A stretch of 64,000 nucleotides of DNA from a virus. Taxonomy: Duplodnaviria > Caudoviricetes. Where the stretch lies: IMG/VR virus record IMGVR_UViG_3300020450_001133. The stretch is one strand, 5' to 3'. The notes below the pieces were generated by a model that saw nothing but the letters and a program-made list of their open reading frames with translations, was not told the DNA's origin and searched no databases. Each line of letters starts with the position of its first letter. Positions within the stretch are counted from its first letter, which is position 1. A program made the translations under genes and the position numbers. Positions 1 through 64,000 of this stretch are shown here, in pieces.

Positions 1-238
1 ATTGTCTAAGAGTGGTTAAGATTTGATTTGCTGTTTCTGGTAATACTATATGTTCAATAATTACAGATTTAGTTGTGCCATCAACAATACTGTAAATACC
101 GTTTTTGTCTCTTGATTTAAAAAATATACCTTTCTTAGAAACATTCGCAACACTAGACTCTAACTTTTTTGCTAGTTCTTGCTGTTTCTTTTTAGATAAT
201 TTCTTTTTGCGGGTATGCTTTGTATTTCGGTTGACCAT
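1..238 (-). CDS. hypothetical protein, partial (runs off window start)
   Basis: Manually read ORF from ATG at 238 (MVNRNTKHTRKKKLSKKKQQELAKKLESSVANV...) open to position 1; not in the ORF track. Confidence 0.6.
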   Translation of the reverse strand, partial: MVNRNTKHTRKKKLSKKKQQELAKKLESSVANVSKKGIFFKSRDKNGIYSIVDGTTKSVIIEHIVLPETANQILTTLRQ

Positions 239-410
239 TATCATTAATTCTGAGAACTAATCCTCTCTTTCTCAATTCCTTTGCTGTGTGTACTTCATTT
301 TCTGTAAGTTCATACTCATATATACCTTTTTCGCTACGCAACTTGTCAAAGAAGTGAAACTCTTTACTGCTAACGAATGTGGAACCATGTTTATTTTTTA
401 GAACTTTCAT
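192..410 (-). CDS. hypothetical protein, 72 aa (small winged-helix-like: ELRKRGLVLR)
   Basis: ORF track; ATGA overlap with upstream ORF. Confidence 0.65.
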   Translation of the reverse strand: MKVLKNKHGSTFVSSKEFHFFDKLRSEKGIYEYELTENEVHTAKELRKRGLVLRINDNGQPKYKAYPQKEII

Positions 411-604
411 CGTTTTATTATAGAACTCTTTAATTTCTTTTTAGGACCTGGCTTCTTGTGTGCATGTTTTGTCTTTTTAGGCTTTTTAGGTCTTTGGACA
501 ACACGTTGTACATCATTTGCAATTGGTTTTACAACTGTGGCAACTGCACCTGCACTCATGCCTCCTACTGATGCTGTCTCTTGAATTATTTCATGTATCT
601 TCAT
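407..604 (-). CDS. small basic late protein, putative internal head protein (65 aa)
   Basis: Start moved to ATG 604 (MKIHEIIQE), 5 nt after late promoter GATAAATA; TASVGGMSAGAVATV motif; Lys-rich tail. Confidence 0.7.
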   Translation of the reverse strand: MKIHEIIQETASVGGMSAGAVATVVKPIANDVQRVVQRPKKPKKTKHAHKKPGPKKKLKSSIIKR

Positions 605-609
605 GCTAG

Positions 610-617
610 TATTTATC
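610..617 (-). promoter_or_regulatory. T4-type late promoter (GATAAATA), leaderless spacing
   Basis: GATAAATA-ctagc-ATG(604). Confidence 0.7.
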
Positions 618-2520
618 CTTTTTTCTTGCCGGCTTTCATATTTGCACACCAGTGATACATTTTTCCTTTCTCACCACTGTACTTTTTTGCTTTTGCACGA
701 AGACTACTCACTGAGCCTTTACAACTAGCACCTGCTTTTTTTACTCTACCAGGTCTGCTTTTGCCTTTCTTTTTACCGTCAGCAAAGTTTTCATCTACAA
801 TCTCTGCTGGTATTACATCTCTGCCAACACGTTTTGCTTGATACACTCTGTGAAAGCCATCAAGTATTGTTTTGCCATCTTTGTCTATCAGTATCGGGTC
901 GTCTAAATCAACACCTACATCTGGATCAGTATCTATTACTCTGCCAAAACGGTCATCAATTGCTTCGTCATCTAAGTCTGCTACTTTAACTTTAATTAAT
1001 TTTGTCTTTTTGTCTTTAACATAATCTTTTACAGCAGGATTTAGATTTCTTTCATTAACATTCTTATAAACACTATACAACACAGGATTATTACCACAAC
1101 CAAGTTCATCGTTTGCTACACCTCTTATAAGTGCTTTTTGTCCTTGTCTGCTATCAAAGTCTCTATAAACATCTGCATAAACATCATCTATAGAATTATC
1201 GTCATGCCCATCATTACATTCATCTGTAAATCCTTCGTAGTGTACTATGTAATCTCCAACAGTATCTCTACCTACATCTGTGGGTACTAATTTATTTACA
1301 AACTCATCTACTTCTTTTGGTAAAGGCTTTTTATATCTATCTGGATCAAATACAGAACCTTTTGAATGTGCTAATGGATTGTATTCTGCTTTTTTATCAT
1401 GTGCTTTTTTATATTCTTTAGCACCTTGTTTTAAATCATCAAGTGCTTTTTTTAAAACACTTTTCATATCTTCTGTAACTCTTTTCTTTTTAGGCTTTTT
1501 TCTGCATTTCCAAACTTTGTCTGTGCTACAAAAATACTTACCATGTTTACAATTACTAGCATCTTCTGATGTGAGCATTGTTGTAAGTTTATTTTGCAAA
1601 CTGTCCATTACTGCTTGGTCACTAACTTTATGTGAAAAATGTTTCATTAATTCTTCAATGTCAGCATCTACAATAATTGCTTTTACTTTATCTATGCCTA
1701 ATATGTTTGCGGCATCAAATCTATGATGACCATTTACAAGATATCCTTTTTTATCTATTATAAAAGGTCTGTAATCTCCATCAAAGAACATGTTCTCTGC
1801 TCTTTTACTTAATCCATCTACTCTTTGACTTTGTACAGGTTTAATTTTGTCTAATGTAATAGTGCCTTGTTTAAAACTAAATGGTGAATCTTTAATGTCT
1901 CTTTTTCTTATTTGGGGTAATTGATTTCTATTAAAGTGCTTGTCGCTAACATGTCTTTCATATTCTTCTTCTATACCTTGTCTTAGTCTAATAACACCAC
2001 AACCTAATCTATCTCCAGCATTACCTGTTTTAAGACTTTCTTCATCTCCGCCTTTACCTAAATCATCTCTGCCGGCGTGTACAACAACTGCTCTACCAAC
2101 TACACTTCTATCACCACTTAAATCTACACGTCTGGCAACAATTTTAAATCTTGCTTCACCTTGTTCATTTGCTGTGACATTACCTAAATCTCCAACATGC
2201 CCACCATCTATGTCACCATGGTCAACTCCGTCTGGATTATAATGACCACCTGCACTAGCACAGCCATCACTTAAATCGCCAAATTCGTGTATGTGGAATC
2301 CATGTTCGCCTGGCTCTAATCCTTTTATAAGTCCTCTAATTATTGTAGGCTTGCCTGGTTCTTGTTTCATTTTAATGATGCCTTGCACATCACCTTCTGT
2401 ATGCTCAAAATTTACAAGTGCTTTTATAGTTTCTTCTGCTTCATTAAATGTATGCAAAGATTCACATTGGCATTGTGTTTCTCTAGTTCTAGGACATTTG
2501 TTTAAATCATTTGCCCTCAT
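613..2520 (-). CDS. sodC: Cu/Zn superoxide dismutase fused to two ParB/sulfiredoxin-like domains and basic Cys/His modules (635 aa)
   Basis: All SOD1 ligands present: H76,H78,H93,H101,H108,D111,H148, R171, C87/C174 (FHIHEFGD...GGHYNP...GHVGDLGN...VVVH...TGNAGDRLGCGVI); ParB-like NGHHR (aa ~263) and DGFHR (aa ~554). Confidence 0.9.
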   Translation of the reverse strand: MRANDLNKCPRTRETQCQCESLHTFNEAEETIKALVNFEHTEGDVQGIIKMKQEPGKPTIIRGLIKGLEPGEHGFHIHEFGDLSDGCASAGGHYNPDGVDHGDIDGGHVGDLGNVTANEQGEARFKIVARRVDLSGDRSVVGRAVVVHAGRDDLGKGGDEESLKTGNAGDRLGCGVIRLRQGIEEEYERHVSDKHFNRNQLPQIRKRDIKDSPFSFKQGTITLDKIKPVQSQRVDGLSKRAENMFFDGDYRPFIIDKKGYLVNGHHRFDAANILGIDKVKAIIVDADIEELMKHFSHKVSDQAVMDSLQNKLTTMLTSEDASNCKHGKYFCSTDKVWKCRKKPKKKRVTEDMKSVLKKALDDLKQGAKEYKKAHDKKAEYNPLAHSKGSVFDPDRYKKPLPKEVDEFVNKLVPTDVGRDTVGDYIVHYEGFTDECNDGHDDNSIDDVYADVYRDFDSRQGQKALIRGVANDELGCGNNPVLYSVYKNVNERNLNPAVKDYVKDKKTKLIKVKVADLDDEAIDDRFGRVIDTDPDVGVDLDDPILIDKDGKTILDGFHRVYQAKRVGRDVIPAEIVDENFADGKKKGKSRPGRVKKAGASCKGSVSSLRAKAKKYSGEKGKMYHWCANMKAGKKKG

Positions 2521-5500
2521 TATACTGTTCCTTTCTTAAGACTTAATTGTGCCCATTGTTCTCTACCAGCACCAGCCTGTGTAGGTATAATACTAATAGA
2601 GGTAGCCATTGCATGTCCACTACGTCTAAATGCAATTAAGTCATTTTCATTTTTAATCATTGCAGTTTTTTGGTTAGGAATACTAATTAAAAGTAAAGCA
2701 TCAAAATCATCTCTGTCTTTATACCATAAGAAGTTTTGTCTTAGATATGCATTTTCAATATTTTCTGCACTTGCATCTTTGGCTATTACATCACATATAG
2801 GAAGTGCAAATTCTTCCATATCCATTCTAAATAAATCTTCTGCAATTTGTCTTCTTAATTTTTGATTGTTAGGATCTGTTGGAGGTAAATCTGCATTAAG
2901 TCCATTAATAAATTTTGTAAATCCTAAACTTCCGCCTACACCACCAATTGCACCCATAACTGTTGGAATTCTTTCTGCATACTTTTCTATTACTGCCTGT
3001 TTAGCCTTTTGGCTTCCGCCACCGTAACCTATTCTTCCACCAGTGCTACTTGTAGCCGCTTTTAGTTCTACTTTACCTATGCCTTCTATTTCTAAGTCAC
3101 CTTCACCAGATGCAAGTTTTATTTTATTACTTAAACATGCTAGTCCGTATTCTCCAGGTCCTTTTTGATTAACACCAACACCATATGACGTTAATGCTCT
3201 AAAGGCTTTTGTGCTAATATCGTCACCAAATACATTTGCAAATGTGTTTAGTGGTTTGTCTAATTCTCCTATATTAACAACTGTTCCTGTTTTTTCTAAT
3301 CTTTCTATAAACTGACTCATTGTTGCATAGTCACTATCAAGTGTACTGATAATTCTAGTAATGTCTTGTATTACTTTTTCTTTTTGTTTATCTGAAAAAG
3401 GTTCGTCCATTAATGGATAACTAAATGCTTTGTCTAATGTTTTTCCTATATCTTCGCTGTTTAATAATTTATATATTCTATCTAATAGGTCTGCATGTTC
3501 TTCATTTGTAGCATCTAAACCACTAATAGTTTTTATGATGTTGTCTTTTTCAGCACCAATATCTTTATATTCTTTAAGCAGTTTAGCAACATGTTGTTTG
3601 CTCCACTCATTTAAATCTATTTTTTCTTTCATGTGGTCTGGTAGTGCATTTACAAAATGTCTTACAATACCTCTAGCACATGCATCTTTACCGCCTTGTG
3701 CTGTTAATTCTCTAAATGCGTTTAACATTTCAGGCATAGGTATAGCCTGGAATGCCAACATTTGTTTTTTAAGGTCGCCTACAGGAAAATGGTCTGCTAA
3801 TATTTTGTTTATAATTTCTATTCTATCAAAGTCATTTGTAGATTCATCTAAACCTTCTTTAGCCATTTTGGTTGCTGTTGCATACATAACTGCTTTGGCA
3901 TCTTTGCCATAACGTTTCTCAAAATCGCCTTTGGACTTTTTCATGCCTTTAACATACTTTTCTTTATCGCTCTTTTCACCTTTTGTCAAAGGTCTTTCAT
4001 TCATCTTTTCAGTTTTCTTTTTCATTTGATTAATGAATGTTCTATATACAGCCGCGGCTGATTTTTTACCTGCCGCTTTGGCACGTTGTTCCATAGCAAC
4101 TGCCGCCTGTATTTTGTGAGCATGTTTTTTACCTGAACTTCTTATCTTACTAACACTAGCCTTTGCGTCTTTCACAGTAGCAAATTTTAATCCTTTAATA
4201 GTGCCTTTGGGATTTTCATCTGTGTACAAGTCACTATGTTTTTTACTTCCTGCTGGTTGTCCTTTTTTACGTGGTATTCTTTTGCCTTCATTTTTCTTTT
4301 TGCCTGCACAATGAGCCTTTTGACTAAAGCCTTTTGGATTACTGCAATTTATACTGTCTTTGTATTTCTTACTCCACTTTTCTAATACTGTGGATTCATT
4401 TATAATAAGCAACTGTTCTTCTAAAGGTAATTTATCGAACCTGTCAAACACACTTTCATTCTGAGCTAGGTATTGTCTACCTTTGGCTAATGCATCTTGG
4501 AAAGTTCTTGGCAGTTGACTATTTGCTTCTTCTTTGTCTATTAATAGTTTTCTCATGACAGCCTTTTTGAAATCTTCGTCATTTCTTGGATTTTTTAAGA
4601 ATCCAACTAAATCGCTTACTTCTGGTCTCAAAATATGATATCCTATGCCATCTTGCATCATAGTATTAAATTCTATATACTTTTCACGCATATCTGCATA
4701 ATCTTGTTCAGTTACTTCGTCAGTTGAAAGATATGTGATACCTACACCATCTGCTTCGTCGTCTGCTCTTCCTCTTCTACTTGGTGGTGGAGCAGAACCT
4801 GAATCACCGTAAATAGAACCTACATCATCTCCAGGACTGCCGTCAGGATTTTTTCTAAAGTAGTTGCCAGCACTTACCATGTAATTCATTTTTATATATT
4901 CTGCGGCGGCTTTTACACTTGCTACCCATCTTTCCATACCAACAACATTTGGTTCTGGTTCTGGTCTCCATTCATGATTACCATCAAAGTTTCTAGCAAC
5001 TTTTTCTAATATGTTTGGACCTTGATTGTCTACACCTCTTTCTATTTTAAAGAAGTCTGCTAAGTTGGTCCAATTTACTGCATCTTGAATAGTGTTAGAT
5101 GCATCGCCTTGCATGTGTTCGACGCCACCTGCATCAATAATTCTTTTATTATCTATTACCCTTATGCCTTTGGGTGTTTGTTCCATTACAGTTTGAATTG
5201 CTTTGTAAAAACCCATGCCTTTGTTTATGACTAAATCATTAACTTTATTTTTAATTTTGTCTGCATCTTTACCGTGATATTTTACCCAATCATATGCCGA
5301 AGAAAGTTTATCATCGTTTTGTATTGTCCAACTGGCGGCACTACTTCTGTTTAAAGGCTCACCTGAATATTTATTTTTTAGTTCTTCGGTAGGTATAAGT
5401 TCTTCAACATCTCCCATACCTGCTCTGCCATCTAACTTTCCAGTAAATTCAATCCTAAATGATTTTGATATTTTTCTTCTATCCTCTCCATCTAATGATA

Positions 5501-8500
5501 CATATTTGTCTGGGTTGTTTAAAGTTTTAAAATCTATTCCATACACAGAAGCAAACTTTTCAAACAACTTACCATAGTTTACTGCTCTCCAGTTTTGACT
5601 CATATTGCCAACTTTTTGATAAATTTGTAATAATTCACTTCCACTCACAGCATCTTCTAATGGTCCCCAATGAGCCGAAGGAACAACAAAAAACATGCCA
5701 GGTCTAGAACCTTTGTTTACCTTTGTTGCACCATCCACAACATCTTGCAACAATGTACGATTAGGCATCATAGGTGCACCTGAATCATCTTTTTGGTCTC
5801 CGTACTCATCTATCCATTCCATTATATTATCATAATCTGATTTTCTCATGTATGTAAAAGAATGTCCAGGTATGTTTATGGTAGCATACGAACTGTTACG
5901 AATTGTTTTCTTAAAGTTATCTCTGTCTTTGGTCAGTTGTTGCTTACGTTTAATTGAACTGTCTTGACTTGCAAATCCATTATCAACAAATATTTTATCT
6001 ATGCCTCTCATAAAGTCACTTAGACCTTTGAATCTGGATTTCAAAAGATTTTTTATTTCTTTAAATTTATAATAAGCCGGATAACGTTCTTTGTTTCTAT
6101 AATATGCACCTAAACATTCTCTAACTGTATCAGTAACAAAATCTTCTAGATTTGTAATTGTTCTTTTTGTTACATCACCTTGTACAATATCATCTAATAC
6201 ATTTTGAATGTTTTCATATTTGTAACTTCTAATACCAAGAAATGTTTGGTCATCTGTTTCCCCAAGCATATCCATAAAGTTTTCTTTGTCTTCATCTGAC
6301 ATGTTGGGTAAATCTTTTACTTCTTCTGGATCTATTCCAAATATATCTGCAAACTCAGTTCCTCCGTCTTCTGATTTATTTGTTTCATAAAATTTTTCAA
6401 TCAAAGGTACCATTAATTTTAGACTTTCTGTTGTTTTTGATTGGTCTGTGGCAAATTGTTGCTCAAGAAAATCAAATCTTCTTCTCAACAACATTGTATA
6501 TTTGCTTAATGCAACATCTTCATAACTGTCATCATCATATATGTTTGGATTGTGATTTCTATTTACAGGTTCACTGTAAGATTCAAACTGTTTTACAAAT
6601 TTTATAAAATTATTAAAACCTTCTTTGTTATAAATCATTCCTGGTTGTACAAAGAAAGGTCTGCTGTTGTATCCTTCAGTTGTTAAGTGATTATAAAAAT
6701 CATTAAACTGTCTCTTGCTACTTGCATCTTTGAAAAGATTTTTCATATTCTCTATGATTTCTTTCATATCGGCTTTTGAATCTTTGCCTGTGCGAACATC
6801 TATACCAAGTGTTGTAAGTTCTTTAAGTACAGTAGGATTAAAATCTTTATTGTTCATTACATTCCACATGCCTTTGACTGCAGATTCAACTTCAGGTGCA
6901 GAGATAAAGTCTGGTCTTGAAATTACTTCTCTTTGCAACATTTTGTTCAAACCTTCTCTCACCATTTCAATTCTGTTTTGAATTGTGAGATTTGCATCCA
7001 TTTGTAAATCATCTAACACTAATTTAATATTGTTGTCTAATTCTTTATCAGAGATACTTTCTTTTTTCATAAAGGTTCTTAAAGCACCGATACTTTTTGC
7101 ATTTGGTTGTTGTCTTGCAGTTCCTTTAGCAACATCTACAGCAACCATTCCAAGTGCTTCACTAAATTCTTTTACAGCCTCTCTTCTCATAGCACCAGCC
7201 TCTTTACTGGGCTGAGACGTTGATGGTTGGAAGTATGCTTTAATTGACCTACCGCTTCTTGCTCGATTTACTTTATCGATAATATCATCTTCTTCTTTGA
7301 CTTTGCCTCTTTTGGAGTATTTAATGCTGTTTAATGCTCTTTTTAAAGAACTATCATAATCATCTAAACTAGCATTTGTGTTTTCAATGAATTCCATCCA
7401 TTGTTTTTTCCATTTGATGTCTGCTTTAGGTTCTAATGATTGTCTAGCCTGTTTTAATTTTTCCATTGAATGTAGCATTTTTCTAGAAAAGTCTAAATAT
7501 TTTTTAGAACTAATCATTGCTTTTGTTATATCCAATATTGGATCGCTGGCAACATCTTCAAATTGGCCTTTGAGTTCATCTACTTCTTCTACATCACCTT
7601 GTGCAACGTCATTTGCTTTACGCAATAGTTTGGACAATGCTTTTACATAATCGCCTTCATATTGGTCTGTATGCCCAGCAATCATTGTGGTGGCATATCT
7701 TACTACTGCTTTGAATACTTTGTCGAAGTCTGTTTCGTAATCTTCTCCACCACCTATTCTAAACTCTATTAGATCCGTCATAGTTTTTCTATCCATTTGA
7801 CCTTTAAAATGTATTGCACGGAATTTGTCATCACTGATAGCCTTATCTAAGAATGCTTCTGCTTTTTTGATACCTTCAGTACCTGATTCTTGTTTAAGGT
7901 CACCAATTGCATTTTGTAATTCTTTGTATTGACTTTTGGTGTAAGTGTTACTGCCTCTTAAAAATTCATTTAATAAGTATTGGTCTCCTAACAACACAGC
8001 CATTTTAACTCTGTTCACTCCATTTTTACCAAGCCATTCATTGGCTTCCTCACCTTGTGCATCGTAACTCATTGTGACATGCAATCCAGTACTGTTGTTT
8101 GTTGATGCTCCTTCGCTTTGCAGGAACTCAAAAAACTTTTTCATTTCTGCTAACATTCTTCTTGGAGTACTAAACACTGGTGATATAATTTCTGCACCTG
8201 TTCCATATCCGTCAATACTGCTGTCTGACTCTACCGCATATTGTATTGTACTGCCACTGGTGTTACCATAGTCGCCACTTTCCACATGATCATCTGAAAA
8301 AGCACTATTTTCTCTGACAAATTTTGAAACAAGTTCGGCAACTTCACCTAAGTTGTTTCCATAACTGTAATCTATGCCCATGTCATCACAGAATGAACTC
8401 ATGCTGTACCATTGGTCATTGATCCAATCGTCATAATCATAATTACTTTCTGCATCTTCGTATGCACTTTGTCTTACATCATCGTCGTCTGCGGCTTGTT

Positions 8501-9518
8501 CTCCCAACCAGTCTCTCAAATCACCTTCACGTTCCATTTCTACATATTCTCTTGCCCAATTTTCATCTTCGTATCCATATAATTCGGAAAGTTCATCTAT
8601 GTCTTCATCATCAACTCTTTCACCGTATTCGCTTCTTAGTACTTCTTCTCTATAATCAGCCCAATCACTTTCGCTGATACCTGCATCATCTATAAAGTCA
8701 TTGATAACATCTTCATCATCTATGCGATTGTTTACCCAATCATCTATAGCATCTTCCATATATTCTTCTACTTTGTATTCATATAGCCAATCTGTATAAC
8801 TTTCACTAATACTATCCCAATCAACTCCACCATATTGGTCATCTATTTCACTTAATGTTAGATTGTCAACATCATCAGTATCACCTTCTATGTTTTCCCA
8901 AATAGTTTCTGCCTCCCAACCACAACGTATTTGTGCATCAAGAGAACTGTTTACAACTTCTTTTCTATTAAAGTTTATTTCAAATAATTTTTGTTCTGAT
9001 TCTTTTAAACCAAGTTTGGCTAATCTTTTAATTTTTTTCCTGCTATCTTTGATGTGTGCTTTAACTTTGTTTGCTGATTTTTGAGATAGTTTTTTAACTT
9101 TTTCACTTTCTTCTAAATCAACAAATACATCATCTTTAGGATCTACAATCTTGTATTCTCCTTTAGGATCCTGCACAACTACTTTGTCTGGTTGTGGTCT
9201 GTCACCTAGTTTGCTTACTACTTTACCTGCAACTTCACCTTTGTCATCTTTGAATTCTGCATCTACATCTAGTTCACCTGCCTTTTTGGCAACTGGTTGA
9301 GGTGTTTCGGGTTGTTCTGGTTCTACTTTGAGTCCTGGACTTGTTGTAGGACTGCCTAAATCTTTTTTAGGAGTTGTTTTTTGAGTTGTTGGACTAGTCT
9401 TTTTGTTTGCTTTTGCACTAGCACCTGTTTGTTGTGCAGATGTTGGTGTACTGGCACCTGATGACATGCCATATTCCAGTAGTACACTTTCTAACGTTCT
9501 AACATCTTTTGCTTTCAT
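2520..9518 (-). CDS. giant modular protein (2332 aa): amidoligase-2 (COOH-NH2 ligase) domain, basic modules, C-terminal PD-(D/E)xK-like nuclease domain; putative virion internal protein
   Basis: GWEAE...SDSSID...AEIISP...TGLHVT...IEFRIGGG amidoligase motifs; GPGE...GDL...VELK nuclease-like motif near C-terminus; basic modules KWSKKYKDSINCSNPKGFSQKAHC and KRYGKDAKAVMYATATKMAK. Confidence 0.75.
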   Translation of the reverse strand: MKAKDVRTLESVLLEYGMSSGASTPTSAQQTGASAKANKKTSPTTQKTTPKKDLGSPTTSPGLKVEPEQPETPQPVAKKAGELDVDAEFKDDKGEVAGKVVSKLGDRPQPDKVVVQDPKGEYKIVDPKDDVFVDLEESEKVKKLSQKSANKVKAHIKDSRKKIKRLAKLGLKESEQKLFEINFNRKEVVNSSLDAQIRCGWEAETIWENIEGDTDDVDNLTLSEIDDQYGGVDWDSISESYTDWLYEYKVEEYMEDAIDDWVNNRIDDEDVINDFIDDAGISESDWADYREEVLRSEYGERVDDEDIDELSELYGYEDENWAREYVEMEREGDLRDWLGEQAADDDDVRQSAYEDAESNYDYDDWINDQWYSMSSFCDDMGIDYSYGNNLGEVAELVSKFVRENSAFSDDHVESGDYGNTSGSTIQYAVESDSSIDGYGTGAEIISPVFSTPRRMLAEMKKFFEFLQSEGASTNNSTGLHVTMSYDAQGEEANEWLGKNGVNRVKMAVLLGDQYLLNEFLRGSNTYTKSQYKELQNAIGDLKQESGTEGIKKAEAFLDKAISDDKFRAIHFKGQMDRKTMTDLIEFRIGGGEDYETDFDKVFKAVVRYATTMIAGHTDQYEGDYVKALSKLLRKANDVAQGDVEEVDELKGQFEDVASDPILDITKAMISSKKYLDFSRKMLHSMEKLKQARQSLEPKADIKWKKQWMEFIENTNASLDDYDSSLKRALNSIKYSKRGKVKEEDDIIDKVNRARSGRSIKAYFQPSTSQPSKEAGAMRREAVKEFSEALGMVAVDVAKGTARQQPNAKSIGALRTFMKKESISDKELDNNIKLVLDDLQMDANLTIQNRIEMVREGLNKMLQREVISRPDFISAPEVESAVKGMWNVMNNKDFNPTVLKELTTLGIDVRTGKDSKADMKEIIENMKNLFKDASSKRQFNDFYNHLTTEGYNSRPFFVQPGMIYNKEGFNNFIKFVKQFESYSEPVNRNHNPNIYDDDSYEDVALSKYTMLLRRRFDFLEQQFATDQSKTTESLKLMVPLIEKFYETNKSEDGGTEFADIFGIDPEEVKDLPNMSDEDKENFMDMLGETDDQTFLGIRSYKYENIQNVLDDIVQGDVTKRTITNLEDFVTDTVRECLGAYYRNKERYPAYYKFKEIKNLLKSRFKGLSDFMRGIDKIFVDNGFASQDSSIKRKQQLTKDRDNFKKTIRNSSYATINIPGHSFTYMRKSDYDNIMEWIDEYGDQKDDSGAPMMPNRTLLQDVVDGATKVNKGSRPGMFFVVPSAHWGPLEDAVSGSELLQIYQKVGNMSQNWRAVNYGKLFEKFASVYGIDFKTLNNPDKYVSLDGEDRRKISKSFRIEFTGKLDGRAGMGDVEELIPTEELKNKYSGEPLNRSSAASWTIQNDDKLSSAYDWVKYHGKDADKIKNKVNDLVINKGMGFYKAIQTVMEQTPKGIRVIDNKRIIDAGGVEHMQGDASNTIQDAVNWTNLADFFKIERGVDNQGPNILEKVARNFDGNHEWRPEPEPNVVGMERWVASVKAAAEYIKMNYMVSAGNYFRKNPDGSPGDDVGSIYGDSGSAPPPSRRGRADDEADGVGITYLSTDEVTEQDYADMREKYIEFNTMMQDGIGYHILRPEVSDLVGFLKNPRNDEDFKKAVMRKLLIDKEEANSQLPRTFQDALAKGRQYLAQNESVFDRFDKLPLEEQLLIINESTVLEKWSKKYKDSINCSNPKGFSQKAHCAGKKKNEGKRIPRKKGQPAGSKKHSDLYTDENPKGTIKGLKFATVKDAKASVSKIRSSGKKHAHKIQAAVAMEQRAKAAGKKSAAAVYRTFINQMKKKTEKMNERPLTKGEKSDKEKYVKGMKKSKGDFEKRYGKDAKAVMYATATKMAKEGLDESTNDFDRIEIINKILADHFPVGDLKKQMLAFQAIPMPEMLNAFRELTAQGGKDACARGIVRHFVNALPDHMKEKIDLNEWSKQHVAKLLKEYKDIGAEKDNIIKTISGLDATNEEHADLLDRIYKLLNSEDIGKTLDKAFSYPLMDEPFSDKQKEKVIQDITRIISTLDSDYATMSQFIERLEKTGTVVNIGELDKPLNTFANVFGDDISTKAFRALTSYGVGVNQKGPGEYGLACLSNKIKLASGEGDLEIEGIGKVELKAATSSTGGRIGYGGGSQKAKQAVIEKYAERIPTVMGAIGGVGGSLGFTKFINGLNADLPPTDPNNQKLRRQIAEDLFRMDMEEFALPICDVIAKDASAENIENAYLRQNFLWYKDRDDFDALLLISIPNQKTAMIKNENDLIAFRRSGHAMATSISIIPTQAGAGREQWAQLSLKKGTV

Positions 9519-9522
9519 ACGT

Positions 9523-9804
9523 TTATCTTCTATTAAGTTGTCTTAATCTTCTAGCCGCTGGATTCATTCTTTTAGTTCTTTGGCTAATTCTACTAAGACG
9601 TTTACCCATTCTGGCTTTAGTTCTTTTTAGTACCATACGTTTTTTCATATTAATAGGTGCAGTACATTGTGATGGTTTACTCACAACTCTACCTTTACGC
9701 CTACCGCTTGTACAACGAACAGCACGTTTAATTTTTTTACCCATTCTACGCCAGACCATTCTGGCTTCGGTAATTTGTTCTTCTGTTATATCACTAATTA
9801 ACAT
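9523..9804 (-). CDS. very basic 93-aa protein, putative DNA-binding internal head protein
   Basis: MLISDITEE N-terminus then Arg/Lys-rich body with two Cys. Confidence 0.7.
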   Translation of the reverse strand: MLISDITEEQITEARMVWRRMGKKIKRAVRCTSGRRKGRVVSKPSQCTAPINMKKRMVLKRTKARMGKRLSRISQRTKRMNPAARRLRQLNRR

Positions 9805-9805
9805 T

Positions 9806-10054
9806 TTATCCCATCATGTTTACTAATAAACCAACAACCAGTGCAATCAAAGTAGTAAAACTTGTTCCTACAATAGCAATAAGCCAATTTTCCATTTTGT
9901 CTAAACGTCTTTTTGTATCATCTTTGAATTCACGTAATTCAGTAGTAATACTTTCAATACGCAACATGTCAGCAATTATGTGTGCTTCTAAATTATTAGA
10001 TTCTGCATACACCTGCTTTTCAACTGGTTTCTTTTCTGGTTCAGGTTTCTTCAT
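9806..10054 (-). CDS. small coiled-coil protein with C-terminal transmembrane helix (holin/XhlA-like architecture, function unknown)
   Basis: Coiled coil (ITTELREFKDDTKRRLDKMEN) followed by WLIAIVGTSFTTLIALVVGLLV. Confidence 0.55.
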   Translation of the reverse strand: MKKPEPEKKPVEKQVYAESNNLEAHIIADMLRIESITTELREFKDDTKRRLDKMENWLIAIVGTSFTTLIALVVGLLVNMMG

Positions 10055-10055
10055 C

Positions 10056-10460
10056 TTATAATAAATCCTGTTTAGTAAATTCCATATTTATGGAACCTGT
10101 AGTATCTATGGTGCCTGCATTAAGCACTACACCATTTAATTCATCTTTAAGTGTGTCTACTGTATGGGCATTAGGAGTTTCTGTAGCAAATTTAAAAATA
10201 AAACCTGCTCCAGTTAATGTAGGTGCACCAAAATTTTCTAATTTGTTTGTACCTACTCCATTTAGTTGTACTGGATTATTCATCACAGTTGGCATTGCCC
10301 TCATTCCTATTACTTGTACAACACTTTCGAAATCTTTTTGACTGTTATCTGCAAAATTTCCAGATGCTGTTATGTCTAAAGTAGTGAACAAAGTAAAAAA
10401 CTCAATGTTACCTGTTAATACTTCTACGGATGCCATTGCTCCGCTTCTTGTTCCCACCAT
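10056..10460 (-). CDS. putative virion structural protein (134 aa), possible paralog of 10569-10901
   Basis: Start moved to 10460: late promoter at 10487-10494 and SD AGGAG lie inside the ORF-track N-terminus. Confidence 0.65.
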   Translation of the reverse strand: MVGTRSGAMASVEVLTGNIEFFTLFTTLDITASGNFADNSQKDFESVVQVIGMRAMPTVMNNPVQLNGVGTNKLENFGAPTLTGAGFIFKFATETPNAHTVDTLKDELNGVVLNAGTIDTTGSINMEFTKQDLL

Positions 10461-10486
10461 ACTGTCTCCTGTGTATGTAATAACTG

Positions 10487-10494
10487 TATTTATC
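10487..10494 (-). promoter_or_regulatory. late promoter GATAAATA with SD leader
   Basis: GATAAATA...CAGGAGACAGT-ATG(10460). Confidence 0.65.
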
Positions 10495-10516
10495 ACTTTG
10501 TACAGATTAATAAGTC

Positions 10517-10548
10517 AAAAAAAATCCCCACACAAGGCGGGGATTTTT
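10517..10548 (-). terminator. intrinsic terminator after 110-aa structural gene
   Basis: AAAAATCCCC-gccttgtgt-GGGGATTTTTTTT on minus strand. Confidence 0.85.
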
Positions 10549-10568
10549 CAAAGTTTAAAACTTTTAGG

Positions 10569-10901
10569 TTACACTACTCTGTATTCACCTGCAGTTACCG
10601 TTGCGTTTGCTCCGTTACCTGTAAGCATTGGTTGAATAGCCGCTAGTAATCTAGCCGCGGTAGGTGAACCTTCAACACCAACATGCATTACTGTCGCAGA
10701 AATGCTGTTAATAAGTACTGGAGTACAAATTGTTGATATACCTTGAACAACTAATTCACCTTTTTGAGCCGCTCCACCTGAGAACCCAAATTGGCTAATG
10801 TTGTCAGTACCATCTACTTCATCAATAATGAAGTGACTTAAAGTACCAACCATAAGTTGACTGTTATCAAGAACTGCACCATTCACTCTTGTTTGTGCCA
10901 T
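10569..10901 (-). CDS. putative high-copy virion structural/decoration protein (110 aa)
   Basis: Own late promoter, hairpin leader, SD AGGAGA and own terminator; small Ala/Gly/Val-rich protein. Confidence 0.65.
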   Translation of the reverse strand: MAQTRVNGAVLDNSQLMVGTLSHFIIDEVDGTDNISQFGFSGGAAQKGELVVQGISTICTPVLINSISATVMHVGVEGSPTAARLLAAIQPMLTGNGANATVTAGEYRVV

Positions 10902-10978
10902 GATAGTCTCCTACTGTTTTTTTACATGTTCGTGGTCTCTAAACCACCACCGTTTTAAGAACATGCTTTGGATACAAG

Positions 10979-10986
10979 TATTTATC
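10979..10986 (-). promoter_or_regulatory. late promoter GATAAATA with 77-nt structured leader
   Basis: Motif match; leader contains CATGTTC/GAACATG and GTGGT/ACCAC stems. Confidence 0.65.
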
Positions 10987-11025
10987 GATTATTTTTGGAA
11001 TTTAAAGTATAGTAAAAATGTAATA

Positions 11026-11622
11026 CTATTTGCCTTTTCTTGTAAAGTTAAAAGATTTTTTAGTTTGAGGTGCTAAATCTCTAATCTTTTTAACTGCACC
11101 AGAAATATCATCTATAGTATCTCTTGTTGCTTTTGCAACTTTGCCAGGACTTTTAAGTTTTCTCAAAGGTCCTATATCTTTGAAACGTTTTGCTATGCCG
11201 ACTTTGTCTTTTTTGGGTTTGGCTTCTGGTTCTACAGTTGTACCATAGTATCTGTCGTGTTTTAGGCTTCTACCAATAGCATCTTTTCTACTTCTAGAAT
11301 CATCATCTGAATCTTTTGTTGATGAAGATTTCATTTTATCAGGGTCAATTCCAGGTGTACTGCGTTTAAATCCAAACTCTGATTTCATTCTATCTTTTAA
11401 TTCTGGATGTAATTCTTCAATAGCCAAATCCACAGCCAAACCTGGTGTCATACTTGGTCCACCTGTTGTGTATAAACCTTTTGCTTTTTGTACTACTCTG
11501 GGTGTGTCTACATTTTCCCAGCCAGGTCTTCTTCTGCCCACAGGTCCAATTTTGTCTTCAATTTCTTGCATGACAATATCGTTTACATTTTGTTCGACTA
11601 TGACTATATCTGCTATTTTCAT
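11026..11622 (-). CDS. basic late hypothetical protein (198 aa), putative internal protein
   Basis: MKIADIVIVE N-terminus; late promoter 5 nt upstream. Confidence 0.7.
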   Translation of the reverse strand: MKIADIVIVEQNVNDIVMQEIEDKIGPVGRRRPGWENVDTPRVVQKAKGLYTTGGPSMTPGLAVDLAIEELHPELKDRMKSEFGFKRSTPGIDPDKMKSSSTKDSDDDSRSRKDAIGRSLKHDRYYGTTVEPEAKPKKDKVGIAKRFKDIGPLRKLKSPGKVAKATRDTIDDISGAVKKIRDLAPQTKKSFNFTRKGK

Positions 11623-11627
11623 GTTAA

Positions 11628-11635
11628 TATTTATC
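11628..11635 (-). promoter_or_regulatory. late promoter GATAAATA, leaderless spacing
   Basis: GATAAATA-ttaac-ATG(11622). Confidence 0.7.
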
Positions 11636-12402
11636 TATAATTTTTTTCTACCACTTGCCCAATAACCTGCTATTGCGCCAATTCCTGCACCTGTTTTAGA
11701 ACCTAACTTTCCTTTGGTAAGTTTTGGTAATACTTTACTTCCTACATAAGCACCACCAACTGTTGCGGCGGCTCTTTTCAATGTATCTGATTTACGTTTA
11801 GGCTCTTTGTATGCTCTTGTAGTTTTCATTGCCACTATGTGTTGGAAAACTTCACTAGGTCTGGCTTTTATTCTCATGCGTTGCATAATTTTTGCCACTA
11901 CCATTTGCTTTTGTGCATACTTTAAATCACTCCAATCAACAATTAAACGTCTAAATAATCTATATTGTGATTCTTTAATATCTAATTGACGTTCTAGTCT
12001 TATTAAAAATGAACTAATTTCACTTCTACTTGGAGTTGTTTGTCCTAACTTTCTTAAAAAATTAAAATGCTGTCTATTGTTAAATTGCAATTTGTCTAAG
12101 AACTTTCTATCTTTTCCACTTATTTTTAAACTTGTATTGTCTGAATACTTTATTGCATAAGCCAACATGTAGATATCTGTTGCATGTGTTCTAAACAAAG
12201 CATAAGGTCCATATGCAGTACTCTTTCTAGCATAAGCAACACCGTAATCCTGTTGTTCTTTATCTTTTGTAAACATTATTACACTTAATGTTTGCAGATA
12301 TAATAAGTCAGCAATATCTCTACCTGAAAGTCGTGCAAAGTTTCCTGTGTATCTATACAGTTTGCTTTCACTTAAATCTTGGTCTATTAATTGAAAATCC
12401 AT
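11635..12402 (-). CDS. hypothetical protein (255 aa) with C-terminal glycine-zipper-like segment
   Basis: ORF track; AAATVGGAYVG...TGAGIGAIAGYWA. Confidence 0.75.
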   Translation of the reverse strand: MDFQLIDQDLSESKLYRYTGNFARLSGRDIADLLYLQTLSVIMFTKDKEQQDYGVAYARKSTAYGPYALFRTHATDIYMLAYAIKYSDNTSLKISGKDRKFLDKLQFNNRQHFNFLRKLGQTTPSRSEISSFLIRLERQLDIKESQYRLFRRLIVDWSDLKYAQKQMVVAKIMQRMRIKARPSEVFQHIVAMKTTRAYKEPKRKSDTLKRAAATVGGAYVGSKVLPKLTKGKLGSKTGAGIGAIAGYWASGRKKL

Positions 12403-13697
12403 TATGCTCCTGGCATTCCTGTTTGGAAATTTTGCCTACTAAATTCTAATCTGTCTACTAATTTTAATGCATTACCTAATCTGTCTACTGCAACAAAACC
12501 TTCTTCTCCTGTTACTTCGTAACCCTTTTCGCTTTTAATAAAAGTAGGTATTTGTTGTAACGTTCCTAGTTTATTTAACAATTTAACTTTTGCTTCTATA
12601 ATTTTAAGATATAAATCATATACTGCTACAATACCTTCAACATGCTCTTTGATAAATCTTACACCTTGAACCATAAGGTCTGTTTTTTTATCTTTAGTTG
12701 CTTGAGTTTTTACTTTGTCTATTTCTTTTGTCATAAAGTCTATGTATTTTTGTACAAAACTTTGTGCAAACTTTGTAGGGTTTTGTTCAAACCCGCCTGC
12801 TCTTATGGCATTGTTTACATGTGCTTTTAATTGTTGTAAGAAATCTTTGCCAATTAAATCGTTGCCTTTTTCAAGCCAACTAAATGTTTCATTGTCTATG
12901 CTTTTTAAGTATGTGTCTGCATCTTTAATTGCTTGTAATACATCTGCACTTTCATCACTTGTAAGTGTAACTGTACCACTTAAATCTTTTATTGTGGCGT
13001 CTCTGTGCCACACACCGTTTGCTTGTCCTAACACACTACTGTCAAAACCAAATTTAGCAGTTGTGTCTGCAAGTGTAGGTCCTCCTACATATTCTGTATG
13101 CCACACAATACCAAAACTTGCACTTGAAATTTGTTTTTCTAAATCGCTGTCTTTTGGTATTGCATAAGTTATTGTGTTAGGTTTGAATGCAATATAGTTA
13201 TCTCCGTCTATTGCAACTGATTCTATATCTTCTGGTCCTGCAAACAACATGTCTCCTTGTGCAACTGTATTCCAATTTAATTTACTTAGATAGTTTAATG
13301 CAAGTTTAAGTTTCTTTCTTAATCCACTACCGTCTTTATCACCTACATCTGCATGATTAATATCTATGTCTTTTTCAGTAAAATTTATTTTTGCCTTTTT
13401 GGCAAATACACCTTTTGTACCTACAAAAAATTTACCTGTTTCAGGATCTTTACCTGCCACAATGGCTGGTGCTCCATCCCATTTTGTTGTCATGCTTACT
13501 GATTCTTTTGAACTGCCTTCTAGCATTTGATGTAAACTGTAAAGATAGTTTACTGCTTCTTTGGCTCCTGCAAAACCTTTATTAAAAATATTATCTTCTA
13601 AATGTTCTAGATGAGTATTTTTACCTTCTGCTTCAAGTATTAAACTTTCAGAAAGTATTTGTGTTATTAGAGGTTTTGATATTTCTAAAAATTTCAT
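12402..13697 (-). CDS. DUF6267-like protein; RNA/DNA-ligase-type nucleotidyltransferase fold (431 aa)
   Basis: KNTHLEHLED start motif; ligase motifs I KWDG, III QGDMLF, IV EGFV, V LKLV. Confidence 0.7.
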   Translation of the reverse strand: MKFLEISKPLITQILSESLILEAEGKNTHLEHLEDNIFNKGFAGAKEAVNYLYSLHQMLEGSSKESVSMTTKWDGAPAIVAGKDPETGKFFVGTKGVFAKKAKINFTEKDIDINHADVGDKDGSGLRKKLKLALNYLSKLNWNTVAQGDMLFAGPEDIESVAIDGDNYIAFKPNTITYAIPKDSDLEKQISSASFGIVWHTEYVGGPTLADTTAKFGFDSSVLGQANGVWHRDATIKDLSGTVTLTSDESADVLQAIKDADTYLKSIDNETFSWLEKGNDLIGKDFLQQLKAHVNNAIRAGGFEQNPTKFAQSFVQKYIDFMTKEIDKVKTQATKDKKTDLMVQGVRFIKEHVEGIVAVYDLYLKIIEAKVKLLNKLGTLQQIPTFIKSEKGYEVTGEEGFVAVDRLGNALKLVDRLEFSRQNFQTGMPGA

Positions 13698-16600
13698 TAT
13701 ACACCGGCTAACTCTCTAATCCTTTGTAATCCTGCAGGGATTAGATATACATATTCTGTTTCTTCTTCTAATATTATAACATCATAACCTATATCTTGCC
13801 AAGTTAAATTTACAGATTCTAATATGCTATTCATAAATTGATATGCCTCAGAACGCATTCCTCTGGCTACTTTTGCCGCTGTTCCTTGAATACCTACTTT
13901 CTTCTGTACAGCATTCAATGAACTAGCATAGTCTGAAACGTCTGTGCCTTGGTCTTTGTATGCACTTAATTTATCTGCAATTTTCCTTGCAATTTTTGGA
14001 TCTTTAGTTTGCGCCAGTGCGGCTAAATCATTTCTTATTAATTGATGGTCTTGTGGAGTAATTGCACCTCTTTGTGCTTTACTCTGTGCAACTGCATCTT
14101 TTCTTGCGGCAATATCATCTGCCTGTGCATCTGCCTGAGCGGCACCTTTACCACCTGTTGCTGGTTGTTGCTGAATAGGTTGTCCGGTTGCATCATCTTT
14201 GCCATCTTTGTTTGCATCTTTTTGTTGTTGTTTTAGTTTTGCTCTTCTGTCACGTTGATATTTTGCACTATCAGTATCACTTACTTGACCTTTTACTTTG
14301 CCTCCAGTCTTTTGTTTCTTAACTGGCTTTTTAGTAACATCATTCTTGCCGTCACCATCTGCATCTACTTCTGCACCAGTTTTATCATCAACACCGTCTT
14401 TGTTTTTATCAACTGGTGGTGTTTGTGGTCCTTTTGGAGGAGTTGTTCCGCCTTGTGGTCCTTTTGGAGGAGTTGTTCCGCCTTGTGGTCCTTTTGGAGG
14501 AGTTGTTCCGCCTTGTGGTCCTTTTGGAGGTGTAGGTGTTTGAGTTGTACCACCTGGTGTTGTACCACCTGGCTGTTTCTTTCCATCATCACCTTTAAGT
14601 CCAGCACCTAATCCGCCTATTGCCTGACCAGCCATTTTAAATGCTCCGCCAAGTGCTCTGCCCGCCAATGCACCTGTTACTGCGGCACCTTTTTGTAACA
14701 TGCCTGCGTTAGGATCATTTCTTGTTGCTGTTGCTAACCCGCCGCCTACTGCTTGTTTTATTCCTTGTCCTATTTTAGAAACTATACCTTGTTTCTTGCC
14801 TGTTGCTGGATCTATCTTTGGATCTTGTCCAGTTGGGTTTGCTTGTGTCTGTTTTATTCTTTTTGCTTGTAAACTATCTGGAGCAAGTGGATCTGCACCT
14901 GCTATAGGTTTTCCACCTTTATCAGTTTGTATTAAATTACCTGTTTCAGGATCTGTTTTATAGAAAGTATCATTAACAGGGTCTCTAACTACACCTGCAG
15001 TTTTCTTCGGATCACCGCCATCTATGTTTGGATTTTTTGGATCAGGAATTGTTTCGCCACCTTGTTGTCCGCCTGTAGCACCACCTTTTGGTTGTTGTCC
15101 ACCTTGTGGTTGTTGTCCGCCTTGTGGTTGTTCTCCTGGTTTAGGTTCTTCTCCTGGTTGTGGCTGTGTTCCTGGTTTAGGTTCTTCACCACCTTCTGGA
15201 GGTGTTTCGCCACCTGGTCCTTTTGGAGGAGTATCTCCTCCTTCTGGAGGAGTAGGTTCATCATCTGGTGTTTCTTCTGGTGCTTGTGCTTCTACACCTG
15301 CTCCTTTAAATGCGGCATCAACTTCACTTTTTGTTGCACCTGAATTTTTAATTAAGAATTTACCAACTTCATCTGAATCTGTTGGTGAACCTGCACCTTC
15401 ATAATCTGTTTGTAGTTTAGCAGGATCTATTGCACCCTGCATACCAACTGCTTGTTGTATTTTGTTTAAGAATCCTTTTACTGGAGCACTATTTAAAACA
15501 GGTTTAATTAAAACGTTCATAGCACCACCGGCTACTGCTTTTGCTCCTTTGCCCACAGCCGCTGTTGCTTTGTTATATGCTGAACCAACTTTTTTGGCTA
15601 TACCGGCTAAGCCTCCGCCTTTTGCTGGTTGGTCACCTGGTGCTTCTTTGATTGTTTGTTCTATATTTTCTATTAATCTATGTTCTTGTAAATGATTTAA
15701 TCCTTCAATTACAATAGTATTTTCTTTTACCCAACGGTTATACCATTCTAACATGGCAAATACTGCCACTTGTTCGCCTACTTGTTCTACTAGGTCATCA
15801 AAATCTTTACCAATTTCTTCTGATAAGACGTTTTTCCATTCTGGATGTACATATCCCATCTCCAGATCCATTCTGTCTCTAGAGGCCTTTATTCTATCAG
15901 CCGCAGTCGCATTTGGATCTACAGGAACAATGTCATCGCCAAATGCATCTTTTGTAGGATCGTCATCATCAAACCAGTCTGTATCATCTGCACCACCCAT
16001 TTCTGCTTCAATTTCTGCCTTTGTAGCCGCAAAAGCCGATTCGCCATTGCCATAATCTGTTGGTTCAGGTGGACCATCGGGCCACATTTCGTAATCCCAA
16101 TCTTCTCCATTACTGTCCATCCAATTTTTTAAATTGTCACGAAATGCATCTAATTTTACTGTGTTAGCGGCGGATTCGGCATTGAATTTATTAAATGTAT
16201 CTATTTTTGGAAACTTTTCTTTGACAAAATCTGCGGAATCCATTTGAATGGCTCCTTCAACAGATCCTGGATTTGCTCTTGCATCGTCCATCATCTGTTT
16301 TAATTTAGGGCCTATTGTGGCTTCTGCTTTAATAGGTAATTCTTTTTCTGCCGCAACTAAATCATCACCTTGTTGTTTTAATGTCGCTTCTATTTCTGCA
16401 GGAGTGTCATCTGGTGAAACTGCTACTTCTTTAGGAGCATTTGCTTCGTATTTTGTTATAGCCTCTTGTGCCTGTTTTTCTACTTCAGGAGTTATAGGTG
16501 CAACTTCCTGTGGTGCATTTGGATCTTCTGCTGGTGGTTCACCAACTTCTTGTGGTGCATTTGGATCTTCTGCAGGTACTTCGCCTACTTCACTTGCTCC

Positions 16601-18094
16601 ACCAAAATCATTATTAGTAGGGCTTTCACTTCTAAGACCTAAAACTTTACCATCAGGATCTTTAAGTGTTTGTGTATAACCGTCTGCAACATCTGGATCA
16701 TCGAAGTCTGCTGAAACTCTTACTTCAACTGTATTACCGTTTGGCATTTGTGTTGTATATGTACCTGGTTTTAATTCATCTAAATTTGTTACGTTTCCTT
16801 GTGCATCGAATTCTGCTGGTACTGGCATTTCAGGTGGTTGTATAACTTCTGTAGAGCCATCTGCACCTGTAACTGTTATTGTTCCGTCTGGGCTCATTAT
16901 CTGTGTGCCACCATCCGGAGTTGCTATTGCTTCACCTGGTCCTAATGCATCTGTGGGTACACCACCTGCACCAACGCCGGCTTCTTGAGCAATTTGATTT
17001 CTAAATGCTGTTGCTTCTTCTGAGAAGTAACCATCCATGCCGCCACCATTGTCTGCAACTATGCTATTGTACTGAGCAAATTCTTCTTCAGTAAACAAAA
17101 CACCCATTGAACTACCACCATTGAAATTGGATTCGATACCGTTCATAGTTCCAACTGTATTGTTTTGTAATATTTCCTGATATTTTTCAGCATATTCAGG
17201 ACCAACATTTATTTGTTTTAAAAAGTTATTTGTTGCTTGGTCTAGTTCAGGGCCAGAAAAAAGTTCGTTTGAGAGACTTGGATCTGATTCCATGTTTGCT
17301 AAGAATTGGTCAATTTCTTCTGGAGTCATGTCAGGCATTGCGTCTTGTAATTCACTTGCTGGTAATGTCATTCCACTTTTAAAAGTGGATAAATTTTCAT
17401 CACCAGTAACTTCTACACCATCTAATATTCCATCTAATGCCGCACCAGCCAGACCTGCAAGAGCACCTTTGGCTAATCCACTAGCCGCCGCTTTTCCAAC
17501 ATCTGCAACTGTTCCGCCAGCCGCCGCCTTAATAGCACTATCTACAACTGTTCTGAATATTGCCGCACTTCCTATAACACCTAACAATGCTGGGCCACCA
17601 ACTCCTGCGGCACCCATACCAATTGTTATAACTGTTAAAATTAATCCTTTAAATGCCGCAACGTCTTGGTCATTTTCTATTGCTTGAGCACCTTTTTCAA
17701 TTTGCCCTACAATAGCACTTGCTTTAGAACCTGCTGGTTCTGGTAAACCTGCAACCATCTTTTTAATACCATTAATAGGTACTGCATTACCAACTTTAGA
17801 TAGTAAGCCTTTTAGTTTAGGATTTCCTGTAATTTTAGCAAATAAAGGTGTTAATTGTGTTTGAACTTTCTTTGCAATTTTTTGAGTATCTCCACCTTCG
17901 CCTCTATTGGCAACCATTTGTTGAAATACTGTTTGAATTTGTGCTGGTTGTAAAGGAGCCTCATCCAATCTTTGCATTTCTGCAATAATTGTATTAAGGT
18001 CATCTCTAACTTCACGTGGAAGTGTTTGCCATGCTTCATTGATAGCAATACTTTCTGTGATTAAATTTATGTCGTTACGAATTTGAATGGACAT
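13697..18094 (-). CDS. 1465-aa low-complexity protein with hydrophobic Gly/Ala-rich segments and Pro/Gln/Gly repeats; putative internal/ejection protein
   Basis: FKGLILTVITIGMGAAGVGGPALLGVIGSAAIF segment; PPKGPQGGTT, PAEDPNAPQEV and QPQGG repeats; C-terminal IRELAGV. Confidence 0.75.
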   Translation of the reverse strand: MSIQIRNDINLITESIAINEAWQTLPREVRDDLNTIIAEMQRLDEAPLQPAQIQTVFQQMVANRGEGGDTQKIAKKVQTQLTPLFAKITGNPKLKGLLSKVGNAVPINGIKKMVAGLPEPAGSKASAIVGQIEKGAQAIENDQDVAAFKGLILTVITIGMGAAGVGGPALLGVIGSAAIFRTVVDSAIKAAAGGTVADVGKAAASGLAKGALAGLAGAALDGILDGVEVTGDENLSTFKSGMTLPASELQDAMPDMTPEEIDQFLANMESDPSLSNELFSGPELDQATNNFLKQINVGPEYAEKYQEILQNNTVGTMNGIESNFNGGSSMGVLFTEEEFAQYNSIVADNGGGMDGYFSEEATAFRNQIAQEAGVGAGGVPTDALGPGEAIATPDGGTQIMSPDGTITVTGADGSTEVIQPPEMPVPAEFDAQGNVTNLDELKPGTYTTQMPNGNTVEVRVSADFDDPDVADGYTQTLKDPDGKVLGLRSESPTNNDFGGASEVGEVPAEDPNAPQEVGEPPAEDPNAPQEVAPITPEVEKQAQEAITKYEANAPKEVAVSPDDTPAEIEATLKQQGDDLVAAEKELPIKAEATIGPKLKQMMDDARANPGSVEGAIQMDSADFVKEKFPKIDTFNKFNAESAANTVKLDAFRDNLKNWMDSNGEDWDYEMWPDGPPEPTDYGNGESAFAATKAEIEAEMGGADDTDWFDDDDPTKDAFGDDIVPVDPNATAADRIKASRDRMDLEMGYVHPEWKNVLSEEIGKDFDDLVEQVGEQVAVFAMLEWYNRWVKENTIVIEGLNHLQEHRLIENIEQTIKEAPGDQPAKGGGLAGIAKKVGSAYNKATAAVGKGAKAVAGGAMNVLIKPVLNSAPVKGFLNKIQQAVGMQGAIDPAKLQTDYEGAGSPTDSDEVGKFLIKNSGATKSEVDAAFKGAGVEAQAPEETPDDEPTPPEGGDTPPKGPGGETPPEGGEEPKPGTQPQPGEEPKPGEQPQGGQQPQGGQQPKGGATGGQQGGETIPDPKNPNIDGGDPKKTAGVVRDPVNDTFYKTDPETGNLIQTDKGGKPIAGADPLAPDSLQAKRIKQTQANPTGQDPKIDPATGKKQGIVSKIGQGIKQAVGGGLATATRNDPNAGMLQKGAAVTGALAGRALGGAFKMAGQAIGGLGAGLKGDDGKKQPGGTTPGGTTQTPTPPKGPQGGTTPPKGPQGGTTPPKGPQGGTTPPKGPQTPPVDKNKDGVDDKTGAEVDADGDGKNDVTKKPVKKQKTGGKVKGQVSDTDSAKYQRDRRAKLKQQQKDANKDGKDDATGQPIQQQPATGGKGAAQADAQADDIAARKDAVAQSKAQRGAITPQDHQLIRNDLAALAQTKDPKIARKIADKLSAYKDQGTDVSDYASSLNAVQKKVGIQGTAAKVARGMRSEAYQFMNSILESVNLTWQDIGYDVIILEEETEYVYLIPAGLQRIRELAGV
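14423..14530. repeat. coding tandem repeat, 30-nt unit x3 plus 18-nt partial (PPKGPQGGTT)
   Basis: TTGTGGTCCTTTTGGAGGAGTTGTTCCGCC repeated perfectly at 14423, 14453, 14483. Confidence 0.95.
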
Positions 18095-18347
18095 CGTGGC
18101 TCTCTTTTATAACTTTTTTTATGCCACGTGAGAATTTTTTAGAATCACCGCTTTTAAGACTGTTTATCATTCTACGTTCTAAGTCTAATGCAGTAGATTC
18201 ATCATACGTTTCTCTTAGAATTTTCTTAACATTTTCAACACCACTAACCAAATGTTCTACTCTATTTTCAAGTACATGATGTTTATTTCTATCAACACTG
18301 ATAGAGTTAAGTTCTTCTAAAATTGTTCTAGTTTTACCTTGTGACAT
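18075..18347 (-). CDS. hypothetical late protein (90 aa)
   Basis: ORF track; late promoter at 18371-18378. Confidence 0.75.
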   Translation of the reverse strand: MSQGKTRTILEELNSISVDRNKHHVLENRVEHLVSGVENVKKILRETYDESTALDLERRMINSLKSGDSKKFSRGIKKVIKESHDVHSNS

Positions 18348-18370
18348 ATAATTTTATTTCCTATTAAGCA

Positions 18371-18378
18371 TATTTATC
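18371..18378 (-). promoter_or_regulatory. late promoter GATAAATA heading the internal-protein cluster
   Basis: Motif 23 nt upstream of ATG 18347 with AGGAAA in the leader. Confidence 0.65.
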
Positions 18379-18380
18379 AT

Positions 18381-19763
18381 TTATATGTCATTTTTCTTCA
18401 TAAACTCACGCATGTTTAAAGCAGTATTGATTGTGCTCTTGTTATCATCGTCTTCTGCTTTAATACTGTTACCTCTTTTTAGTTGGTCTATTAGGTTAGA
18501 AGATTGCATTGTCATTGCTTCTTCCTCATCTTCATCTAAGTCTTCTACTCTCAATGTATCAGGATTAAACTTCAAGTCTACTTTACTGCCAACACCACTA
18601 CTAGAACGTGTTTTCATAAACTGTATTTGATATCTACCACGTTCTCTCATAGCATTACTGGTAAATATGCCCACAACATTGTCAGCAGTTTGTATTTTAC
18701 TAATACCACCTGCAATATGGTGGTGGTCAAATTCTATTTCTTCTACTGCACCTCTGTTCAACTGCGATGCAGTTACAAACAATGTGCCTGTTTCCATTGC
18801 TAAATTACGCAATTCTTCGGACACATACTTGTCTTTAATAAACAAATCACCTGGACTTACTCTTGCACTAATAGGACTCATTAAATCCAAGTAGTCTACA
18901 AGTATTGCATCTACTTTAACTTCTGTGTTTATTTCATATTCTCTAACAAATGCCCTTATATCGTTAGCAGTTACACCACTAGCCATTTGTTTTACCCTAA
19001 ACTTACCAGCACCTTTACCTTTCATACGCACTTTTAAGTCCACATCATCCATGTTTCTCATAATCTCTTTTGTGCTATATTCACTAACCATAGCATCAAG
19101 ACGCATACTAATTAATTGTTCACTTAATTCTAAACTAATATAAACTACATTAAGTCCTGCTAAACTCCAGTTCACACCTAAGTTTTGTAAGAATAAACTT
19201 TTACCTGCACCACTACCACCAGCAAAGATTGTAATCTCTCCTCTGTTTAGTCCACCATACAGTTTTTGGTCAAACTTTTTCCAACCTGTGCTTACTGCAC
19301 CTGCTTGACTCTTAATGTATTGTAATCTTTCTTTTGGATTTTCAAAATACTCTAGTCCTAAGTCTTTGACTAAACTTACTTGACTTGCATCTTTAATTTT
19401 ATTTTCAACTGCACCATAATCTGCTTTTTCTAACAAGTCTGTGCTATCAAGTATTGCCTTTTCCAATGCTTTGTGTCTACAAAATCTTTCAAAACTATCT
19501 AAAAACCATTCTGTATGATTTTCAGTTATGCCTTCAATACGTTCTAGTTCAACACCTGTTGTTGCAGTTATTTGGTCAATAGTAGGAATACTGCTATACT
19601 CAGTACTATGTTGTTTTAAAAATGTAACTGTGTCTTGATATTTTCTATTAAACATGTAAGGTTCAACAATATTGTTTACCCTAACAAACAGTTCAGGGTC
19701 AGAAACAAGAAACTTCAAGAACATTTCTTGTATTTCTTCTGTGTATTCTGTAATATTATCCAT
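18381..19763 (-). CDS. gp41: DnaB-like replicative helicase (T4 gp41 family)
   Basis: Walker A GGSGAGKS, ISLELSE, LVDYLDL, TASQLNR, KTR motifs. Confidence 0.93.
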   Translation of the reverse strand: MDNITEYTEEIQEMFLKFLVSDPELFVRVNNIVEPYMFNRKYQDTVTFLKQHSTEYSSIPTIDQITATTGVELERIEGITENHTEWFLDSFERFCRHKALEKAILDSTDLLEKADYGAVENKIKDASQVSLVKDLGLEYFENPKERLQYIKSQAGAVSTGWKKFDQKLYGGLNRGEITIFAGGSGAGKSLFLQNLGVNWSLAGLNVVYISLELSEQLISMRLDAMVSEYSTKEIMRNMDDVDLKVRMKGKGAGKFRVKQMASGVTANDIRAFVREYEINTEVKVDAILVDYLDLMSPISARVSPGDLFIKDKYVSEELRNLAMETGTLFVTASQLNRGAVEEIEFDHHHIAGGISKIQTADNVVGIFTSNAMRERGRYQIQFMKTRSSSGVGSKVDLKFNPDTLRVEDLDEDEEEAMTMQSSNLIDQLKRGNSIKAEDDDNKSTINTALNMREFMKKNDI

Positions 19764-19768
19764 GCTTA

Positions 19769-20629
19769 CTAATTATCCTCTAATAATTCTCTGTTTACAA
19801 TTTCTTTGTACAGTTCTGTTGCAATACGTTTATGTCCTTTATCGTTTGGGTGCATATCATCTGCACTAACAACATTTCCTGCCATCATGGCACTGAATGG
19901 GTACATAGTCCATCTTTTTCTGTCTATCATATCTCTTAATTGTATTAAAAATGTATTTGGTTTTGTGTTTAATACATTCCACACATGGTCAATACCTCCT
20001 GTAGGTCTTCCCATATGACATATACTAGACATTGATGAAAACAAATATGGTATATTTTTATTACTTAAAAAGTTTTGTATTAACAAAATGTCTTTACAAT
20101 AATTAACCATAGTTTGATGATGATTCATCAAATATGCTTGATACATCTGCGATGCTACTTTAATATTTTTATAATATTCTGTTTGATAACCAAATTTTTC
20201 TGTAATAGTTTTATCGCCATGAGCTTCTCTGGCTTCATGTGGTATCCATACAAGTGGGTGACCAAATTCATCTAATGCCGTGTCTTGTGTTCTTGCTTGG
20301 GCATCATTAACTGAATTTGTAGGTACAAGTCCAAAATACTGACTCCAGTCATCATTCCAAAATTCATATCTAAATGGTGATGTCCATTGTATAACAACTA
20401 AGTCTGGATTATGTTTTCTAACACCTTCTATTGTGGTTCTTGCTATTCTATTGTTACTGCCTCCGCCAAAGCCATAATTAATTGTTTCAATTTTTCCATC
20501 AAAAAGTTCTTCTAGCCTAAAGGGCCAAACATATGGTTGAGGTGGATTAGTTTCTCCTGTGAGGTAATTTTGTACCTCACCGTGTCCATGTGTAAAACTA
20601 CATCCATTTACTAAAACTTTTTTAGTCAT
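19769..20629 (-). CDS. SGNH/GDSL-hydrolase-like protein
   Basis: NGCSFT (block I), GGGSNN, DxHP-like DMHPNDKGH at C-terminus. Confidence 0.65.
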   Translation of the reverse strand: MTKKVLVNGCSFTHGHGEVQNYLTGETNPPQPYVWPFRLEELFDGKIETINYGFGGGSNNRIARTTIEGVRKHNPDLVVIQWTSPFRYEFWNDDWSQYFGLVPTNSVNDAQARTQDTALDEFGHPLVWIPHEAREAHGDKTITEKFGYQTEYYKNIKVASQMYQAYLMNHHQTMVNYCKDILLIQNFLSNKNIPYLFSSMSSICHMGRPTGGIDHVWNVLNTKPNTFLIQLRDMIDRKRWTMYPFSAMMAGNVVSADDMHPNDKGHKRIATELYKEIVNRELLEDN

Positions 20630-21603
20630 AACATTTTTGCCTTAACTTGATTCTTTATTTTATTATCACTTGCAAATTTAACAATACTTGCAAGTGTCAG
20701 TAACTTACCATATTTATTCACTGCATCAGCGGCATCTTTACATTCATTGCTCCAAGGTGGAAAACTTATTTCCCAGCCTAATTCTATTGCTTGGTCAATT
20801 AAGTCTTTACCAGCACTATCTCTATCAGGACATAATATAACACGTTTGTTAAGTTTGTCTATTAGATGTGCTTGTTCTGGTGTAACACCATTTCCTAAAA
20901 CACTTATACCATCTATAAGTATTGCATCAAATACACCTTCAACTACAACAACGAAATCTCTGTCGTTGTCTACAAATTTGTCTATGTTAAACACATAACC
21001 ACTTTGCATATTTAACAAATATTTTGCAGTTTCTTTGTTAGGTGGATTTATATGTCTGCCTGTCCAACCAACAAGTTCATTGTTATATAAAAACGGAACA
21101 ACCAATCTTGCATTGTACATACTATTATTAATATGCAATAGAGGGTAGTTGCCAAACAATCCACGTTCAATTGCATACTGTTTAACTTTGTGGTCGTCGG
21201 GTAAATTATCTACAAATTGTGTGTCCTCTGGCAAATCAACTTTTTTAAAGTTTGCCGCACTATACACATAATCATCTGTTTCACTTCTGTCTAATGCATC
21301 ACCATGTTTCATCAGATTCAAGACAACTTTGTGTATATCACTAGTGGATACACCCAACGACTCTACAAGTTTTTTGTATTTGCCGCCTAGTTTAGGGGAC
21401 GGTGCCCAGCCTGTTGTATAACCGCAATTAAAACAATGATAACTTATTTTAGAATTGCTTTGTATTACACCACCACGTTTTCTTTTATCACTACATACTG
21501 GACAATTAAATGTAGTCCAGCCACTAGGAGTTTTGCCTGCATTGATAGGCAAATTGTCCATTAGTAATCTGTGTACTTCGTCAACTAGTTCATGATGATG
21601 CAT
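20626..21603 (-). CDS. gp61: DNA primase (T4 gp61 family)
   Basis: Zn finger CPVC...CFNC; Toprim EGVFDA and PDRD. Confidence 0.9.
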   Translation of the reverse strand: MHHHELVDEVHRLLMDNLPINAGKTPSGWTTFNCPVCSDKRKRGGVIQSNSKISYHCFNCGYTTGWAPSPKLGGKYKKLVESLGVSTSDIHKVVLNLMKHGDALDRSETDDYVYSAANFKKVDLPEDTQFVDNLPDDHKVKQYAIERGLFGNYPLLHINNSMYNARLVVPFLYNNELVGWTGRHINPPNKETAKYLLNMQSGYVFNIDKFVDNDRDFVVVVEGVFDAILIDGISVLGNGVTPEQAHLIDKLNKRVILCPDRDSAGKDLIDQAIELGWEISFPPWSNECKDAADAVNKYGKLLTLASIVKFASDNKIKNQVKAKML

Positions 21604-21611
21604 AACAACTA

Positions 21612-21640
21612 ATTATAACATCCTAATGAAATAAAGTCAA
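21612..21640 (-). promoter_or_regulatory. sigma70-type promoter for primase-helicase operon
   Basis: TTGACT-N17-TATAAT, 8 nt before ATG 21603. Confidence 0.8.
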
Positions 21641-22453
21641 CTAGTTTCTTAATAAAACTTTGTCTAAAGTACCAGCAGAATTATCCTCATATTTTACTCT
21701 AATCCAATTAGTGTTAATAGTAAAATTAAAAGGATCTATGCCTGTAAAGGTTGTGAAAGGTAATTTAGATTCTGCACCATCTCCAGAAGGATTAATATCA
21801 TACCAATCACTTGGTTGTGTTGGTGTACTTTCCAATGCACTACCTTGTATTGTGACATTACCTGTAAAGCCTGTCATGTAAAATGCAATAGTGTGTCTAC
21901 TATGTCTAAAATTCTTATCTTGATTTCCATACATAGCACTACTTACATATACATTAGAACCTTCTTCTGTAAATGATACCTGACTTTGTGAAGCAACTGG
22001 TTCATGTTCCAAACTGCTTTTTACTTCTAGGTCTGTTATAATTCTGTCGTTCTGATTTGCATACAATGGGAACATAGTTACACCGCTATCAGAACTTTCT
22101 GTTACTGCTAATTGATAAATTCCAGGTTCTAAATCGCTAAGGTCACCAGGTACAAGACTCAATTTTGCTTCACCTGTTGTACCACTACTAACTAATGTTA
22201 ATGGTTTGTACATTACCCTTCTTCTAGTATTAGGATTTAACACACTAGCATATAATGTTTTATTACTGATATTTTGTAATGCTCTATCTCTATTTCGCAC
22301 AAAAAAGTTCAATTGATTGTCAAAACCTTTGTGTACTACTAATCTTTGTTGATTCATAGGTCTATTATCCACTTTTATTCCATCCGCAGTCAAAACCAAG
22401 TCTACGGACTGGTAATTTAATATATATAATGTTTTACTACTTGCATACGACAT
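21641..22453 (-). CDS. putative virion structural protein (beta-rich, Ig-like)
   Basis: Late promoter at 22477-22484; beta-strand-rich sequence. Confidence 0.6.
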   Translation of the reverse strand: MSYASSKTLYILNYQSVDLVLTADGIKVDNRPMNQQRLVVHKGFDNQLNFFVRNRDRALQNISNKTLYASVLNPNTRRRVMYKPLTLVSSGTTGEAKLSLVPGDLSDLEPGIYQLAVTESSDSGVTMFPLYANQNDRIITDLEVKSSLEHEPVASQSQVSFTEEGSNVYVSSAMYGNQDKNFRHSRHTIAFYMTGFTGNVTIQGSALESTPTQPSDWYDINPSGDGAESKLPFTTFTGIDPFNFTINTNWIRVKYEDNSAGTLDKVLLRN

Positions 22454-22476
22454 AAATTAATACCATCTTTGTCTAG

Positions 22477-22501
22477 TATTTATCATATGTGTTTATAAAT
22501 A
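22477..22501. promoter_or_regulatory. back-to-back divergent late promoters
   Basis: GATAAATA (minus, 22484-22477) and TATAAATA (plus, 22494-22501, 6 nt before ATG 22508). Confidence 0.7.
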
Positions 22502-22507
22502 TCTTAG

Positions 22508-22879
22508 ATGACTAAACATGAAGAACTACAAGAAAAGTTTCCTTTCCTCACAGGTATAGAATTTTCACAAGAAGAATTTGTAGGTATAGTACAAAATAAA
22601 GACGCACAAATATTAAGTTTTTACGATATAGAGAAGTGTAGAAACGATGAGGAAAAGAAAGTATTATTAGAATTAGGTGATTTATGGTGGTGGGAAAGTA
22701 ACAGATTATTACCCATAGATGTTTTTTTATTTCAAGAAATGCAAGAATTTAGACATTGTTTAAGAACTTTTGTACTAAAAGAGACTGAAGTATTGTTTGG
22801 TCCTGTAACAAGTATGCAAAACATACTTAAGAAAAGAATAAAAAGAAGAACAGTACAACTAGTTAAAAAAATAGATTAA
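22508..22879 (+). CDS. hypothetical late protein (123 aa)
   Basis: ORF track; WWWESNRLLPI motif; leaderless late promoter. Confidence 0.75.
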   Translation: MTKHEELQEKFPFLTGIEFSQEEFVGIVQNKDAQILSFYDIEKCRNDEEKKVLLELGDLWWWESNRLLPIDVFLFQEMQEFRHCLRTFVLKETEVLFGPVTSMQNILKKRIKRRTVQLVKKID

Positions 22880-23445
22880 CCTAATTTTTCAACCATTAAA
22901 TTTAATTGAACACAAATTGCAGTAGCATAGCCAATAGCATGACTGCGTTTAAAGAAGTAATCATCTGTTTTTGTCCAAACATCTTTTTCTACTTCCTCCC
23001 AACTCTTTCCAACCAAATATCTTTTACCTGGTCTAATCATTGCTAATATCATTGCTAACTGTTCTACACTTGTAGGCTTGTATTGTTTAACAATATCATA
23101 ATGATTGTTTATATGGAATAGTTTTTCTACTACTTCTTTGTGTTCAAATAGTTCCCATAAAGGTTCTGTTGCTAACAGTTTATCAAGATGTGTTTCATTT
23201 TTGATACCTTCATATATGTGATTATTTAGAAAGTCAACTTTAAAATAACCCATCTCTTCTGCTTCTTTATGGTCTATTGTGCTGTATCCTTCAATTGGAA
23301 AACTTGGAATAGGTTGAAAGTAGACACCAGTATTGTGTTTATCAAACACATCTTCTTTTTTAATACTCGCAGGTATATGCTCAACAAGTTCTAAAAACTT
23401 GTTTCTGTCTGCCATATCTATGTCTACGTCAAAATTAATCTTCAT
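22876..23445 (-). CDS. minimal DNA polymerase III alpha (DnaE, C-family)-like protein, 189 aa
   Basis: FDVDID, HNTGVY, YFKVDFL, IRPG, FKRSHAIGYA correspond in order to DnaE PDxDxD, HAAG, KxDFLG, RPG, FNKSHAxxY. Confidence 0.8.
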   Translation of the reverse strand: MKINFDVDIDMADRNKFLELVEHIPASIKKEDVFDKHNTGVYFQPIPSFPIEGYSTIDHKEAEEMGYFKVDFLNNHIYEGIKNETHLDKLLATEPLWELFEHKEVVEKLFHINNHYDIVKQYKPTSVEQLAMILAMIRPGKRYLVGKSWEEVEKDVWTKTDDYFFKRSHAIGYATAICVQLNLMVEKLG

Positions 23446-23475
23446 TTTTTTAATAGTATTCTAATACAGGTAATT

Positions 23476-23504
23476 ATTATACCTCCAAATACAAACCATG
23501 TCAA
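23476..23504 (-). promoter_or_regulatory. consensus sigma70 promoter for mini-DnaE
   Basis: TTGACA-N17-TATAAT. Confidence 0.85.
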
Positions 23505-23524
23505 GAAGTTATACCACCATTCAG

Positions 23525-24193
23525 TCAAATGTCTTTTCCTTTAAACTCTTCTGCTAACGGAAATATTTTAGCAATAACATCTGCAACTGCATGAGCAATA
23601 TCAATATGTTCTTGTTGTGTACCATTAGCACCACGTAATTCTATATAATGTATCCAACTTCTTAACGTGCCATTTACATACATTCTGCTGAGTGTATTAC
23701 CTTCTGGCAATACTGCTCTTGCTTGTTCTTTGGCAATACCATTTTCTACTGCCCAAAAGTATGCCGCTCTTGCAGTTCTAATTACATCTTCTTGTGTTTT
23801 TCTCCAAGTGTCAATAATTTCATAGTCTGTGTCACTGTCTGCTGGAATACTGTTTTGTCTATTTTTAGGATCTTGAAATCTTGCTTCTCTAACTTCAAAG
23901 TCTAAATTGTTTGTTGGGTCTGCATAACGTTGGCTGAACTCTTGGAAACTAAAACTTCTGTGTCTTAATATTTGTCTAGCAATATCTCTAGTGGTTTCAA
24001 TTTCTAAACATGCACTTACCATTTCGAGCGGTGACCAATGTTTGTGTTTCATCAAATACTTTACAAGTTTTTCACTTGTTTCTTTATTGTTTTGGTTAGT
24101 AGGATTACTTACCCTGGCACAATATGCCACTAAATCTAATGCTGACTCGTTAAAGTCTGGTGCTTGTGAATGACTTATTAGTTTAACTTTCAC
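23525..24193 (-). CDS. thyX: FAD-dependent thymidylate synthase
   Basis: RHRSFSFQEFSQRY ThyX motif; HWSPLE; ARAVLP. Confidence 0.95.
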   Translation of the reverse strand: MKVKLISHSQAPDFNESALDLVAYCARVSNPTNQNNKETSEKLVKYLMKHKHWSPLEMVSACLEIETTRDIARQILRHRSFSFQEFSQRYADPTNNLDFEVREARFQDPKNRQNSIPADSDTDYEIIDTWRKTQEDVIRTARAAYFWAVENGIAKEQARAVLPEGNTLSRMYVNGTLRSWIHYIELRGANGTQQEHIDIAHAVADVIAKIFPLAEEFKGKDI

Positions 24194-25100
24194 TTATCCA
24201 ATCTCCTTGTGTTTTTATAAATGTTTCTGCAATTTTTTCGTGCAGTTCTTTTGTGTAATGTGATTTAATTGCGTTAAGATTTTGTTCCTGTCTTATTTTT
24301 AGTAATGCTTCATGCGAACCAAATACATCTTTACTCATATCCCATGTGTCAAACATCTTTAAATTTTTTGCAAGTGTATTCAAAGACGTTAATTCAGGCA
24401 TGTGATGTACAAATTTTAATTTTATATTTTTTTCATCACACACTTTTTGTATTAATGCAAGTGTTCCAAAGAACCTCATAACATGACTGTATATTGGCAG
24501 TCTAAATACTTCTTCTAAATCATTTGGGCCTGCAGTATAATTTGCCCATGAGTCATATTTGTCAAATTTGTATATACGTTCTTTTTTATATCCACGTGGT
24601 TTTGCTTTATCATCTGCACCTAACATAGATACCCAAACCAAATTACCTTGTCTTGCATTTTCTTTAGAAGTATTAGGTAGCCATTTTAAAAACCAATCAT
24701 CAAATTCTTGTTCAGCAGTTGGTTTGGCGAACAAAGCCTCCATGCCAGGTATGTTGTCATACTCTGATTGATAATGACTTTTAAACCATTCTTCTGTGTA
24801 TTTAATTTTTTGATTACCATTTTGAATATCTTCTGGTAATGCAGGTAATTGTTCTTGGTCTATATTATTATCGTGTAAATGTAAGTGTGTTGCTCTTGTG
24901 ACATAGTATAAACAATGTGTAATACTAGGATCTTCCATAATTCTTCCTATTGTTACATACCCATTTGCTTGTACATCACTAAAAGGAATACCTTCTAGTT
25001 TACATTTAAGACCAAAATGTTCAGCAATTATTTCACCATGATGTTTATGTTCAGGATCTGCAACTGCATAACTATCACCTGCAAACATTATTGTATTCAT
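24183..25100 (-). CDS. hypothetical protein with SGNH-like ends (305 aa)
   Basis: N-terminal FAGDSYA; C-terminal SHYTKELHEKIAE. Confidence 0.55.
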   Translation of the reverse strand: MNTIMFAGDSYAVADPEHKHHGEIIAEHFGLKCKLEGIPFSDVQANGYVTIGRIMEDPSITHCLYYVTRATHLHLHDNNIDQEQLPALPEDIQNGNQKIKYTEEWFKSHYQSEYDNIPGMEALFAKPTAEQEFDDWFLKWLPNTSKENARQGNLVWVSMLGADDKAKPRGYKKERIYKFDKYDSWANYTAGPNDLEEVFRLPIYSHVMRFFGTLALIQKVCDEKNIKLKFVHHMPELTSLNTLAKNLKMFDTWDMSKDVFGSHEALLKIRQEQNLNAIKSHYTKELHEKIAETFIKTQGDWISES

Positions 25101-25765
25101 AAGTTTGCCTCTTTACATGCTTGTTTTATTTCTCTTACTTCTTCTTTGTTGTTTGCAAATAGTTTCATCCAAAACGGAGGATCTATAAAATCTTTTATCA
25201 TTGCTACTTGCTCATCATTAAATTTTTGCAATAATAAATCTCCTGTTTGACTAAGATATATTACCCACGGACTAATTTTTGCACTTCTTATATCATGTAC
25301 TGCTCTACTAGGAGATACAACTTCAAAATAAGACTGCCAATCTTTTTCTGTTTCTTCACTCCATTTGGAAAGATATACAACTGTTCTTTCTAATGCTCTA
25401 AGTCCTGTTTCTTTTCTCACAAAGTCTTGTATGTATGTGTTGTAAGATTTATCTGCTGTCCATTGTTTTAATTTTACACCTTTAGTGATTAACCACTCTG
25501 TGTACTTTTCTGGTTCTAGCCATTCATTAACTTGACATGCCCTACCATACTTTACAAATGCTTCATAATATGGACTCATTATAAATTCTTCTATTGTCTT
25601 TGGATTCTTTGCACTAGTGTTTATTTCATAAAACATCTGAAATGCTCTGTGGCTTAAACGTATGTGGCTCATATCTCTATCAGTCCAACGTCTTTTCTTT
25701 ACACACATATGAACTGCAAGTGTGCTTTCACTTCTGAACTCTTTGCCACACCATTTGCATTTCAT
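25097..25765 (-). CDS. hypothetical protein with N-terminal C2H2-type zinc finger
   Basis: CKWCGKEFRSESTLAVHMC. Confidence 0.7.
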   Translation of the reverse strand: MKCKWCGKEFRSESTLAVHMCVKKRRWTDRDMSHIRLSHRAFQMFYEINTSAKNPKTIEEFIMSPYYEAFVKYGRACQVNEWLEPEKYTEWLITKGVKLKQWTADKSYNTYIQDFVRKETGLRALERTVVYLSKWSEETEKDWQSYFEVVSPSRAVHDIRSAKISPWVIYLSQTGDLLLQKFNDEQVAMIKDFIDPPFWMKLFANNKEEVREIKQACKEANL

Positions 25766-26229
25766 TTCTTAAATATTTCCTTTATTCTTTTGTCGTCTAT
25801 ACCAAAGTCTTTTGCCATTTGTTTAAGGTCATCATCACTGTTTATACTTAACAACAAGTCAATTTCATCTTGTTTCAAATGTGGCAAAATTTCATTTATA
25901 AAGTCTACTCTTTTGCTTTTCTTTTTTCTAGCATTTGGCGGCTTTATGTAAGGGTGATGTTGCACTTTACCACTACCAGCCGCTGTCATTAATAACCATT
26001 GCAACTCTGGGTGTTTACTAACATCACTAAACTTGTGATTAATTAATTCATTTACCATCCATATATAGTCAGGTGCTTGTGCGCCTTGCACACTACTTGC
26101 ATACCTCATCATCATCCAAGGACTGAATGCTTTCTTTTGTTCAGCAGTTAATTTATTATACCAGTTACGATCCTTTTTGTCTATGGCTTTCATAACTTCT
26201 GCTAAAGGTAATTGAGCCTTTCTAGCCAT
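25762..26229 (-). CDS. gp62: clamp-loader small subunit (T4 gp62-like)
   Basis: KKAFSPWMMMRYASS...VNE...HPELQWLL pattern typical of gp62-like proteins; size 155 aa. Confidence 0.6.
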   Translation of the reverse strand: MARKAQLPLAEVMKAIDKKDRNWYNKLTAEQKKAFSPWMMMRYASSVQGAQAPDYIWMVNELINHKFSDVSKHPELQWLLMTAAGSGKVQHHPYIKPPNARKKKSKRVDFINEILPHLKQDEIDLLLSINSDDDLKQMAKDFGIDDKRIKEIFKK

Positions 26230-26782
26230 TGTAATTATCCAAATATGTATTCATATAAAATTGTTCACCATCTGCTACTGTTTCGTGCCAATCTTTACTA
26301 GCATTTTCATCTGCTTGGTCACTCACATACTTATAACATTTAAAATCTACGTTTGCTAATTTACATGCCTTTGCTATTGCATAGGCTTCCATCTCTACCA
26401 CATCCGCGATAATACCCAAATCTGCATCACCACTAACAAAATTATCACCGCTACTACAACACATATCATCTATTGGGTCTCCAAAACTTATTATGCCGTC
26501 TGACTCAAAAGGAGTCTGTCCTATACCGAATCCTAATTCACTACACAACATATCACGTTGTACAAAATTTTTCATCTCATGTATTCCACTGCTTACACTG
26601 ATACCACCAGCAGTACCAAAGTTCCAAACAACTTTAGGTTGATATTTTTCAATCAATTTACCAGCAGTAATACCTGCGTTTACTTTTCCAACGCCTGTAA
26701 AAAATACATTACCCCATTTAGCCATGTTGGGTGCTTCTTGCTCTAATGCAATTAAAATTATATTGTCAAATTCATTCTTCAT
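26222..26782 (-). CDS. mtnN: MTA/SAH nucleosidase (PNP/UDP family)
   Basis: ALEQE, GVGKVNAG, FGTAGG, EMEAYAIA, YVSD motifs. Confidence 0.85.
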   Translation of the reverse strand: MKNEFDNIILIALEQEAPNMAKWGNVFFTGVGKVNAGITAGKLIEKYQPKVVWNFGTAGGISVSSGIHEMKNFVQRDMLCSELGFGIGQTPFESDGIISFGDPIDDMCCSSGDNFVSGDADLGIIADVVEMEAYAIAKACKLANVDFKCYKYVSDQADENASKDWHETVADGEQFYMNTYLDNYNG

Positions 26783-27302
26783 ATGATATCACACTAAAAG
26801 TATCCATACCACAATACTCTTGCAGTTTAGCACTTCCTTGTAAGAATGTCAAGTCAATTACACATGCATAATGTAAAGGCTGGCATTTAAAGTTTTGTAG
26901 CAGTTCGAATATAGCACTTGCAGTACCACCCGTAGCATTAACATCATCTATAATACAAACGTTGCTGTCTGGCCCTAATTTTGCGTCTTGCTTTATGTTT
27001 AAGTTGGTTTCAGCATACTCATATGTAAAGTGATGTTCATATGTTGGTGGTGGTAACTTACCAGGCTTACGAACTATGTGCAAAGGTATTTCCATATCCA
27101 ATGCCACTGGAGCACCCCATAAAAATCCTCTGGCATCTGGTGCCACAATGTCTGTAATTTTATTACGCAAACAATAATCAGTTAATTTAGTTACAGTATA
27201 TTGAAATGCTTTTGGTTGTGTAAGAATACTTGTAACGTCTTTATATTGTATTCCTTTAACAGGAAAATCAGGTACAGTAGTTATAAGTTTTTTAAGATCC
27301 AT
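26772..27302 (-). CDS. apt: adenine phosphoribosyltransferase
   Basis: VPDFPVKGIQYKDVT, DARGF, RKPGKLP, PRPP motif IIDDVNATGGT; start placed at MDLKK. Confidence 0.92.
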   Translation of the reverse strand: MDLKKLITTVPDFPVKGIQYKDVTSILTQPKAFQYTVTKLTDYCLRNKITDIVAPDARGFLWGAPVALDMEIPLHIVRKPGKLPPPTYEHHFTYEYAETNLNIKQDAKLGPDSNVCIIDDVNATGGTASAIFELLQNFKCQPLHYACVIDLTFLQGSAKLQEYCGMDTFSVISYEE

Positions 27303-28035
27303 CTTCTTCCATTTCTGCGTCATAATCTTCCCAATATTCAGATAAGTCTGCTTCTTCTGGATCTACATAAGGGTCTCTCCATTTGTCTGTTATCCAACCA
27401 ACAGCGGCTTCATAACTCTTGCCCATTGAATCTGAGTAGTCATAATCTACATCTAGTAGTTGTTTGTCATACCAAACATCTTCTACAAATTCACCTAAAT
27501 GTGTTTCTACAATACTGTAAACCAACTTGTTAGGATCAAAAGGTTCATCTGTTTCCACAAACCAAACACCAAATTGTCCTTTTTCTGCACTATGAAATAA
27601 TAAGACAGGTGTACAGCCTTCTGGTGTTTCACCTTCTGTATCTGTACTGATGTATGCTCCTTCTCTGCCTTTTAAACAGTAACCGTCAGTTGATATTTCT
27701 TCTTCATCATATGCATAGTCGTCTGATTCATCTGTGGGGACTGAACTAATATAAAATCCACCATCTGCGTAAGCATTGTTTATGTGTTCAATATCATCTA
27801 GTTCATACCACCCAGATATTTCATTACTCTCTTCTAGTATTGCAGGAGCATTACTGTCGATATCTTCATCATCGTCCCATTCGCTTAATGAAAGGACATG
27901 TGGAATAAAAGTATCATATGCACCGTCTTCTTCAATTATAGGTGCCCAATATTTAACAAACTCATTTGTTACAGAACCAACTGCAAGTTCGCCTCCATAT
28001 CTACCACCTTCTATTCTATATCTATATTTTGCCAT
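27292..28035 (-). CDS. highly acidic hypothetical protein (247 aa)
   Basis: ORF track; D/E- and aromatic-rich. Confidence 0.75.
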   Translation of the reverse strand: MAKYRYRIEGGRYGGELAVGSVTNEFVKYWAPIIEEDGAYDTFIPHVLSLSEWDDDEDIDSNAPAILEESNEISGWYELDDIEHINNAYADGGFYISSVPTDESDDYAYDEEEISTDGYCLKGREGAYISTDTEGETPEGCTPVLLFHSAEKGQFGVWFVETDEPFDPNKLVYSIVETHLGEFVEDVWYDKQLLDVDYDYSDSMGKSYEAAVGWITDKWRDPYVDPEEADLSEYWEDYDAEMEEDGS

Positions 28036-28043
28036 AATTCCTC

Positions 28044-28547
28044 CTAGTCTAACAAATATCCAATATCAATCTCTGCTGGAATTTTGTTTGCTTCTTTAAC
28101 AAACATAGCACATCTAGGATCTGCTTTATCTTCCAACGGAGCAAGTAACATGTGTCCATTTTTTAATTTTGGAAAAAACCATTTTACATCTTGAAAAATG
28201 TTAGTAATTTTTACTTCATGGCATTCCAATATTTTACCACTCAAAGGATTTAATGTTGCAGTTAAAAATCCTCTATTGTTTAAACTAGTCAAAGGTATTA
28301 CTTCTATACCTGTTAAATCTTCATCTGTAATTGCTATACTCCAGTCCATAGGCATTTGTATATTGTGTTCGCCTATTTGTAAGCATATTGCAGGTGCGTA
28401 AAAACTCTCTAAAAATATTAGAGGTAAAAAATAGTAATCCATCCACTCAGGATCACTGGTATCGAAAACTCCAAATCTAATGTCATCTACTTCATCAGGT
28501 ACCTGGTCTATTTCATAAACTTCGTTTTCTACTGTTAAAATTTTCAT
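28044..28547 (-). CDS. hypothetical protein downstream of uvsW (167 aa)
   Basis: ORF track; ATGA-type overlap with uvsW. Confidence 0.75.
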   Translation of the reverse strand: MKILTVENEVYEIDQVPDEVDDIRFGVFDTSDPEWMDYYFLPLIFLESFYAPAICLQIGEHNIQMPMDWSIAITDEDLTGIEVIPLTSLNNRGFLTATLNPLSGKILECHEVKITNIFQDVKWFFPKLKNGHMLLAPLEDKADPRCAMFVKEANKIPAEIDIGYLLD

Positions 28548-30001
28548 TTATACTCCACTTTTGTTACTGTAAACGGAAATCCTTGTTCTTTGTAAAATGC
28601 TTTCCTTTTTGTCAAATGCCTTTTACTGTATTTCAAATTACTTGTAATATCTACAACATGTAGATAATCTTTATCTTCTGCTTTACGAATACCTCTTCCA
28701 ATACTTTGTATAACCCTAACAAAACTTTTGCCAGGCTCAATAAGTACCAAATTAAATATTCTTGGTATGTTAATACCTACTGCCGCCACACCATATGTAG
28801 CAACAATTACTTTGTTATCTGCTTCTGATATTTCAGCATACTCAGACTGTCTGTCTTTAACTTTCATATCTCCGCTGATAAACACCCATTCAGGATTTTT
28901 GTCTACCAGTAACTCACCAGTTGCTAATCTATCAATTAACACCAGTGTATTACCACTACCGCTCAAACCTTTGATGATATCGCTAATGTGACTAACTCTA
29001 TCGTCATCTGTTACAAGCCATTTCAATTCTTGTGCATAGTTATTAAAACCTAATACGCCGTCTTGTAGTTGAAAAATATTAATGTCTAGTTCTGCTAATA
29101 CGCCTCTATCTTGTAATTCTTTACTACTTAGATTTCCTATTACAGGACCTAAACTACATATACAGCCAATTGCTTCATGTTCTTCTTTTGGTATTGTTCC
29201 AGTTAGACCCCAACGTATTGGAACATGTCTAAAAGGACCACTTAAAAGATTTCTTAGCACATCTGCTTTGGCTTTATGTACTTCGTCAACCATAATGCAC
29301 ACAACACCATCGATGAATTCATCAAGTGGAAAATCTGCTTCATAGTTTTTACTTTTCTTTTCTAAAATACTAAGACTTTGCCAAGTACATATTGTATGAG
29401 TTTTGTCATACTCTTTTCTGTCACCAAACAACACACCTACATCAAGACCCAAATTCTTATAGTCTCTTTCAGTTTGTACTACCAAGTCTTTGTTAGGAAC
29501 AATAACAATACTTCTACCATACTGTTCACACATATCGCTTAAGGCGGCGGTTATGAGCGTCTTACCGGCGCCTGTAGCCACCTCCTGTAAACTTTGTGGG
29601 TTCTTTAAAAACTCATTAATAACCTGAACTTGATAGTCCCTTAATATTACAGGCTCTCCTTCAGCAGGATGACCTTTGGGCCACATTGTGTTTTCATATC
29701 TAGTATCAGTTATAGTAGGAAAGTTAAAATTGTAAGGCTGACGTTTGTCATCTATTTCAATTTCATATCCTGCTTTTTGCACAATAGGTATCAGTTTGTC
29801 CAATATGTTCATGTAAGTTCTTCCGCCTATATCACAATACCTAACACAACCATCCCATCTGCCTAATTTATAAGCAGGCATATGATATGCATAAGGTAAG
29901 AAATATTTGGCTTGGTCAGATATTGCACGTCTTGTCTTGACGTCTAAGCCAACGAATTTTACGTTTACTTCATCTCTTATTTCAAGAACACATTTAGCCA
30001 T
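28544..30001 (-). CDS. uvsW: UvsW-like SF2 DNA helicase
   Basis: LRDYQ, ATGAGKT, DEVH, GLTGT, QSIGRGIR. Confidence 0.93.
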   Translation of the reverse strand: MAKCVLEIRDEVNVKFVGLDVKTRRAISDQAKYFLPYAYHMPAYKLGRWDGCVRYCDIGGRTYMNILDKLIPIVQKAGYEIEIDDKRQPYNFNFPTITDTRYENTMWPKGHPAEGEPVILRDYQVQVINEFLKNPQSLQEVATGAGKTLITAALSDMCEQYGRSIVIVPNKDLVVQTERDYKNLGLDVGVLFGDRKEYDKTHTICTWQSLSILEKKSKNYEADFPLDEFIDGVVCIMVDEVHKAKADVLRNLLSGPFRHVPIRWGLTGTIPKEEHEAIGCICSLGPVIGNLSSKELQDRGVLAELDINIFQLQDGVLGFNNYAQELKWLVTDDDRVSHISDIIKGLSGSGNTLVLIDRLATGELLVDKNPEWVFISGDMKVKDRQSEYAEISEADNKVIVATYGVAAVGINIPRIFNLVLIEPGKSFVRVIQSIGRGIRKAEDKDYLHVVDITSNLKYSKRHLTKRKAFYKEQGFPFTVTKVEYK

Positions 30002-30006
30002 ACTGT

Positions 30007-30036
30007 ATTATACTACCATTTCCTTTGAATTGTCAA
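30007..30036 (-). promoter_or_regulatory. sigma70 promoter for uvsW embedded in 3' end of the TonB gene; leaderless spacing
   Basis: TTGACA-N18-TATAAT-acagt-ATG(30001). Confidence 0.7.
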
Positions 30037-31728
30037 CATAATTTGTCTTCCACGATTGTTATAACCTGGAAGTACTTCTACTTCTTCATCTAAGATGTTG
30101 TCTATTGTTAATGCTAAGTCAACATCATTAGCAAAAGTTTTAATGTATCTAAAAGACAAGTTTTGCAAGTCCTCTAATTCTGCTCCGTCATATGGACCAG
30201 GTATTCTTTCAAAATTACCTCTATAGGTAATATCAAATTCATGACTACCAAAGGCTTGATTCCATTTAACAACACCAACATACTTAGGCACTCTTGCTTG
30301 TTCTGTATCTGTATATTTCAGTGTAAGCATAAAGTTACCAAACCATTGCGAGTATCTAATACCTAGTGTGTCGTATGCACCAGTATTGTAATACTTTGCA
30401 TTGTAGTATTCTGTTGTGGTTGTTGTAATTGCATTACCATCTTCATCATAAGTTACAGTTGTAACATCATTACTTCCACCTGGTGCATATTCTATTGCTT
30501 CTTCAAAGTCATATTTGAAAATACTTAACACACCAAATCCTATTTCGTAACCAACACCTTCTTCAGGCAATAAGTCTAGATTTGCATCAACCCAACTATC
30601 ACCATGTAATTCATAAAGTGTAGGTCTTCTATAACTGTTACCAACATTTAAAAAGAATGGACCACTTTCTAAACCAAATCTTAATGCGTTTTGGTCTTCA
30701 TTTCCAACTCTAAAACCAAAGTTGTATTTCATGGCAAAGTCGGCATTAATATTTAAGTATGCACCGTAATTGTCTCTGCTATGTTCTTCATTGTTTAGAC
30801 TTTGATACTTCTCATGACTTGCGTCTACACCATATGCGATTTGCAATTTGTTAGATAGGTTAGTTTGGTCACCAACTCTCAAATAGTCTGTGCTACTTTC
30901 GTTAGCATATGACATCCATTCGCCTGTGTAATAATCTGCTTTGTCATGTGTTCTACCCAATGTAAAATATTCATTGTTTAATGCAATATTATATTTTTCA
31001 CCATCTTGTTCACAATTATTAGACTGATTAAAACTAGAATCATAACAGTTGTCATAATCATAACTGTAATCAGTGTAGTCCATTGTTATCCTAAAATCTT
31101 GTACATCAAAATTTAACTTTGCGTTTCTATTTGTGTACCAGTCACTTTCAGTATTATCATTTCTTACACTATCTTGGTTTATTTCCATTGCAGTATATTG
31201 AAACCATTTTGCAGGTGCAACACTAACCATTTTATGATCCTGTGAACCTAAGATTGCAGTAACACCTTGTTCAATGTTATCTTTAATCAATATAGTACCA
31301 GCAATACTACCACTACCATACACAACACTATTAGCACCAGAAATAATTTTAACTTCTTGCCCTGTTGCTAGTTCATTACCAAAATCATACCATGCACTAC
31401 CAGGCAAGTTTGCTGGTATGCCGTTTTTGTAAACAGCGGTATGTACATTTTGTGCACCACGTTCGTTATATCCTTGGAAAGCACCATAACCACCAGCAGT
31501 CCATGTATGACCGGGTAGTAATGCTCTTATAAAGGAATTACCTTTTAGTGGGTCTGCTTTTATAGTTGTGCTTTGTTGTCCCACTACCACAACTTCTTCT
31601 ATCTCCTCTGCCTGTGCTTTTGGACTTAAACATACTGCTACTGAGAACAATATCATCCATACAAAAGCCGCATACATAGGAGAAAAATTGATATGGAAGT
31701 TCCAATCAATCTTACTTCTATTACTCAT
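30013..31728 (-). CDS. TonB-dependent outer-membrane receptor, BtuB-like (571 aa)
   Basis: Signal peptide ending AQA; TonB box EEVVVVG; plug RGAQNVHTAVYKNG...SVVYGSGSIAGTI; C-terminus NILDEEVEVLPGYNNRGRQIMLTIQRKW. Confidence 0.85.
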   Translation of the reverse strand: MSNRSKIDWNFHINFSPMYAAFVWMILFSVAVCLSPKAQAEEIEEVVVVGQQSTTIKADPLKGNSFIRALLPGHTWTAGGYGAFQGYNERGAQNVHTAVYKNGIPANLPGSAWYDFGNELATGQEVKIISGANSVVYGSGSIAGTILIKDNIEQGVTAILGSQDHKMVSVAPAKWFQYTAMEINQDSVRNDNTESDWYTNRNAKLNFDVQDFRITMDYTDYSYDYDNCYDSSFNQSNNCEQDGEKYNIALNNEYFTLGRTHDKADYYTGEWMSYANESSTDYLRVGDQTNLSNKLQIAYGVDASHEKYQSLNNEEHSRDNYGAYLNINADFAMKYNFGFRVGNEDQNALRFGLESGPFFLNVGNSYRRPTLYELHGDSWVDANLDLLPEEGVGYEIGFGVLSIFKYDFEEAIEYAPGGSNDVTTVTYDEDGNAITTTTTEYYNAKYYNTGAYDTLGIRYSQWFGNFMLTLKYTDTEQARVPKYVGVVKWNQAFGSHEFDITYRGNFERIPGPYDGAELEDLQNLSFRYIKTFANDVDLALTIDNILDEEVEVLPGYNNRGRQIMLTIQRKW

Positions 31729-31757
31729 TCTGTCTCCAGGTTATTAGTTCTATTATA

Positions 31758-31785
31758 ATTATACGTCTTATTGTGGAAAAGTCAA
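31758..31785 (-). promoter_or_regulatory. sigma70 promoter for TonB receptor
   Basis: TTGACT-N16-TATAAT; SD GGAG before ATG 31728. Confidence 0.7.
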
Positions 31786-31796
31786 GTTAAAAATGT

Positions 31797-31829
31797 AATA
31801 AAGTGACGCCCGGAAGAACTCCGGGCGTC
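31797..31829 (-). terminator. intrinsic terminator
   Basis: GACGCCCGGA-gttct-TCCGGGCGTC followed by ACTTTATT. Confidence 0.8.
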
Positions 31830-31832
31830 TAA

Positions 31833-31882
31833 GGTGCTCTCTTGGGGGATGACTAACGTTTGAGCACCAGGGAACCGTTAGC
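31833..31882 (-). ncRNA. candidate H-type pseudoknot RNA element
   Basis: GCTAACG/CGTTAGT and GGTGCTC/GAGCACC crossing 7-bp stems. Confidence 0.45.
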
Positions 31883-31896
31883 AATATATATTTATT

Positions 31897-32925
31897 TTAT
31901 ATTGCACCCTTCATGCAAGTTGTTCTGGCTAATGACTGCCAATTTTTAGGCTCCATCTTCTTAAGGTCTGAAATCTTAAGAACCATACGCAAACTAACTT
32001 CACGAAGTCTATCTGCGTTATCAAGCATGAAGTCGATTACTTCTTTTTCGCCTTCTTTACCGAACTTGTATTCTTCAAGCATACCGTCCCTGACAATTTG
32101 CTTGATTCGGATAAATTTATCCTTAATACTGTTCATTGTAAGATCCAAGTAGTGGCACCTAGACATAAGTGCTTCTAAGTGATCCTTAATCTTCTTACTA
32201 CGAACGTTTTCAAAATCAACGTTAGTAATAAAGATACAACCACCTTTAAACTCAAACCTATCAGGTATACCTTCTCTACGAAGTGCTTGGGACTCTGACT
32301 TCCAAGTAATGTATCTTTTCTTACCTGAATCAAGTGTAGCCTTAAGCATGTTCAAACATACTTCATCAAACAACACACTATCACAGTCATCAAATACTAA
32401 TATGTTACCAGGTGCAGAGTTGTTAAACAATGTCTGGAACAAACCAATTGGTGTTACAGAACCTTTTACAACTTCAGTCCTTGCAGGTTTACCAGCAACC
32501 TGAGTAAGCATGTCGTATTCTTCAAGAACAGTTTCAACACCAAACGACTTACCAACTCCTGGAGGGCCACTTACAATCATACCCCTTACAGTACCTTCTG
32601 CTACTGCATGAGTCATTCTATCAAGAATATCAAATCTTTCTTTGATTCTCTCAATAGCATCTTTTTCACTCTCTTCTTCTTTTGGAGTGTTGTCGATTTT
32701 AGCCTGCTCGGCGTATATTGCCGGAGTAACATATTCAAGGTCCTTAGTAGGATCTTCAATTAGCACTCGGATTTTATCGAACTTATCACCAAGAACTTCA
32801 CTTCCATTTACAGTAATGAAAGCACCTTTCTTGCCAATGTTTAAAGGTTTCAATACAGGGAAAACCATGTTTTCAATGGTATTCTTTCTGTAAGTACCGT
32901 GTTTTATTTTTACAAAGTTAGTCAT
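31897..32925 (-). CDS. AAA+ family ATPase (342 aa)
   Basis: GPPGVGKS, LVFDDCD, SRCHYL; start moved to MTNFVK using SD GGGAG. Confidence 0.8.
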   Translation of the reverse strand: MTNFVKIKHGTYRKNTIENMVFPVLKPLNIGKKGAFITVNGSEVLGDKFDKIRVLIEDPTKDLEYVTPAIYAEQAKIDNTPKEEESEKDAIERIKERFDILDRMTHAVAEGTVRGMIVSGPPGVGKSFGVETVLEEYDMLTQVAGKPARTEVVKGSVTPIGLFQTLFNNSAPGNILVFDDCDSVLFDEVCLNMLKATLDSGKKRYITWKSESQALRREGIPDRFEFKGGCIFITNVDFENVRSKKIKDHLEALMSRCHYLDLTMNSIKDKFIRIKQIVRDGMLEEYKFGKEGEKEVIDFMLDNADRLREVSLRMVLKISDLKKMEPKNWQSLARTTCMKGAI

Positions 32926-32958
32926 CTTTACTCCCGTTTTGTTTAACTTATACATACT

Positions 32959-32986
32959 ATTATACTTCTTTAGCGAGTAAAGTCAA
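32959..32986 (-). promoter_or_regulatory. sigma70 promoter
   Basis: AGG-TTGACT-N16-TATAAT. Confidence 0.7.
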
Positions 32987-33015
32987 CCTTTTTGCCACTT
33001 TTTTTGGTAATTTTT

Positions 33016-33555
33016 TTAAGATTTTTTGATATCTAGCATGAAAAAGCAGGTTTGTAAGCATTTTGCCTGCCATTTTGCATCATCTACAGCACTATGTAAG
33101 TCCTCTTGAATGCCTTTTCTGGGGTCAACTTCCATCATACTGAATACAGTTCTACTGTCTCTGATTTGCCAATATGCCCAATTTGTGTGGGTATTAAGCA
33201 TTTTATATAGATTCTCAATAATGACCATATCAAATTGTGGGCCTTGACACCAAATTTGGTCACAACCTACTAGCCACTTATTAAGTGATTTTGTGAATTC
33301 TGTTAGTTTAGTTCTGCCTTCTTCTGCAAAGGCAATTTCCTGAATATGCTTTGGTTGTTTTGCCCACCATTGCATTGTGCCATCATCTATATCCCTAGAC
33401 AATGCTGTTTGCTCATCAATGTCTAATTTCATATCAATGAAGGAATGTGGCTCTTCATTTGTGTAAGGATCGAACTTTACACCACCCACACTCAAGATAA
33501 CTGCTTCAGGCGATGTTGCCAAAGTCTCAATATCTATCATTGCGTGAGTGGTCAT
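33016..33555 (-). CDS. dexA: DEDD 3'-5' exonuclease (DexA/Rv2179c-like)
   Basis: MIDIETL, WCQGPQFD, RDSRT, HSAVDDA. Confidence 0.85.
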   Translation of the reverse strand: MTTHAMIDIETLATSPEAVILSVGGVKFDPYTNEEPHSFIDMKLDIDEQTALSRDIDDGTMQWWAKQPKHIQEIAFAEEGRTKLTEFTKSLNKWLVGCDQIWCQGPQFDMVIIENLYKMLNTHTNWAYWQIRDSRTVFSMMEVDPRKGIQEDLHSAVDDAKWQAKCLQTCFFMLDIKKS

Positions 33556-33564
33556 AAGTATTCC

Positions 33565-33729
33565 TTAATTTGTTATTGATACGTCATACATACCTGCAAA
33601 AACAAGTTTTGCTTCTTCAAGTGTGTATTGTCTTTCATTCCAAGCAGAACGTTCTCTACAATTCATGTCATACCAGACTGTAAAGTTTTGCTCATAACTT
33701 ATGCTTTCATCGTATTCAAATACTTCCAT
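33565..33729 (-). CDS. small hypothetical protein, 54 aa (not in ORF track)
   Basis: MEVFEYDESISYEQNFTVWYDMNCRERSAWNERQYTLEEAKLVFAGMYDVSITN; SD AGGAG; consensus promoter upstream. Confidence 0.8.
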   Translation of the reverse strand: MEVFEYDESISYEQNFTVWYDMNCRERSAWNERQYTLEEAKLVFAGMYDVSITN

Positions 33730-33758
33730 ATTTTACTCCTAAATTAAAAAGTAAATAT

Positions 33759-33787
33759 ATTATACCGAAATTTGTGGTGAATGTCAA
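33759..33787 (-). promoter_or_regulatory. perfect consensus sigma70 promoter
   Basis: AGG-TTGACA-N17-TATAAT. Confidence 0.9.
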
Positions 33788-33792
33788 CCTAA

Positions 33793-34218
33793 TTATGCAT
33801 TAAGTTTTTCGAAGTATTTTTCGTAAAGACGTTTTTCCCAATAATATGCTTCACGTTCCCAAGGTTGTTTACTGTATGGAACTTTAGTATAATCACCTTT
33901 TTTCCATCTTGCAGTAGTTGGAGATAATTCACCTGAAATAAATTGTTTAGCATGTATCAATTCATGTGTTAGATTTATAAGCATTTCTTCTCTAGTAAAT
34001 TTTATACCTTCACTAGTTCTGGCAATTTCAATATCAATTGTATCTCTATCTCCCCAACAAAATCCACCTGCTTGTTCCTCTAAAACATTGTGTATCCACA
34101 CATCAATATTTACAGGTCTACGGATATTTGTAGGCAGTATATTCTCTACCAAAAGTTCAGATATATTTTCTACTAATTTTTTATTTTTGAATTGCCCATA
34201 AAGATTAACATGGACCAT
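33793..34218 (-). CDS. HExxH zinc metallopeptidase-like protein (141 aa)
   Basis: LTHELIHAKQ...PWEREAY; start at MVHVN with SD AGGAG; promoter TTGACA-N16-TAATAT at 34280. Confidence 0.7.
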   Translation of the reverse strand: MVHVNLYGQFKNKKLVENISELLVENILPTNIRRPVNIDVWIHNVLEEQAGGFCWGDRDTIDIEIARTSEGIKFTREEMLINLTHELIHAKQFISGELSPTTARWKKGDYTKVPYSKQPWEREAYYWEKRLYEKYFEKLNA

Positions 34219-34310
34219 ATCTTGGCTCCTACACCAGTTTTCAATATCGCTTATATTAGCATCATTAGACGTATTGTCAACCTTTTTGTAAGTGCTTGAT
34301 TTGGAAGAAG

Positions 34311-34772
34311 TTAATCTATTACTATGTCTTCCATTCCGGCTGTTCTTAGCCTTGTGATGTGTCCTATTTGCCATTGCTTTGTATCTAAGCCTTTCATAAT
34401 GCCCAAATACTTGTTTCTAAGTAGAGCATATTGGTTGCAAAGATGTGTTAGGTTGATAACACTATCTTCACTGTCAACGAATTTTTCTGCGTCTCTACTA
34501 CTTAACTGTCTGTTATAGGATTCGAGATATTTTCTGAACGTTGTACTTCTCTCCTTACGAAGTTCAATATTCAGATGTTCTAGTATTGCTTCAATCTCTT
34601 GAAGTTGATTGAAACGATGTTCTGTTATGCCAGGTAGGGCGGCACTGGATTTCTCCAGGCTACCCTTTATACTGCATTCGTATTTGGCTTGTTGTAGTTC
34701 ATTTTCGTAATGCTCAATAGATTGAACTATCTTACTTAAATCTTCTACAACTGAATTATACCAACCTGCCAT
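34311..34772 (-). CDS. uvsY: recombination mediator UvsY-like
   Basis: Helical protein with YLESYNRQLSSRDAEKFVD motif, in uvsX operon; start at MAGWY (TAATG overlap). Confidence 0.75.
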   Translation of the reverse strand: MAGWYNSVVEDLSKIVQSIEHYENELQQAKYECSIKGSLEKSSAALPGITEHRFNQLQEIEAILEHLNIELRKERSTTFRKYLESYNRQLSSRDAEKFVDSEDSVINLTHLCNQYALLRNKYLGIMKGLDTKQWQIGHITRLRTAGMEDIVID

Positions 34773-35005
34773 TAGTAATCCCAATCATCGTCTTCTTCAT
34801 CTTCCTCGCCAAAACCATAGTGACCAATCACTGCGGCTTTTAAGGCAGAATCAAAAGTATGTGCTTCATCTTCCACTCCGGCCATATCACATTCTTCATC
34901 AAATACGCGAACTAAATGTTCTGCGGCTTCGACTCTGTCTTTCTTAGCGATGTAGTTTTTCAGAGTGTCCCAAGTACTAATAAGTAATTGTAAATCAGGG
35001 TTCAT
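34772..35005 (-). CDS. hypothetical protein (77 aa)
   Basis: ORF track, between uvsX and uvsY. Confidence 0.75.
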   Translation of the reverse strand: MNPDLQLLISTWDTLKNYIAKKDRVEAAEHLVRVFDEECDMAGVEDEAHTFDSALKAAVIGHYGFGEEDEEDDDWDY

Positions 35006-35007
35006 TA

Positions 35008-36105
35008 CTAAACCTCCTCCATTTCATCTGTTGAATCGATGTCAGATGCGTTTTCATAATCAGCATTTACATCAGCATTTGGATTTTGTCCAAATTCATT
35101 GATAATTACCTGAAGTTTATCTCCGGTCCAGCCTTTTCTGAACTCTTTGATTTCTTCACCTGTAATTGGCGATACATATGAAAGTTTATTTCCAACTTTT
35201 TCTACAATACCTTTGGATTCAAACATCTCTAGGAGCCCACTATATGGGTCCATACCTGTTTCGTATGGGATCTTTACTTGAACACTTTCAAAAGGTTTAC
35301 TGTATCTAGTTTTCATAACTTTACATGCCGCCCTAATGCCTTGTACTGTAGACACTTTGTTGCCTGCCTCATCTTCCTTAAGTTTAAGTTTTCTAAGTGC
35401 GACAACAATACTACTAGCATATATAAAACCTTGTCCGCCTGATATTTTATCATCAGGATCAAACATGTCTTGCGATGCATAAGTATGATTAGTTGCAACA
35501 AGTCCGATAGGATGCGGTGCTAATTGATTAACCGTGTTTCTAACTAAAGCAGTTAGAGCCTTAGGTTTTCTACCTAAATCGCCTTTTAAGTCACCTTTAT
35601 TAAATTGGTCAACGTCAGTAGGCGATAGTAACATACCTAAACTATCTATTACAAATAGCACTTTAGGTTGTTCTTCATAAGGTAGGTCACCATAGTTATC
35701 TTTATAGTCACTAATAAATGTGCTTAATGTTTTTGCTACATCATCAATCATAGACACACCAAATTTTAATAATTTATCGGGGTCGGTGCTAACATTTAAT
35801 GCGTGTAGCCATTCTTCATCAAGAGCATTCTCAGAGTCAAATATAATAACTTGACAGCCTTGTTCTTGTGCGTTTCTTACTAAGTTTCCAGCACAGATAA
35901 AACTCTTACCTGAGCCAGACTCACCGGCAAATACACTAACTTTACCCAGTGGAATACCTTTATTAAAGTCTCCACTAATAAGATAATTTAATGTATGATT
36001 ACCAGTTGATATCCAGTCCTGCGGATCATGGAAGCCAGCACTGATGCCAGTAATAGATTTACTGATACCAGTTCTGAACTTTGTTAAGTCAAATGGTTTC
36101 TGCAT
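35008..36105 (-). CDS. uvsX: RecA-like recombinase UvsX
   Basis: GESGSGKS, FDSENA, VIDSLG, SGGQGFIYASS, KTRY. Confidence 0.95.
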   Translation of the reverse strand: MQKPFDLTKFRTGISKSITGISAGFHDPQDWISTGNHTLNYLISGDFNKGIPLGKVSVFAGESGSGKSFICAGNLVRNAQEQGCQVIIFDSENALDEEWLHALNVSTDPDKLLKFGVSMIDDVAKTLSTFISDYKDNYGDLPYEEQPKVLFVIDSLGMLLSPTDVDQFNKGDLKGDLGRKPKALTALVRNTVNQLAPHPIGLVATNHTYASQDMFDPDDKISGGQGFIYASSIVVALRKLKLKEDEAGNKVSTVQGIRAACKVMKTRYSKPFESVQVKIPYETGMDPYSGLLEMFESKGIVEKVGNKLSYVSPITGEEIKEFRKGWTGDKLQVIINEFGQNPNADVNADYENASDIDSTDEMEEV

Positions 36106-36116
36106 GATGTATCTCC

Positions 36117-37106
36117 TTATGACCTGTTACGGATCATGTTTAAAATATCATCTGCACTAGGTTTTTCACCACTTGCTTGTTGTTCTACAGGAGCACTTTC
36201 TTCTGCTTTTGCTTCAGGCTCAGCAGGTGCTGGTGCAGGCTCTTTTACTTCTGCAACAGGTTCAGTTGTTACTGTTGGAGCAGGTTGAGCCGCTGGTGTA
36301 GTTGATTGAGTTTTAGGAACATCTACGCCATATGGCTTGTAGAAGTTGCCCCATCTCTCAACATCGTATAATTCACCATCAACCGATGCTTGGAACATTT
36401 CAGCGATTGCTTGTAGTTCTTCTGCGCCAGGCTTTTTAGGTAAAAAGTCATTTAAGTTATACAAACCATTAGAATCAATAGCCGCTAATTCTTCTTCATT
36501 TAAGCCACGTTCTTTACGAGCCCATTTTGAAGTAGAGTAGTCTGCATACTGTCCTTTGGTTGTTTTTGTTACCCTAAAGTCTGTACCATTTACATAATCA
36601 GTAGGAATGTTTTCCATGTCTGGGTCCATCAATGCTGATTTGATAATGTTAAAGATTTGTGGGGAAATGACAAAACGTCTGATTGGATTTTCAGGTGTTT
36701 CTTCATTTAACGGATTTTCAGTTACAAATCCTTGGAAAATGTAACTTCTTTTTTTCCAGTACTTACGACCCATGTCTTCTAGACTTGCGTCTTTAAACCA
36801 AGGACGAACCTCAGTTAATACTGGACAAGTTTCGCCGTACATTTCGTTACACGGAACTTGTACTGTAACAGGTTTTGCGTCACCGCCTTTCACACCTGGA
36901 AATGATAACCTAATCATTTGTCTTTCTACCCAGAAAAACGTGTTGTTAGGATCTTCATCAGGAAGGAATCTAAGTGTACAACTTGTACCTTCGTCGATGT
37001 TCCAATGTGGGAAAATGGCGTTGTCTCCGCCTGTTGATGATTGGCTAGAACTCTTGTTGTTCTCCATGCTTGCCAATTTAGCCCTTATTTCTGCCAAAGA
37101 TGCCAT
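36117..37106 (-). CDS. gp32: single-stranded DNA-binding protein (T4 gp32 family)
   Basis: MASLAEIRAKL start, LRFLP, CPV, KYWKKRSY, YADYSTSKW, acidic/Pro linker, ADDILNMIRNR end. Confidence 0.92.
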   Translation of the reverse strand: MASLAEIRAKLASMENNKSSSQSSTGGDNAIFPHWNIDEGTSCTLRFLPDEDPNNTFFWVERQMIRLSFPGVKGGDAKPVTVQVPCNEMYGETCPVLTEVRPWFKDASLEDMGRKYWKKRSYIFQGFVTENPLNEETPENPIRRFVISPQIFNIIKSALMDPDMENIPTDYVNGTDFRVTKTTKGQYADYSTSKWARKERGLNEEELAAIDSNGLYNLNDFLPKKPGAEELQAIAEMFQASVDGELYDVERWGNFYKPYGVDVPKTQSTTPAAQPAPTVTTEPVAEVKEPAPAPAEPEAKAEESAPVEQQASGEKPSADDILNMIRNRS

Positions 37107-37120
37107 AATAATATCTCCTA

Positions 37121-37187
37121 TGTATGTGCCATGTTTGTAATCTGTGATTACTGTATGTGCCTAAGTTTACTTTCTTTGTGCCATGTT
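37121..37187 (-). repeat. three imperfect GGCACA-core direct repeats in gp32 leader/promoter
   Basis: AACATGGCACA (37187-37177), GGCACATACA (37161-37152), AACATGGCACATACA (37135-37121). Confidence 0.7.
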
Positions 37188-37192
37188 GTCAA
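37164..37192 (-). promoter_or_regulatory. sigma70 promoter for gp32-uvsX-uvsY
   Basis: AAGG-TTGACA-N17-TAAACT. Confidence 0.8.
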
Positions 37193-37236
37193 CCTTTTTT
37201 TGTCTTTCGACAATAACCGTTGTCTTGTTATAATAG

Positions 37237-37244
37237 TATTTATA
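37237..37244 (-). promoter_or_regulatory. late promoter TATAAATA upstream of gp32
   Basis: Exact T4 late consensus. Confidence 0.65.
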
Positions 37245-38913
37245 TTTCTATATCGAAACTCTCTATGAATAATTGGTATTCTCTGCTTTCTGCAAGGGAC
37301 ATTTCAGTTGCCATTACATTTTGCTGTGGTCTTTGTGCTGATAATAAAGAAGCCTTAACTGCTCTATATTCCATTGCATCTAATTGACCGCCTGTTGATA
37401 GTTTATTTCCAATTCCGCCTAAGTAGTTTGCTAACTTACTGTCTTTAACACAACCACTTAATTGTCCAACTTGATAACCTAATCTTTGATGTGCATTTTC
37501 AAACTCAATCGGTTCTTCTTGTATAAGTTCTTTTGCGTTTGCAAAATTTTCATTTTCAATAGCATTCATTATATATTGTTCAAATGCATTTTTTCTGTTT
37601 ACAAGTTTTGATAATGTTTCATGTGCATTACCAACTTTGTCATCAAAGTGTGTTTCTGTAAAGTGGTCTTCCAAGTTTACTTCTGTTACGATATCTATAT
37701 TCGACTCATCTGTTATACTTTCTACTGCTTTACTGTATGTTTTTACTCCAGCAACTCTTTTAAATGATGTTCTTATGTTATCCATTTGTTGTCTTGCAAG
37801 TGTTACATACTCTTGGTTATCTTCATTTATTAAACCTTTTTTATTGACGTAACGAATAAATTCTTTAAGTGTGCCAAAGTCTTTACACATTTGCACAATG
37901 CTTTCTCCAATTGAGTCATGCATTACACCACCATTGTATATGTGTCTTGCCATTGCTCTTGCACCTTGTAAATTTTTACTAGGGAAATAAAAACGTTCTT
38001 CATTTGCTTGAATAAAAATTTTGCTGATGTTTCTACTTCTAGCACCGCGTATTTCTTCGTTTACAGGTTTAGAATGTTTTACAATTAGTTTTACATTATC
38101 CAATGGTTGATAACTTGTTTTTAGTGAACCATGTACAGCACCTAAAGTTGCTTCTTTAATTGATTCACCTTGCATTACGTTTACACCTGGAAGTTCACCG
38201 GCTTCGTATTCTTCTTTTATATCTTCTTTCTTTATCATATCAATTATATCTTCTAATCCTGTTTCACCTTCAGAACCGTATTTTTTAAAAAAGTCATCTG
38301 GTAAATCTGCAAATACTTTTTCTGCCTTAGGATCATTTGTTTCTATTCCTTTAGGATCATATCCACCTGCTTTTCCACCAGTTACCCTGGAATCATAATA
38401 AATTCTAAAGTACTTGCCGTCTCCATAAAACACTTTTAAGTATTGACTGTAATCCTGGTCATCAGCCTTTGCTCTATATTTGTGTCCGTCTTTTGTGGAG
38501 CCTTTAAAAGAATCTATATCATCTTTTTCTTCTAAAGGAAGTCCTGCTAGTTTTCTCAATTCATTTGTTTCTTTCATGTTGGTCTCTTTTGCTACGTCTG
38601 TTGATTCACTGCTTGGTTTTAATGTTCTCCCAAATACTCTAAAATCTAAATTCATCAAATAGTCTTTACTTAGATTTTCTAATTGTTTTCTTAGTTTATC
38701 AGTTTCTTCAGTATTTTTACTAATACTTAATCTTATTTCTTCATCAGGTACATTAAGAGTAACTAACAAATTTGGATCTTCTACAAAAAATCTAATTGCA
38801 TCTGCAGGATCGCCAACTACCTCTCCTACTTTATTAAAAGTATCAATTTGGTATCCATAACCTTTTAAAAGATTATATGTTTTGTCTGCTACTGTTTTTA
38901 TACTGATTGCCAT
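37240..38913 (-). CDS. late hypothetical protein downstream of terminase (557 aa), putative head-associated
   Basis: Leaderless late promoter at 38919-38926; contains NELRKLAGL motif. Confidence 0.7.
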   Translation of the reverse strand: MAISIKTVADKTYNLLKGYGYQIDTFNKVGEVVGDPADAIRFFVEDPNLLVTLNVPDEEIRLSISKNTEETDKLRKQLENLSKDYLMNLDFRVFGRTLKPSSESTDVAKETNMKETNELRKLAGLPLEEKDDIDSFKGSTKDGHKYRAKADDQDYSQYLKVFYGDGKYFRIYYDSRVTGGKAGGYDPKGIETNDPKAEKVFADLPDDFFKKYGSEGETGLEDIIDMIKKEDIKEEYEAGELPGVNVMQGESIKEATLGAVHGSLKTSYQPLDNVKLIVKHSKPVNEEIRGARSRNISKIFIQANEERFYFPSKNLQGARAMARHIYNGGVMHDSIGESIVQMCKDFGTLKEFIRYVNKKGLINEDNQEYVTLARQQMDNIRTSFKRVAGVKTYSKAVESITDESNIDIVTEVNLEDHFTETHFDDKVGNAHETLSKLVNRKNAFEQYIMNAIENENFANAKELIQEEPIEFENAHQRLGYQVGQLSGCVKDSKLANYLGGIGNKLSTGGQLDAMEYRAVKASLLSAQRPQQNVMATEMSLAESREYQLFIESFDIEI

Positions 38914-38925
38914 ACTTGTATTTAT

Positions 38926-40521
38926 CTAAAGTAGTCCAATTGGCATAGGTTCGTCATACTCGTCTATAGGCTTGTCATCATCATAATTGTTGTCTCCGCC
39001 TATGTTTTGATTTACAACTTCAAAGATATCATCTTCAAAACTTGCAATATATGTAATCATTCTACAACAAATAATCAAACTCATTACCAAGTCATCAGTT
39101 TCGCCTGGTTGTGCTGAAAAACTATTTCCTCTAGCAACAAAAGTTTTTAATTCTCTAATACATGCATCAGAGAATAGTTTAATTTTGTCTTGTTCTATAA
39201 ATCTTTTTAATGTAATACAGCCGTCCAATTTACTTTTTGAACTTGTATGAAAACCTTTCCTTCCTCTTTTCCCTTGTACTTTAATAGGATCATGTAAAAA
39301 GTTTCCTGGAAAATTTTCTTCTCCTGTATCTCTAATTACAACAAGGGCGGCTTCACCTATGCTATTGTTTTCAACTGTCCAATATATTTCTTTTGCTCCG
39401 TATTGGTCAATCTCTTTTAAAATTTCTCTCATTACTCTTATTTGACCTTCTACTGGAGTCTTATTGTGACACCATTCTGCAACCTGTGTCATTGAAGGTA
39501 ACTCAATTACTTGTATTGCGGCATTATCTCCGCCTGTTCCAGCCGCTGGGTCAAGTGCTAACACATACGTTTTGTCTGCTGTGGGCCTTTTATACCAACG
39601 AACTTCTCCTTGCCTATACAAGACGTCTGTGTACTTTAGAGTAGCCAATTTTAAGGAGTCTATAAGTGTTTCATTGTATATGATAAATTCGCATTCATGC
39701 TCACGTCTAAAACGTTCTTCTCCTATTCTGCCTTGTTCTTCATCTTTCCACTCTTGGTCTCTGTCTGGATGTTGGTCCCATTTTGCCAAATATCCTTTGA
39801 ATCCATTTACACCTACATCAGATGTATTACCATATTCATCTACTGTTTTTACTGCTTGGTGCCAAATTTGTGCAAAGGTATCATCATCGCTGTTTGGAGT
39901 GCTAGTAACAATACATTTACCACCTGTTGCTAATGTTGGTGATAAAGATGTCCAAAATTCTTTGGCTATTCTGGGTGGTACGAATGCAAACTCATCTAAG
40001 TAAACTAAAGTTAGTGACATACCTCTACCAGTATTTTCTGTTGTTGTACTTGCTACTATTCTACTGCCGTTATCAAAACTAATACTCATCTTATTATATT
40101 CAACAACACCTGCTCTTATATGATTAGGAATACTTTCATAAGCATATCTAATACGTTGCATAATTTCTTGTGAGCCAGCCGCCTTATGAGCCGCAACTAA
40201 TATGGTACTGTCTGGTTTAAACATAGCAAACCATAACAAATATCCTGCCGCCACAGTAGTTTTACCCATCTGTCTGCCCAGCATATTAATACTGTACCTG
40301 TTTTCGTTGTAATTTACAATTAAATCTTCTTGATAATCGTATGGTTCAAAAGGAATGCCACCTCTTGTAGGGTGTTGTATGTTCACATACTTTTTCATAA
40401 AGAACATTGGCCCGTCATTTGGATCACAACATTGTTGAAACTCTAATAACATATCAGAGTCGTATTGAACTTTAGTATATGCTTGTTTTACTAACTCAGT
40501 ATTAACTGTTCCTTTAGGCAT
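38926..40521 (-). CDS. gp17: terminase large subunit (T4 gp17 family)
   Basis: YDYQ, GRQMGKT, GRG, YLDEFAF, TSTP, nuclease LALDPAAG...DDLVMS. Confidence 0.95.
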   Translation of the reverse strand: MPKGTVNTELVKQAYTKVQYDSDMLLEFQQCCDPNDGPMFFMKKYVNIQHPTRGGIPFEPYDYQEDLIVNYNENRYSINMLGRQMGKTTVAAGYLLWFAMFKPDSTILVAAHKAAGSQEIMQRIRYAYESIPNHIRAGVVEYNKMSISFDNGSRIVASTTTENTGRGMSLTLVYLDEFAFVPPRIAKEFWTSLSPTLATGGKCIVTSTPNSDDDTFAQIWHQAVKTVDEYGNTSDVGVNGFKGYLAKWDQHPDRDQEWKDEEQGRIGEERFRREHECEFIIYNETLIDSLKLATLKYTDVLYRQGEVRWYKRPTADKTYVLALDPAAGTGGDNAAIQVIELPSMTQVAEWCHNKTPVEGQIRVMREILKEIDQYGAKEIYWTVENNSIGEAALVVIRDTGEENFPGNFLHDPIKVQGKRGRKGFHTSSKSKLDGCITLKRFIEQDKIKLFSDACIRELKTFVARGNSFSAQPGETDDLVMSLIICCRMITYIASFEDDIFEVVNQNIGGDNNYDDDKPIDEYDEPMPIGLL

Positions 40522-40558
40522 AACACTATTTATTAAGTTTTAGAGGGGAAATAAAGTA

Positions 40559-41344
40559 TTATTTGCCGTTACGCAAATAATCTTTTAGTCTATCTTTGAG
40601 GATATTTGTTAAAACTTCTTTGGAATCTGGGTCTACTGCTGTTTTTGGGAAGTCCATAGTTGGTTTATCACCGTCCATTTCTGGTTCCGGACTTAATGAT
40701 ACAATTTTCATAGGTCCTTTATCATCATGGTCATCATCATGGTCATCATCGCCATGTGGTTCGCCACTTGGTAAAGTAATTCCAACTTTTCTTAACAATA
40801 CTTTAAGTTCGTCTATTGAATCTGCACTAGCCTCGACTGATACAGAGCCTGTTTCAGTAGAATGATGTTTTTCATATTTGTGACTTTCTTGTTCTTCTGG
40901 TTCTGGTGGTCCCATATCTTCTGGATCTCCACCGCATGTAGGACATGAATCATCACCACAACCTTCGTTGATATCTTCTTCCATTTCTGGTTCTTCGCCT
41001 TTGTTTATTTTAGCAATATCGTCTGAAGTTGCAGGTCTGTCATCAACTTTGTCCCTAGCACGGTCATCTGGTTTTGGAATCATTAATGCAACTGCTTTGT
41101 CAAACAGTTCATGTGCATCATCTTCATTTTCAAAACCATATTCGTCAGCAAAATCTACTGAACTAGAAGCAAATAAATCATCTAAGTCTAAATCGTTAAT
41201 GCCTTTTAATTTTTCAGCAACTTCTTCTGGAGTTTTACCCAATTCAATGTTTTCATCATTGATAAAAAGTGTAAGTCCGCCATCTTCTGCACCTAAGACA
41301 CCTCTGGATTCAACAATTTTTAAATACTTCTTAATGTCTTCCAT
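40559..41344 (-). CDS. very acidic late protein, putative prohead core/internal protein
   Basis: MEDIKKYLKIVE N-terminus; D/E-rich; C-terminal LKDRLKDYL. Confidence 0.6.
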   Translation of the reverse strand: MEDIKKYLKIVESRGVLGAEDGGLTLFINDENIELGKTPEEVAEKLKGINDLDLDDLFASSSVDFADEYGFENEDDAHELFDKAVALMIPKPDDRARDKVDDRPATSDDIAKINKGEEPEMEEDINEGCGDDSCPTCGGDPEDMGPPEPEEQESHKYEKHHSTETGSVSVEASADSIDELKVLLRKVGITLPSGEPHGDDDHDDDHDDKGPMKIVSLSPEPEMDGDKPTMDFPKTAVDPDSKEVLTNILKDRLKDYLRNGK

Positions 41345-42054
41345 TAGTTTCTTCTTGAACTTTGTGATACAACATCAACATGTTTTGGCTCTGGAGCCTG
41401 TCCACCATGTGCTGTACCTGTGATTTCATCATATTTAGATTTAAGATTGTCTCCCATTAGTTCATCCTTTGTAGGATAACCGTTTAGGAAGTTAGTAAAG
41501 TAATCTTCACCTTTTTCATTCTTAATTTTTTGGAGTTCTGCTAGGAATTTTTCATTGTATGCTTCACCGAAAAGTGCCTCTTGACTAGCATCGACATCAA
41601 CATGCTCGTTATTATAATGGCTCATATCTTCGTTATTTAATACTGCTTCTTCCTGGTCAAACTGTCTGTCGTTATTTCTAACGTTTCTTTCTTGTGCTAA
41701 ATCACTTTCTAGTTTTCTAGGATCTTTAACACCATATGCAAGTACTCTTTCATGGTCCATACCTAAATTTACTGCAAGATATACTTCAAGTACTCTTGAA
41801 TTAACTGGGTATTTCAACACAACGTCTGTGCTACATACTTCAGATGTAAAGTTTGCACCTTTCATTCTTTGAAACTCCATTGGATTTTCTTGAATAGGTG
41901 TACGTTTCCAAGGTGTTGCACTTACAAGGTTGTACTTTTGTAATGCACCTTCTAATTTTGACAAATCTTCCGCGGAGCAATCGGATGCTATTTTAACTCT
42001 ATAGCCATACTCTTTGCTGAAAGATTCGTTAATGATGTCTTTTAATTCTTTCAT
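41344..42054 (-). CDS. late hypothetical protein (236 aa)
   Basis: MKELKDIINE N-terminus; late promoter plus SD AGGAG. Confidence 0.7.
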   Translation of the reverse strand: MKELKDIINESFSKEYGYRVKIASDCSAEDLSKLEGALQKYNLVSATPWKRTPIQENPMEFQRMKGANFTSEVCSTDVVLKYPVNSRVLEVYLAVNLGMDHERVLAYGVKDPRKLESDLAQERNVRNNDRQFDQEEAVLNNEDMSHYNNEHVDVDASQEALFGEAYNEKFLAELQKIKNEKGEDYFTNFLNGYPTKDELMGDNLKSKYDEITGTAHGGQAPEPKHVDVVSQSSRRN

Positions 42055-42076
42055 AGTCTAAAACTCCTGTTACACT

Positions 42077-42091
42077 TATTTATCATAAATA
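42077..42091. promoter_or_regulatory. abutting divergent late promoters
   Basis: TATTTATCATAAATA: GATAAATA (minus) and CATAAATA (plus, 8 nt before ATG 42100). Confidence 0.7.
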
Positions 42092-42099
42092 GTAAAAGT

Positions 42100-42735
42100 A
42101 TGCAGTTTAAAAGAAGTGATAATAAATTCAATACTCAAGGAACTTGGGGTGTAGCCTTAGAAAATCATGTATGCCCACGTCCAGAATTACTAGATAGATT
42201 TGACCAAAGTGGTTATGACCTGTGTGAATTAGAGCAACAATACGCAAAATGTAACTTAGGTGAGCCACAATACATGCGTTATAAAAGATGTGTTAAGCAA
42301 GAGTGGTATTTGCCTTGTAATAACACAACAGGTCCTCATATTAATCATTCAGACTTGTATGAAAGAAAAGGATACCATGGATATGCACTAGAACAACTGT
42401 ATGGTTGGGCACCAGGAAACAATCTTTTATACAAAATGATTAGATTACAACCTAAGTGGGGCATAGATATCAGTATAGATTATGTAGATGACGACAGAAA
42501 TGTTATGGAATTGTTTCATTATGAATGGGACGACCATAATTTAGACTTAGTTTTAGAGAAAAAAGAAATTATAGAAGACATTATAGACAATAATGACTGG
42601 AATGATATTGCAAAAACTAAATTAAGTAGAAAAGATGAATGGCAACATTTAGATTTTGTAGGTCAAAGTGCTTGGACAACAGAATTTTTACAAATACCTG
42701 AAGAACGTTTTAAATTAGTACCTTGGAAAAGTTAA
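42100..42735 (+). CDS. hypothetical protein (211 aa)
   Basis: ORF track; late promoter. Confidence 0.75.
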   Translation: MQFKRSDNKFNTQGTWGVALENHVCPRPELLDRFDQSGYDLCELEQQYAKCNLGEPQYMRYKRCVKQEWYLPCNNTTGPHINHSDLYERKGYHGYALEQLYGWAPGNNLLYKMIRLQPKWGIDISIDYVDDDRNVMELFHYEWDDHNLDLVLEKKEIIEDIIDNNDWNDIAKTKLSRKDEWQHLDFVGQSAWTTEFLQIPEERFKLVPWKS

Positions 42736-43232
42736 TTATCTTTATTATTGATAATTCTTAAGAGTTCGTTTCTATCTAAAGATGTACTGCCAGATGATGA
42801 ACCAGCATCTCCGCTGTTTCCATCAAGCCTTGCTTTTTTAACCATTAAATCTATTTGTTTAAGTTTAGCATTTACTTTACTTTCTTTGGCTTCAAGAGCA
42901 GTTTTTAACATCTTTGATGCACTATCGAATATATGTCCTGCTTCTCTATCTCCAACATTCATACCTAAGTTCATTAATTGTTGGTAACTGTCCATTGCTT
43001 GTTTGCCAATATCATCCATTTCAACATCATGGTCGTCTAAACCTTTAACATTTTGTAATGCTTGGTCTATTTTTTCTGCGTTGCTTAATGCTTTTTCAAC
43101 ATCCTGTACTTCTATAATCTCTGTTGAAGGCTCAGTAGGGTCTTCATACGATGGTGGATCGTAAGAACTTTTCTTTTTCTTTGCTTCTTCAATAGGTGGC
43201 AAGTTGAATTCTTCTTCTAGTTTCTTGGTCAT
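42732..43232 (-). CDS. putative terminase small subunit (helical, 166 aa)
   Basis: Size, helical coiled-coil pattern, leaderless late promoter, near gp17; identity not proven. Confidence 0.4.
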   Translation of the reverse strand: MTKKLEEEFNLPPIEEAKKKKSSYDPPSYEDPTEPSTEIIEVQDVEKALSNAEKIDQALQNVKGLDDHDVEMDDIGKQAMDSYQQLMNLGMNVGDREAGHIFDSASKMLKTALEAKESKVNAKLKQIDLMVKKARLDGNSGDAGSSSGSTSLDRNELLRIINNKDN

Positions 43233-43240
43233 GCTACTAT

Positions 43241-43390
43241 TTATTTCTTAGACTTTCGTTTTTTCTTTAATTTGCGTGTAGGATGTCCAAACATTTGGTC
43301 AAATCTGTGATTTCTAGCATCAATATAGTCCTGTGGTTTGTCATAAACCTTTTTAGGAGTCTTAAATTCTATGATATCACTTATTTTCAT
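43241..43390 (-). CDS. small basic protein, 49 aa (not in ORF track)
   Basis: MKISDIIEFKTPKKVYDKPQDYIDARNHRFDQMFGHPTRKLKKKRKSKK; ATGA overlap with diiron gene stop. Confidence 0.7.
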   Translation of the reverse strand: MKISDIIEFKTPKKVYDKPQDYIDARNHRFDQMFGHPTRKLKKKRKSKK

Positions 43391-44457
43391 TTCAATGGTT
43401 TACTTAATTCTTCCCAACTTGTTTCATAATCACTATCGCCGTCAGCATATCCCATAACACCTAGTTTTTCATACTCTGGTACTAGTTCATCATGCAACAA
43501 TCCTATTTTTTTAAGGTTAGGCATTATCCTACTAAACAATACATCTTGAAATTGTGTTTGAAAAATGTTTTCTTTTTGGTATTCGTCAGTATAATCTAAA
43601 TCCATGCCATACTTTTCCCAAACATCATATGCTCTTAGTCTATTTCTACTCACAGTACAGGCTTCTAAGGCAAATTGTGCCCTATCCAACTTATCTTCTT
43701 CACTTAAAGTAGTTACAAACTCCGTAAGATAGTTAATACCAAACGTAACATGCCTTGCTTCGTCTCTTATAATGTATTCTAGCATTTGTTTATACACAGG
43801 ATCATTAGTTGCTTCTTTGGCGGCGTTAAAGGCGGCTAATGCCAAGCCTTCAATCACTACTTGCATACCAATAAACTTCAAATCCCAACGAGGATCTGTT
43901 AATATTTTGTCTAACAAACCTTTTAATGCTCTACCTATGGGCCAACTGCGTTTTAATCTTTGTTGTAAGTATTTGTTGAATGCTTCAACGTGCCTTGCTT
44001 CGTCAAATGTTTGACTTGCGGCATATAGTTTTGCATTATATGTTGGCGCACAACTGGCTAACTGTGATGCAACCAATAATGCTCCTTGCTCTCCATGTAA
44101 AAATTGACTTGTTGCCCAACTGTTAAGGTCTTTGAAGAATTCTAATCTTGTTTTTTTGTCAAAAGTTTTAAAAACTTTATGGTTGTCCCATTGATTGTTT
44201 TCAAAATCAAATTCTTCATCACTGATACCTACAAAGTTAGGTGTCCAATCTACATCAACCTCTACATTCCAATTTAATTGTTTGCCTAATTCATATAATT
44301 TTTTTATTCTGTTGTCTTGTACTGTATAGTCCCAATTAAATGAACCAGTTAAAGGTGTTTGAAAAATCTCTACAACATCGGTAGGATCTAAATTAGCCGG
44401 AACATCATCGTCAAACTCGATTACGTCCCTTGGAGTTTTTGTATATTCTATTTTCAT
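43387..44457 (-). CDS. ferritin-like diiron enzyme (AurF-type oxygenase/desaturase fold)
   Basis: GEQGAL...DEARH and IEGLAL...DEARH diiron ligand pairs; late promoter 44464-44471. Confidence 0.8.
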   Translation of the reverse strand: MKIEYTKTPRDVIEFDDDVPANLDPTDVVEIFQTPLTGSFNWDYTVQDNRIKKLYELGKQLNWNVEVDVDWTPNFVGISDEEFDFENNQWDNHKVFKTFDKKTRLEFFKDLNSWATSQFLHGEQGALLVASQLASCAPTYNAKLYAASQTFDEARHVEAFNKYLQQRLKRSWPIGRALKGLLDKILTDPRWDLKFIGMQVVIEGLALAAFNAAKEATNDPVYKQMLEYIIRDEARHVTFGINYLTEFVTTLSEEDKLDRAQFALEACTVSRNRLRAYDVWEKYGMDLDYTDEYQKENIFQTQFQDVLFSRIMPNLKKIGLLHDELVPEYEKLGVMGYADGDSDYETSWEELSKPLK

Positions 44458-44469
44458 TTTTTATATTTA

Positions 44470-44922
44470 TTATGACCTTTTTGTCTTTCTGCCTGTTTGC
44501 TTTCGGAAAATCTGATCCTCTGTAATAACTTTAAAATGTAAACCTTTTGCCTTGCACCAGGCTTGAGCGGCTTCCCACTTTACAGCATTTACTTGTATGG
44601 ATGCTTTATCATATTTGTCTCTTGCTTTTTCTTGTAGTGTTTGTGCTTTGGGTTTGATTTCAATTAAATCAACTCGTGTCTTTCCTGTTTTATCTGTGTA
44701 TTGTACCATAAAGTCAGGAACATAGTTTGTAATTTTTCCTGTAAACGGATGTCTATAAGGTATTTTTACATTTTCACTTGCCCATTTAGTAATGTTAGGA
44801 TGACTATCACAGAATCTCATGAATGCCATTTCCCAACTGCTACGAGCAAATGGTTGTTTTTGTCCTACGAATTTTTCTGGATTTTGGACGGAGTAGTTGC
44901 CTTGTGAATATCTACTAGACAT
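44470..44922 (-). CDS. gp4: head completion nuclease (T4 gp4/TnsA-like)
   Basis: RSSWE...WASE...IPY...YVPDF...IEIKP...KWEAAQAWC...FKVITE. Confidence 0.88.
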   Translation of the reverse strand: MSSRYSQGNYSVQNPEKFVGQKQPFARSSWEMAFMRFCDSHPNITKWASENVKIPYRHPFTGKITNYVPDFMVQYTDKTGKTRVDLIEIKPKAQTLQEKARDKYDKASIQVNAVKWEAAQAWCKAKGLHFKVITEDQIFRKQTGRKTKRS

Positions 44923-44931
44923 CTGTGGCTC

Positions 44932-45366
44932 CTACGGTCTAATTTTGTTTGCTATTTTAGATTTATTGTTTTTTGTAGAAATTTTAAGACCTATTTTATT
45001 TCCAGTAGGTCTTAATTCATTAATTGCTTTGTAAGTATTCTCTGCAAGTAGTATTGAATCCTCATTTATTTCAAAATATGATATAGGATGTACTCCTTGT
45101 GTTTCTGCTACTCTAATTAATGCTACTGCTAATGCTCTTGCATTAGATTTTGCAAACCCTATGCTTGTTAATCTGTTAAAAACTATGTCTAACTTGTCAG
45201 AAGATATACCTCTGTCATCAACATTTATCATGTTGACTAATATTTCTAAACTTGCTTCAGGTAAAGGAAAGTTAATTGTATTGTTTTCTAAAAACTTAAC
45301 AAGTTTGTCTCTACGGATTTCGTAACTTATTTCATTACCAAAGGTTGTGTATAAACTTTCACTCAT
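44932..45366 (-). CDS. hypothetical protein (144 aa)
   Basis: ORF track; in tail operon. Confidence 0.7.
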   Translation of the reverse strand: MSESLYTTFGNEISYEIRRDKLVKFLENNTINFPLPEASLEILVNMINVDDRGISSDKLDIVFNRLTSIGFAKSNARALAVALIRVAETQGVHPISYFEINEDSILLAENTYKAINELRPTGNKIGLKISTKNNKSKIANKIRP

Positions 45367-46544
45367 TAAATTGCTCTACCTATAAGGTCACGTTGTCCAT
45401 CTTTGCCTTGTGGTTGTGAATCGTCTTGTTCTTTACTAGTATCTTTCTTTTCACTTTCTTCTTTAGCATTTTCTTTGCCACCAGTTTCACCTGCTGTACT
45501 ATTATTCACAAAGTTACCGAGCCAATCATTTTGTTTGCCTCTATTAACACCTTGTGTAAACGTTTCACCTCTTGCATCTAATCTTAAAGGTCTGCTGTTT
45601 GCTCTGCTACCACCTGGTATTTCATCTGTGTTAGGATCACCATCTCTTAATCTACTCCAGTGTCCTCTATTGAAGTCTGAAAATCTTTGCAAATCTCCTT
45701 CACTGATAAATTCATTTATAACAGGTTGCATAGCAAAGTTTTCATAAGTTATATCTATTGTAATTAAATTTGCTTCACTTGAACTGTGGTCTATACCATC
45801 TATTTCAAAACCTGTAATCATTGGTCTGAACAAAGTGTACTTAATACATTTTTGTCCGTGATATTGTACTATGTCAATGCTGTCTATAAAGTTTCTAAGT
45901 GCTTGTGGTTGTAACCTTAGTCCCATAAAGTTACTGTCAAAGCCTTCATTAAAAGACGCAAATCCATTTCCATCTCCACTTGGTACTTCTCCAGGCACTA
46001 TGTCGTGTGGAGTTGGTACAGGCAACATTGGATCGCCTGCCTGAGAACCAGGTTGAAATTTTCCTGATGGATTCATAAACAGATGTTGATAGGCTTGCAT
46101 CAATACACTTACCCACATAGAATCAACTGTGTCATACGCAACCATTTGTATTGGTTTAAATTCTGTATGAGTTACAGTTATTCTCTTTCTGTTATATTGG
46201 TTCTTTACGTCCGTTTGAATTTCAGCACTTGGAATTCCAGACTGCCTAATTAAACTACTTAATGTAAGTTGGTCGTCTAAGCCATTTTCTATAACGGTCG
46301 GTAAGTCAACTTCCGGATTGAAGTGGAAGTTGACATAACCGTTAAACTTTTGACGAACTGGTGTGTTCTTTGGCTTGAACCGTTCTGCGTTTTTAAAGTC
46401 TCGCATGTAATGGTTTTTAATTGGTTCACCATTAGTACCATGTGAGTCTTCTACCCTTTGGCCATTGAACATATCAAAGCCGCCGGCTCGCATCAGAAAG
46501 TATCTACCATAACCTCTTATTTTATTTTTGTCTAAAAAAGCCAT
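45366..46544 (-). CDS. tail-tube-like protein (possible gp48/gp54-type tube initiator)
   Basis: Follows tail tube; RKRITVT...PIQMVAYD...ITIDITYE resembles tube-fold pattern. Confidence 0.5.
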   Translation of the reverse strand: MAFLDKNKIRGYGRYFLMRAGGFDMFNGQRVEDSHGTNGEPIKNHYMRDFKNAERFKPKNTPVRQKFNGYVNFHFNPEVDLPTVIENGLDDQLTLSSLIRQSGIPSAEIQTDVKNQYNRKRITVTHTEFKPIQMVAYDTVDSMWVSVLMQAYQHLFMNPSGKFQPGSQAGDPMLPVPTPHDIVPGEVPSGDGNGFASFNEGFDSNFMGLRLQPQALRNFIDSIDIVQYHGQKCIKYTLFRPMITGFEIDGIDHSSSEANLITIDITYENFAMQPVINEFISEGDLQRFSDFNRGHWSRLRDGDPNTDEIPGGSRANSRPLRLDARGETFTQGVNRGKQNDWLGNFVNNSTAGETGGKENAKEESEKKDTSKEQDDSQPQGKDGQRDLIGRAI

Positions 46545-46581
46545 TGTTTATACTCTCTTAAATCTGATAATCTTAAAAAGA

Positions 46582-47220
46582 TTATGCAGATTCGTTGTCA
46601 GTTGTGCCAGGTACTATTGAACTATCAAATGGGTTACCTGCTTCAACATTAGAAACAATACCACTAGGTCCTTGACTGTGTATAGCATTGTCATATCTAA
46701 TTGTTAGAGAAACAGTAACAGGTTCATTTGTAGCATAGTCTGAGTCACTGTAATCAACGTTAGTTAAGAAACATCCTTCTAAGTTCCAAACTTCCATTGC
46801 GTCTGCAGTACTACCATCTAACACCTCAATTTGCATGTTAAATTTGTAATCTTCACCAGCAATTGGAGAAGTTTGTTCAAAGTGGTTTAATTGTCTTTGA
46901 TTCTGAGCACCAACAAGTCTTGCAACACTATTAGAAATATCATCACGTAATTGTACTGTGATTGGATCCCAAGCATGTTTACCTTGTACATACACTTTTG
47001 AATTGTAAGAATCAATTACAACCTCTTCATAATTAACTTTAGGACGAGTAACGTTCATAACATTTTGTGTGAACCTTCTAGTGGATTGGTCTCCACCAAA
47101 ACCGTCAAGCATACTAACCCTAAATCTGAATTTCAGTTTAGGCATCAAAATACCTTGTTCACCAGCGACTACTGGAACACCAAATTTGTTCTTTGTTTTA
47201 TCAACTGTTGGACTTGCCAT
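46582..47220 (-). CDS. gp19: tail tube protein (gp19-like)
   Basis: Directly downstream of sheath; MPKLKFRFRV, RPKVNYEEV, WDPITVQLRDD, GCFLTNVDYSD, VSLTIRYDNA. Confidence 0.85.
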   Translation of the reverse strand: MASPTVDKTKNKFGVPVVAGEQGILMPKLKFRFRVSMLDGFGGDQSTRRFTQNVMNVTRPKVNYEEVVIDSYNSKVYVQGKHAWDPITVQLRDDISNSVARLVGAQNQRQLNHFEQTSPIAGEDYKFNMQIEVLDGSTADAMEVWNLEGCFLTNVDYSDSDYATNEPVTVSLTIRYDNAIHSQGPSGIVSNVEAGNPFDSSIVPGTTDNESA

Positions 47221-47280
47221 TTCATTATCTCCTAATACCCATAAACCCCTTGATATTGTTTATGGGTTTATCGTTACAGT

Positions 47281-47288
47281 TATTTATC
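47281..47288 (-). promoter_or_regulatory. late promoter for tail tube with hairpin leader and SD
   Basis: GATAAATA; ACCCATAAAC/GTTTATGGGT stem (47237-47267); AGGAG at 47229-47233. Confidence 0.7.
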
Positions 47289-47331
47289 AATTATTGGCTA
47301 AAAATATTAACTACTGTTTTAATCAGACAAT

Positions 47332-47360
47332 AAAAAAGGGGCCTAAAAAGACCCCTTTTT
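47332..47360 (-). terminator. intrinsic terminator after sheath gene
   Basis: AAAAAGGGGTC-ttttta-GGCCCCTTTTTT. Confidence 0.8.
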
Positions 47361-47378
47361 ATGTTAAATTTAATTAAC

Positions 47379-50171
47379 TTATGATGTTGAACCCAAAGTG
47401 TTTTGAATTCTAATCGGTATGTAAATAAACTCAACTGCTTTGACTGGCTGTATCGCTATGTCAATGTAAAGTTCATTTCTATCAATTCGAGCCGCTGTAT
47501 TGTTTGTTGCGTCACAAACAGTTACAAAGTCGAATAGACCTCTTTGAATAACTAACTGACTTAAGAATCCATCAACAACGGATTTTGCATTTGCTCTTGT
47601 CAACTCATCGTTTGGTTCAAACAAGAAAGGCTTAACTGCATCGTCAAGTTGCTCTCTTATGTAAACTAACAATCTTGCAACATTAACTCTATCTAATGCA
47701 CTTGAATTTGGATTCAATGTTTTTTGTCCAAATACTGCAAGTCCTCTTCCTGGGAATTGGGCAATAGGGTTAATTTTGTTTGAGTACAATGTGTCTCTCT
47801 GACCTTCGTTTAATGTAACTGCGTTAAATTCGCCGTCGGCCGGATTAACAAATCCTACTGATGTTGCGTTCTGTACAAGACCTCTTTGGAATCCTGCTGG
47901 TGCAAACCAAGGGAAAGCAACCTGGTCATTAAATGCAAATGTTCTTAAAGCAACATGACTTGGCGGAACAACTACGTTAGTTCCATCTAAGTTTGTTGTT
48001 AAAGCACTTGGATAGTAAACTGCGGCATATGGAGAACTTGAAATTAGTCCGTCTTCACCGTTTTCACTAGCATTGTTGGCGTTTGTTGCCCAGTTTTTAG
48101 TGCTTGTTGCGTCTGCTTTAAGTCTAAATGGTGTATCAGCAATAACAAAAGCAGTATTTCTTCTGTCTGTGCTTAATGCTACCATTTCATCTAGCATTTC
48201 AGGGAAACCAGGAGCGGCTATTAAGTTGAATGAATTAGTTTCTGCTCTAATGTCATCATTAGAAACAATAGCGGCTTGCATCTTAGTTTTTACTAAGTTG
48301 TGAACTGCTTTTCTTAATCCAAACATTTTACCGTCCGTTTTGTTACCACTTGCGTCTACCCAAACATTACCAATGTTTGTTGATGCAGGAGTATAGTTAA
48401 TCTTATACTCTTTGACGTTACCTGCTGAAGCACGTTTGTTCCATCCAAGCATACCTGCTGGGTAGGCTGTTTGTGCAGGAGCATCAGCATCTAAACTTGA
48501 AGTTTTAGACTGTCTGAAGTCTGCATAAATGATACCTTCTGAAGTAACTTGGTCTGTACCATCAACTTTAACCCATGCAGTACCACTCCACTTGTAAAGA
48601 CAAGGGAAGTTTTCAGTATCGTCTGAGTCTAACCAAACATCACCTGCCACTAGAGCAGTTCCGTCTGATTGTGTTGTTGGAGCAGAAGCAGATACGTTTA
48701 AGTCTTTAGACAATGTCTGCCATCCTGCTGATGCGTCATTTTCTAAGATGTCTACGTTTGCTTTTGCTACTGTGGCATTAAACCAGTAAGTTCCTTCTGC
48801 AAGAGTACCTGTTATGGAAGTTTTACTTGCTTCGTAACTTAAATCTGCAAAGTTAGAGAATGTAATGTTAGCAGTTGCGGCACCTGAACCAAAACCAATT
48901 GTACTTGGTCCGAAGTCTGAGTGTAAACTATTAACTTGAATATCTCTACCGTCGCTTGATGTTAATACGATGTTATCGCTAGAACCTAGGCTTGCTGAGA
49001 CTTTAGTGATTGAAGCACCTGCTAGTGCTTGGTTAAAGTCAAATACAGCATCTTCCGCCGTTGAGTTAGTTGCGTTACCACTAATAGTGTTACTAAATGG
49101 AACTGTTACTGATGTGCCACCGTACACGATTTGTACGTTTGCGTTACCAGAAACATTAACACCAGCAGAAATATTACTACCTTCTGCTACTACTGTTGAA
49201 TTTCCATTATGTCTTTTTAACACAACTGTTGCTTCTTCTGGATCTACATTATCAAACAATCCTACTAAGTTACCAACACTTACATTTGCAGTACCAATTG
49301 CGGAATAAGCCGCATCAGTATTTGCGTAGAATGGTGCGGCAACTGTTGAGAATGCCTTAGTTGCTGAACTGAAAAGTTTAACTTTAAAGTCTGCACCTTG
49401 GTTAGGTGTGCTTGTTTGAATGAAAATATCTCCAGCGGATAGTGAACTAACACCATCGCTCTTAAGTGCTGGTACTGTTGTATGGCTTGCCCATTGGAAG
49501 TCTCCGCTTGTAGCAGATGCCCAACTTGTGCTACCAATTAGGTACCAGTCGTCACTGAATTTTTCGTAATACTTAACATTTGCGGCTGTTCCACCTGCAT
49601 TTGTATTTGCCACAACGGCATAATCGCCGTTAAGACCAAATGCTCTCTTAGGTCCGCCTGTGCCAGCATCTATATTGATTGCGTCTACAACGGATACGTC
49701 TTTCTTAACCCATGCTGATCCACTATACTCTCTTAGTCCGTAAACTGAAGATGTAAGGTCTAACCAGTAACTTCCATTAGCAATAGCACCTGTTGGTGCG
49801 GCTGAGGAAGCCTCTAATTGACCTAGGTCAATGTCTGCTCTTAGAACAAATGCTCTATTTGCCAGACCTAAGAATGAGTGGGCCGCTAGTAAGCCGTATT
49901 CATTGAGATCATAACCATGCAACTGATTACTACCTGATTTGTAAAATAAAGGATTACCAAACTGTTGTAGTAATTCACGTTGACTTGTAATTAGTTGTAA
50001 TTTTCCTGCGTTAGCCTTAGAAGTAAAAGCCGCCGTGCCTGAACCGTCTGGACTACTCTTATCCTGAGCAGTTGCGACGATTAGTAACGGAACTGTACCA
50101 GCACCAGCCGAGGCGTAAAACGATTCGTCTGATACACTAATACTAACTCCAGGTGATACTAATGTTGCCAT
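47379..50171 (-). CDS. gp18: tail sheath protein (gp18-like, 930 aa)
   Basis: SPGVSISVSDES start; NLIAAPG, FPWFAPAG, KINPI, FGQKT, DRVNVARL, FLFEPND, PVKAVEFIYIPI. Confidence 0.95.
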   Translation of the reverse strand: MATLVSPGVSISVSDESFYASAGAGTVPLLIVATAQDKSSPDGSGTAAFTSKANAGKLQLITSQRELLQQFGNPLFYKSGSNQLHGYDLNEYGLLAAHSFLGLANRAFVLRADIDLGQLEASSAAPTGAIANGSYWLDLTSSVYGLREYSGSAWVKKDVSVVDAINIDAGTGGPKRAFGLNGDYAVVANTNAGGTAANVKYYEKFSDDWYLIGSTSWASATSGDFQWASHTTVPALKSDGVSSLSAGDIFIQTSTPNQGADFKVKLFSSATKAFSTVAAPFYANTDAAYSAIGTANVSVGNLVGLFDNVDPEEATVVLKRHNGNSTVVAEGSNISAGVNVSGNANVQIVYGGTSVTVPFSNTISGNATNSTAEDAVFDFNQALAGASITKVSASLGSSDNIVLTSSDGRDIQVNSLHSDFGPSTIGFGSGAATANITFSNFADLSYEASKTSITGTLAEGTYWFNATVAKANVDILENDASAGWQTLSKDLNVSASAPTTQSDGTALVAGDVWLDSDDTENFPCLYKWSGTAWVKVDGTDQVTSEGIIYADFRQSKTSSLDADAPAQTAYPAGMLGWNKRASAGNVKEYKINYTPASTNIGNVWVDASGNKTDGKMFGLRKAVHNLVKTKMQAAIVSNDDIRAETNSFNLIAAPGFPEMLDEMVALSTDRRNTAFVIADTPFRLKADATSTKNWATNANNASENGEDGLISSSPYAAVYYPSALTTNLDGTNVVVPPSHVALRTFAFNDQVAFPWFAPAGFQRGLVQNATSVGFVNPADGEFNAVTLNEGQRDTLYSNKINPIAQFPGRGLAVFGQKTLNPNSSALDRVNVARLLVYIREQLDDAVKPFLFEPNDELTRANAKSVVDGFLSQLVIQRGLFDFVTVCDATNNTAARIDRNELYIDIAIQPVKAVEFIYIPIRIQNTLGSTS

Positions 50172-50200
50172 AATTAATCTCCTTTGAATTATTATACGAA

Positions 50201-50208
50201 TATTTATC
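50201..50208 (-). promoter_or_regulatory. late promoter for sheath with SD leader
   Basis: GATAAATA, 29-nt leader with AGGAG. Confidence 0.7.
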
Positions 50209-50308
50209 TAAAATACTAGAAAATAGGTATTATACAAACCGGGGGTACAGTGGTTTTTTAGGTTTTGGATAAATATAGAAATTTTTTAATATTTAAGGGG
50301 ATTTGGTA

Positions 50309-51013
50309 TTATTTGTCTCTGTCAACAATATTTACCACATTGTCGTCATTAAGTGCGTATTTTAATTTAGACTTTCTGTTTTTCATATCTGCATACACTG
50401 AATCTACTTCTGCTTGTAATTCTTCTAGTGTACCTGAGTTTTGAATTACAAAATCAAAATCATAACCTACCCATTTCCATTCACTAGCATGTACTTTTGC
50501 AAAACGTGTTTCCATAGTGTGCTTTGCAGGGACACTTCCCTTGTTTGCATGGACGGCAGTTTCATACCATTCAGGTAATTCATCTCTAATAACATGTATT
50601 ACAATACCATTAAGTTTTTTAATTAAGTCTAGTTCATTTTTAAATCTACAATCACTAACAACAACCATTGTGTCTTGTTGTTCATTTTTTCTTATACGAT
50701 ATTCTAAACTGTCTAACCAAATGTCTTGATTGAAATGAGTACGCATTATTTCAGTTCCAAGTAACTGTAATGCAAGTCTAGGAGTAAATTGGTCAATGCC
50801 TAACTTTCTAGTCCAGTACATGTCTGGTGTTTCTCTAAAGTCTCTGCTTTCGATTGTGTCACCTTGTAACATATCTCTGGGCCAGCCAAAAACACTTGCA
50901 CATAAATCTTTTAATGGTGATGCAAAACTGTCTTGTACTGCACCTTTTTCAACTAGCATTTTTGCTACTGTATCTTTGCCACTGCCTATAAATCCTGTTA
51001 TGCCTACTATCAT
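50309..51013 (-). CDS. gp1: deoxynucleoside monophosphate kinase (T4 gp1-like)
   Basis: GFIGSGKDT, FASPLKD, TPRLALQLLGTE, VSDCRFKNE, HASE. Confidence 0.9.
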   Translation of the reverse strand: MIVGITGFIGSGKDTVAKMLVEKGAVQDSFASPLKDLCASVFGWPRDMLQGDTIESRDFRETPDMYWTRKLGIDQFTPRLALQLLGTEIMRTHFNQDIWLDSLEYRIRKNEQQDTMVVVSDCRFKNELDLIKKLNGIVIHVIRDELPEWYETAVHANKGSVPAKHTMETRFAKVHASEWKWVGYDFDFVIQNSGTLEELQAEVDSVYADMKNRKSKLKYALNDDNVVNIVDRDK

Positions 51014-51021
51014 TGTTATCC

Positions 51022-51840
51022 TTATCTATATATAAACGGGTCTTCTTCTCTTATTTGATTTATTCTTTCTTTTAATAATCTTTCATCTCTTAAATGATTT
51101 TTATAAACTTCAGTCTTGTCTATTAAAAAGTAAATGAATCCACTTGTAAAACTTTTTTTGTTTAGTTTTTTACGAACATTGTCGCTTGTACTATCTGTAC
51201 TTATACTCGAGGTTACCAGTTGTACATTTTTTTCTGCACATATATCTTTTACTTGTTCTAGTGTAACTGTTTGTTCAAACGGATTATAAAACTGGTCCTT
51301 GAACCAACTTTCCCTTTGTTTTTCATCTTTAATATATTGTGTCATGCCTGTAAATATATCATACCAAGTATGTGTTGGAAATTGGTCAAACCATTCAAAC
51401 ATTGTATCTCTACTTTCTTTGTGATACAATCCTATAAAAGAATATTTGTTTGCACAATCAATTGCTTTACTGATTGTTTGTTTCATTGTGAAATCTGGTA
51501 TGTGATGTAATGCACCAATGCTAACAGTTAAATCTGCTGTTCTATCATTTGTCATTATATCTTGTTCAAAAAAATCTGCTGTAAAAACTTCATCAGAAGT
51601 TTGTTTTGCATAGTCTATATTTCCAGGTACAATGTCTAAACCTGTTACAGATAAACTAGGATAATTTTGTGCAATTCTGTTACTTAACCACCCGTTACCA
51701 CAACCAAGTTCTAAAACATTAGAAATGTCTTTGGTATCTAAAAGTGTTTCTAAAATGGGTAAAGGTAACTCTTCTGAGTTTACTTTTTCTTGGGGAGTGT
51801 TAAATTGTATTTCCGAATAGTATTGTTTTACAAGATCCAT
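51022..51840 (-). CDS. class I SAM-dependent methyltransferase
   Basis: VLELGCGNG, GLD, GALHH; promoter TTGACA-N17-TACATT 5 nt before ATG. Confidence 0.85.
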   Translation of the reverse strand: MDLVKQYYSEIQFNTPQEKVNSEELPLPILETLLDTKDISNVLELGCGNGWLSNRIAQNYPSLSVTGLDIVPGNIDYAKQTSDEVFTADFFEQDIMTNDRTADLTVSIGALHHIPDFTMKQTISKAIDCANKYSFIGLYHKESRDTMFEWFDQFPTHTWYDIFTGMTQYIKDEKQRESWFKDQFYNPFEQTVTLEQVKDICAEKNVQLVTSSISTDSTSDNVRKKLNKKSFTSGFIYFLIDKTEVYKNHLRDERLLKERINQIREEDPFIYR

Positions 51841-51845
51841 AATGT

Positions 51846-51874
51846 AATGTACTATAAATTAATTTGTTTGTCAA
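51846..51874 (-). promoter_or_regulatory. sigma70 promoter, leaderless spacing
   Basis: TTGACA-N17-TACATT-acatt-ATG(51840). Confidence 0.65.
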
Positions 51875-51880
51875 TCAAAA

Positions 51881-52648
51881 TTAACCAATAATGAATCCTA
51901 AAGGTGCATTGCCTTCTTCCATATTGTGTAAACCTGCAATCAATTGTTCCATTTCAGTTAATGCTTCTGATTTGAGAGCATCACCGTTCAATGTTGTAGC
52001 ACCGCCAGGCCCAGGAAGTCCTCCAGGGAATTTGCTTCTTGCTTCACCTAACATCATTTTACTTTGTGCTAGTGCGTATGCACTTAACCATTCAGCGGCA
52101 TAAACATCTTTTATTAAAACACTTTCTGGAATAAAGTTATTAACACCTATTGCAATATCTTCTTCATGATTAACATTTCTTAAAATAGTTAGTTCTTTTG
52201 TATTTCTATTAAATGTAAAGTTGTATTCACTACCAAATATACGACCAATAGTTTCTTTGTATTGTGCAAATGCATCAAATACTGCAAGTCCACCAATTTG
52301 TCCTGCTTGTAGCATATACATATTATTGAATGCAACATCAAATGGATCAAAATTAGTACCGCCACCACTGTTGGTACCAATACCACGTCTATATAATCTT
52401 CTAACGTCTATAACTTCATCAGGTAAAGTATATTTTGTTACACCTGCTTGAGTTTGTATGAATATAACTGCTTCTTCAACACTTCCTGAACTCAACTGCC
52501 TATACTTTTGTATAGATTTATTGATTGCAATATCGTAATGGTCTCTGTCTAATTCAACATCTACCATGCCATCAGCAAGACGTAATTGAATCTCTTCAAT
52601 TATTTCGTTTCTACTGCCATATCCTATCTGGTCTATCTTAGTTGCCAT
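51881..52648 (-). CDS. gp13: neck protein (gp13-like head-tail adaptor)
   Basis: LADGMVDVEL, YTLPDEVIDVRRLYR, LGEARSKF..LPGPGG..TLNG; start moved to MATKI by late promoter at 52654-52661. Confidence 0.8.
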   Translation of the reverse strand: MATKIDQIGYGSRNEIIEEIQLRLADGMVDVELDRDHYDIAINKSIQKYRQLSSGSVEEAVIFIQTQAGVTKYTLPDEVIDVRRLYRRGIGTNSGGGTNFDPFDVAFNNMYMLQAGQIGGLAVFDAFAQYKETIGRIFGSEYNFTFNRNTKELTILRNVNHEEDIAIGVNNFIPESVLIKDVYAAEWLSAYALAQSKMMLGEARSKFPGGLPGPGGATTLNGDALKSEALTEMEQLIAGLHNMEEGNAPLGFIIG

Positions 52649-52705
52649 ACTACTATTTATCACTTTTTGGGTTTTAACCAAAAAATATATGTATGGTTTG
52701 AAGGT

Positions 52706-53866
52706 TTAAAATACTTGTAAAAGTATGATTGAATCGTTAATTCTGCCTGTTAATTTAGTAGGCGTTGTTTTTACTTCGTCAAATGCTTTTGCAAATTTTG
52801 TTTTTGCTCTGCCAGTCCAGTTGTTTATTTGTTCTGCAGGCTTTCTTAAAGTTTTTTGCACACTAGTTTCTTCGTTAAAGTCTTGTATAGTAGTTCCTTT
52901 AACCATTAGACCTGCACCTTGTCTTTGTAATCCACGTGGGTCTTTGTCTTTTGCGTGGTAAACTCCTACTTTACGGGTCTTTGTATTGTACACCCATAGT
53001 TCATTGGCGTAGACGACGTCTGTGGGCGATATAGATGCTATTCCTAATGCTCCATCATTAAGTTGAAACTTTAACTTTTTGATAATTACATCTTTACTTC
53101 TTGCTCTCGGTTTACGTTGTTTTCTACTTGCTTTACCTGTAAGTATAATTGCATCACAGGCGGCATTTATTTTTTCAAAGAAAGCAACATAGTCTTTCTT
53201 CATTTTCTTATCCATAAAACTGTATGCTTCTTTTAATTGCTCACATGTTCCTGCTAAATTTTCTAATGCTTCTGCATGTATGCCTTCGTATTGTTCTTTT
53301 ACTATTTTAGCATGTGCAGGTTTTATAAGTCCACCACCATAAACTTTCATATCTTTTTCTGGATCAAACTTTTTAAGGTCAAACTTTTCTTTCTCAATAA
53401 ATTTATCTAGCATGTCGTCCCAATCACCACAAAGTTCTGTTACTTGTTCTAGCATTCTTTCTTGAATAGAAATTTTTGGTTTTGCATCTTTTTTCTTTTC
53501 TTGTTGTACTTCAACAACTTCTTTTCCAGTTTCTAAAAGAGCCTCTTTTCTACTGTCATAAAACTTTGCAAAACATTCTGGCATGTATCCTAACTTATCC
53601 CAACACCAAGCATACTTGGCACTACTGCTAAATCGCCAATCAGGATTTTTCAATATTATTTTTATTTCTTCTTTATCCCAACCACTTGCATCTTTTACCC
53701 ACTTACGATATTTGGCTACTGCATCTTTTGTTGAGATTTCAGAATGCACAAAATAGTCAACTGACCTGAATGCTTTCTCTTGTTGCTCAGGATCAGTTAT
53801 ACCCCTGTACTGTTTCCAGTCAGGTTCTTTTGTTACATATACTGTTCTTTGTTTTCGTTTTGCCAT
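52706..53866 (-). CDS. early hypothetical protein (386 aa)
   Basis: ORF track; LWVYNTKTRK and VKGTTI...QKTLRKP motifs; consensus promoter upstream. Confidence 0.75.
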   Translation of the reverse strand: MAKRKQRTVYVTKEPDWKQYRGITDPEQQEKAFRSVDYFVHSEISTKDAVAKYRKWVKDASGWDKEEIKIILKNPDWRFSSSAKYAWCWDKLGYMPECFAKFYDSRKEALLETGKEVVEVQQEKKKDAKPKISIQERMLEQVTELCGDWDDMLDKFIEKEKFDLKKFDPEKDMKVYGGGLIKPAHAKIVKEQYEGIHAEALENLAGTCEQLKEAYSFMDKKMKKDYVAFFEKINAACDAIILTGKASRKQRKPRARSKDVIIKKLKFQLNDGALGIASISPTDVVYANELWVYNTKTRKVGVYHAKDKDPRGLQRQGAGLMVKGTTIQDFNEETSVQKTLRKPAEQINNWTGRAKTKFAKAFDEVKTTPTKLTGRINDSIILLQVF

Positions 53867-53898
53867 CTTTTGTTTTTCACCAAAATATAGTGCTAGTT

Positions 53899-53927
53899 AG
53901 TATAACTTCAAAAAATTTTTATGTCAA
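53899..53927 (-). promoter_or_regulatory. sigma70 promoter
   Basis: TTGACA-N17-TATACT. Confidence 0.8.
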
Positions 53928-53957
53928 TTGGTAAATTTTGAACTAAAAGGAAGGTTT

Positions 53958-54380
53958 TTACAGTTTTTTGGCTGTTAAACCAATTGTTGCAGATGCTACA
54001 CGATTTTCGCCATCAAATACTTTGCAGTCATAAAAAATATGATTTAATTTACGTCTGGTAAGTTTGGCTTCAAGTCTTAATCTTGTTCCAGGGAATACAG
54101 GAAATCTAAATTTACATTTGTCTACACTTGTTACAAAAGTGACATAGTCCTCATGTTTGAGTTCGCCTTGTTCCTTTCCTGCTAAATGAAGTGCATGGAG
54201 ACCAGCACATTGATTCATACCTTCTATTATGTAAACACCGGGCCAAATTTTTACATGTGGGAAGTGTCCTTCTAATACTGGATGTGCATTATGTACCATA
54301 TATGTTGCTTCAATTTCTTCATCGCTAATAATACGGTGTTCGTCAATTAATGCTATCGGATGTCTGTGTGGTAGTTCCAT
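53958..54380 (-). CDS. fabZ: 3-hydroxyacyl-ACP dehydratase (FabZ/FabA hot-dog fold)
   Basis: LPHRHP, GHFP..KIWPGVYIIEGMNQ, FRFPVFPG. Confidence 0.85.
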   Translation of the reverse strand: MELPHRHPIALIDEHRIISDEEIEATYMVHNAHPVLEGHFPHVKIWPGVYIIEGMNQCAGLHALHLAGKEQGELKHEDYVTFVTSVDKCKFRFPVFPGTRLRLEAKLTRRKLNHIFYDCKVFDGENRVASATIGLTAKKL

Positions 54381-54405
54381 ATATGCTATTTACTTTGCTA
54401 TGGAT

Positions 54406-56217
54406 TTATTTTGTTAAAAGTTTGGTTATGTACCAATTTATTTTTTGTATTTCTATATTGTTAATCTCATCAATAGTTTTTGGATTGTATTCATCAAAGT
54501 CTTCTCGTTTGATGCCATTCATTGTATAAGGCATGCCAAAAGATTTATTAAGCAAATTGTGTGTTAATTTTCCAAATTTTAAAAGTCTATTATTTAAGTT
54601 GCCTGAATATTTCATTGCATCTAGAAGTCCAACACCATTTCTGTTTTTGTATATAAACTCATTTGAAAAAATATCTTTAACTTGTTGAGGTATAGGTTGT
54701 CCATTCATGTAATGGTCTGTAGGCTCATACCCATAGTCTTTCCAATTCCTTTGAAACTCACTGTCTGTTCTTGCATCGTATCCTTCTGGTCTAATACCTA
54801 ATGCTCTCATGTTAGTTCCTATCATTGGGTTTTGGTCTGATACTAAAAAGTTAGCCATTTCTTTTAAACTTTCTTTTGTGTCGCTTGGTAGTCCTGCAAT
54901 AAAGCCACTAGCCATATCAACATCTTTCCAAACATCTGCTTTTAGTTCTCTCATATATTCGAACTGCAACATAGGATTCAAGCCTTTACCTATATCTTTT
55001 GCACTATCAGGATTTGTTGTTTCTACTCCAAACTGAACATGGACTATCCCAGCATCTGCAATCACTTGTGCTTGACTTGGTGTTTTGTTTCTATTTGCAT
55101 ACAATAAATCTAATCTAATATAACAAGCAAACTTTAATTTAAAAGGTAATGATTTAGACATCTCCATAAAGTCAACCATTTTTTGATGGTCATCATTAAA
55201 TGTGTCATCAACAATCCAATAACATTCAACACCAAATTTTTCATAATTATGAATTAACTCTTGTTTAATTAAATCCATATCTCTTATTGCTTCACCTTTT
55301 TCTTTTCCGTTTAAAGCAAAAGAACAAAATTTACATTTAAAAATACAACCTCTACTAACTTCTATAGATAATACTTCGCCTGGATATACTAAGTCATCAT
55401 CATGCCATTTCATTGTTGAATGTTTTACATCTTGTCTGCTTAATACATCTTCTTTGTATGGCATGCCTTCAAAATTTACAGGTAAATCTAAAGGATCTCC
55501 ACCTTTTAGTTCGTTTAAAATTTCAGGTGCTGTTTCTTCTCCGTATCCTATATTAACAATGTCTACGTTTCTATATTTAGAACCTCTATTTGTAAATGCT
55601 CCACCCTTAATAAATTTAACATTAGAATTTTTTTGTTTTACATAATCAACAAACAAATCGTCTATCTCTTCACCGTGCGGTAGAAAGCCTTGATAAAAAT
55701 CTTCTTTAAAAGCATTTTCATCTATGTAATGTTTATTTTTGATTTCAGCACCATAAAACGGATCTAGATTCCAACTAGACGGCTTAATGTTCATTCTATT
55801 TGGAATTTTAAGTAGGAAAGTGTTACTAATACCAACTGCTAAAGTATTGTCTCCTATATATTTGTCTACAATAAGTCTTAATGTTGCTATGTCCAATTGT
55901 GTAACAAAGTCAACTACTTGAACTGTAAATCCACTTTCTCTACATTCGTGGGCAAGTTTATAGGCACCTAATGCTCTATTGCCTACAAAAGAAAATTTAT
56001 CAAACCAACCACGTTGCCATAAATGTTGATTCATTTTAACAGGATCATCTTTTATGTCTTTAAAATGTGAAGAAAGACTTGCCCTGTTATCTAATAGGTA
56101 TGTGCCATAACCTGCGTGTTCATGCATACCCCAAAAAACGTTATCTGTAAATATAACGAATTCAACAGGAGTATGTTCCACTTCAATAAATCTGTGGGGG
56201 TTAATGATACCTTTCAT
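54406..56217 (-). CDS. B12-binding-domain radical SAM enzyme (603 aa)
   Basis: EVSRGCIFKCKFC (CxxxCxxC); N-terminal GAYKLA...VQVVD...VGIS...GG...GYGE cobalamin-domain pattern; DDTF; QFGVET. Confidence 0.85.
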   Translation of the reverse strand: MKGIINPHRFIEVEHTPVEFVIFTDNVFWGMHEHAGYGTYLLDNRASLSSHFKDIKDDPVKMNQHLWQRGWFDKFSFVGNRALGAYKLAHECRESGFTVQVVDFVTQLDIATLRLIVDKYIGDNTLAVGISNTFLLKIPNRMNIKPSSWNLDPFYGAEIKNKHYIDENAFKEDFYQGFLPHGEEIDDLFVDYVKQKNSNVKFIKGGAFTNRGSKYRNVDIVNIGYGEETAPEILNELKGGDPLDLPVNFEGMPYKEDVLSRQDVKHSTMKWHDDDLVYPGEVLSIEVSRGCIFKCKFCSFALNGKEKGEAIRDMDLIKQELIHNYEKFGVECYWIVDDTFNDDHQKMVDFMEMSKSLPFKLKFACYIRLDLLYANRNKTPSQAQVIADAGIVHVQFGVETTNPDSAKDIGKGLNPMLQFEYMRELKADVWKDVDMASGFIAGLPSDTKESLKEMANFLVSDQNPMIGTNMRALGIRPEGYDARTDSEFQRNWKDYGYEPTDHYMNGQPIPQQVKDIFSNEFIYKNRNGVGLLDAMKYSGNLNNRLLKFGKLTHNLLNKSFGMPYTMNGIKREDFDEYNPKTIDEINNIEIQKINWYITKLLTK

Positions 56218-56236
56218 AATGTAGTATTTATTAATT

Positions 56237-56313
56237 TGGTCCGCCCGGCAGGACTCGAACCTGCAACCTACGGTTTAGAAGACCGTTGTTCTATCCAGTT
56301 GAACTACGGGCGG
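56237..56313 (-). tRNA. tRNA-Arg(TCT)
   Basis: Cloverleaf CCGCCCG/CGGGCGG, anticodon loop CTTCTAA, TTCGAGT T-loop, encoded CCA. Confidence 0.95.
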
Positions 56314-56319
56314 TAAATT

Positions 56320-57036
56320 TTAATCTACAAATGCCCTTTCTAGAACAAAGTCTCCTGGTTCACCCAAGTTTCCTTCTTGGAAACCTAAGTTTTCAAAATA
56401 GTCCCTGCACTCATAATTCATGTCTGGACCTCCACACACCATAACTCTGTCAGTTTCTTTGTTAAAGCCACCGTTAGTAAAGTTATCAATGTGTTCCCAA
56501 AAACGACCTTTACGCACATAATCTTCCTGTGTGCAAGTGTCGTAATATGTTAAAGGAAATGTATTGCACATTTCTTGTATAACATCTGTGTAAGTGTGTT
56601 CTGCATGTGTTCTTGTGGTATGACAAAGTATAACACTTTTAAACTTTTCGTATGTTGCTGGGTCTCTTATAATACTCATAAAAGGTGCTATACCTGTTCC
56701 TGTTGACAGCAAATATAAATTATCTGCTTGAGTTACGTTATCAATCGTTAAAGTGCCTGTACACTTAGGGTTTACTAAAACTTCGTCTCCAACTTTTAAA
56801 TGCTGTAAACGACTTGTAAGAGGTCCGTCTGGTACCTTTATGCTTAAGAACTCTAACTCATCTTCATAGTTTGCACTAGCAATACTGTATGCTCTTAATA
56901 AAGGTTTGTCATTTACCTTTAATCCAATCATAGCAAACTCTCCGTTTGCAAAACGAAAAGATTGATTTCTTGTGGTTTTAAAACTGAATGTTTTATCTGT
57001 CCAGTGATGAACCCATGTAACTGTTTCTATGTTCAA
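56320..57036 (-). CDS. fpr: ferredoxin(flavodoxin)-NADP+ reductase
   Basis: VHHWTD, RAYSIAS, GPLTSRL, TGTGIAPF, VCG, ERAFV. Confidence 0.93.
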   Translation of the reverse strand: MNIETVTWVHHWTDKTFSFKTTRNQSFRFANGEFAMIGLKVNDKPLLRAYSIASANYEDELEFLSIKVPDGPLTSRLQHLKVGDEVLVNPKCTGTLTIDNVTQADNLYLLSTGTGIAPFMSIIRDPATYEKFKSVILCHTTRTHAEHTYTDVIQEMCNTFPLTYYDTCTQEDYVRKGRFWEHIDNFTNGGFNKETDRVMVCGGPDMNYECRDYFENLGFQEGNLGEPGDFVLERAFVD

Positions 57037-57290
57037 TGTTTAGTCGCCTTAAATGATTCAATCATAGCATTTCGAACTTCTGGATCTTTAAGTTTTTCTA
57101 TAAACTCTTTGTTTATTTCAAAAGTTATACCTTTTTCCATCTGCGATAACAAACTTAAATCATCAACGCCTAGCATAACACACACTTCTTCAAATGTCAA
57201 TAAGTTTAAGCCTTTTTCTTTTGCTTCTAATAACAATTCGAAGATTGCATCTGTTATTAAATCTTCTAAATCTTTATACTTCTCAGTCAT
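57033..57290 (-). CDS. hypothetical protein (85 aa)
   Basis: ORF track; GGTGAG SD-like; ATGA overlap with fpr. Confidence 0.7.
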   Translation of the reverse strand: MTEKYKDLEDLITDAIFELLLEAKEKGLNLLTFEEVCVMLGVDDLSLLSQMEKGITFEINKEFIEKLKDPEVRNAMIESFKATKH

Positions 57291-57301
57291 TTCTCACCAC
57301 A

Positions 57302-57377
57302 TGGTGGAGCGGACAGGGGTCGAACCTGCGACCTTCTGGATGCAAACCAGACGCTCTCCCAACTGAGCTACCGCCCC
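57302..57377 (-). tRNA. tRNA-Ala(TGC)
   Basis: GGGGCGG/CCGCTCC acceptor with G3:U70, loop TTTGCAT, CCA. Confidence 0.95.
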
Positions 57378-57403
57378 TAGTGTTCATATTTACCAGAAAA
57401 ATC

Positions 57404-57493
57404 TGGCGGAGAGGGAGAGATTCGAACTCTCGGTACAGTTACCCGTACTCTTCCTTAGCAGGGAAGTGCTTTAAGCCACTCAGCCACCTCTCC
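57404..57493 (-). tRNA. tRNA-Ser(GCT)
   Basis: GGAGAGG/CCTCTCC acceptor, loop CTGCTAA, long variable arm, CCA. Confidence 0.95.
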
Positions 57494-57503
57494 AATTTAT
57501 TGT

Positions 57504-57531
57504 ATTATACTTTATTTAAAGGGAATGTCAA
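57504..57531 (-). promoter_or_regulatory. sigma70 promoter for tRNA/fpr operon
   Basis: TTGACA-N16-TATAAT, 10 nt before tRNA-Ser. Confidence 0.8.
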
Positions 57532-58144
57532 GTCTAATTGTAAGACCTAATTTAGATTCACAGGTCATTTTGCCTGTTGCATGTATGCTTTTAGCATCGA
57601 ACTTTAACAAACTTCCAGGTTTAAATGGATATGCAGTACCACTTAAACTAAACCATGCTTCTTTGGGTTGATGGCTTAAATGCTCATAAAGATTTTCATC
57701 TATATCTTTTTCAGTTGCATTTAAAATATCATAATCACATGGTCTGCCTAATAATTCTTTGTTTGCTTGAAATCTTGCTGATTTGTTATTAAAAGTCCAT
57801 GTATTGCCACTACTATTCCAGTACTGGTCAAATATTACTAAGTGTGGTTTTGAATCATCTGCTACTTCAAGTGGCATAACAATATTTGTTATTTCTTTAT
57901 CATGATAGTCTGTGTGAGGATATAAAGGTTCTGTGTGTTTGTAAAAATGTGCTGTTGTAATATTTTCAACAGCCACATCTATTAAATTAGCAATAAACTC
58001 AAGATGCTCTGGCAATCTTATACTAATCATATTATTAGGAAGTTTTGCTTTGCTAAAAGGTTCTTTATAAAAGATACTTTTTAAATATTCTATACTGTCT
58101 TTGTCTATTGCGTTTTCTAAGTACACAGGTTCTAGTGTTGTCAT
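57512..58144 (-). CDS. putative 2OG-Fe(II) dioxygenase-like protein (210 aa)
   Basis: PHTD...NIVMPL...FDAKSIHAT...TIR (HxD...H...R); start at MTTLE, 5 nt after TATAAATA (58157-58150). Confidence 0.55.
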   Translation of the reverse strand: MTTLEPVYLENAIDKDSIEYLKSIFYKEPFSKAKLPNNMISIRLPEHLEFIANLIDVAVENITTAHFYKHTEPLYPHTDYHDKEITNIVMPLEVADDSKPHLVIFDQYWNSSGNTWTFNNKSARFQANKELLGRPCDYDILNATEKDIDENLYEHLSHQPKEAWFSLSGTAYPFKPGSLLKFDAKSIHATGKMTCESKLGLTIRLDIPFK

Positions 58145-58188
58145 GCATATATTTATAATCACTACCTGTTGCCCGAATATCCAAAAGT

Positions 58189-58196
58189 GATAAATA
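58189..58196 (+). promoter_or_regulatory. late promoter for gp14-gp15-NUDIX block
   Basis: GATAAATA-ctacatt-ATG(58204). Confidence 0.7.
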
Positions 58197-58203
58197 CTAC
58201 ATT

Positions 58204-59232
58204 ATGCCAAGATTACAACTGTGGAACAAGTTCAAAAAGAATGACTATGACTTCATAGACAGAATAACTGCCGAATTTATTAATGCAGGTGGTACAGGTG
58301 TTTTTGTTCACAAATACATTGGGACATATCAAGATGATACCACTGCTAGTATAGGGTCAGATGAACTTTATATACAAGATGTGCTGTTTTTAGAAAACAG
58401 AGATAGAAAGTATGATACTGATATTTACGAATTAAGGGGTTCATATACACCTGCAGATCCAGATTTTGATTTAACACAATTTGGTTTATTTGTAAACAAT
58501 GATAATATTTTTATGACTTTCCACATGAATACATGTGCAAGTTTACTTGGCAGACGTTTAATGGCAGGTGATGTTGTTGAATTGCCACATCTAAGAGATG
58601 ATTTATTATTAGGTGGTGGTGATGCTGTAAACAGATTCTTTGTTGTAAGTGATTCAGGCAGACCAGCAGAAGGATATGATCCTAGATGGTGGCCTCACTT
58701 ATGGAGAGTCAAACTTACAAACATTACTGATAGTCCAGAATACAGAGATATATTAGGAACAGGCGATACTGCTACTGACCTTAGAAATACATTAAGTACT
58801 TACAGTACTGAACTTGCTATTTCAGATAAGGTTATGGAACTTGCCAATGCTGATGTAAAATATGACACAGGTTACTTTGAAGGTGGACATTTATACATAG
58901 ATGAAAACAGTCAAGATAAACCAGGTGTACATTTTTCAGGCGATGGTACTCCTCCAAATGGTATAAGTATTGTTGGCAGTGGTACAAGTTTCCCTGCAAG
59001 TTGTGAAAACGGAGATTATTTCTTGAGAACAGATTTTGAACCAAACAGATTATTTAAAAAGAACGGATCTAGATGGAGTAAAGTAAGTGACGATACCACT
59101 AGAAAATGGTCAGCCGCAAACAAACTGCTTACAACATTTGTTAATAATAGTAACATTACCACAAACAGTGATGGTACTACACAGGCAGAAAAAACTAATT
59201 TAAGTAAAGCGGTAAAACCAAAGGCAGATTAA
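58204..59232 (+). CDS. gp14: neck/head-closure protein (gp14-like)
   Basis: DVLFLENRDRKY, DLTQFGLF, GDVVELPH; immediately precedes gp15-like gene. Confidence 0.7.
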   Translation: MPRLQLWNKFKKNDYDFIDRITAEFINAGGTGVFVHKYIGTYQDDTTASIGSDELYIQDVLFLENRDRKYDTDIYELRGSYTPADPDFDLTQFGLFVNNDNIFMTFHMNTCASLLGRRLMAGDVVELPHLRDDLLLGGGDAVNRFFVVSDSGRPAEGYDPRWWPHLWRVKLTNITDSPEYRDILGTGDTATDLRNTLSTYSTELAISDKVMELANADVKYDTGYFEGGHLYIDENSQDKPGVHFSGDGTPPNGISIVGSGTSFPASCENGDYFLRTDFEPNRLFKKNGSRWSKVSDDTTRKWSAANKLLTTFVNNSNITTNSDGTTQAEKTNLSKAVKPKAD

Positions 59233-59233
59233 T

Positions 59234-60649
59234 ATGAGTAGCAATATGGATTACTGGTATGATGCTCAAATACGAAGATATTTGACACAGTTCATGCGAA
59301 TTTTTAGTGGCTTTAAAGTTAATGAAGGTGTGCGTGATGGCGCAACATACTTTAATAGAGTGCCTGTAAGATATGCAGATATGCAAAGAATGGTGGCTCA
59401 CATACTAAAGAAAGGTAGTGAGAATATGGTAAACAGTACACCGTTTATTGCATGTAGTATTGGAAGTTTGCTTATTGCTAGAGACAGAGTACATGAGCCT
59501 ATGCTAGTTGATAAATTACAAATTGCTGAAAGACAATTTGATTCTAGTGCTAATGCATACTCATCAAGCGGTAATGCAAGTACAAGACCAGGTAACTTAT
59601 ACAGTACGGATAGATATATGCCTGTGCCATATAATTTAACTATGCAAGTTGATATATGGAGTGGTAATACAGACCAAAAATTACAACTATTAGAACAAAT
59701 TTTAATCTTGTTTAATCCAAGTATTCAGTTACAACAAAACACTAACCCATTAGATTGGACTAGTGTATTTGAAGTTGAACTTACTGATATGCAATGGAGT
59801 AACAGAAGTATTCCTGCTGGTGTTGATGAAACTATAGATGTTTCTACATTAACATTTACTTTGCCTATTTGGTTAAGTCCTCCAGCAAAAGTTAAAAGAC
59901 AAAAAATTATTAATAATATTGTAAACAACATTTATGATACTAGTAGTATTAGTAATTTAGGATATGATGAAGACATATATGACTTCTTTAGAACATTAGA
60001 TGATGAATTTGAATTACACACAATTATTCCTAATAACTATGAAGTTAAAATAGAAGGCACAGATGCACAACTTTTAAAAGATGGATCTAGTTTAGCAAAT
60101 TGGAATGACCTATTAGAAATATTGTCACCACAAGGAAGCCAAGGTAGTCTAGCAAATTCAAGTGTGTCTATTGCAGATATTCCTTTAACAACAGGAAGTA
60201 CATTACAACTTAATATATCAAACGATGTTGATGCTTCAACTAATTTAATCTCAGGATATGTAACTAGAAATAGTTTAGATCCTTCTAAATTAGTTTTTAC
60301 ATTAGATGCTGATACATTGCCTAGCACTACATTAACAGACGTGACAAGAATTGTTGATGCTAGTGTAAACTATCCAGGAGATGGAACATTAGATGCGGCG
60401 GCAGTAGGACAACGATATTTGCTTACAGGTGAAATACAAGGAAACCAATGGGGCATAACTGCTGATGCAAACGACATTATAGAATATAGCGGTAGTGCAT
60501 GGAGTAAAGTTTTTGATGCCAGCACAATTACAGCAGTTCACTATGTTAAGAATTTATACACAAACAAACAGTTCAAATGGGAAAACAATATATGGACAAG
60601 CACTTACGAAGGTCAGTACAATCCAGGGTTTTGGAGACTCAACATATAA
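59234..60649 (+). CDS. gp15: tail terminator/sheath stabilizer (gp15-like)
   Basis: YWYDAQIRRY...VPVRY...PVPYNLTMQVDIW...QLLEQILILFNP. Confidence 0.85.
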   Translation: MSSNMDYWYDAQIRRYLTQFMRIFSGFKVNEGVRDGATYFNRVPVRYADMQRMVAHILKKGSENMVNSTPFIACSIGSLLIARDRVHEPMLVDKLQIAERQFDSSANAYSSSGNASTRPGNLYSTDRYMPVPYNLTMQVDIWSGNTDQKLQLLEQILILFNPSIQLQQNTNPLDWTSVFEVELTDMQWSNRSIPAGVDETIDVSTLTFTLPIWLSPPAKVKRQKIINNIVNNIYDTSSISNLGYDEDIYDFFRTLDDEFELHTIIPNNYEVKIEGTDAQLLKDGSSLANWNDLLEILSPQGSQGSLANSSVSIADIPLTTGSTLQLNISNDVDASTNLISGYVTRNSLDPSKLVFTLDADTLPSTTLTDVTRIVDASVNYPGDGTLDAAAVGQRYLLTGEIQGNQWGITADANDIIEYSGSAWSKVFDASTITAVHYVKNLYTNKQFKWENNIWTSTYEGQYNPGFWRLNI

Positions 60650-61122
60650 GTATTTTAGATAAAATAAATCCTTTAACAAATCTAAGAAAGCACAAAGGCG
60701 TTACCGGTGCAGGTGTATTATTTTTAGCACTAGACACAGGCAGATGCTTATTCCAATTAAGAAACAGTGATAAACGTCATAAAAACACTTGGGGTTTTTG
60801 GGGAGGCATGTTAGAAGGTAACGAAACTCCATATGAATGTATTCAACGTGAACTAGATGAAGAAATAGGTTTTGTACCAGAACTTAAAAAATTAAATCCA
60901 ATAGACACATACCAAAGTAAAGATAAAAACTTTATGTATTACAGTTTTGTGTATGTAATAGACAAAGAATTTATTCCAAAACTTAACGGAGAAACTTGTG
61001 GTTATGCTTGGGTAGACATAGGCAAGTGGCCCAAACCATTGCATGACGGAGCAAGAAGCACATTAGGAAGAAATAAAGGTGTAGGTAAACTGCACACTAT
61101 TTTACAAATCAATTCTAAATAA
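60577..61122 (+). CDS. NUDIX hydrolase (start uncertain)
   Basis: Nudix box GGMLEGNETPYECIQRELDEEIG; AGVLF and WGFWGG. Confidence 0.88.
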   Translation: MGKQYMDKHLRRSVQSRVLETQHISILDKINPLTNLRKHKGVTGAGVLFLALDTGRCLFQLRNSDKRHKNTWGFWGGMLEGNETPYECIQRELDEEIGFVPELKKLNPIDTYQSKDKNFMYYSFVYVIDKEFIPKLNGETCGYAWVDIGKWPKPLHDGARSTLGRNKGVGKLHTILQINSK

Positions 61123-61130
61123 ATACTAGC

Positions 61131-61760
61131 ATGTCAAAAGATATTATAAATTTTGATGCTATTCGTTTGACGACTGAACTAAACAAATATCAGCGACATA
61201 AGGAAATACCTAATAGTTTTTTAGACGGCACATTCACAATACTAGATGTAAAAGAAATTTTACCCACACTAAACAGAAAACACCAAATTATTGCTAACAA
61301 ACTTATTAAACAATATGACGTAGATGTCAAACAAAGTAAAGATGGTTTACTTAAAGTTTTCTTAAACGAATACAGGTCATTCTTAAACAACCAACAAACA
61401 AGAAATGAACGTTGGGTGTTTCCTAACGTCATGAAAAAATATCGTTACAATATTAATCCTGTTAGAGCATTAACATATGATGTTAGAGAAATGGCTTACT
61501 CATTTAATCCAGATAATGACCATCATATTTGGCTACAAGAATTAGTAACAGATCCAAATTTCTATCACAGAATAATTCAAGACATAATTAAAGATAGAAA
61601 AAAAGTTGATAAAATTATTAACTATTATGTTCCTTTATTTAATACTGCTAATATTAATTTTGAAGAGCCACTAGAAATGAAACATCTAAGGACTTTAAGA
61701 ACAGATTTATTAGAGTATGCAAACTTGTTTACACAATTCAGAAAATACTACCCAGAGTAA
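61131..61760 (+). CDS. late hypothetical protein (209 aa)
   Basis: AATAAATA-ctagc-ATG. Confidence 0.75.
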   Translation: MSKDIINFDAIRLTTELNKYQRHKEIPNSFLDGTFTILDVKEILPTLNRKHQIIANKLIKQYDVDVKQSKDGLLKVFLNEYRSFLNNQQTRNERWVFPNVMKKYRYNINPVRALTYDVREMAYSFNPDNDHHIWLQELVTDPNFYHRIIQDIIKDRKKVDKIINYYVPLFNTANINFEEPLEMKHLRTLRTDLLEYANLFTQFRKYYPE

Positions 61761-61812
61761 AAGTTATAAACAAATAACTTGAATATAACTTTTTTGTATA
61801 TAAATATCTTTC

Positions 61813-62046
61813 ATGACACAACCAAAACATGTAAAAGAATATTACAACAATATAACATATCCTGAATATACCGAAGAAGATAAAAAACGTGGTATGAACA
61901 ACAAAGACTTAGATTTCATGACTGACGGAAACAACGGCATGTACTATTCTGTTTTCCTTCCATCGTTAATGGCAATTGGTATGGGTATTCTTCCTTTTAT
62001 AGTGATGTTTATATTTTTTGAAAAGCCAGAGTTTTTAAAACCGTAA
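61813..62046 (+). CDS. small membrane protein (77 aa)
   Basis: TATAAATA 6 nt upstream; hydrophobic VFLPSLMAIGMGILPFIVMFIFF. Confidence 0.7.
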   Translation: MTQPKHVKEYYNNITYPEYTEEDKKRGMNNKDLDFMTDGNNGMYYSVFLPSLMAIGMGILPFIVMFIFFEKPEFLKP

Positions 62047-63924
62047 TTACTTGTAAAGTAATCTTTTAGCAGATTCGCCGTTTATTAATGGTGCATATAT
62101 TTTAATTGGATCTTCTTTTCCTTTAACAGTTACCGAGCCTAAGTTTTCATAAACTTGTCCAGTATCTCTAAAACTGTTTAAAGTAAATTCACTATACAAT
62201 ATAGGAGTGTCTTGTTTTCTAGTTTCTGCTTCTAATCTAGCCGCTAAATTTACAGCATCGCCTATAACACTATAATCTAATCTACTTTCACTGCCCATAT
62301 TACCAACAATGCATGTGCCTGTGTTTATTCCTGTGCCAAATTTTACTCTAGGTAGTCCTAGTTTTTCCATTTCTTTTTCTAGTTCATCACCTAACAATTC
62401 AATTTCTATTGCACTTTTAAGAGCCATGTCAGCATGATTATCACAAGGTATTGGAGCATTCCAAAATGCCATTATACAGTCGCCCATATACTTGTCGATT
62501 GTTCCACCATTGGCAAGTATAATTTTTGTCATTCTATCTAAGAAACTGTTAATTAATTCTACTAGTCCTTCGGGGTCATCTTGCTTCATGAACTTTTCTG
62601 ATATAGGTGTAAAGCCTACAATGTCTGCAAATAGGAAACTCATTTCTCTTCTTTCGCCACCTAACTTCATTAAACTTGGATCTTTTACTAACATATCAAC
62701 ATAGTCTGGTGATATGTACTTGCTAAATTGTCCTTTTATTTGCTGTCTTAGTCTATATTGCTTGTAAAAATTGTTAAATGCACTATGAGTAAACACCAAA
62801 AATCCACTCAAAACTGGAAAAGTTGCATCAATTAACATCAATTTATTGGTGTAAAACCACACACTTGCATAGGCTTCTGTACCCAAAATCAGCATGGAAA
62901 TTGGTGCTGTCCACACTAAAGGTAACTTATAAACAGCAAAACCTATCAAAACCATGCCCATAAAAGCAACTAGAAGCTCTATAAAGGGCGATAATTCATT
63001 TCGTGTTATGTTACTACCATCTACAAAGTTTTGTAGCATATGGCCCTGTATTTGCTGTGGATACATATTGCCTTTTGGAGTAGGAACAGGATTTTGTATG
63101 CCTTCTGCACTAACTCCTACTATAACAAATTTACCTTTTAGGTCTGGTAGGCTGTTTATGTCCACATATTCTACTTCTTCAAATGTATTATTAAATCTTA
63201 TAAATGCTGTTCCATCAGTTTGTGTAACAATAGGTTCAAAAGGTGGAACTGCAAATTCTTGTATTCCTAGTTCAGATGTTTTTAACATATAACTTGGCTT
63301 TTGTGTATATGTTCTAAGAAGTTCAATAGCAAGACTTGGGTAAATTTTACCCTCAACTCCTATTGCTAATGGATAAGTTCTTGTGACTAAATCAGGTTGT
63401 GGTGCTGATGCAAGTACACCTATGCCTTCTGCATGTTCTTCAAGTGTCGGAATGTTTGTTACTAGGTTGGGCCAACTTAATAGGAAGTCCTGTGCTGGTA
63501 AAGGGCCTATCGTCCCTGTGCCAATGTGCGGACCTGTACTCCTTACTCCTTTGGTACTTGGGGTCTGGGATAAAATCACTCCGTTCCCTTTTATCCAACT
63601 CGCTAGGACTTCGTCCCCTCCGAAACGATCCGCCTCCGGAAACATCACGGTCAATCCAATCATACCACCATTGTTCTGTCTGATATCGTGGATTAGTTGT
63701 GCAAAATTCTGTCTGGGCCATGGCCATTGTCCCCATTGTTGTAAACTTTTTTCACCTATGTTTATTATTACAACTTCATCACTTTGTTTTACTTCATCTA
63801 AGTTTTGTAATGCATCAAAGGTTTGTAATCTTAAACTTTGTAGTGGCGTTGGGTCAAATATTTTTATTGTTGTTAGTAAACATATTGTTACCACAACTGC
63901 CCATCCACTGTAAAACCATTTCAT
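62047..63924 (-). CDS. membrane class III adenylate cyclase with CHASE2 sensor domain (625 aa)
   Basis: N-terminal TM, CHASE2 (GQWPWPR), three TM helices, FADIVGFT, DKYMGD, GDAVNLAARLE. Confidence 0.92.
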   Translation of the reverse strand: MKWFYSGWAVVVTICLLTTIKIFDPTPLQSLRLQTFDALQNLDEVKQSDEVVIINIGEKSLQQWGQWPWPRQNFAQLIHDIRQNNGGMIGLTVMFPEADRFGGDEVLASWIKGNGVILSQTPSTKGVRSTGPHIGTGTIGPLPAQDFLLSWPNLVTNIPTLEEHAEGIGVLASAPQPDLVTRTYPLAIGVEGKIYPSLAIELLRTYTQKPSYMLKTSELGIQEFAVPPFEPIVTQTDGTAFIRFNNTFEEVEYVDINSLPDLKGKFVIVGVSAEGIQNPVPTPKGNMYPQQIQGHMLQNFVDGSNITRNELSPFIELLVAFMGMVLIGFAVYKLPLVWTAPISMLILGTEAYASVWFYTNKLMLIDATFPVLSGFLVFTHSAFNNFYKQYRLRQQIKGQFSKYISPDYVDMLVKDPSLMKLGGERREMSFLFADIVGFTPISEKFMKQDDPEGLVELINSFLDRMTKIILANGGTIDKYMGDCIMAFWNAPIPCDNHADMALKSAIEIELLGDELEKEMEKLGLPRVKFGTGINTGTCIVGNMGSESRLDYSVIGDAVNLAARLEAETRKQDTPILYSEFTLNSFRDTGQVYENLGSVTVKGKEDPIKIYAPLINGESAKRLLYK

Positions 63925-63929
63925 GTATG

Positions 63930-63937
63930 TATTTATT
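63930..63937 (-). promoter_or_regulatory. late promoter for adenylate cyclase, leaderless spacing
   Basis: AATAAATA-catac-ATG(63924). Confidence 0.65.
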
Positions 63938-63947
63938 TGCTAAGAGT

Positions 63948-64000
63948 CTAGTCTTGAGTTATTGTGATTGAACAACCACCAGCAGTTTGACATGTTTGAT
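63948..64000 (-). CDS. 3' end of an ORF entering from beyond the window (…QTCQTAGGCSITITQD*)
   Basis: Open frame ending at TAG 63948-63950; Cys pair and alternating beta pattern suggest an exported beta-rich protein. Confidence 0.45.
   Translation of the reverse strand, partial: QTCQTAGGCSITITQD

What the first reader, a model, noticed from the sequence alone, without database searches (positions are those of the whole stretch)
30013..57036. Dispersed cobalamin/radical-SAM support set: BtuB-like receptor, B12 radical SAM enzyme, FNR, MtnN/APRT
Seen: a compact TonB receptor with BtuB-like plug (RG...HT.V..NG, YGS..IAG) and C-terminus, a B12-domain radical SAM gene and an fpr gene adjacent to it. 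Established: B12 radical SAM enzymes need cobalamin, a flavodoxin/FNR reducing system and 5'-dA removal. Inference: the phage supplies cofactor import, electrons and product clean-up for its own radical methylation chemistry on an unknown target (DNA base, tRNA, lipid or virion glycan). Alternatively the receptor mediates superinfection exclusion or iron uptake.
Basis: partly seen in the sequence, partly recalled or inferred. Interest (0 to 1): 0.7.

Follow-up and report, generated by a model that had tools for sequence, protein, structure and literature searches.

The report
Phage B12-type receptor and lipid enzyme cassette
An uncultured marine giant phage carries its own outer-membrane receptor of the vitamin B12 (BtuB) type and, 23 kb away, a conserved three-gene cassette (reductase, radical SAM enzyme, FabZ dehydratase) that most likely modifies fatty-acyl chains, but the two are inherited independently and nothing shows that they work together.

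Summary
APRT and the MtnN-like nucleosidase lie at 26222-27323, outside the stated coordinates.

**Receptor (30013-31728).** It is a real, compact TonB-dependent transporter under purifying selection.
- Its family occurs only in uncultured phages, in at least 459 IMG/VR stretches, almost always between an AAA ATPase gene and uvsW.
- By profile it is far closer to BtuB than to any other solved receptor.
- It keeps three of BtuB's five calcium-cage positions as invariant acidic residues.
- All three nearest cellular relatives that I tested sit behind cobalamin riboswitches next to btuFCD-like genes.
- The phage genes have no riboswitch (0 of 85 loci). The window's copy has a near-consensus sigma70 promoter.

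**Radical SAM enzyme.** It has the class B (B12-domain) architecture. Cobalamin binding is unproven.
- Its constant partners are the Fpr-type reductase and a FabZ dehydratase, both found in all 21 orthologous loci that had room on both sides.
- Distant paralogues sit next to fatty-acid desaturase, KS, ACP and ACPS genes. The likely target is therefore an acyl chain.

**Linkage.** Receptor and cassette are distributed independently across phages. The "support set" is three separate modules with a plausible but unshown B12 link.

This scan has already noted BtuB-like receptors in other marine jumbo phage genomes (e1-5401475, e1-5363276).

The parts
30013..31728 (-). Compact BtuB-type TonB-dependent outer-membrane receptor (571 aa) of a phage-only family
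   Evidence: - Pfam Plug 28.3 bits.
- AF2 model pLDDT 85, with Foldseek TM 0.74 to BtuB 2gsk.
- Family profile against PDB: BtuB E 1.4e-19, next non-BtuB hit 1.5e-3.
- hhalign against BtuB-like proteins: E 1.5e-68 over 522 columns.
- dN/dS 0.06-0.18.
31758..31785 (-). Near-consensus sigma70-type promoter (TTGACT, 16 nt, TATAAT) in front of the receptor gene; no riboswitch
   Evidence: Read from the sequence. Rfam finds no cobalamin riboswitch in the window.
31805..31829 (-). GC-rich hairpin followed by a T-run: terminator-like element that ends the upstream AAA-ATPase gene
   Evidence: Read from the sequence.
26772..27323 (-). Adenine phosphoribosyltransferase
   Evidence: NCBIfam NF002636 scores 173.9 bits against a cut-off of 125. 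Pfam Pribosyltran also matches.
26222..26782 (-). Short (186 aa) MtnN-family nucleosidase; overlaps the APRT gene by 11 nt
   Evidence: - PNP_UDP_1 54.6 bits.
- NCBIfam nucleosidase PRK05634 87.5 bits, below its cut-off of 129.
- The MtnN models score 58-66 bits, below their cut-offs.
57504..57531 (-). Perfect sigma70 consensus promoter (TTGACA, 16 nt, TATAAT) ahead of tRNA-Ser, tRNA-Ala, orf85, fpr and tRNA-Arg
   Evidence: 12 of 12 positions match; sequence read.
57033..57290 (-). 85-aa acidic helical ORF of unknown family; overlaps the fpr start by 4 nt; an 82-aa gene is coupled in the same way in a relative
   Evidence: No family hit. It has a single Cys, so it is not a ferredoxin.
56320..57036 (-). 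Fpr-type ferredoxin/flavodoxin-NADP+ reductase
   Evidence: - FAD_binding_6 and NAD_binding_1 both score above their cut-offs.
- NF008178 scores 125.7 bits.
- RAYSIAS and GTGIAP motifs are present.
- It is 78-97% identical in orthologous cassettes.
56237..56313 (-). tRNA-Arg(TCT) between fpr and the radical SAM gene
54406..56217 (-). Class-B-type radical SAM enzyme (603 aa): N-terminal extension, Rossmann B12-like domain, radical SAM core and C-terminal helical domain. A late-type ATAAATA motif lies at 56225-56231.
   Evidence: - Radical_SAM 54.8 bits.
- CIFKCKFC at residues 291-298.
- AF2 pLDDT 87.6.
- Foldseek top hits are TsrM, OxsB, MgmA, AprD4 and TokK.
- PF02310 scores 17.8 bits, below its cut-off.
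- The family profile hits the N-terminal region (residues 79-136) of TokK at E 9e-8.
53958..54380 (-). FabZ-like 3-hydroxyacyl-ACP dehydratase (140 aa) with the catalytic His39 and Glu53; a TAAATA motif lies at 54387-54392
   Evidence: - FabA domain 67.8 bits.
- FabZ models 86-90 bits, just under their cut-offs.
- Sequence read.
- It follows the radical SAM gene(s) in 22 orthologous loci.

Best explanation
The interval holds three separately inherited phage modules, not one coordinated set.

**(1) Receptor.** An early gene driven by the host polymerase encodes a stripped-down BtuB-type outer-membrane receptor. Inserted into the infected cell's outer membrane and energised by the host TonB system, it most likely binds and imports a corrinoid (cobalamin or a related cobamide). 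It has no B12 riboswitch, so uptake would no longer be repressed by B12.

**(2) Acyl-chain cassette.** The cassette is fpr, then one to three radical SAM genes, then fabZ. It sits between tail-sheath-stabiliser and neck genes.
- The Fpr-type reductase passes NADPH electrons, through a host flavodoxin or ferredoxin, to the radical SAM iron-sulfur cluster. If cobalamin is used, the same route could reduce it.
- FabZ makes or consumes the enoyl or 3-hydroxyacyl-ACP intermediate.
- The class-B-type radical SAM enzyme modifies the acyl chain, most simply by C-methylation.

**(3) Salvage pair.** APRT and an MtnN-family nucleosidase recycle adenine from nucleosides. Possible substrates include the 5'-deoxyadenosine and SAH left by radical SAM and methyl-transfer reactions.

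**What is shown and what is inferred.** Shown: gene identities, folds, synteny, selection, the cobalamin context of the receptor's nearest cellular relatives, and the lipid-gene context of the radical SAM family. Inferred: the ligand, cobalamin use by the radical SAM enzyme, the chemistry, and any flow of imported B12 to this enzyme.
For: **Receptor**
- A profile of 19 family members hits E. coli BtuB nearly full length (E 1.4e-19). The best non-BtuB chain, PhuR, scores 1.5e-3.
- Profile-profile alignment to BtuB-like proteins gives probability 100% and E 1.5e-68.
- Family-invariant E194, D196 and Y225-D226 align with BtuB's calcium-cage D193 and D195 and with Y229-D230. The nearly invariant S187 aligns with D179, which is Ser in 7 of the 10 nearest cellular relatives.
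- All 10 nearest cellular representatives tested have TIGR01779 (TonB-B12) as their best NCBIfam match.
- Three of three examined lie behind a cobalamin riboswitch (96-119 bits) and next to BtuF/C/D-like genes.
- dN/dS is 0.06-0.18.
- The AAA-ATPase gene lies upstream in 108 of 145 viral loci with room, and uvsW lies downstream in 120 of 150.
- The promoter is TTGACT-16-TATAAT, with no riboswitch.

**Cassette**
- Of the 24 orthologous viral loci (L093-L115 and L172), 23 have fpr upstream and 22 have fabZ downstream. All 21 loci with room on both sides have both.
- The radical SAM fold matches the cobalamin-dependent TsrM, OxsB, MgmA, TokK and CysS.
- The SxT/L-like and GG motifs of the B12 domain are invariant or nearly so in the family.
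- FabZ keeps its catalytic His and Glu.
- A 33%-identical homologue sits among KS, a FabA-like dehydratase, ACP, ACPS and two desaturases.
- In other jumbo phages, paralogues lie 48 nt, 1.1 kb and 5 kb from FA_desaturase genes.

**Separateness**
- Searches show independent distribution of the receptor and the cassette.

**Salvage pair**
- APRT passes its curated cut-off.
- The pair lies in a conserved replication and nucleotide-metabolism block after uvsW.
Against: **Receptor**
- It matches no NCBIfam BtuB model, and matches Pfam only through the Plug domain.
- Two of the five calcium-cage positions are not acidic.
- The loops are shorter than in BtuB.
- No riboswitch was found in 85 phage loci.
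- No inner-membrane or TonB partner was found near the gene or in receptor-bearing contigs.
- By Foldseek E-value, siderophore receptors rank nearly as high as BtuB.

**Radical SAM enzyme**
- Pfam B12-binding scores 17.8 bits, under its cut-off of 32.1.
- The best PDB sequence hit is AprD4, which on my recollection has this domain but no cobalamin.
- No ACP, KS or desaturase gene lies in this window.
- KS and FabA families are absent from four other jumbo phages that carry radical SAM paralogues.

**Expression**
- fpr is driven by an early-type promoter, whereas the radical SAM and fabZ genes carry late-type motifs. Co-expression is therefore not assured.
Confidence: 0.55

Rival explanations
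1. The receptor, the B12 radical SAM enzyme, FNR and MtnN/APRT form one functional support set. The phage imports B12 specifically to load its own cobalamin-dependent radical SAM enzyme, powers it with Fpr, and clears 5'-deoxyadenosine with the nucleosidase.
For: - The receptor is BtuB-type, and its nearest cellular relatives are under cobalamin riboswitch control.
- The radical SAM enzyme has the class B fold.
- fpr is a conserved neighbour.
- In the two largest receptor-bearing phage contigs, the only B12-domain-like matches found by the two families searched (PF02310 and NrdJ) lie in long ORFs that also match the radical SAM profile. Their RNR matches stay far below the class II (NrdJ) cut-off.
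- The distribution may be nested: each receptor-bearing genome examined has a class-B-like radical SAM gene, although the converse does not hold.
Against: - The genes are 23-30 kb apart, in different modules and with different promoter types.
- The receptor keeps its replication-module slot in phages that lack the cassette within 32-64 kb upstream.
- Radical SAM phages that are at least 94% complete lack the receptor.
- The radical SAM family is so common in jumbo phages (at least 510 viral stretches) that co-presence carries little weight.
- Cobalamin use by the enzyme is unproven.
- APRT with a nucleosidase is equally well explained as nucleotide salvage.
Confidence: 0.3
2. The receptor does not import nutrients for phage chemistry. 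It either alters the cell surface, as superinfection exclusion or as a decoy for competing phages and colicin-like toxins that use BtuB-type receptors, or it imports another scarce nutrient such as haem, iron or a metal.
For: - It is early expressed from a strong promoter.
- No partner uptake genes were found.
- BtuB is a classic phage and colicin receptor (BF23, E colicins; established knowledge, and see PMC10644984).
- Loop insertions differ between lineages.
- Haem and siderophore receptors are structurally close.
Against: - The residues invariant across 33-98% identity are those that align with BtuB's calcium-cage and ligand loops L2 and L3. This points to a retained binding site, not merely a surface plug.
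- An intact TonB-box-like motif is conserved.
- Purifying selection acts along the whole protein.
- The nearest cellular relatives are riboswitch-controlled btuB genes.
Confidence: 0.2
3. The radical SAM enzyme is a cobalamin-independent member of the B12-domain-like group, as AprD4 is. It performs a non-methylating radical reaction on an acyl intermediate, such as dehydration, rearrangement, C-C coupling or cyclisation, so it has no need for imported B12.
For: - AprD4 is the best sequence match in PDB (E 2.6e-4 for the single sequence, 1.2e-8 for the profile).
- Pfam B12-binding is sub-threshold.
- There is no DxHxxG motif.
- Pairing with a dehydratase fits chemistry on hydroxy or enoyl intermediates.
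Against: - By fold, the top matches are cobalamin-bound enzymes.
- The profile also hits the N-terminal region of TokK, residues 79-136.
- The GG and SxT/L-like motifs are conserved.
- Many 31-35%-identical homologues carry PF02310 above threshold.
Confidence: 0.3

Closest known systems
E. coli/Salmonella BtuB, the TonB-dependent cobalamin outer-membrane transporter (PDB 1NQE-1NQH, 2GSK; TIGR01779)
   Same: - Plug-in-barrel fold, TM 0.74.
- Best and nearly full-length profile match.
- TonB-box-like motif and C-terminal aromatic residue.
- Acidic residues at cage positions D193, D195 and D230, and the Tyr-Asp of loop L3.
   Different: - About 60 residues shorter, with trimmed loops.
- Only about 17-21% identical.
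- Below every curated BtuB model cut-off.
- D179 and D241 equivalents are not acidic.
- A family-specific disulfide-like Cys228/Cys239 pair is present.
- No cobalamin riboswitch and no btuFCD neighbours.
- Encoded by a phage in its replication module.
SusC-like TonB-dependent receptor reported as an auxiliary gene in marine megaphage Mar_Mega_1 (PMC9723777)
   Same: A TonB-dependent receptor encoded by a very large marine phage.
   Different: That one is described as SusC-like and linked to carbohydrate uptake. This family is BtuB-type, compact, and fixed between an AAA ATPase gene and uvsW.
Class B (cobalamin-dependent) radical SAM enzymes: TsrM, OxsB, TokK, CysS, MgmA; and the cobalamin-free relative AprD4
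   Same: An N-terminal Rossmann-like domain followed by a CxxxCxxC radical SAM core. These are the top fold matches.
   Different: - No curated family is reached; the best is PhpK at 61 bits against a cut-off of 600.
- It has an extra roughly 75-residue N-terminal extension and an insertion at about residues 135-185.
- The nearest Atlas clusters are all viral.
- It is partnered with Fpr and FabZ.
E. coli Fpr with flavodoxin, the physiological reducing system for radical SAM enzymes and for cob(II)alamin in MetH (established knowledge)
   Same: The same two-domain FNR with FAD and NADP motifs, placed next to a radical SAM gene.
   Different: No flavodoxin or ferredoxin gene was found in the window. 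The protein scores 125.7 bits against an equivalog cut-off of 390.
Phage lipid auxiliary genes: cyanophage fatty-acid desaturases; fabF and desaturase genes in freshwater pelagimyophages (PMC7029224)
   Same: Phage genes that act on host acyl chains. Paralogues of this radical SAM enzyme sit beside such desaturases.
   Different: An Fpr / radical SAM / FabZ cassette did not turn up in the papers searched.

Membership tests
TonB-dependent transporter superfamily | N-terminal plug domain (PF07715) | tested here: met
   28.3 bits against a cut-off of 23.9. The plug is seen in the AF2 model.
TonB-dependent transporter superfamily | Beta-barrel that encloses the plug | tested here: met
   The AF2 model has pLDDT 85. 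There are 214 Foldseek matches at E<=0.001, and all 50 listed are TonB-dependent transporters, with TM up to 0.74. The barrel HMM PF00593 itself was not hit. I did not count the strands exactly.
TonB-dependent transporter superfamily | Signal peptide, TonB box and C-terminal aromatic residue | tested here: met
   Read from the sequence...SPKAQA/EE, IEEVVVVG, and a terminal W. The TonB-box-like motif is conserved in the family. No signal-peptide predictor was run.
BtuB (cobalamin receptor; TIGR01779 / NF007926) | Score at or above the curated model cut-off | tested here: not met
   No NCBIfam hit at E<=0.01.
BtuB (cobalamin receptor; TIGR01779 / NF007926) | Closer to BtuB than to other receptor classes | tested here: met
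   - PDB profile search: BtuB 1.4e-19, best non-BtuB 1.5e-3.
- hhalign E 1.5e-68.
- All 10 nearest cellular proteins tested have TonB-B12 as best hit.
- Three of three of these lie behind cobalamin riboswitches.
BtuB (cobalamin receptor; TIGR01779 / NF007926) | Five-aspartate calcium cage beside the cobalamin site (D179, D193, D195, D230, D241) | tested here: inconclusive
   Three of five positions align with invariant acidic residues (E194, D196, D226). The other two are Ser and Gln, and these positions also vary in the riboswitch-linked cellular relatives. The alignment is sequence-based only.
BtuB (cobalamin receptor; TIGR01779 / NF007926) | Cobalamin riboswitch and/or btuFCD context | tested here: not met
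   None in the window and none in 85 phage loci. The neighbours are an AAA ATPase gene and uvsW.
BtuB (cobalamin receptor; TIGR01779 / NF007926) | Binds and transports cobalamin | not testable with these tools
   No cobalamin ligand is offered for docking. This needs binding and complementation assays.
Class B cobalamin-dependent radical SAM enzymes | CxxxCxxC radical SAM core | tested here: met
   C291, C295 and C298 are invariant in the family. PF04055 scores 54.8 bits.
Class B cobalamin-dependent radical SAM enzymes | N-terminal cobalamin-binding (Rossmann) domain | tested here: inconclusive
   - The fold matches TsrM, OxsB and TokK.
- The profile hits the N-terminal region of TokK, residues 79-136.
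- PF02310 scores only 17.8 bits against a cut-off of 32.1.
- AprD4 shows that the domain can exist without cobalamin.
Class B cobalamin-dependent radical SAM enzymes | Bound cobalamin required for activity | not testable with these tools
   Needs purified protein.
Fpr-type ferredoxin/flavodoxin-NADP+ reductase | FAD_binding_6 and NAD_binding_1 domains with RxYS and GTGxAP motifs | tested here: met
   31.9 and 38.9 bits, both above their cut-offs. Motifs read. The equivalog NF008178 cut-off is not reached: 125.7 against 390.
FabZ (3-hydroxyacyl-ACP dehydratase) | Hotdog FabA/FabZ domain with the catalytic His and Glu | tested here: met
   PF07977 scores 67.8 bits. GHFP His39 and IIEG Glu53 are present. 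The NCBIfam FabZ cut-offs are narrowly missed: 89.9 against 113.
MtnN (MTA/SAH/5'-dA nucleosidase) | Score at or above the curated MtnN model cut-offs | tested here: not met
   The best hit is nucleosidase PRK05634 at 87.5 against 129. The MtnN models score 58-66 bits, below their cut-offs. Family-level kinship only.
Adenine phosphoribosyltransferase | Score at or above the curated cut-off | tested here: met
   NF002636 scores 173.9 against 125.

The most novel reading that the evidence does not exclude
A widespread clade of marine jumbo phages installs its own riboswitch-free BtuB early in infection. This overrides the host's B12 repression of uptake, and the scavenged corrinoid feeds phage cobalamin-dependent radical SAM enzymes that tailor fatty-acyl chains. 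Viral infection would then create a distinct B12 demand and a new lipid chemistry in the ocean.
Probability: 0.25. Interest if true: 0.8.

Novelty: new variant of a known kind. Interest (0 to 1): 0.6.

Why it matters
Vitamin B12 is scarce in seawater and limits many marine microbes. A phage-only family of BtuB-type receptors occurs in hundreds of viral contigs, and the window's copy is expressed without the usual B12 feedback switch. Infected cells may therefore take up B12 differently from healthy ones.

The Fpr / radical SAM / FabZ cassette, and the wider viral radical SAM family that sits next to desaturase, KS and ACP genes, point to phage-directed modification of acyl chains. That chemistry has not been described for phages in the papers I searched.

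Both ideas can be tested directly with standard expression, binding, complementation and lipid mass-spectrometry experiments.

Tried and rejected
**Searches for relatives**
- GenBank phages hold neither the receptor nor the radical SAM enzyme. With distant family members as queries, the only hits were Salmonella btuB in bacterial records filed among phages.
- A single-sequence PDB search for the receptor found nothing at E<=1. Only the family profile reached BtuB.

**Regulation and partners of the receptor**
- I looked for a cobalamin riboswitch in 80 viral receptor loci and 5 metagenome loci and found none. The earlier scan note that related phages keep a B12 switch was therefore not reproduced for this family.
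- No small polytopic membrane gene lies within 2-2.5 kb of the receptor in 160 loci; the only candidates were antisense artefacts.
- PF20221 (DUF6580) gave no match in 29 viral contigs, but its controls were silent, so this result is uninformative.
- TonB_C gave no match in 3 receptor-bearing contigs.

**Limits of access**
- The window's own genome is not held, and the 330-kb relative could not be searched. The DUF6580-like, FabF and ACP genes that other first readers noted elsewhere in this genome therefore could not be checked.

**Other enzyme families**
- Class II RNR is not supported in receptor-bearing contigs: the matches fall far below the cut-off.
- KS and FabA families are absent from five other jumbo phage contigs.

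**The 85-aa ORF**
- It has no family or Atlas match. I considered an ACP-like reading of its LGVDDLS stretch and rejected it as unsupported.

**Structure-based checks**

Full report
**What the window is.** The window has about 34% G+C and almost all its genes are on the minus strand. It encodes a T4-type large terminase, gp32, a UvsX-like RecA, a tail sheath and tube, and gp15. The terminase is 56% identical to that of Pseudomonas jumbo phage PA5oct. Near-identical genes lie on seawater metagenome contigs of up to 330 kb. This is an uncultured marine jumbo myophage, and its whole genome is not held.

**Check of the observation.** All five named genes are real.
- The receptor is ORF 30013-31728.
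- The radical SAM gene is 54406-56217.
- The Fpr-like reductase is 56320-57036. A tRNA-Arg gene separates it from the radical SAM gene.
- APRT (26772-27323, above its curated cut-off) and a short MtnN-family nucleosidase (26222-26782, below the cut-offs) lie outside the stated interval.
- The finding omits a FabZ gene (53958-54380) directly after the radical SAM gene. It has the catalytic His and Glu.

**The receptor is a BtuB-type transporter.**
- It has a signal-like N-terminus, IEEVVVVG as a TonB-box-like motif, and a terminal Trp.
- Pfam detects only the plug, at 28.3 bits.
- An AF2 model built on 19 family members (pLDDT 85, pTM 0.81) is a plug in a barrel. Foldseek places BtuB among the top hits (TM 0.74 to 2gsk), but siderophore receptors score nearly as well, so the fold alone does not give specificity.

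Sequence profiles do give specificity.
- The family profile hits E. coli BtuB nearly full length at E 1.4e-19. Bacteroides BtuB1 follows at 5e-5, and the best non-BtuB chain, PhuR, at 1.5e-3.
- An exhaustive search of 1.84 billion representatives finds 26 family representatives at E<1e-30. After a gap come cellular receptors of mostly 600-700 aa.
- I tested ten of these, and all have TonB-B12 as their best NCBIfam match, though below its cut-off.
- I fetched three of them. Each is directly preceded by a cobalamin riboswitch (96.5, 109.3 and 118.7 bits) and flanked by BtuF/C/D-like genes.

**Calcium-cage alignment.** Profile-profile alignment of the phage family to these proteins, headed by Salmonella BtuB, gives probability 100% and E 1.5e-68 over 522 columns. 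BtuB has two calcium sites in a cage of five aspartates beside the cobalamin pocket, and loops L2 and L3 contact the ligand (PMC7360065). The residue numbers of the five aspartates come from my own memory; counting along the alignment confirms Asp at those positions.

| BtuB position | Phage residue aligned | Conservation in phage family |
|---|---|---|
| D193 | E194 | invariant |
| D195 | D196 | invariant |
| Y229-D230 | Y225-D226 | D226 invariant, Y225 nearly so |
| D179 | S187 | nearly invariant; Ser in 7 of the 10 cellular relatives |
| D241 | Q235 | not conserved |

The positions the phage family holds fixed are thus the BtuB-specific ligand-site positions.

**The receptor family is phage-only and fixed in place.**
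- No cultured phage in GenBank has it.
- IMG/VR holds at least 459 stretches encoding a relative (274 and 185). Members down to about 33% identity all lie in phage contexts.
- In 160 loci, the AAA ATPase gene is upstream in 108 of 145 with room, and uvsW is downstream in 120 of 150.
- dN/dS against relatives is 0.06-0.18.
- In the window the gene follows a terminator-like hairpin and a TTGACT-16-TATAAT promoter.
- Rfam finds no cobalamin riboswitch in the window or in 85 phage loci.
- No membrane partner gene lies within 2-2.5 kb.
- TonB_C and DUF6580 were not found in receptor-bearing contigs. The DUF6580 controls were silent, so that result is uninformative.

**The radical SAM enzyme is class-B-like.**
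- It has CIFKCKFC at residues 291-298.
- It gives weak NCBIfam matches only to B12-type families: PhpK, the ladderane-lipid family, HpnJ and others.
- Many 31-35%-identical homologues carry PF02310 together with PF04055.
- The AF2 model (pLDDT 87.6) best matches the cobalamin enzymes TsrM, OxsB, MgmA, TokK and CysS. It also matches AprD4, which on my recollection lacks cobalamin.
- The family profile hits AprD4 at 1.2e-8 and the N-terminal region of TokK (residues 79-136) at 8.9e-8.
- Pfam B12-binding reaches only 17.8 bits on the N-terminal 280 residues.
- The GG motif and an SxT/L-like motif of the B12 domain are invariant or nearly so. There is no DxHxxG motif, which by established knowledge is usual for class B enzymes.
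- The nearest ESM Atlas clusters are all viral.

Cobalamin use is plausible but unproven.

**Its real partners are Fpr and FabZ, and the context is lipid.**
- Of the 24 orthologous viral loci (39-65% radical SAM identity, plus one at 31%), 23 have fpr upstream and 22 have fabZ downstream. All 21 loci with room on both sides have both. One to three tandem radical SAM genes lie between them.
- Fpr is 78-97% identical and FabZ 56-91%, while the radical SAM gene is far more divergent. The radical SAM slot therefore turns over.
- A 33%-identical homologue on a 271-kb contig lies among a FabF-like KS, a FabA/ApeP-like dehydratase, ACP, ACPS, two fatty-acid desaturases and a Rieske protein.
- In other jumbo phage genomes, paralogues lie 48 nt, 1.1 kb and 5 kb from FA_desaturase genes.
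- KS and FabA families are absent from those genomes.

**Promoters.** The cassette lies between gp15 and the neck genes.
- A perfect sigma70 promoter at 57504-57531 precedes tRNA-Ser, tRNA-Ala, an 85-aa ORF, fpr and tRNA-Arg.
- Late-type TAAATA motifs directly precede the radical SAM and fabZ start codons.

- Four large contigs carrying the radical SAM family, two of them at least 94% complete, have no receptor.
- Of 22 receptor contigs of 51 kb or more, none has an orthologous radical SAM gene. Four of these extend 32-64 kb upstream of the receptor, where the cassette would lie.
- In the other direction, the two largest receptor-bearing contigs each hold class-B-like radical SAM genes, with sub-threshold B12-domain matches inside long ORFs that also match the radical SAM profile. 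They hold no class II RNR. This nested pattern fits the B12-supply idea, but the sample is tiny and the radical SAM family is very common, with at least 510 viral stretches.
- APRT and the nucleosidase lie about 3 kb downstream of the receptor. In relatives the block runs on to thyX, primase and a DnaB-like helicase, so plain adenine salvage explains them equally well.

**Verdict.** The interval contains three modules:
- an early, riboswitch-free BtuB-type receptor, with about 0.65-0.7 probability that it carries a corrinoid;
- an Fpr / radical SAM / FabZ cassette, with about 0.6 probability that its target is an acyl chain and about 0.55 that it uses cobalamin;
- an adenine-salvage pair.

I put the chance that imported B12 actually feeds this enzyme at about 0.25-0.3.

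**Literature and earlier notes.**
- The papers I searched report a SusC-like receptor in a marine megaphage (PMC9723777) and lipid genes in pelagimyophages (PMC7029224). I found neither this receptor family nor this cassette described.
- Other reports of this scan describe BtuB-like receptors in other marine jumbo phage genomes. Their claim of a riboswitch in related phages was not reproduced for this family.

Noticed in passing
window 54406-57036; loci L093, L103, L109, L010: The number of radical SAM genes between fpr and fabZ varies from one to three among close relatives. Fpr stays 78-97% identical while the radical SAM genes are only 39-65% identical. The slot looks like a hotspot for paralogue gain, loss or diversification. 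In the window a tRNA-Arg gene occupies part of it.
   Followed up: partly
window 57302-57531: A perfect sigma70 consensus promoter (12 of 12) drives tRNA-Ser and tRNA-Ala, then an 85-aa acidic ORF that overlaps the fpr start by 4 nt. A relative has an 82-aa gene coupled in the same way. The small protein matches no family.
   Followed up: partly
window 43387-44457 and 44470-44922; loci L122, L123: An AurF-like or R2-like di-iron protein lies in the morphogenesis block. In relatives where it is 93-95% identical, a second, shorter radical SAM paralogue lies about 2 kb downstream. That gene is absent in the window, where a TnsA-like endonuclease gene sits beside the di-iron gene.
   Followed up: partly
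L008 and L009, 4997-6205: Relatives carry a 402-aa gene of the isocitrate lyase / PEP mutase family just upstream of the fpr cassette. It is absent from the window.
   Followed up: no
window 62047-63924 and 60577-61122: A CHASE2-domain class III nucleotide cyclase and a NUDIX hydrolase flank the gp15 region. Both are conserved next to the cassette in relatives (L008).
   Followed up: no
window 30013-31728, residues about 415-445; P0243: The receptor of this lineage has a Thr-rich insertion of about 25-30 residues in an extracellular loop. Most family members lack it, and one relative (658 aa) has much larger loop insertions. An invariant Cys228/Cys239 pair sits in the L3-equivalent loop.
   Followed up: partly
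window 51022-51840: A class I SAM methyltransferase, with weak best NCBIfam matches to BioC and cyclopropane-fatty-acid-synthase-like models, lies between the gp13-like neck gene and a dNMP kinase gene. A gene of similar size occupies the same place in L010.
   Followed up: no

Follow-up and report, generated by a model that had tools for sequence, protein, structure and literature searches.

Antisense control of an mRNA by a sequence in its own 3'UTR (untranslated region) is known, to our knowledge, from a few bacterial mRNAs and not from phages of the kind studied here. In the early mRNA of phage T7, the unprocessed 3' end blocks the RBS (ribosome-binding site) of gene 1.1/1.2, a control that depends on an RNase III site, and in the CopA/CopT and RNAI/RNAII systems antisense control proceeds through kissing loops. 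In Staphylococcus aureus, the motif UCCCCUG in the 3'UTR of icaR pairs with the SD (Shine–Dalgarno) sequence of its own mRNA, which prevents ribosomes from loading and triggers RNase III through a site that the pairing creates (PMC3868564). Anti-SD-like octamers located hundreds of bases downstream have likewise been found to pair with the RBS in vivo, and such octamers are normally depleted from genes (PMC12697547). The element described in the present paper, located behind an early AAA ATPase gene of a marine T4-like giant phage, probably follows the same logic.

The element occupies positions 31797–31882 on the minus strand of the window, by which we mean the whole stretch of 64000 nt of phage DNA that was analysed. 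The original prediction, made from the letters of this DNA, had described two crossing 7-bp stems with one G-U pair in a GC-rich island, 14 nt after the stop codon of an AAA ATPase gene, directly upstream of a strong terminator and upstream of the promoter of a TonB receptor gene; on re-analysis this layout was found as described. The features of the locus, in the order of the minus strand, are as follows.

32959–32986, minus strand: sigma70-like early promoter of the AAA gene (TTGACT-16 nt-TATAAT)
32931–32935, minus strand: SD sequence GGGAG of the AAA gene
32917–32926, minus strand: target in the AAA mRNA, GAUGACUAAC, comprising the start AUG (32925–32923) and two codons
31897–32925, minus strand: AAA ATPase gene, T4 NrdC.10-like, PHROG 1250; 342 aa when counted from the probable start codon
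31889–31896, minus strand: AATAAATA box of the same form as the late-gene boxes of the window; a start site would fall at approximately 31883/31882, the first base of S1
31876–31882, minus strand: 5' strand of stem S1, GCUAACG, predicted to pair with CGUUAGU at 31858–31852
31869–31875, minus strand: linker L1, GUUCCCU, C-rich and conserved, with UCCC invariant
31862–31868, minus strand: 5' strand of stem S2, GGUGCUC, supported by folding and covariation
31852–31858, minus strand: 3' strand of S1, CGUUAGU, overlapping the seed complementary to the translation-initiation region (anti-TIR seed)
31845–31857, minus strand: anti-TIR seed, GUUAGUCAUCCCC, invariant across the window clade
31840–31851, minus strand: unpaired loop L3, CAUCCCCCAAGA, its 5' part conserved seed (toehold) and its 3' part variable
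31833–31839, minus strand: 3' strand of S2, GAGCACC, supported by folding and covariation
31797–31829, minus strand: intrinsic terminator, a GC-rich hairpin of 9 bp (31829–31805) with a short U-rich tail
31758–31785, minus strand: sigma70-like promoter after the terminator (TTGACT/TATAAT)
30013–31728, minus strand: Plug-domain (TonB-dependent-receptor-like) ORF, 3' of this promoter

S1 consists of six Watson–Crick pairs and one G-U pair, and S2, which crosses it, of seven Watson–Crick pairs; the loops L1 (7 nt), L2 (3 nt) and L3 (12 nt) are of lengths sterically feasible for an H-type pseudoknot. A spacer, UUA, separates S2 from the terminator hairpin, which is the sole strong terminator within 16 kb and has a weak U-tail in the window. 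The ATPase stop codon TAA is at 31899–31897, the 14 nt between it and S1 are AT-rich, and the GC content of the element is 0.55 compared with ~0.35 for the whole window. The 5' strand of S1 shares the core ACUAAC with the start region of the ATPase gene itself, and reads as an internal mimic of the target.

The best cultured relative of the AAA ATPase is that of PA5oct, with 49% identity. The longest ORF of the AAA gene begins at ATG 32955, only 3 nt past the −10 hexamer, and the promoter at 32986–32959 thus puts this ATG at or above the transcript start, leaving AUG 32925–32923 as the real start. Both the relatives and the SD sequence point to the same codon, making AUG 32925 the likely start of the 342-aa protein. 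On the other side of the element, the downstream gene differs among the relatives and usually has its own promoter. A Plug-domain gene was seen after the ATPase gene in several clades (loci L065–L069, L071, L072, L075–L078 and L080), and in the most distant clades it lies directly after the terminator with no intervening promoter, where read-through may feed it. In L007, L008 and L031–L033, the leader of the downstream gene, 3' of the post-element promoter, carries a GC-rich hairpin (GCAAACC...GGUUUGY).

The crossing-stem pattern by itself is not beyond chance and is common in AT-rich DNA: crossing 7-bp helix pairs of such geometry number 26 in the window compared with 10–16 per dinucleotide shuffle. 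As isolated hairpins, S1 and S2 have folding energies of −6.4 and −9.7 kcal/mol respectively, and the nested minimum-energy fold comprises S2 and the terminator, without S1. The case for a real element therefore comes from comparison and not from the pattern alone. A first set of 80 IMG/VR loci was retrieved with the ATPase protein, and the element was searched for using a covariance model built from the window element (E<1e-15). At this threshold, 57 IMG/VR loci (window excluded) carry the element, always in single copy and always directly 3' of the ATPase stop codon, and it is 75–94% identical among phages in which third codon positions are 54–64% identical.

Over 29 distinct sequences, 99.7% of the cells were paired, compared with ~40% in controls with slid partners. 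Compensatory changes were found at two pairs of S2 in these sequences and at three of its seven pairs once the next clade was added, which also revealed further covariation in an inner extension of S2; the terminator showed compensatory changes at two pairs, rising to five of nine with the next clade. For S1, one pair changed in a compensatory manner (9/28, G-C to A-U, seven sequences) and two changes were wobble-preserving; the first pair changed from G-U to A-U, and two sequences had a mismatch. Covariation across relatives, which the original prediction had named as a check, was thus good for S2 and the terminator and modest for S1, in the window clade alone; outside this clade S1 is absent. 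By these alignments S1 is real enough to keep, yet clade-specific and the least secure part of the structure.

Further structures were noted in some relatives. In a neighbouring clade (L057, L058, L062, L074, L145, L187, L190 and L202), an extra well-covarying hairpin lies just 5' of GUUCCCCC, with stems such as CCCAUA/UAUGGG, CCCUUAA/UUAAGGG and CUGUAA/UUACAG and a loop that contains TAAATA; its 3' strand could alternatively pair with the anti-SD loop. A next-clade pseudoknot (GGGU/ACCC) was considered and rejected as unproven, since its register varies by sequence and it competes with the well-covarying upstream hairpin. One lineage (L041:5031–5139 and L086) has an additional 22-nt hairpin inserted between S2 and the terminator.

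No further copies of the element were found in the window or in ~900 kb of related loci, and scanning all viral contigs for its pattern gave no other occurrence, since four pattern matches in unrelated high-GC contigs were attributed to chance. An Rfam search, also proposed in the original prediction, returned no family match to the element: with the Rfam covariance models no family reached the gathering threshold there, the window yielding three tRNAs alone, and at E≤10 the region 31700–31960 gave just terminator-driven sub-threshold matches (rteR, 22.9 against 72 bits; RcsR1, 17.4 against 60 bits). The families covered include the preQ1, SAM-II/V, guanidine-III and cobalamin riboswitches, ribozymes and the known phage and marine motifs. 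A DNA search of GenBank phages gave no match, and the element is absent from the cultured relatives PA5oct, phiA8-29 and SUMAE. A tRNA-like end (CACCA after S2) was dismissed, as ARAGORN and the tRNA/tmRNA models found nothing there, and so was read-through or frameshifting past the ATPase stop codon, as the AT-rich spacer has, by eye, stops in all frames.

What the element does contain is a complement to the start of its own gene. Nucleotides 31857–31848 of the seed are a perfect 10-nt complement of 32926–32917 in the window, including the start AUG, and with one bulge allowed the seed/target duplex extends to up to 14 bp. A small hairpin (32930–32913) can be drawn with the target as its 8-nt loop. 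For the invariant 15-mer, the sole complement of at least 10 nt in 64 kb, on either strand, is the AAA start region, and among 107 candidate starts in the window the AAA gene alone has, in its 3'UTR, a complement of at least 9 nt to the start region of the same gene, low-complexity sequence excluded. For the L1 motif GGUUCCCY, no complement was found in its own mRNA or among the start regions of the window. The co-folding gain of the window pair relative to shuffles was weak (p ~0.075), and the pairing core UCCC/GGGA is common to any C-rich loop and strong SD sequence; specificity rests on the flanking bases. In the window, as in the other lineages with a short leader, S1 takes up six of the ten seed bases and leaves 4 nt of the complement exposed, and S1 and the full start-region duplex are therefore mutually exclusive. 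Where the leader is long, it is mostly the free part of the loop that pairs with the target.

Two related observations concern other loops. The terminator loop of many relatives (L012, L014, L022, L029, L042 and L053; e.g. L012:5095–5101) is AUCCCCU or ACCCCCU; AUCCCCU complements the gene's own SD sequence, GGGGAU, and is a possible second anti-SD loop, whereas the terminator loop of the window, AGUUCUU, is not complementary to the SD sequence. In the PA5oct homologue (L263, MK797984 248735–249889 plus flanks), AGUAGCAU lies between the SD sequence and the AUG and has its complement in a hairpin right after the stop codon. This 8-nt start/3' match was not accepted as the same element, as chance can explain a match of this length.

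All 47 distinct lineages from the first 76 loci keep 7–12 nt of start-region pairing, L053 being counted at 7 bp through one G-U pair that was spotted by hand and not by the scan. When the same loops were compared with 180 start regions of other genes from the same loci, the longest match was 7 nt (three of 180) and the mode was 4. The two sites have changed together at the level of clades (UGUGGGAGG/CCUCCCACA compared with GGGGAUGAC/GUCAUCCCC), with additional co-changes at the edges. In the distant clades, UGUGGGAGG lies in the 5'UTR, where a small hairpin displays it in a loop of 8 nt, and its partner CCUCCCACA lies in the 3' loop, located at or over the stop codon. In the window clade, the loop GUUAGUCAUCCCC is complementary to GGGGAUGAC(UAA), the SD sequence, in the long-leader members, and to AUGACUAAC, the start codon with two codons, in the short-leader members. 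The closing stem of the 5' partner hairpin covaries as well (UUGC/GCAA, GCC/GGC, AAUGU/ACAUU, UUUG/CAAA and UAC/GUA).

To test the prediction of co-change, a second set of 80 more distant loci was fetched independently with the protein of another member. The complement was again present, and edge co-changes were observed as GGGAGA/UCUCCC, GUGGGAGAAC/GUUCUCCCAC, UGCUGUGGGAG/CUCCCACAGCA and CUGUGGGAG/CUCCCACAG. In two lineages (L053 and L065), the pairing between the two sites is kept through G-U. The G-U pairs in S1 and between the two sites fit RNA of the minus strand, and not DNA. Separately, the long-leader lineages L003, L012, L018 and L029 have a covarying 5'UTR hairpin ~30–55 nt before the ATG (GUUAGUAAG/CUUAUUAAC and GUUAAUAAG/CUUGUUAAC) with the loop AAGGG.

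On this evidence we consider it probable that the element is a structured 3'UTR anti-RBS module that represses its own early AAA ATPase mRNA, acting either in cis or after release as a small RNA. It follows the stop codon and precedes the terminator of the message that it matches, and it carries a specific complement to its own start that appears to be kept by compensatory change, which places it in an icaR-like class. Starting from the structure, conservation, complementarity and co-evolution observed above, we infer that the two sites pair in vivo, that the pairing is repressive and that it may act in either mode. The S2 hairpin would serve as a scaffold for a large loop with a conserved C-rich part that would be antisense to the SD/start-codon region of the same mRNA, and the start region would itself be displayed in the loop of a small hairpin. 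Both partners lie on one early transcript, ~1 kb apart. As soon as transcription has reached the 3' end, the loops would kiss, the contact could extend to 10–14 bp and the duplex would occlude the RBS, so that translation of the ATPase would be shut off or capped. The contact may be intramolecular or intermolecular; in the latter case the terminator-ended 3' fragment would be a small RNA, which in the window could also arise from the abutting late-type promoter. In the window clade, S1 would turn the loop into an H-type pseudoknot in which CAUCCCC stays exposed as a toehold and GUUAGU is covered by an internal target copy, and S1 may thus act as a mask. Translation would then be largely limited to nascent mRNA, or be subject to feedback as 3' fragments accumulate. 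Since anti-SD-like sequences are normally purged from genes, a conserved and displayed anti-RBS sequence is likely to have been selected for regulation.

Compared with the systems described above, the phage element is most readily set beside icaR. Both have a C-rich UCCCC motif in the 3'UTR that complements the SD region of its own message, in both the choice between cis and trans is undecided (PMC3868564), and a block of ribosome loading would by analogy be the expected outcome in the phage. However, icaR belongs to a Gram-positive bacterium and the phage element to a marine T4-like giant phage; the icaR motif lies 260 nt past the stop codon, whereas that of the phage lies 40 nt past it, in a defined hairpin/pseudoknot beside the terminator. 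The phage pairing also reaches the start codon, and its partner is loop-displayed too. The icaR 3'UTR is species-specific, whereas the phage element is conserved and co-varies over many lineages; effects on RNase III and translation are described for icaR and are putative for the phage element. With the SdhX-type 3'UTR small RNAs (PMC6393394) the phage element shares a 3' fragment that ends at the terminator and has a conserved single-stranded seed, and with the C-rich-loop small RNAs of S. aureus it shares C-rich loops aimed at the SD sequence; it differs in that the sole target found is the parent mRNA, that processing or an own promoter is putative, and that the U-tail is weak in the window. 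In the type I toxin mRNAs (hok with fbi/tac, and aapA1 of Helicobacter pylori; PMC6733600), a 3'-terminal mRNA sequence also pairs with its own 5' translation signals and silences them, but this fold-back is relieved by 3' processing and is not loop-loop, and there is no toxin here. Silencing of an RBS by the 3' end of the same message is the feature in common with T7 early mRNA, where relief again comes from 3' processing and there is no loop-loop contact. As in CopA/CopT and RNAI/RNAII, two hairpin loops of 7–8 nt with perfect complementarity would nucleate the pairing; those of the phage, however, belong to a single transcript, with 1 kb between them, rather than being encoded by the two opposing strands of one stretch of DNA. 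The element is a new RNA family, absent from Rfam, that probably uses a known but rare principle.

The main competing reading is built on the late-type box that abuts the element. According to it, the locus is a stand-alone small-RNA gene in which a late promoter, AATAAATA, drives an ~85-nt RNA from S1 to the terminator. Late in infection this RNA would work in trans only, against the AAA mRNA and perhaps, by way of the second C-rich motif, against further targets. Late genes of the window carry [A/T]ATAAATA 5–9 nt before the ATG (40534, 43245, 44471, 56232, 58157 and 63937, minus strand), which suggests that late mRNAs of this phage have little or no leader, and the box at 31896–31889 matches these; the same type of box predominates before genes in the relatives' records (A form, 18 of 24), and in the next clade TAAATA occurs at a fixed distance from the element, inside the loop of the upstream hairpin. 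However, in most relatives from the window clade the box position reads ATAAGTA or a different variant, and the most distant clades have a hairpin over the stop codon and no box, so that a late promoter was rejected as a universal feature. What is universal is the 3'UTR position and the shared terminator, and no second target was found in the window. We therefore regard the stand-alone gene as unlikely; a separate late small RNA is possible in some phages, but not as the common denominator. The 3'UTR-derived RNA of the original prediction survives in the sense that a conserved structured RNA is present in the AAA mRNA 3'UTR, on the strand named, and may exist as an ~85-nt RNA, whereas the ligand switch and the antitoxin suggested as its functions are not supported. 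The nuclease-resistant element, also suggested there, is not required to account for the observations.

GC-rich structures at 3' ends protect mRNAs against 3' exonucleases, and an element that adjoins the only strong terminator in 16 kb might merely stabilise the message or aid termination; its complementarity to the start region would then be incidental, a relic of an old inverted duplication, for example. We find this improbable, as such a role needs no invariant unpaired bases and does not call for a seed and start region that co-vary across clades and at the duplex edges, and as anti-SD-like sequences are normally selected against (PMC12697547). A ligand-sensing riboswitch governing terminator read-through into the TonB-receptor-like gene, one of the functions originally proposed, would fit a pseudoknot with conserved loop bases beside a terminator and the promoter-less arrangement of the Plug gene in the most distant clades; yet no Rfam riboswitch was matched at E≤10, nothing was seen to pair alternatively with the terminator stem, the element tracks the upstream gene and not the downstream one, which varies and in most cases is served by a sigma70 promoter of its own, and the conserved loop bases are already accounted for by the start-region complement, which makes a riboswitch very improbable. 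The inverted repeats of 7–12 bp that bracket the ATPase gene could in principle work at the DNA level, for example as recombination sites, but both arms lie in the loops of RNA hairpins whose stems covary, G-U is tolerated, the target shifts between the SD sequence and the start codon, and neither an inverted arrangement nor a recombinase was found in 160 loci; there is very little chance that this reading is correct. The other proposed function, a type III antitoxin-like pseudoknot RNA, has in its favour the H-type shape alone: the element is in single copy with no tandem array, and its neighbours carry AAA, Plug and exonuclease domains with no ToxN/AbiQ-type endoribonuclease among them, so that this possibility is close to nil.

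Within the preferred reading of an anti-RBS module, we put forward a more specific scheme that is conceivable, if doubtful: a self-targeting RNA timer in giant marine T4-like phages, in which an early ATPase mRNA would carry its own antisense in a 3' pseudoknot, and the S1 decoy together with a late promoter at the 5' end of the element would switch it from a masked mRNA form to an active small RNA working in trans. If this were true, an early gene would be translated just while nascent and silenced for good once late transcription starts.

Taken together, our results would extend 3'UTR anti-RBS logic, the generality of which is under debate, to a virus, where it is conserved over many divergent lineages. 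The natural compensatory changes on both partners make this an unusually clean comparative case, with an RNA architecture that is defined by a loop-loop contact, a pseudoknot and a shared terminator. The element thus offers a testable handle on how large T4-like phages may keep an early protein of unknown function in check with no protein repressor involved.
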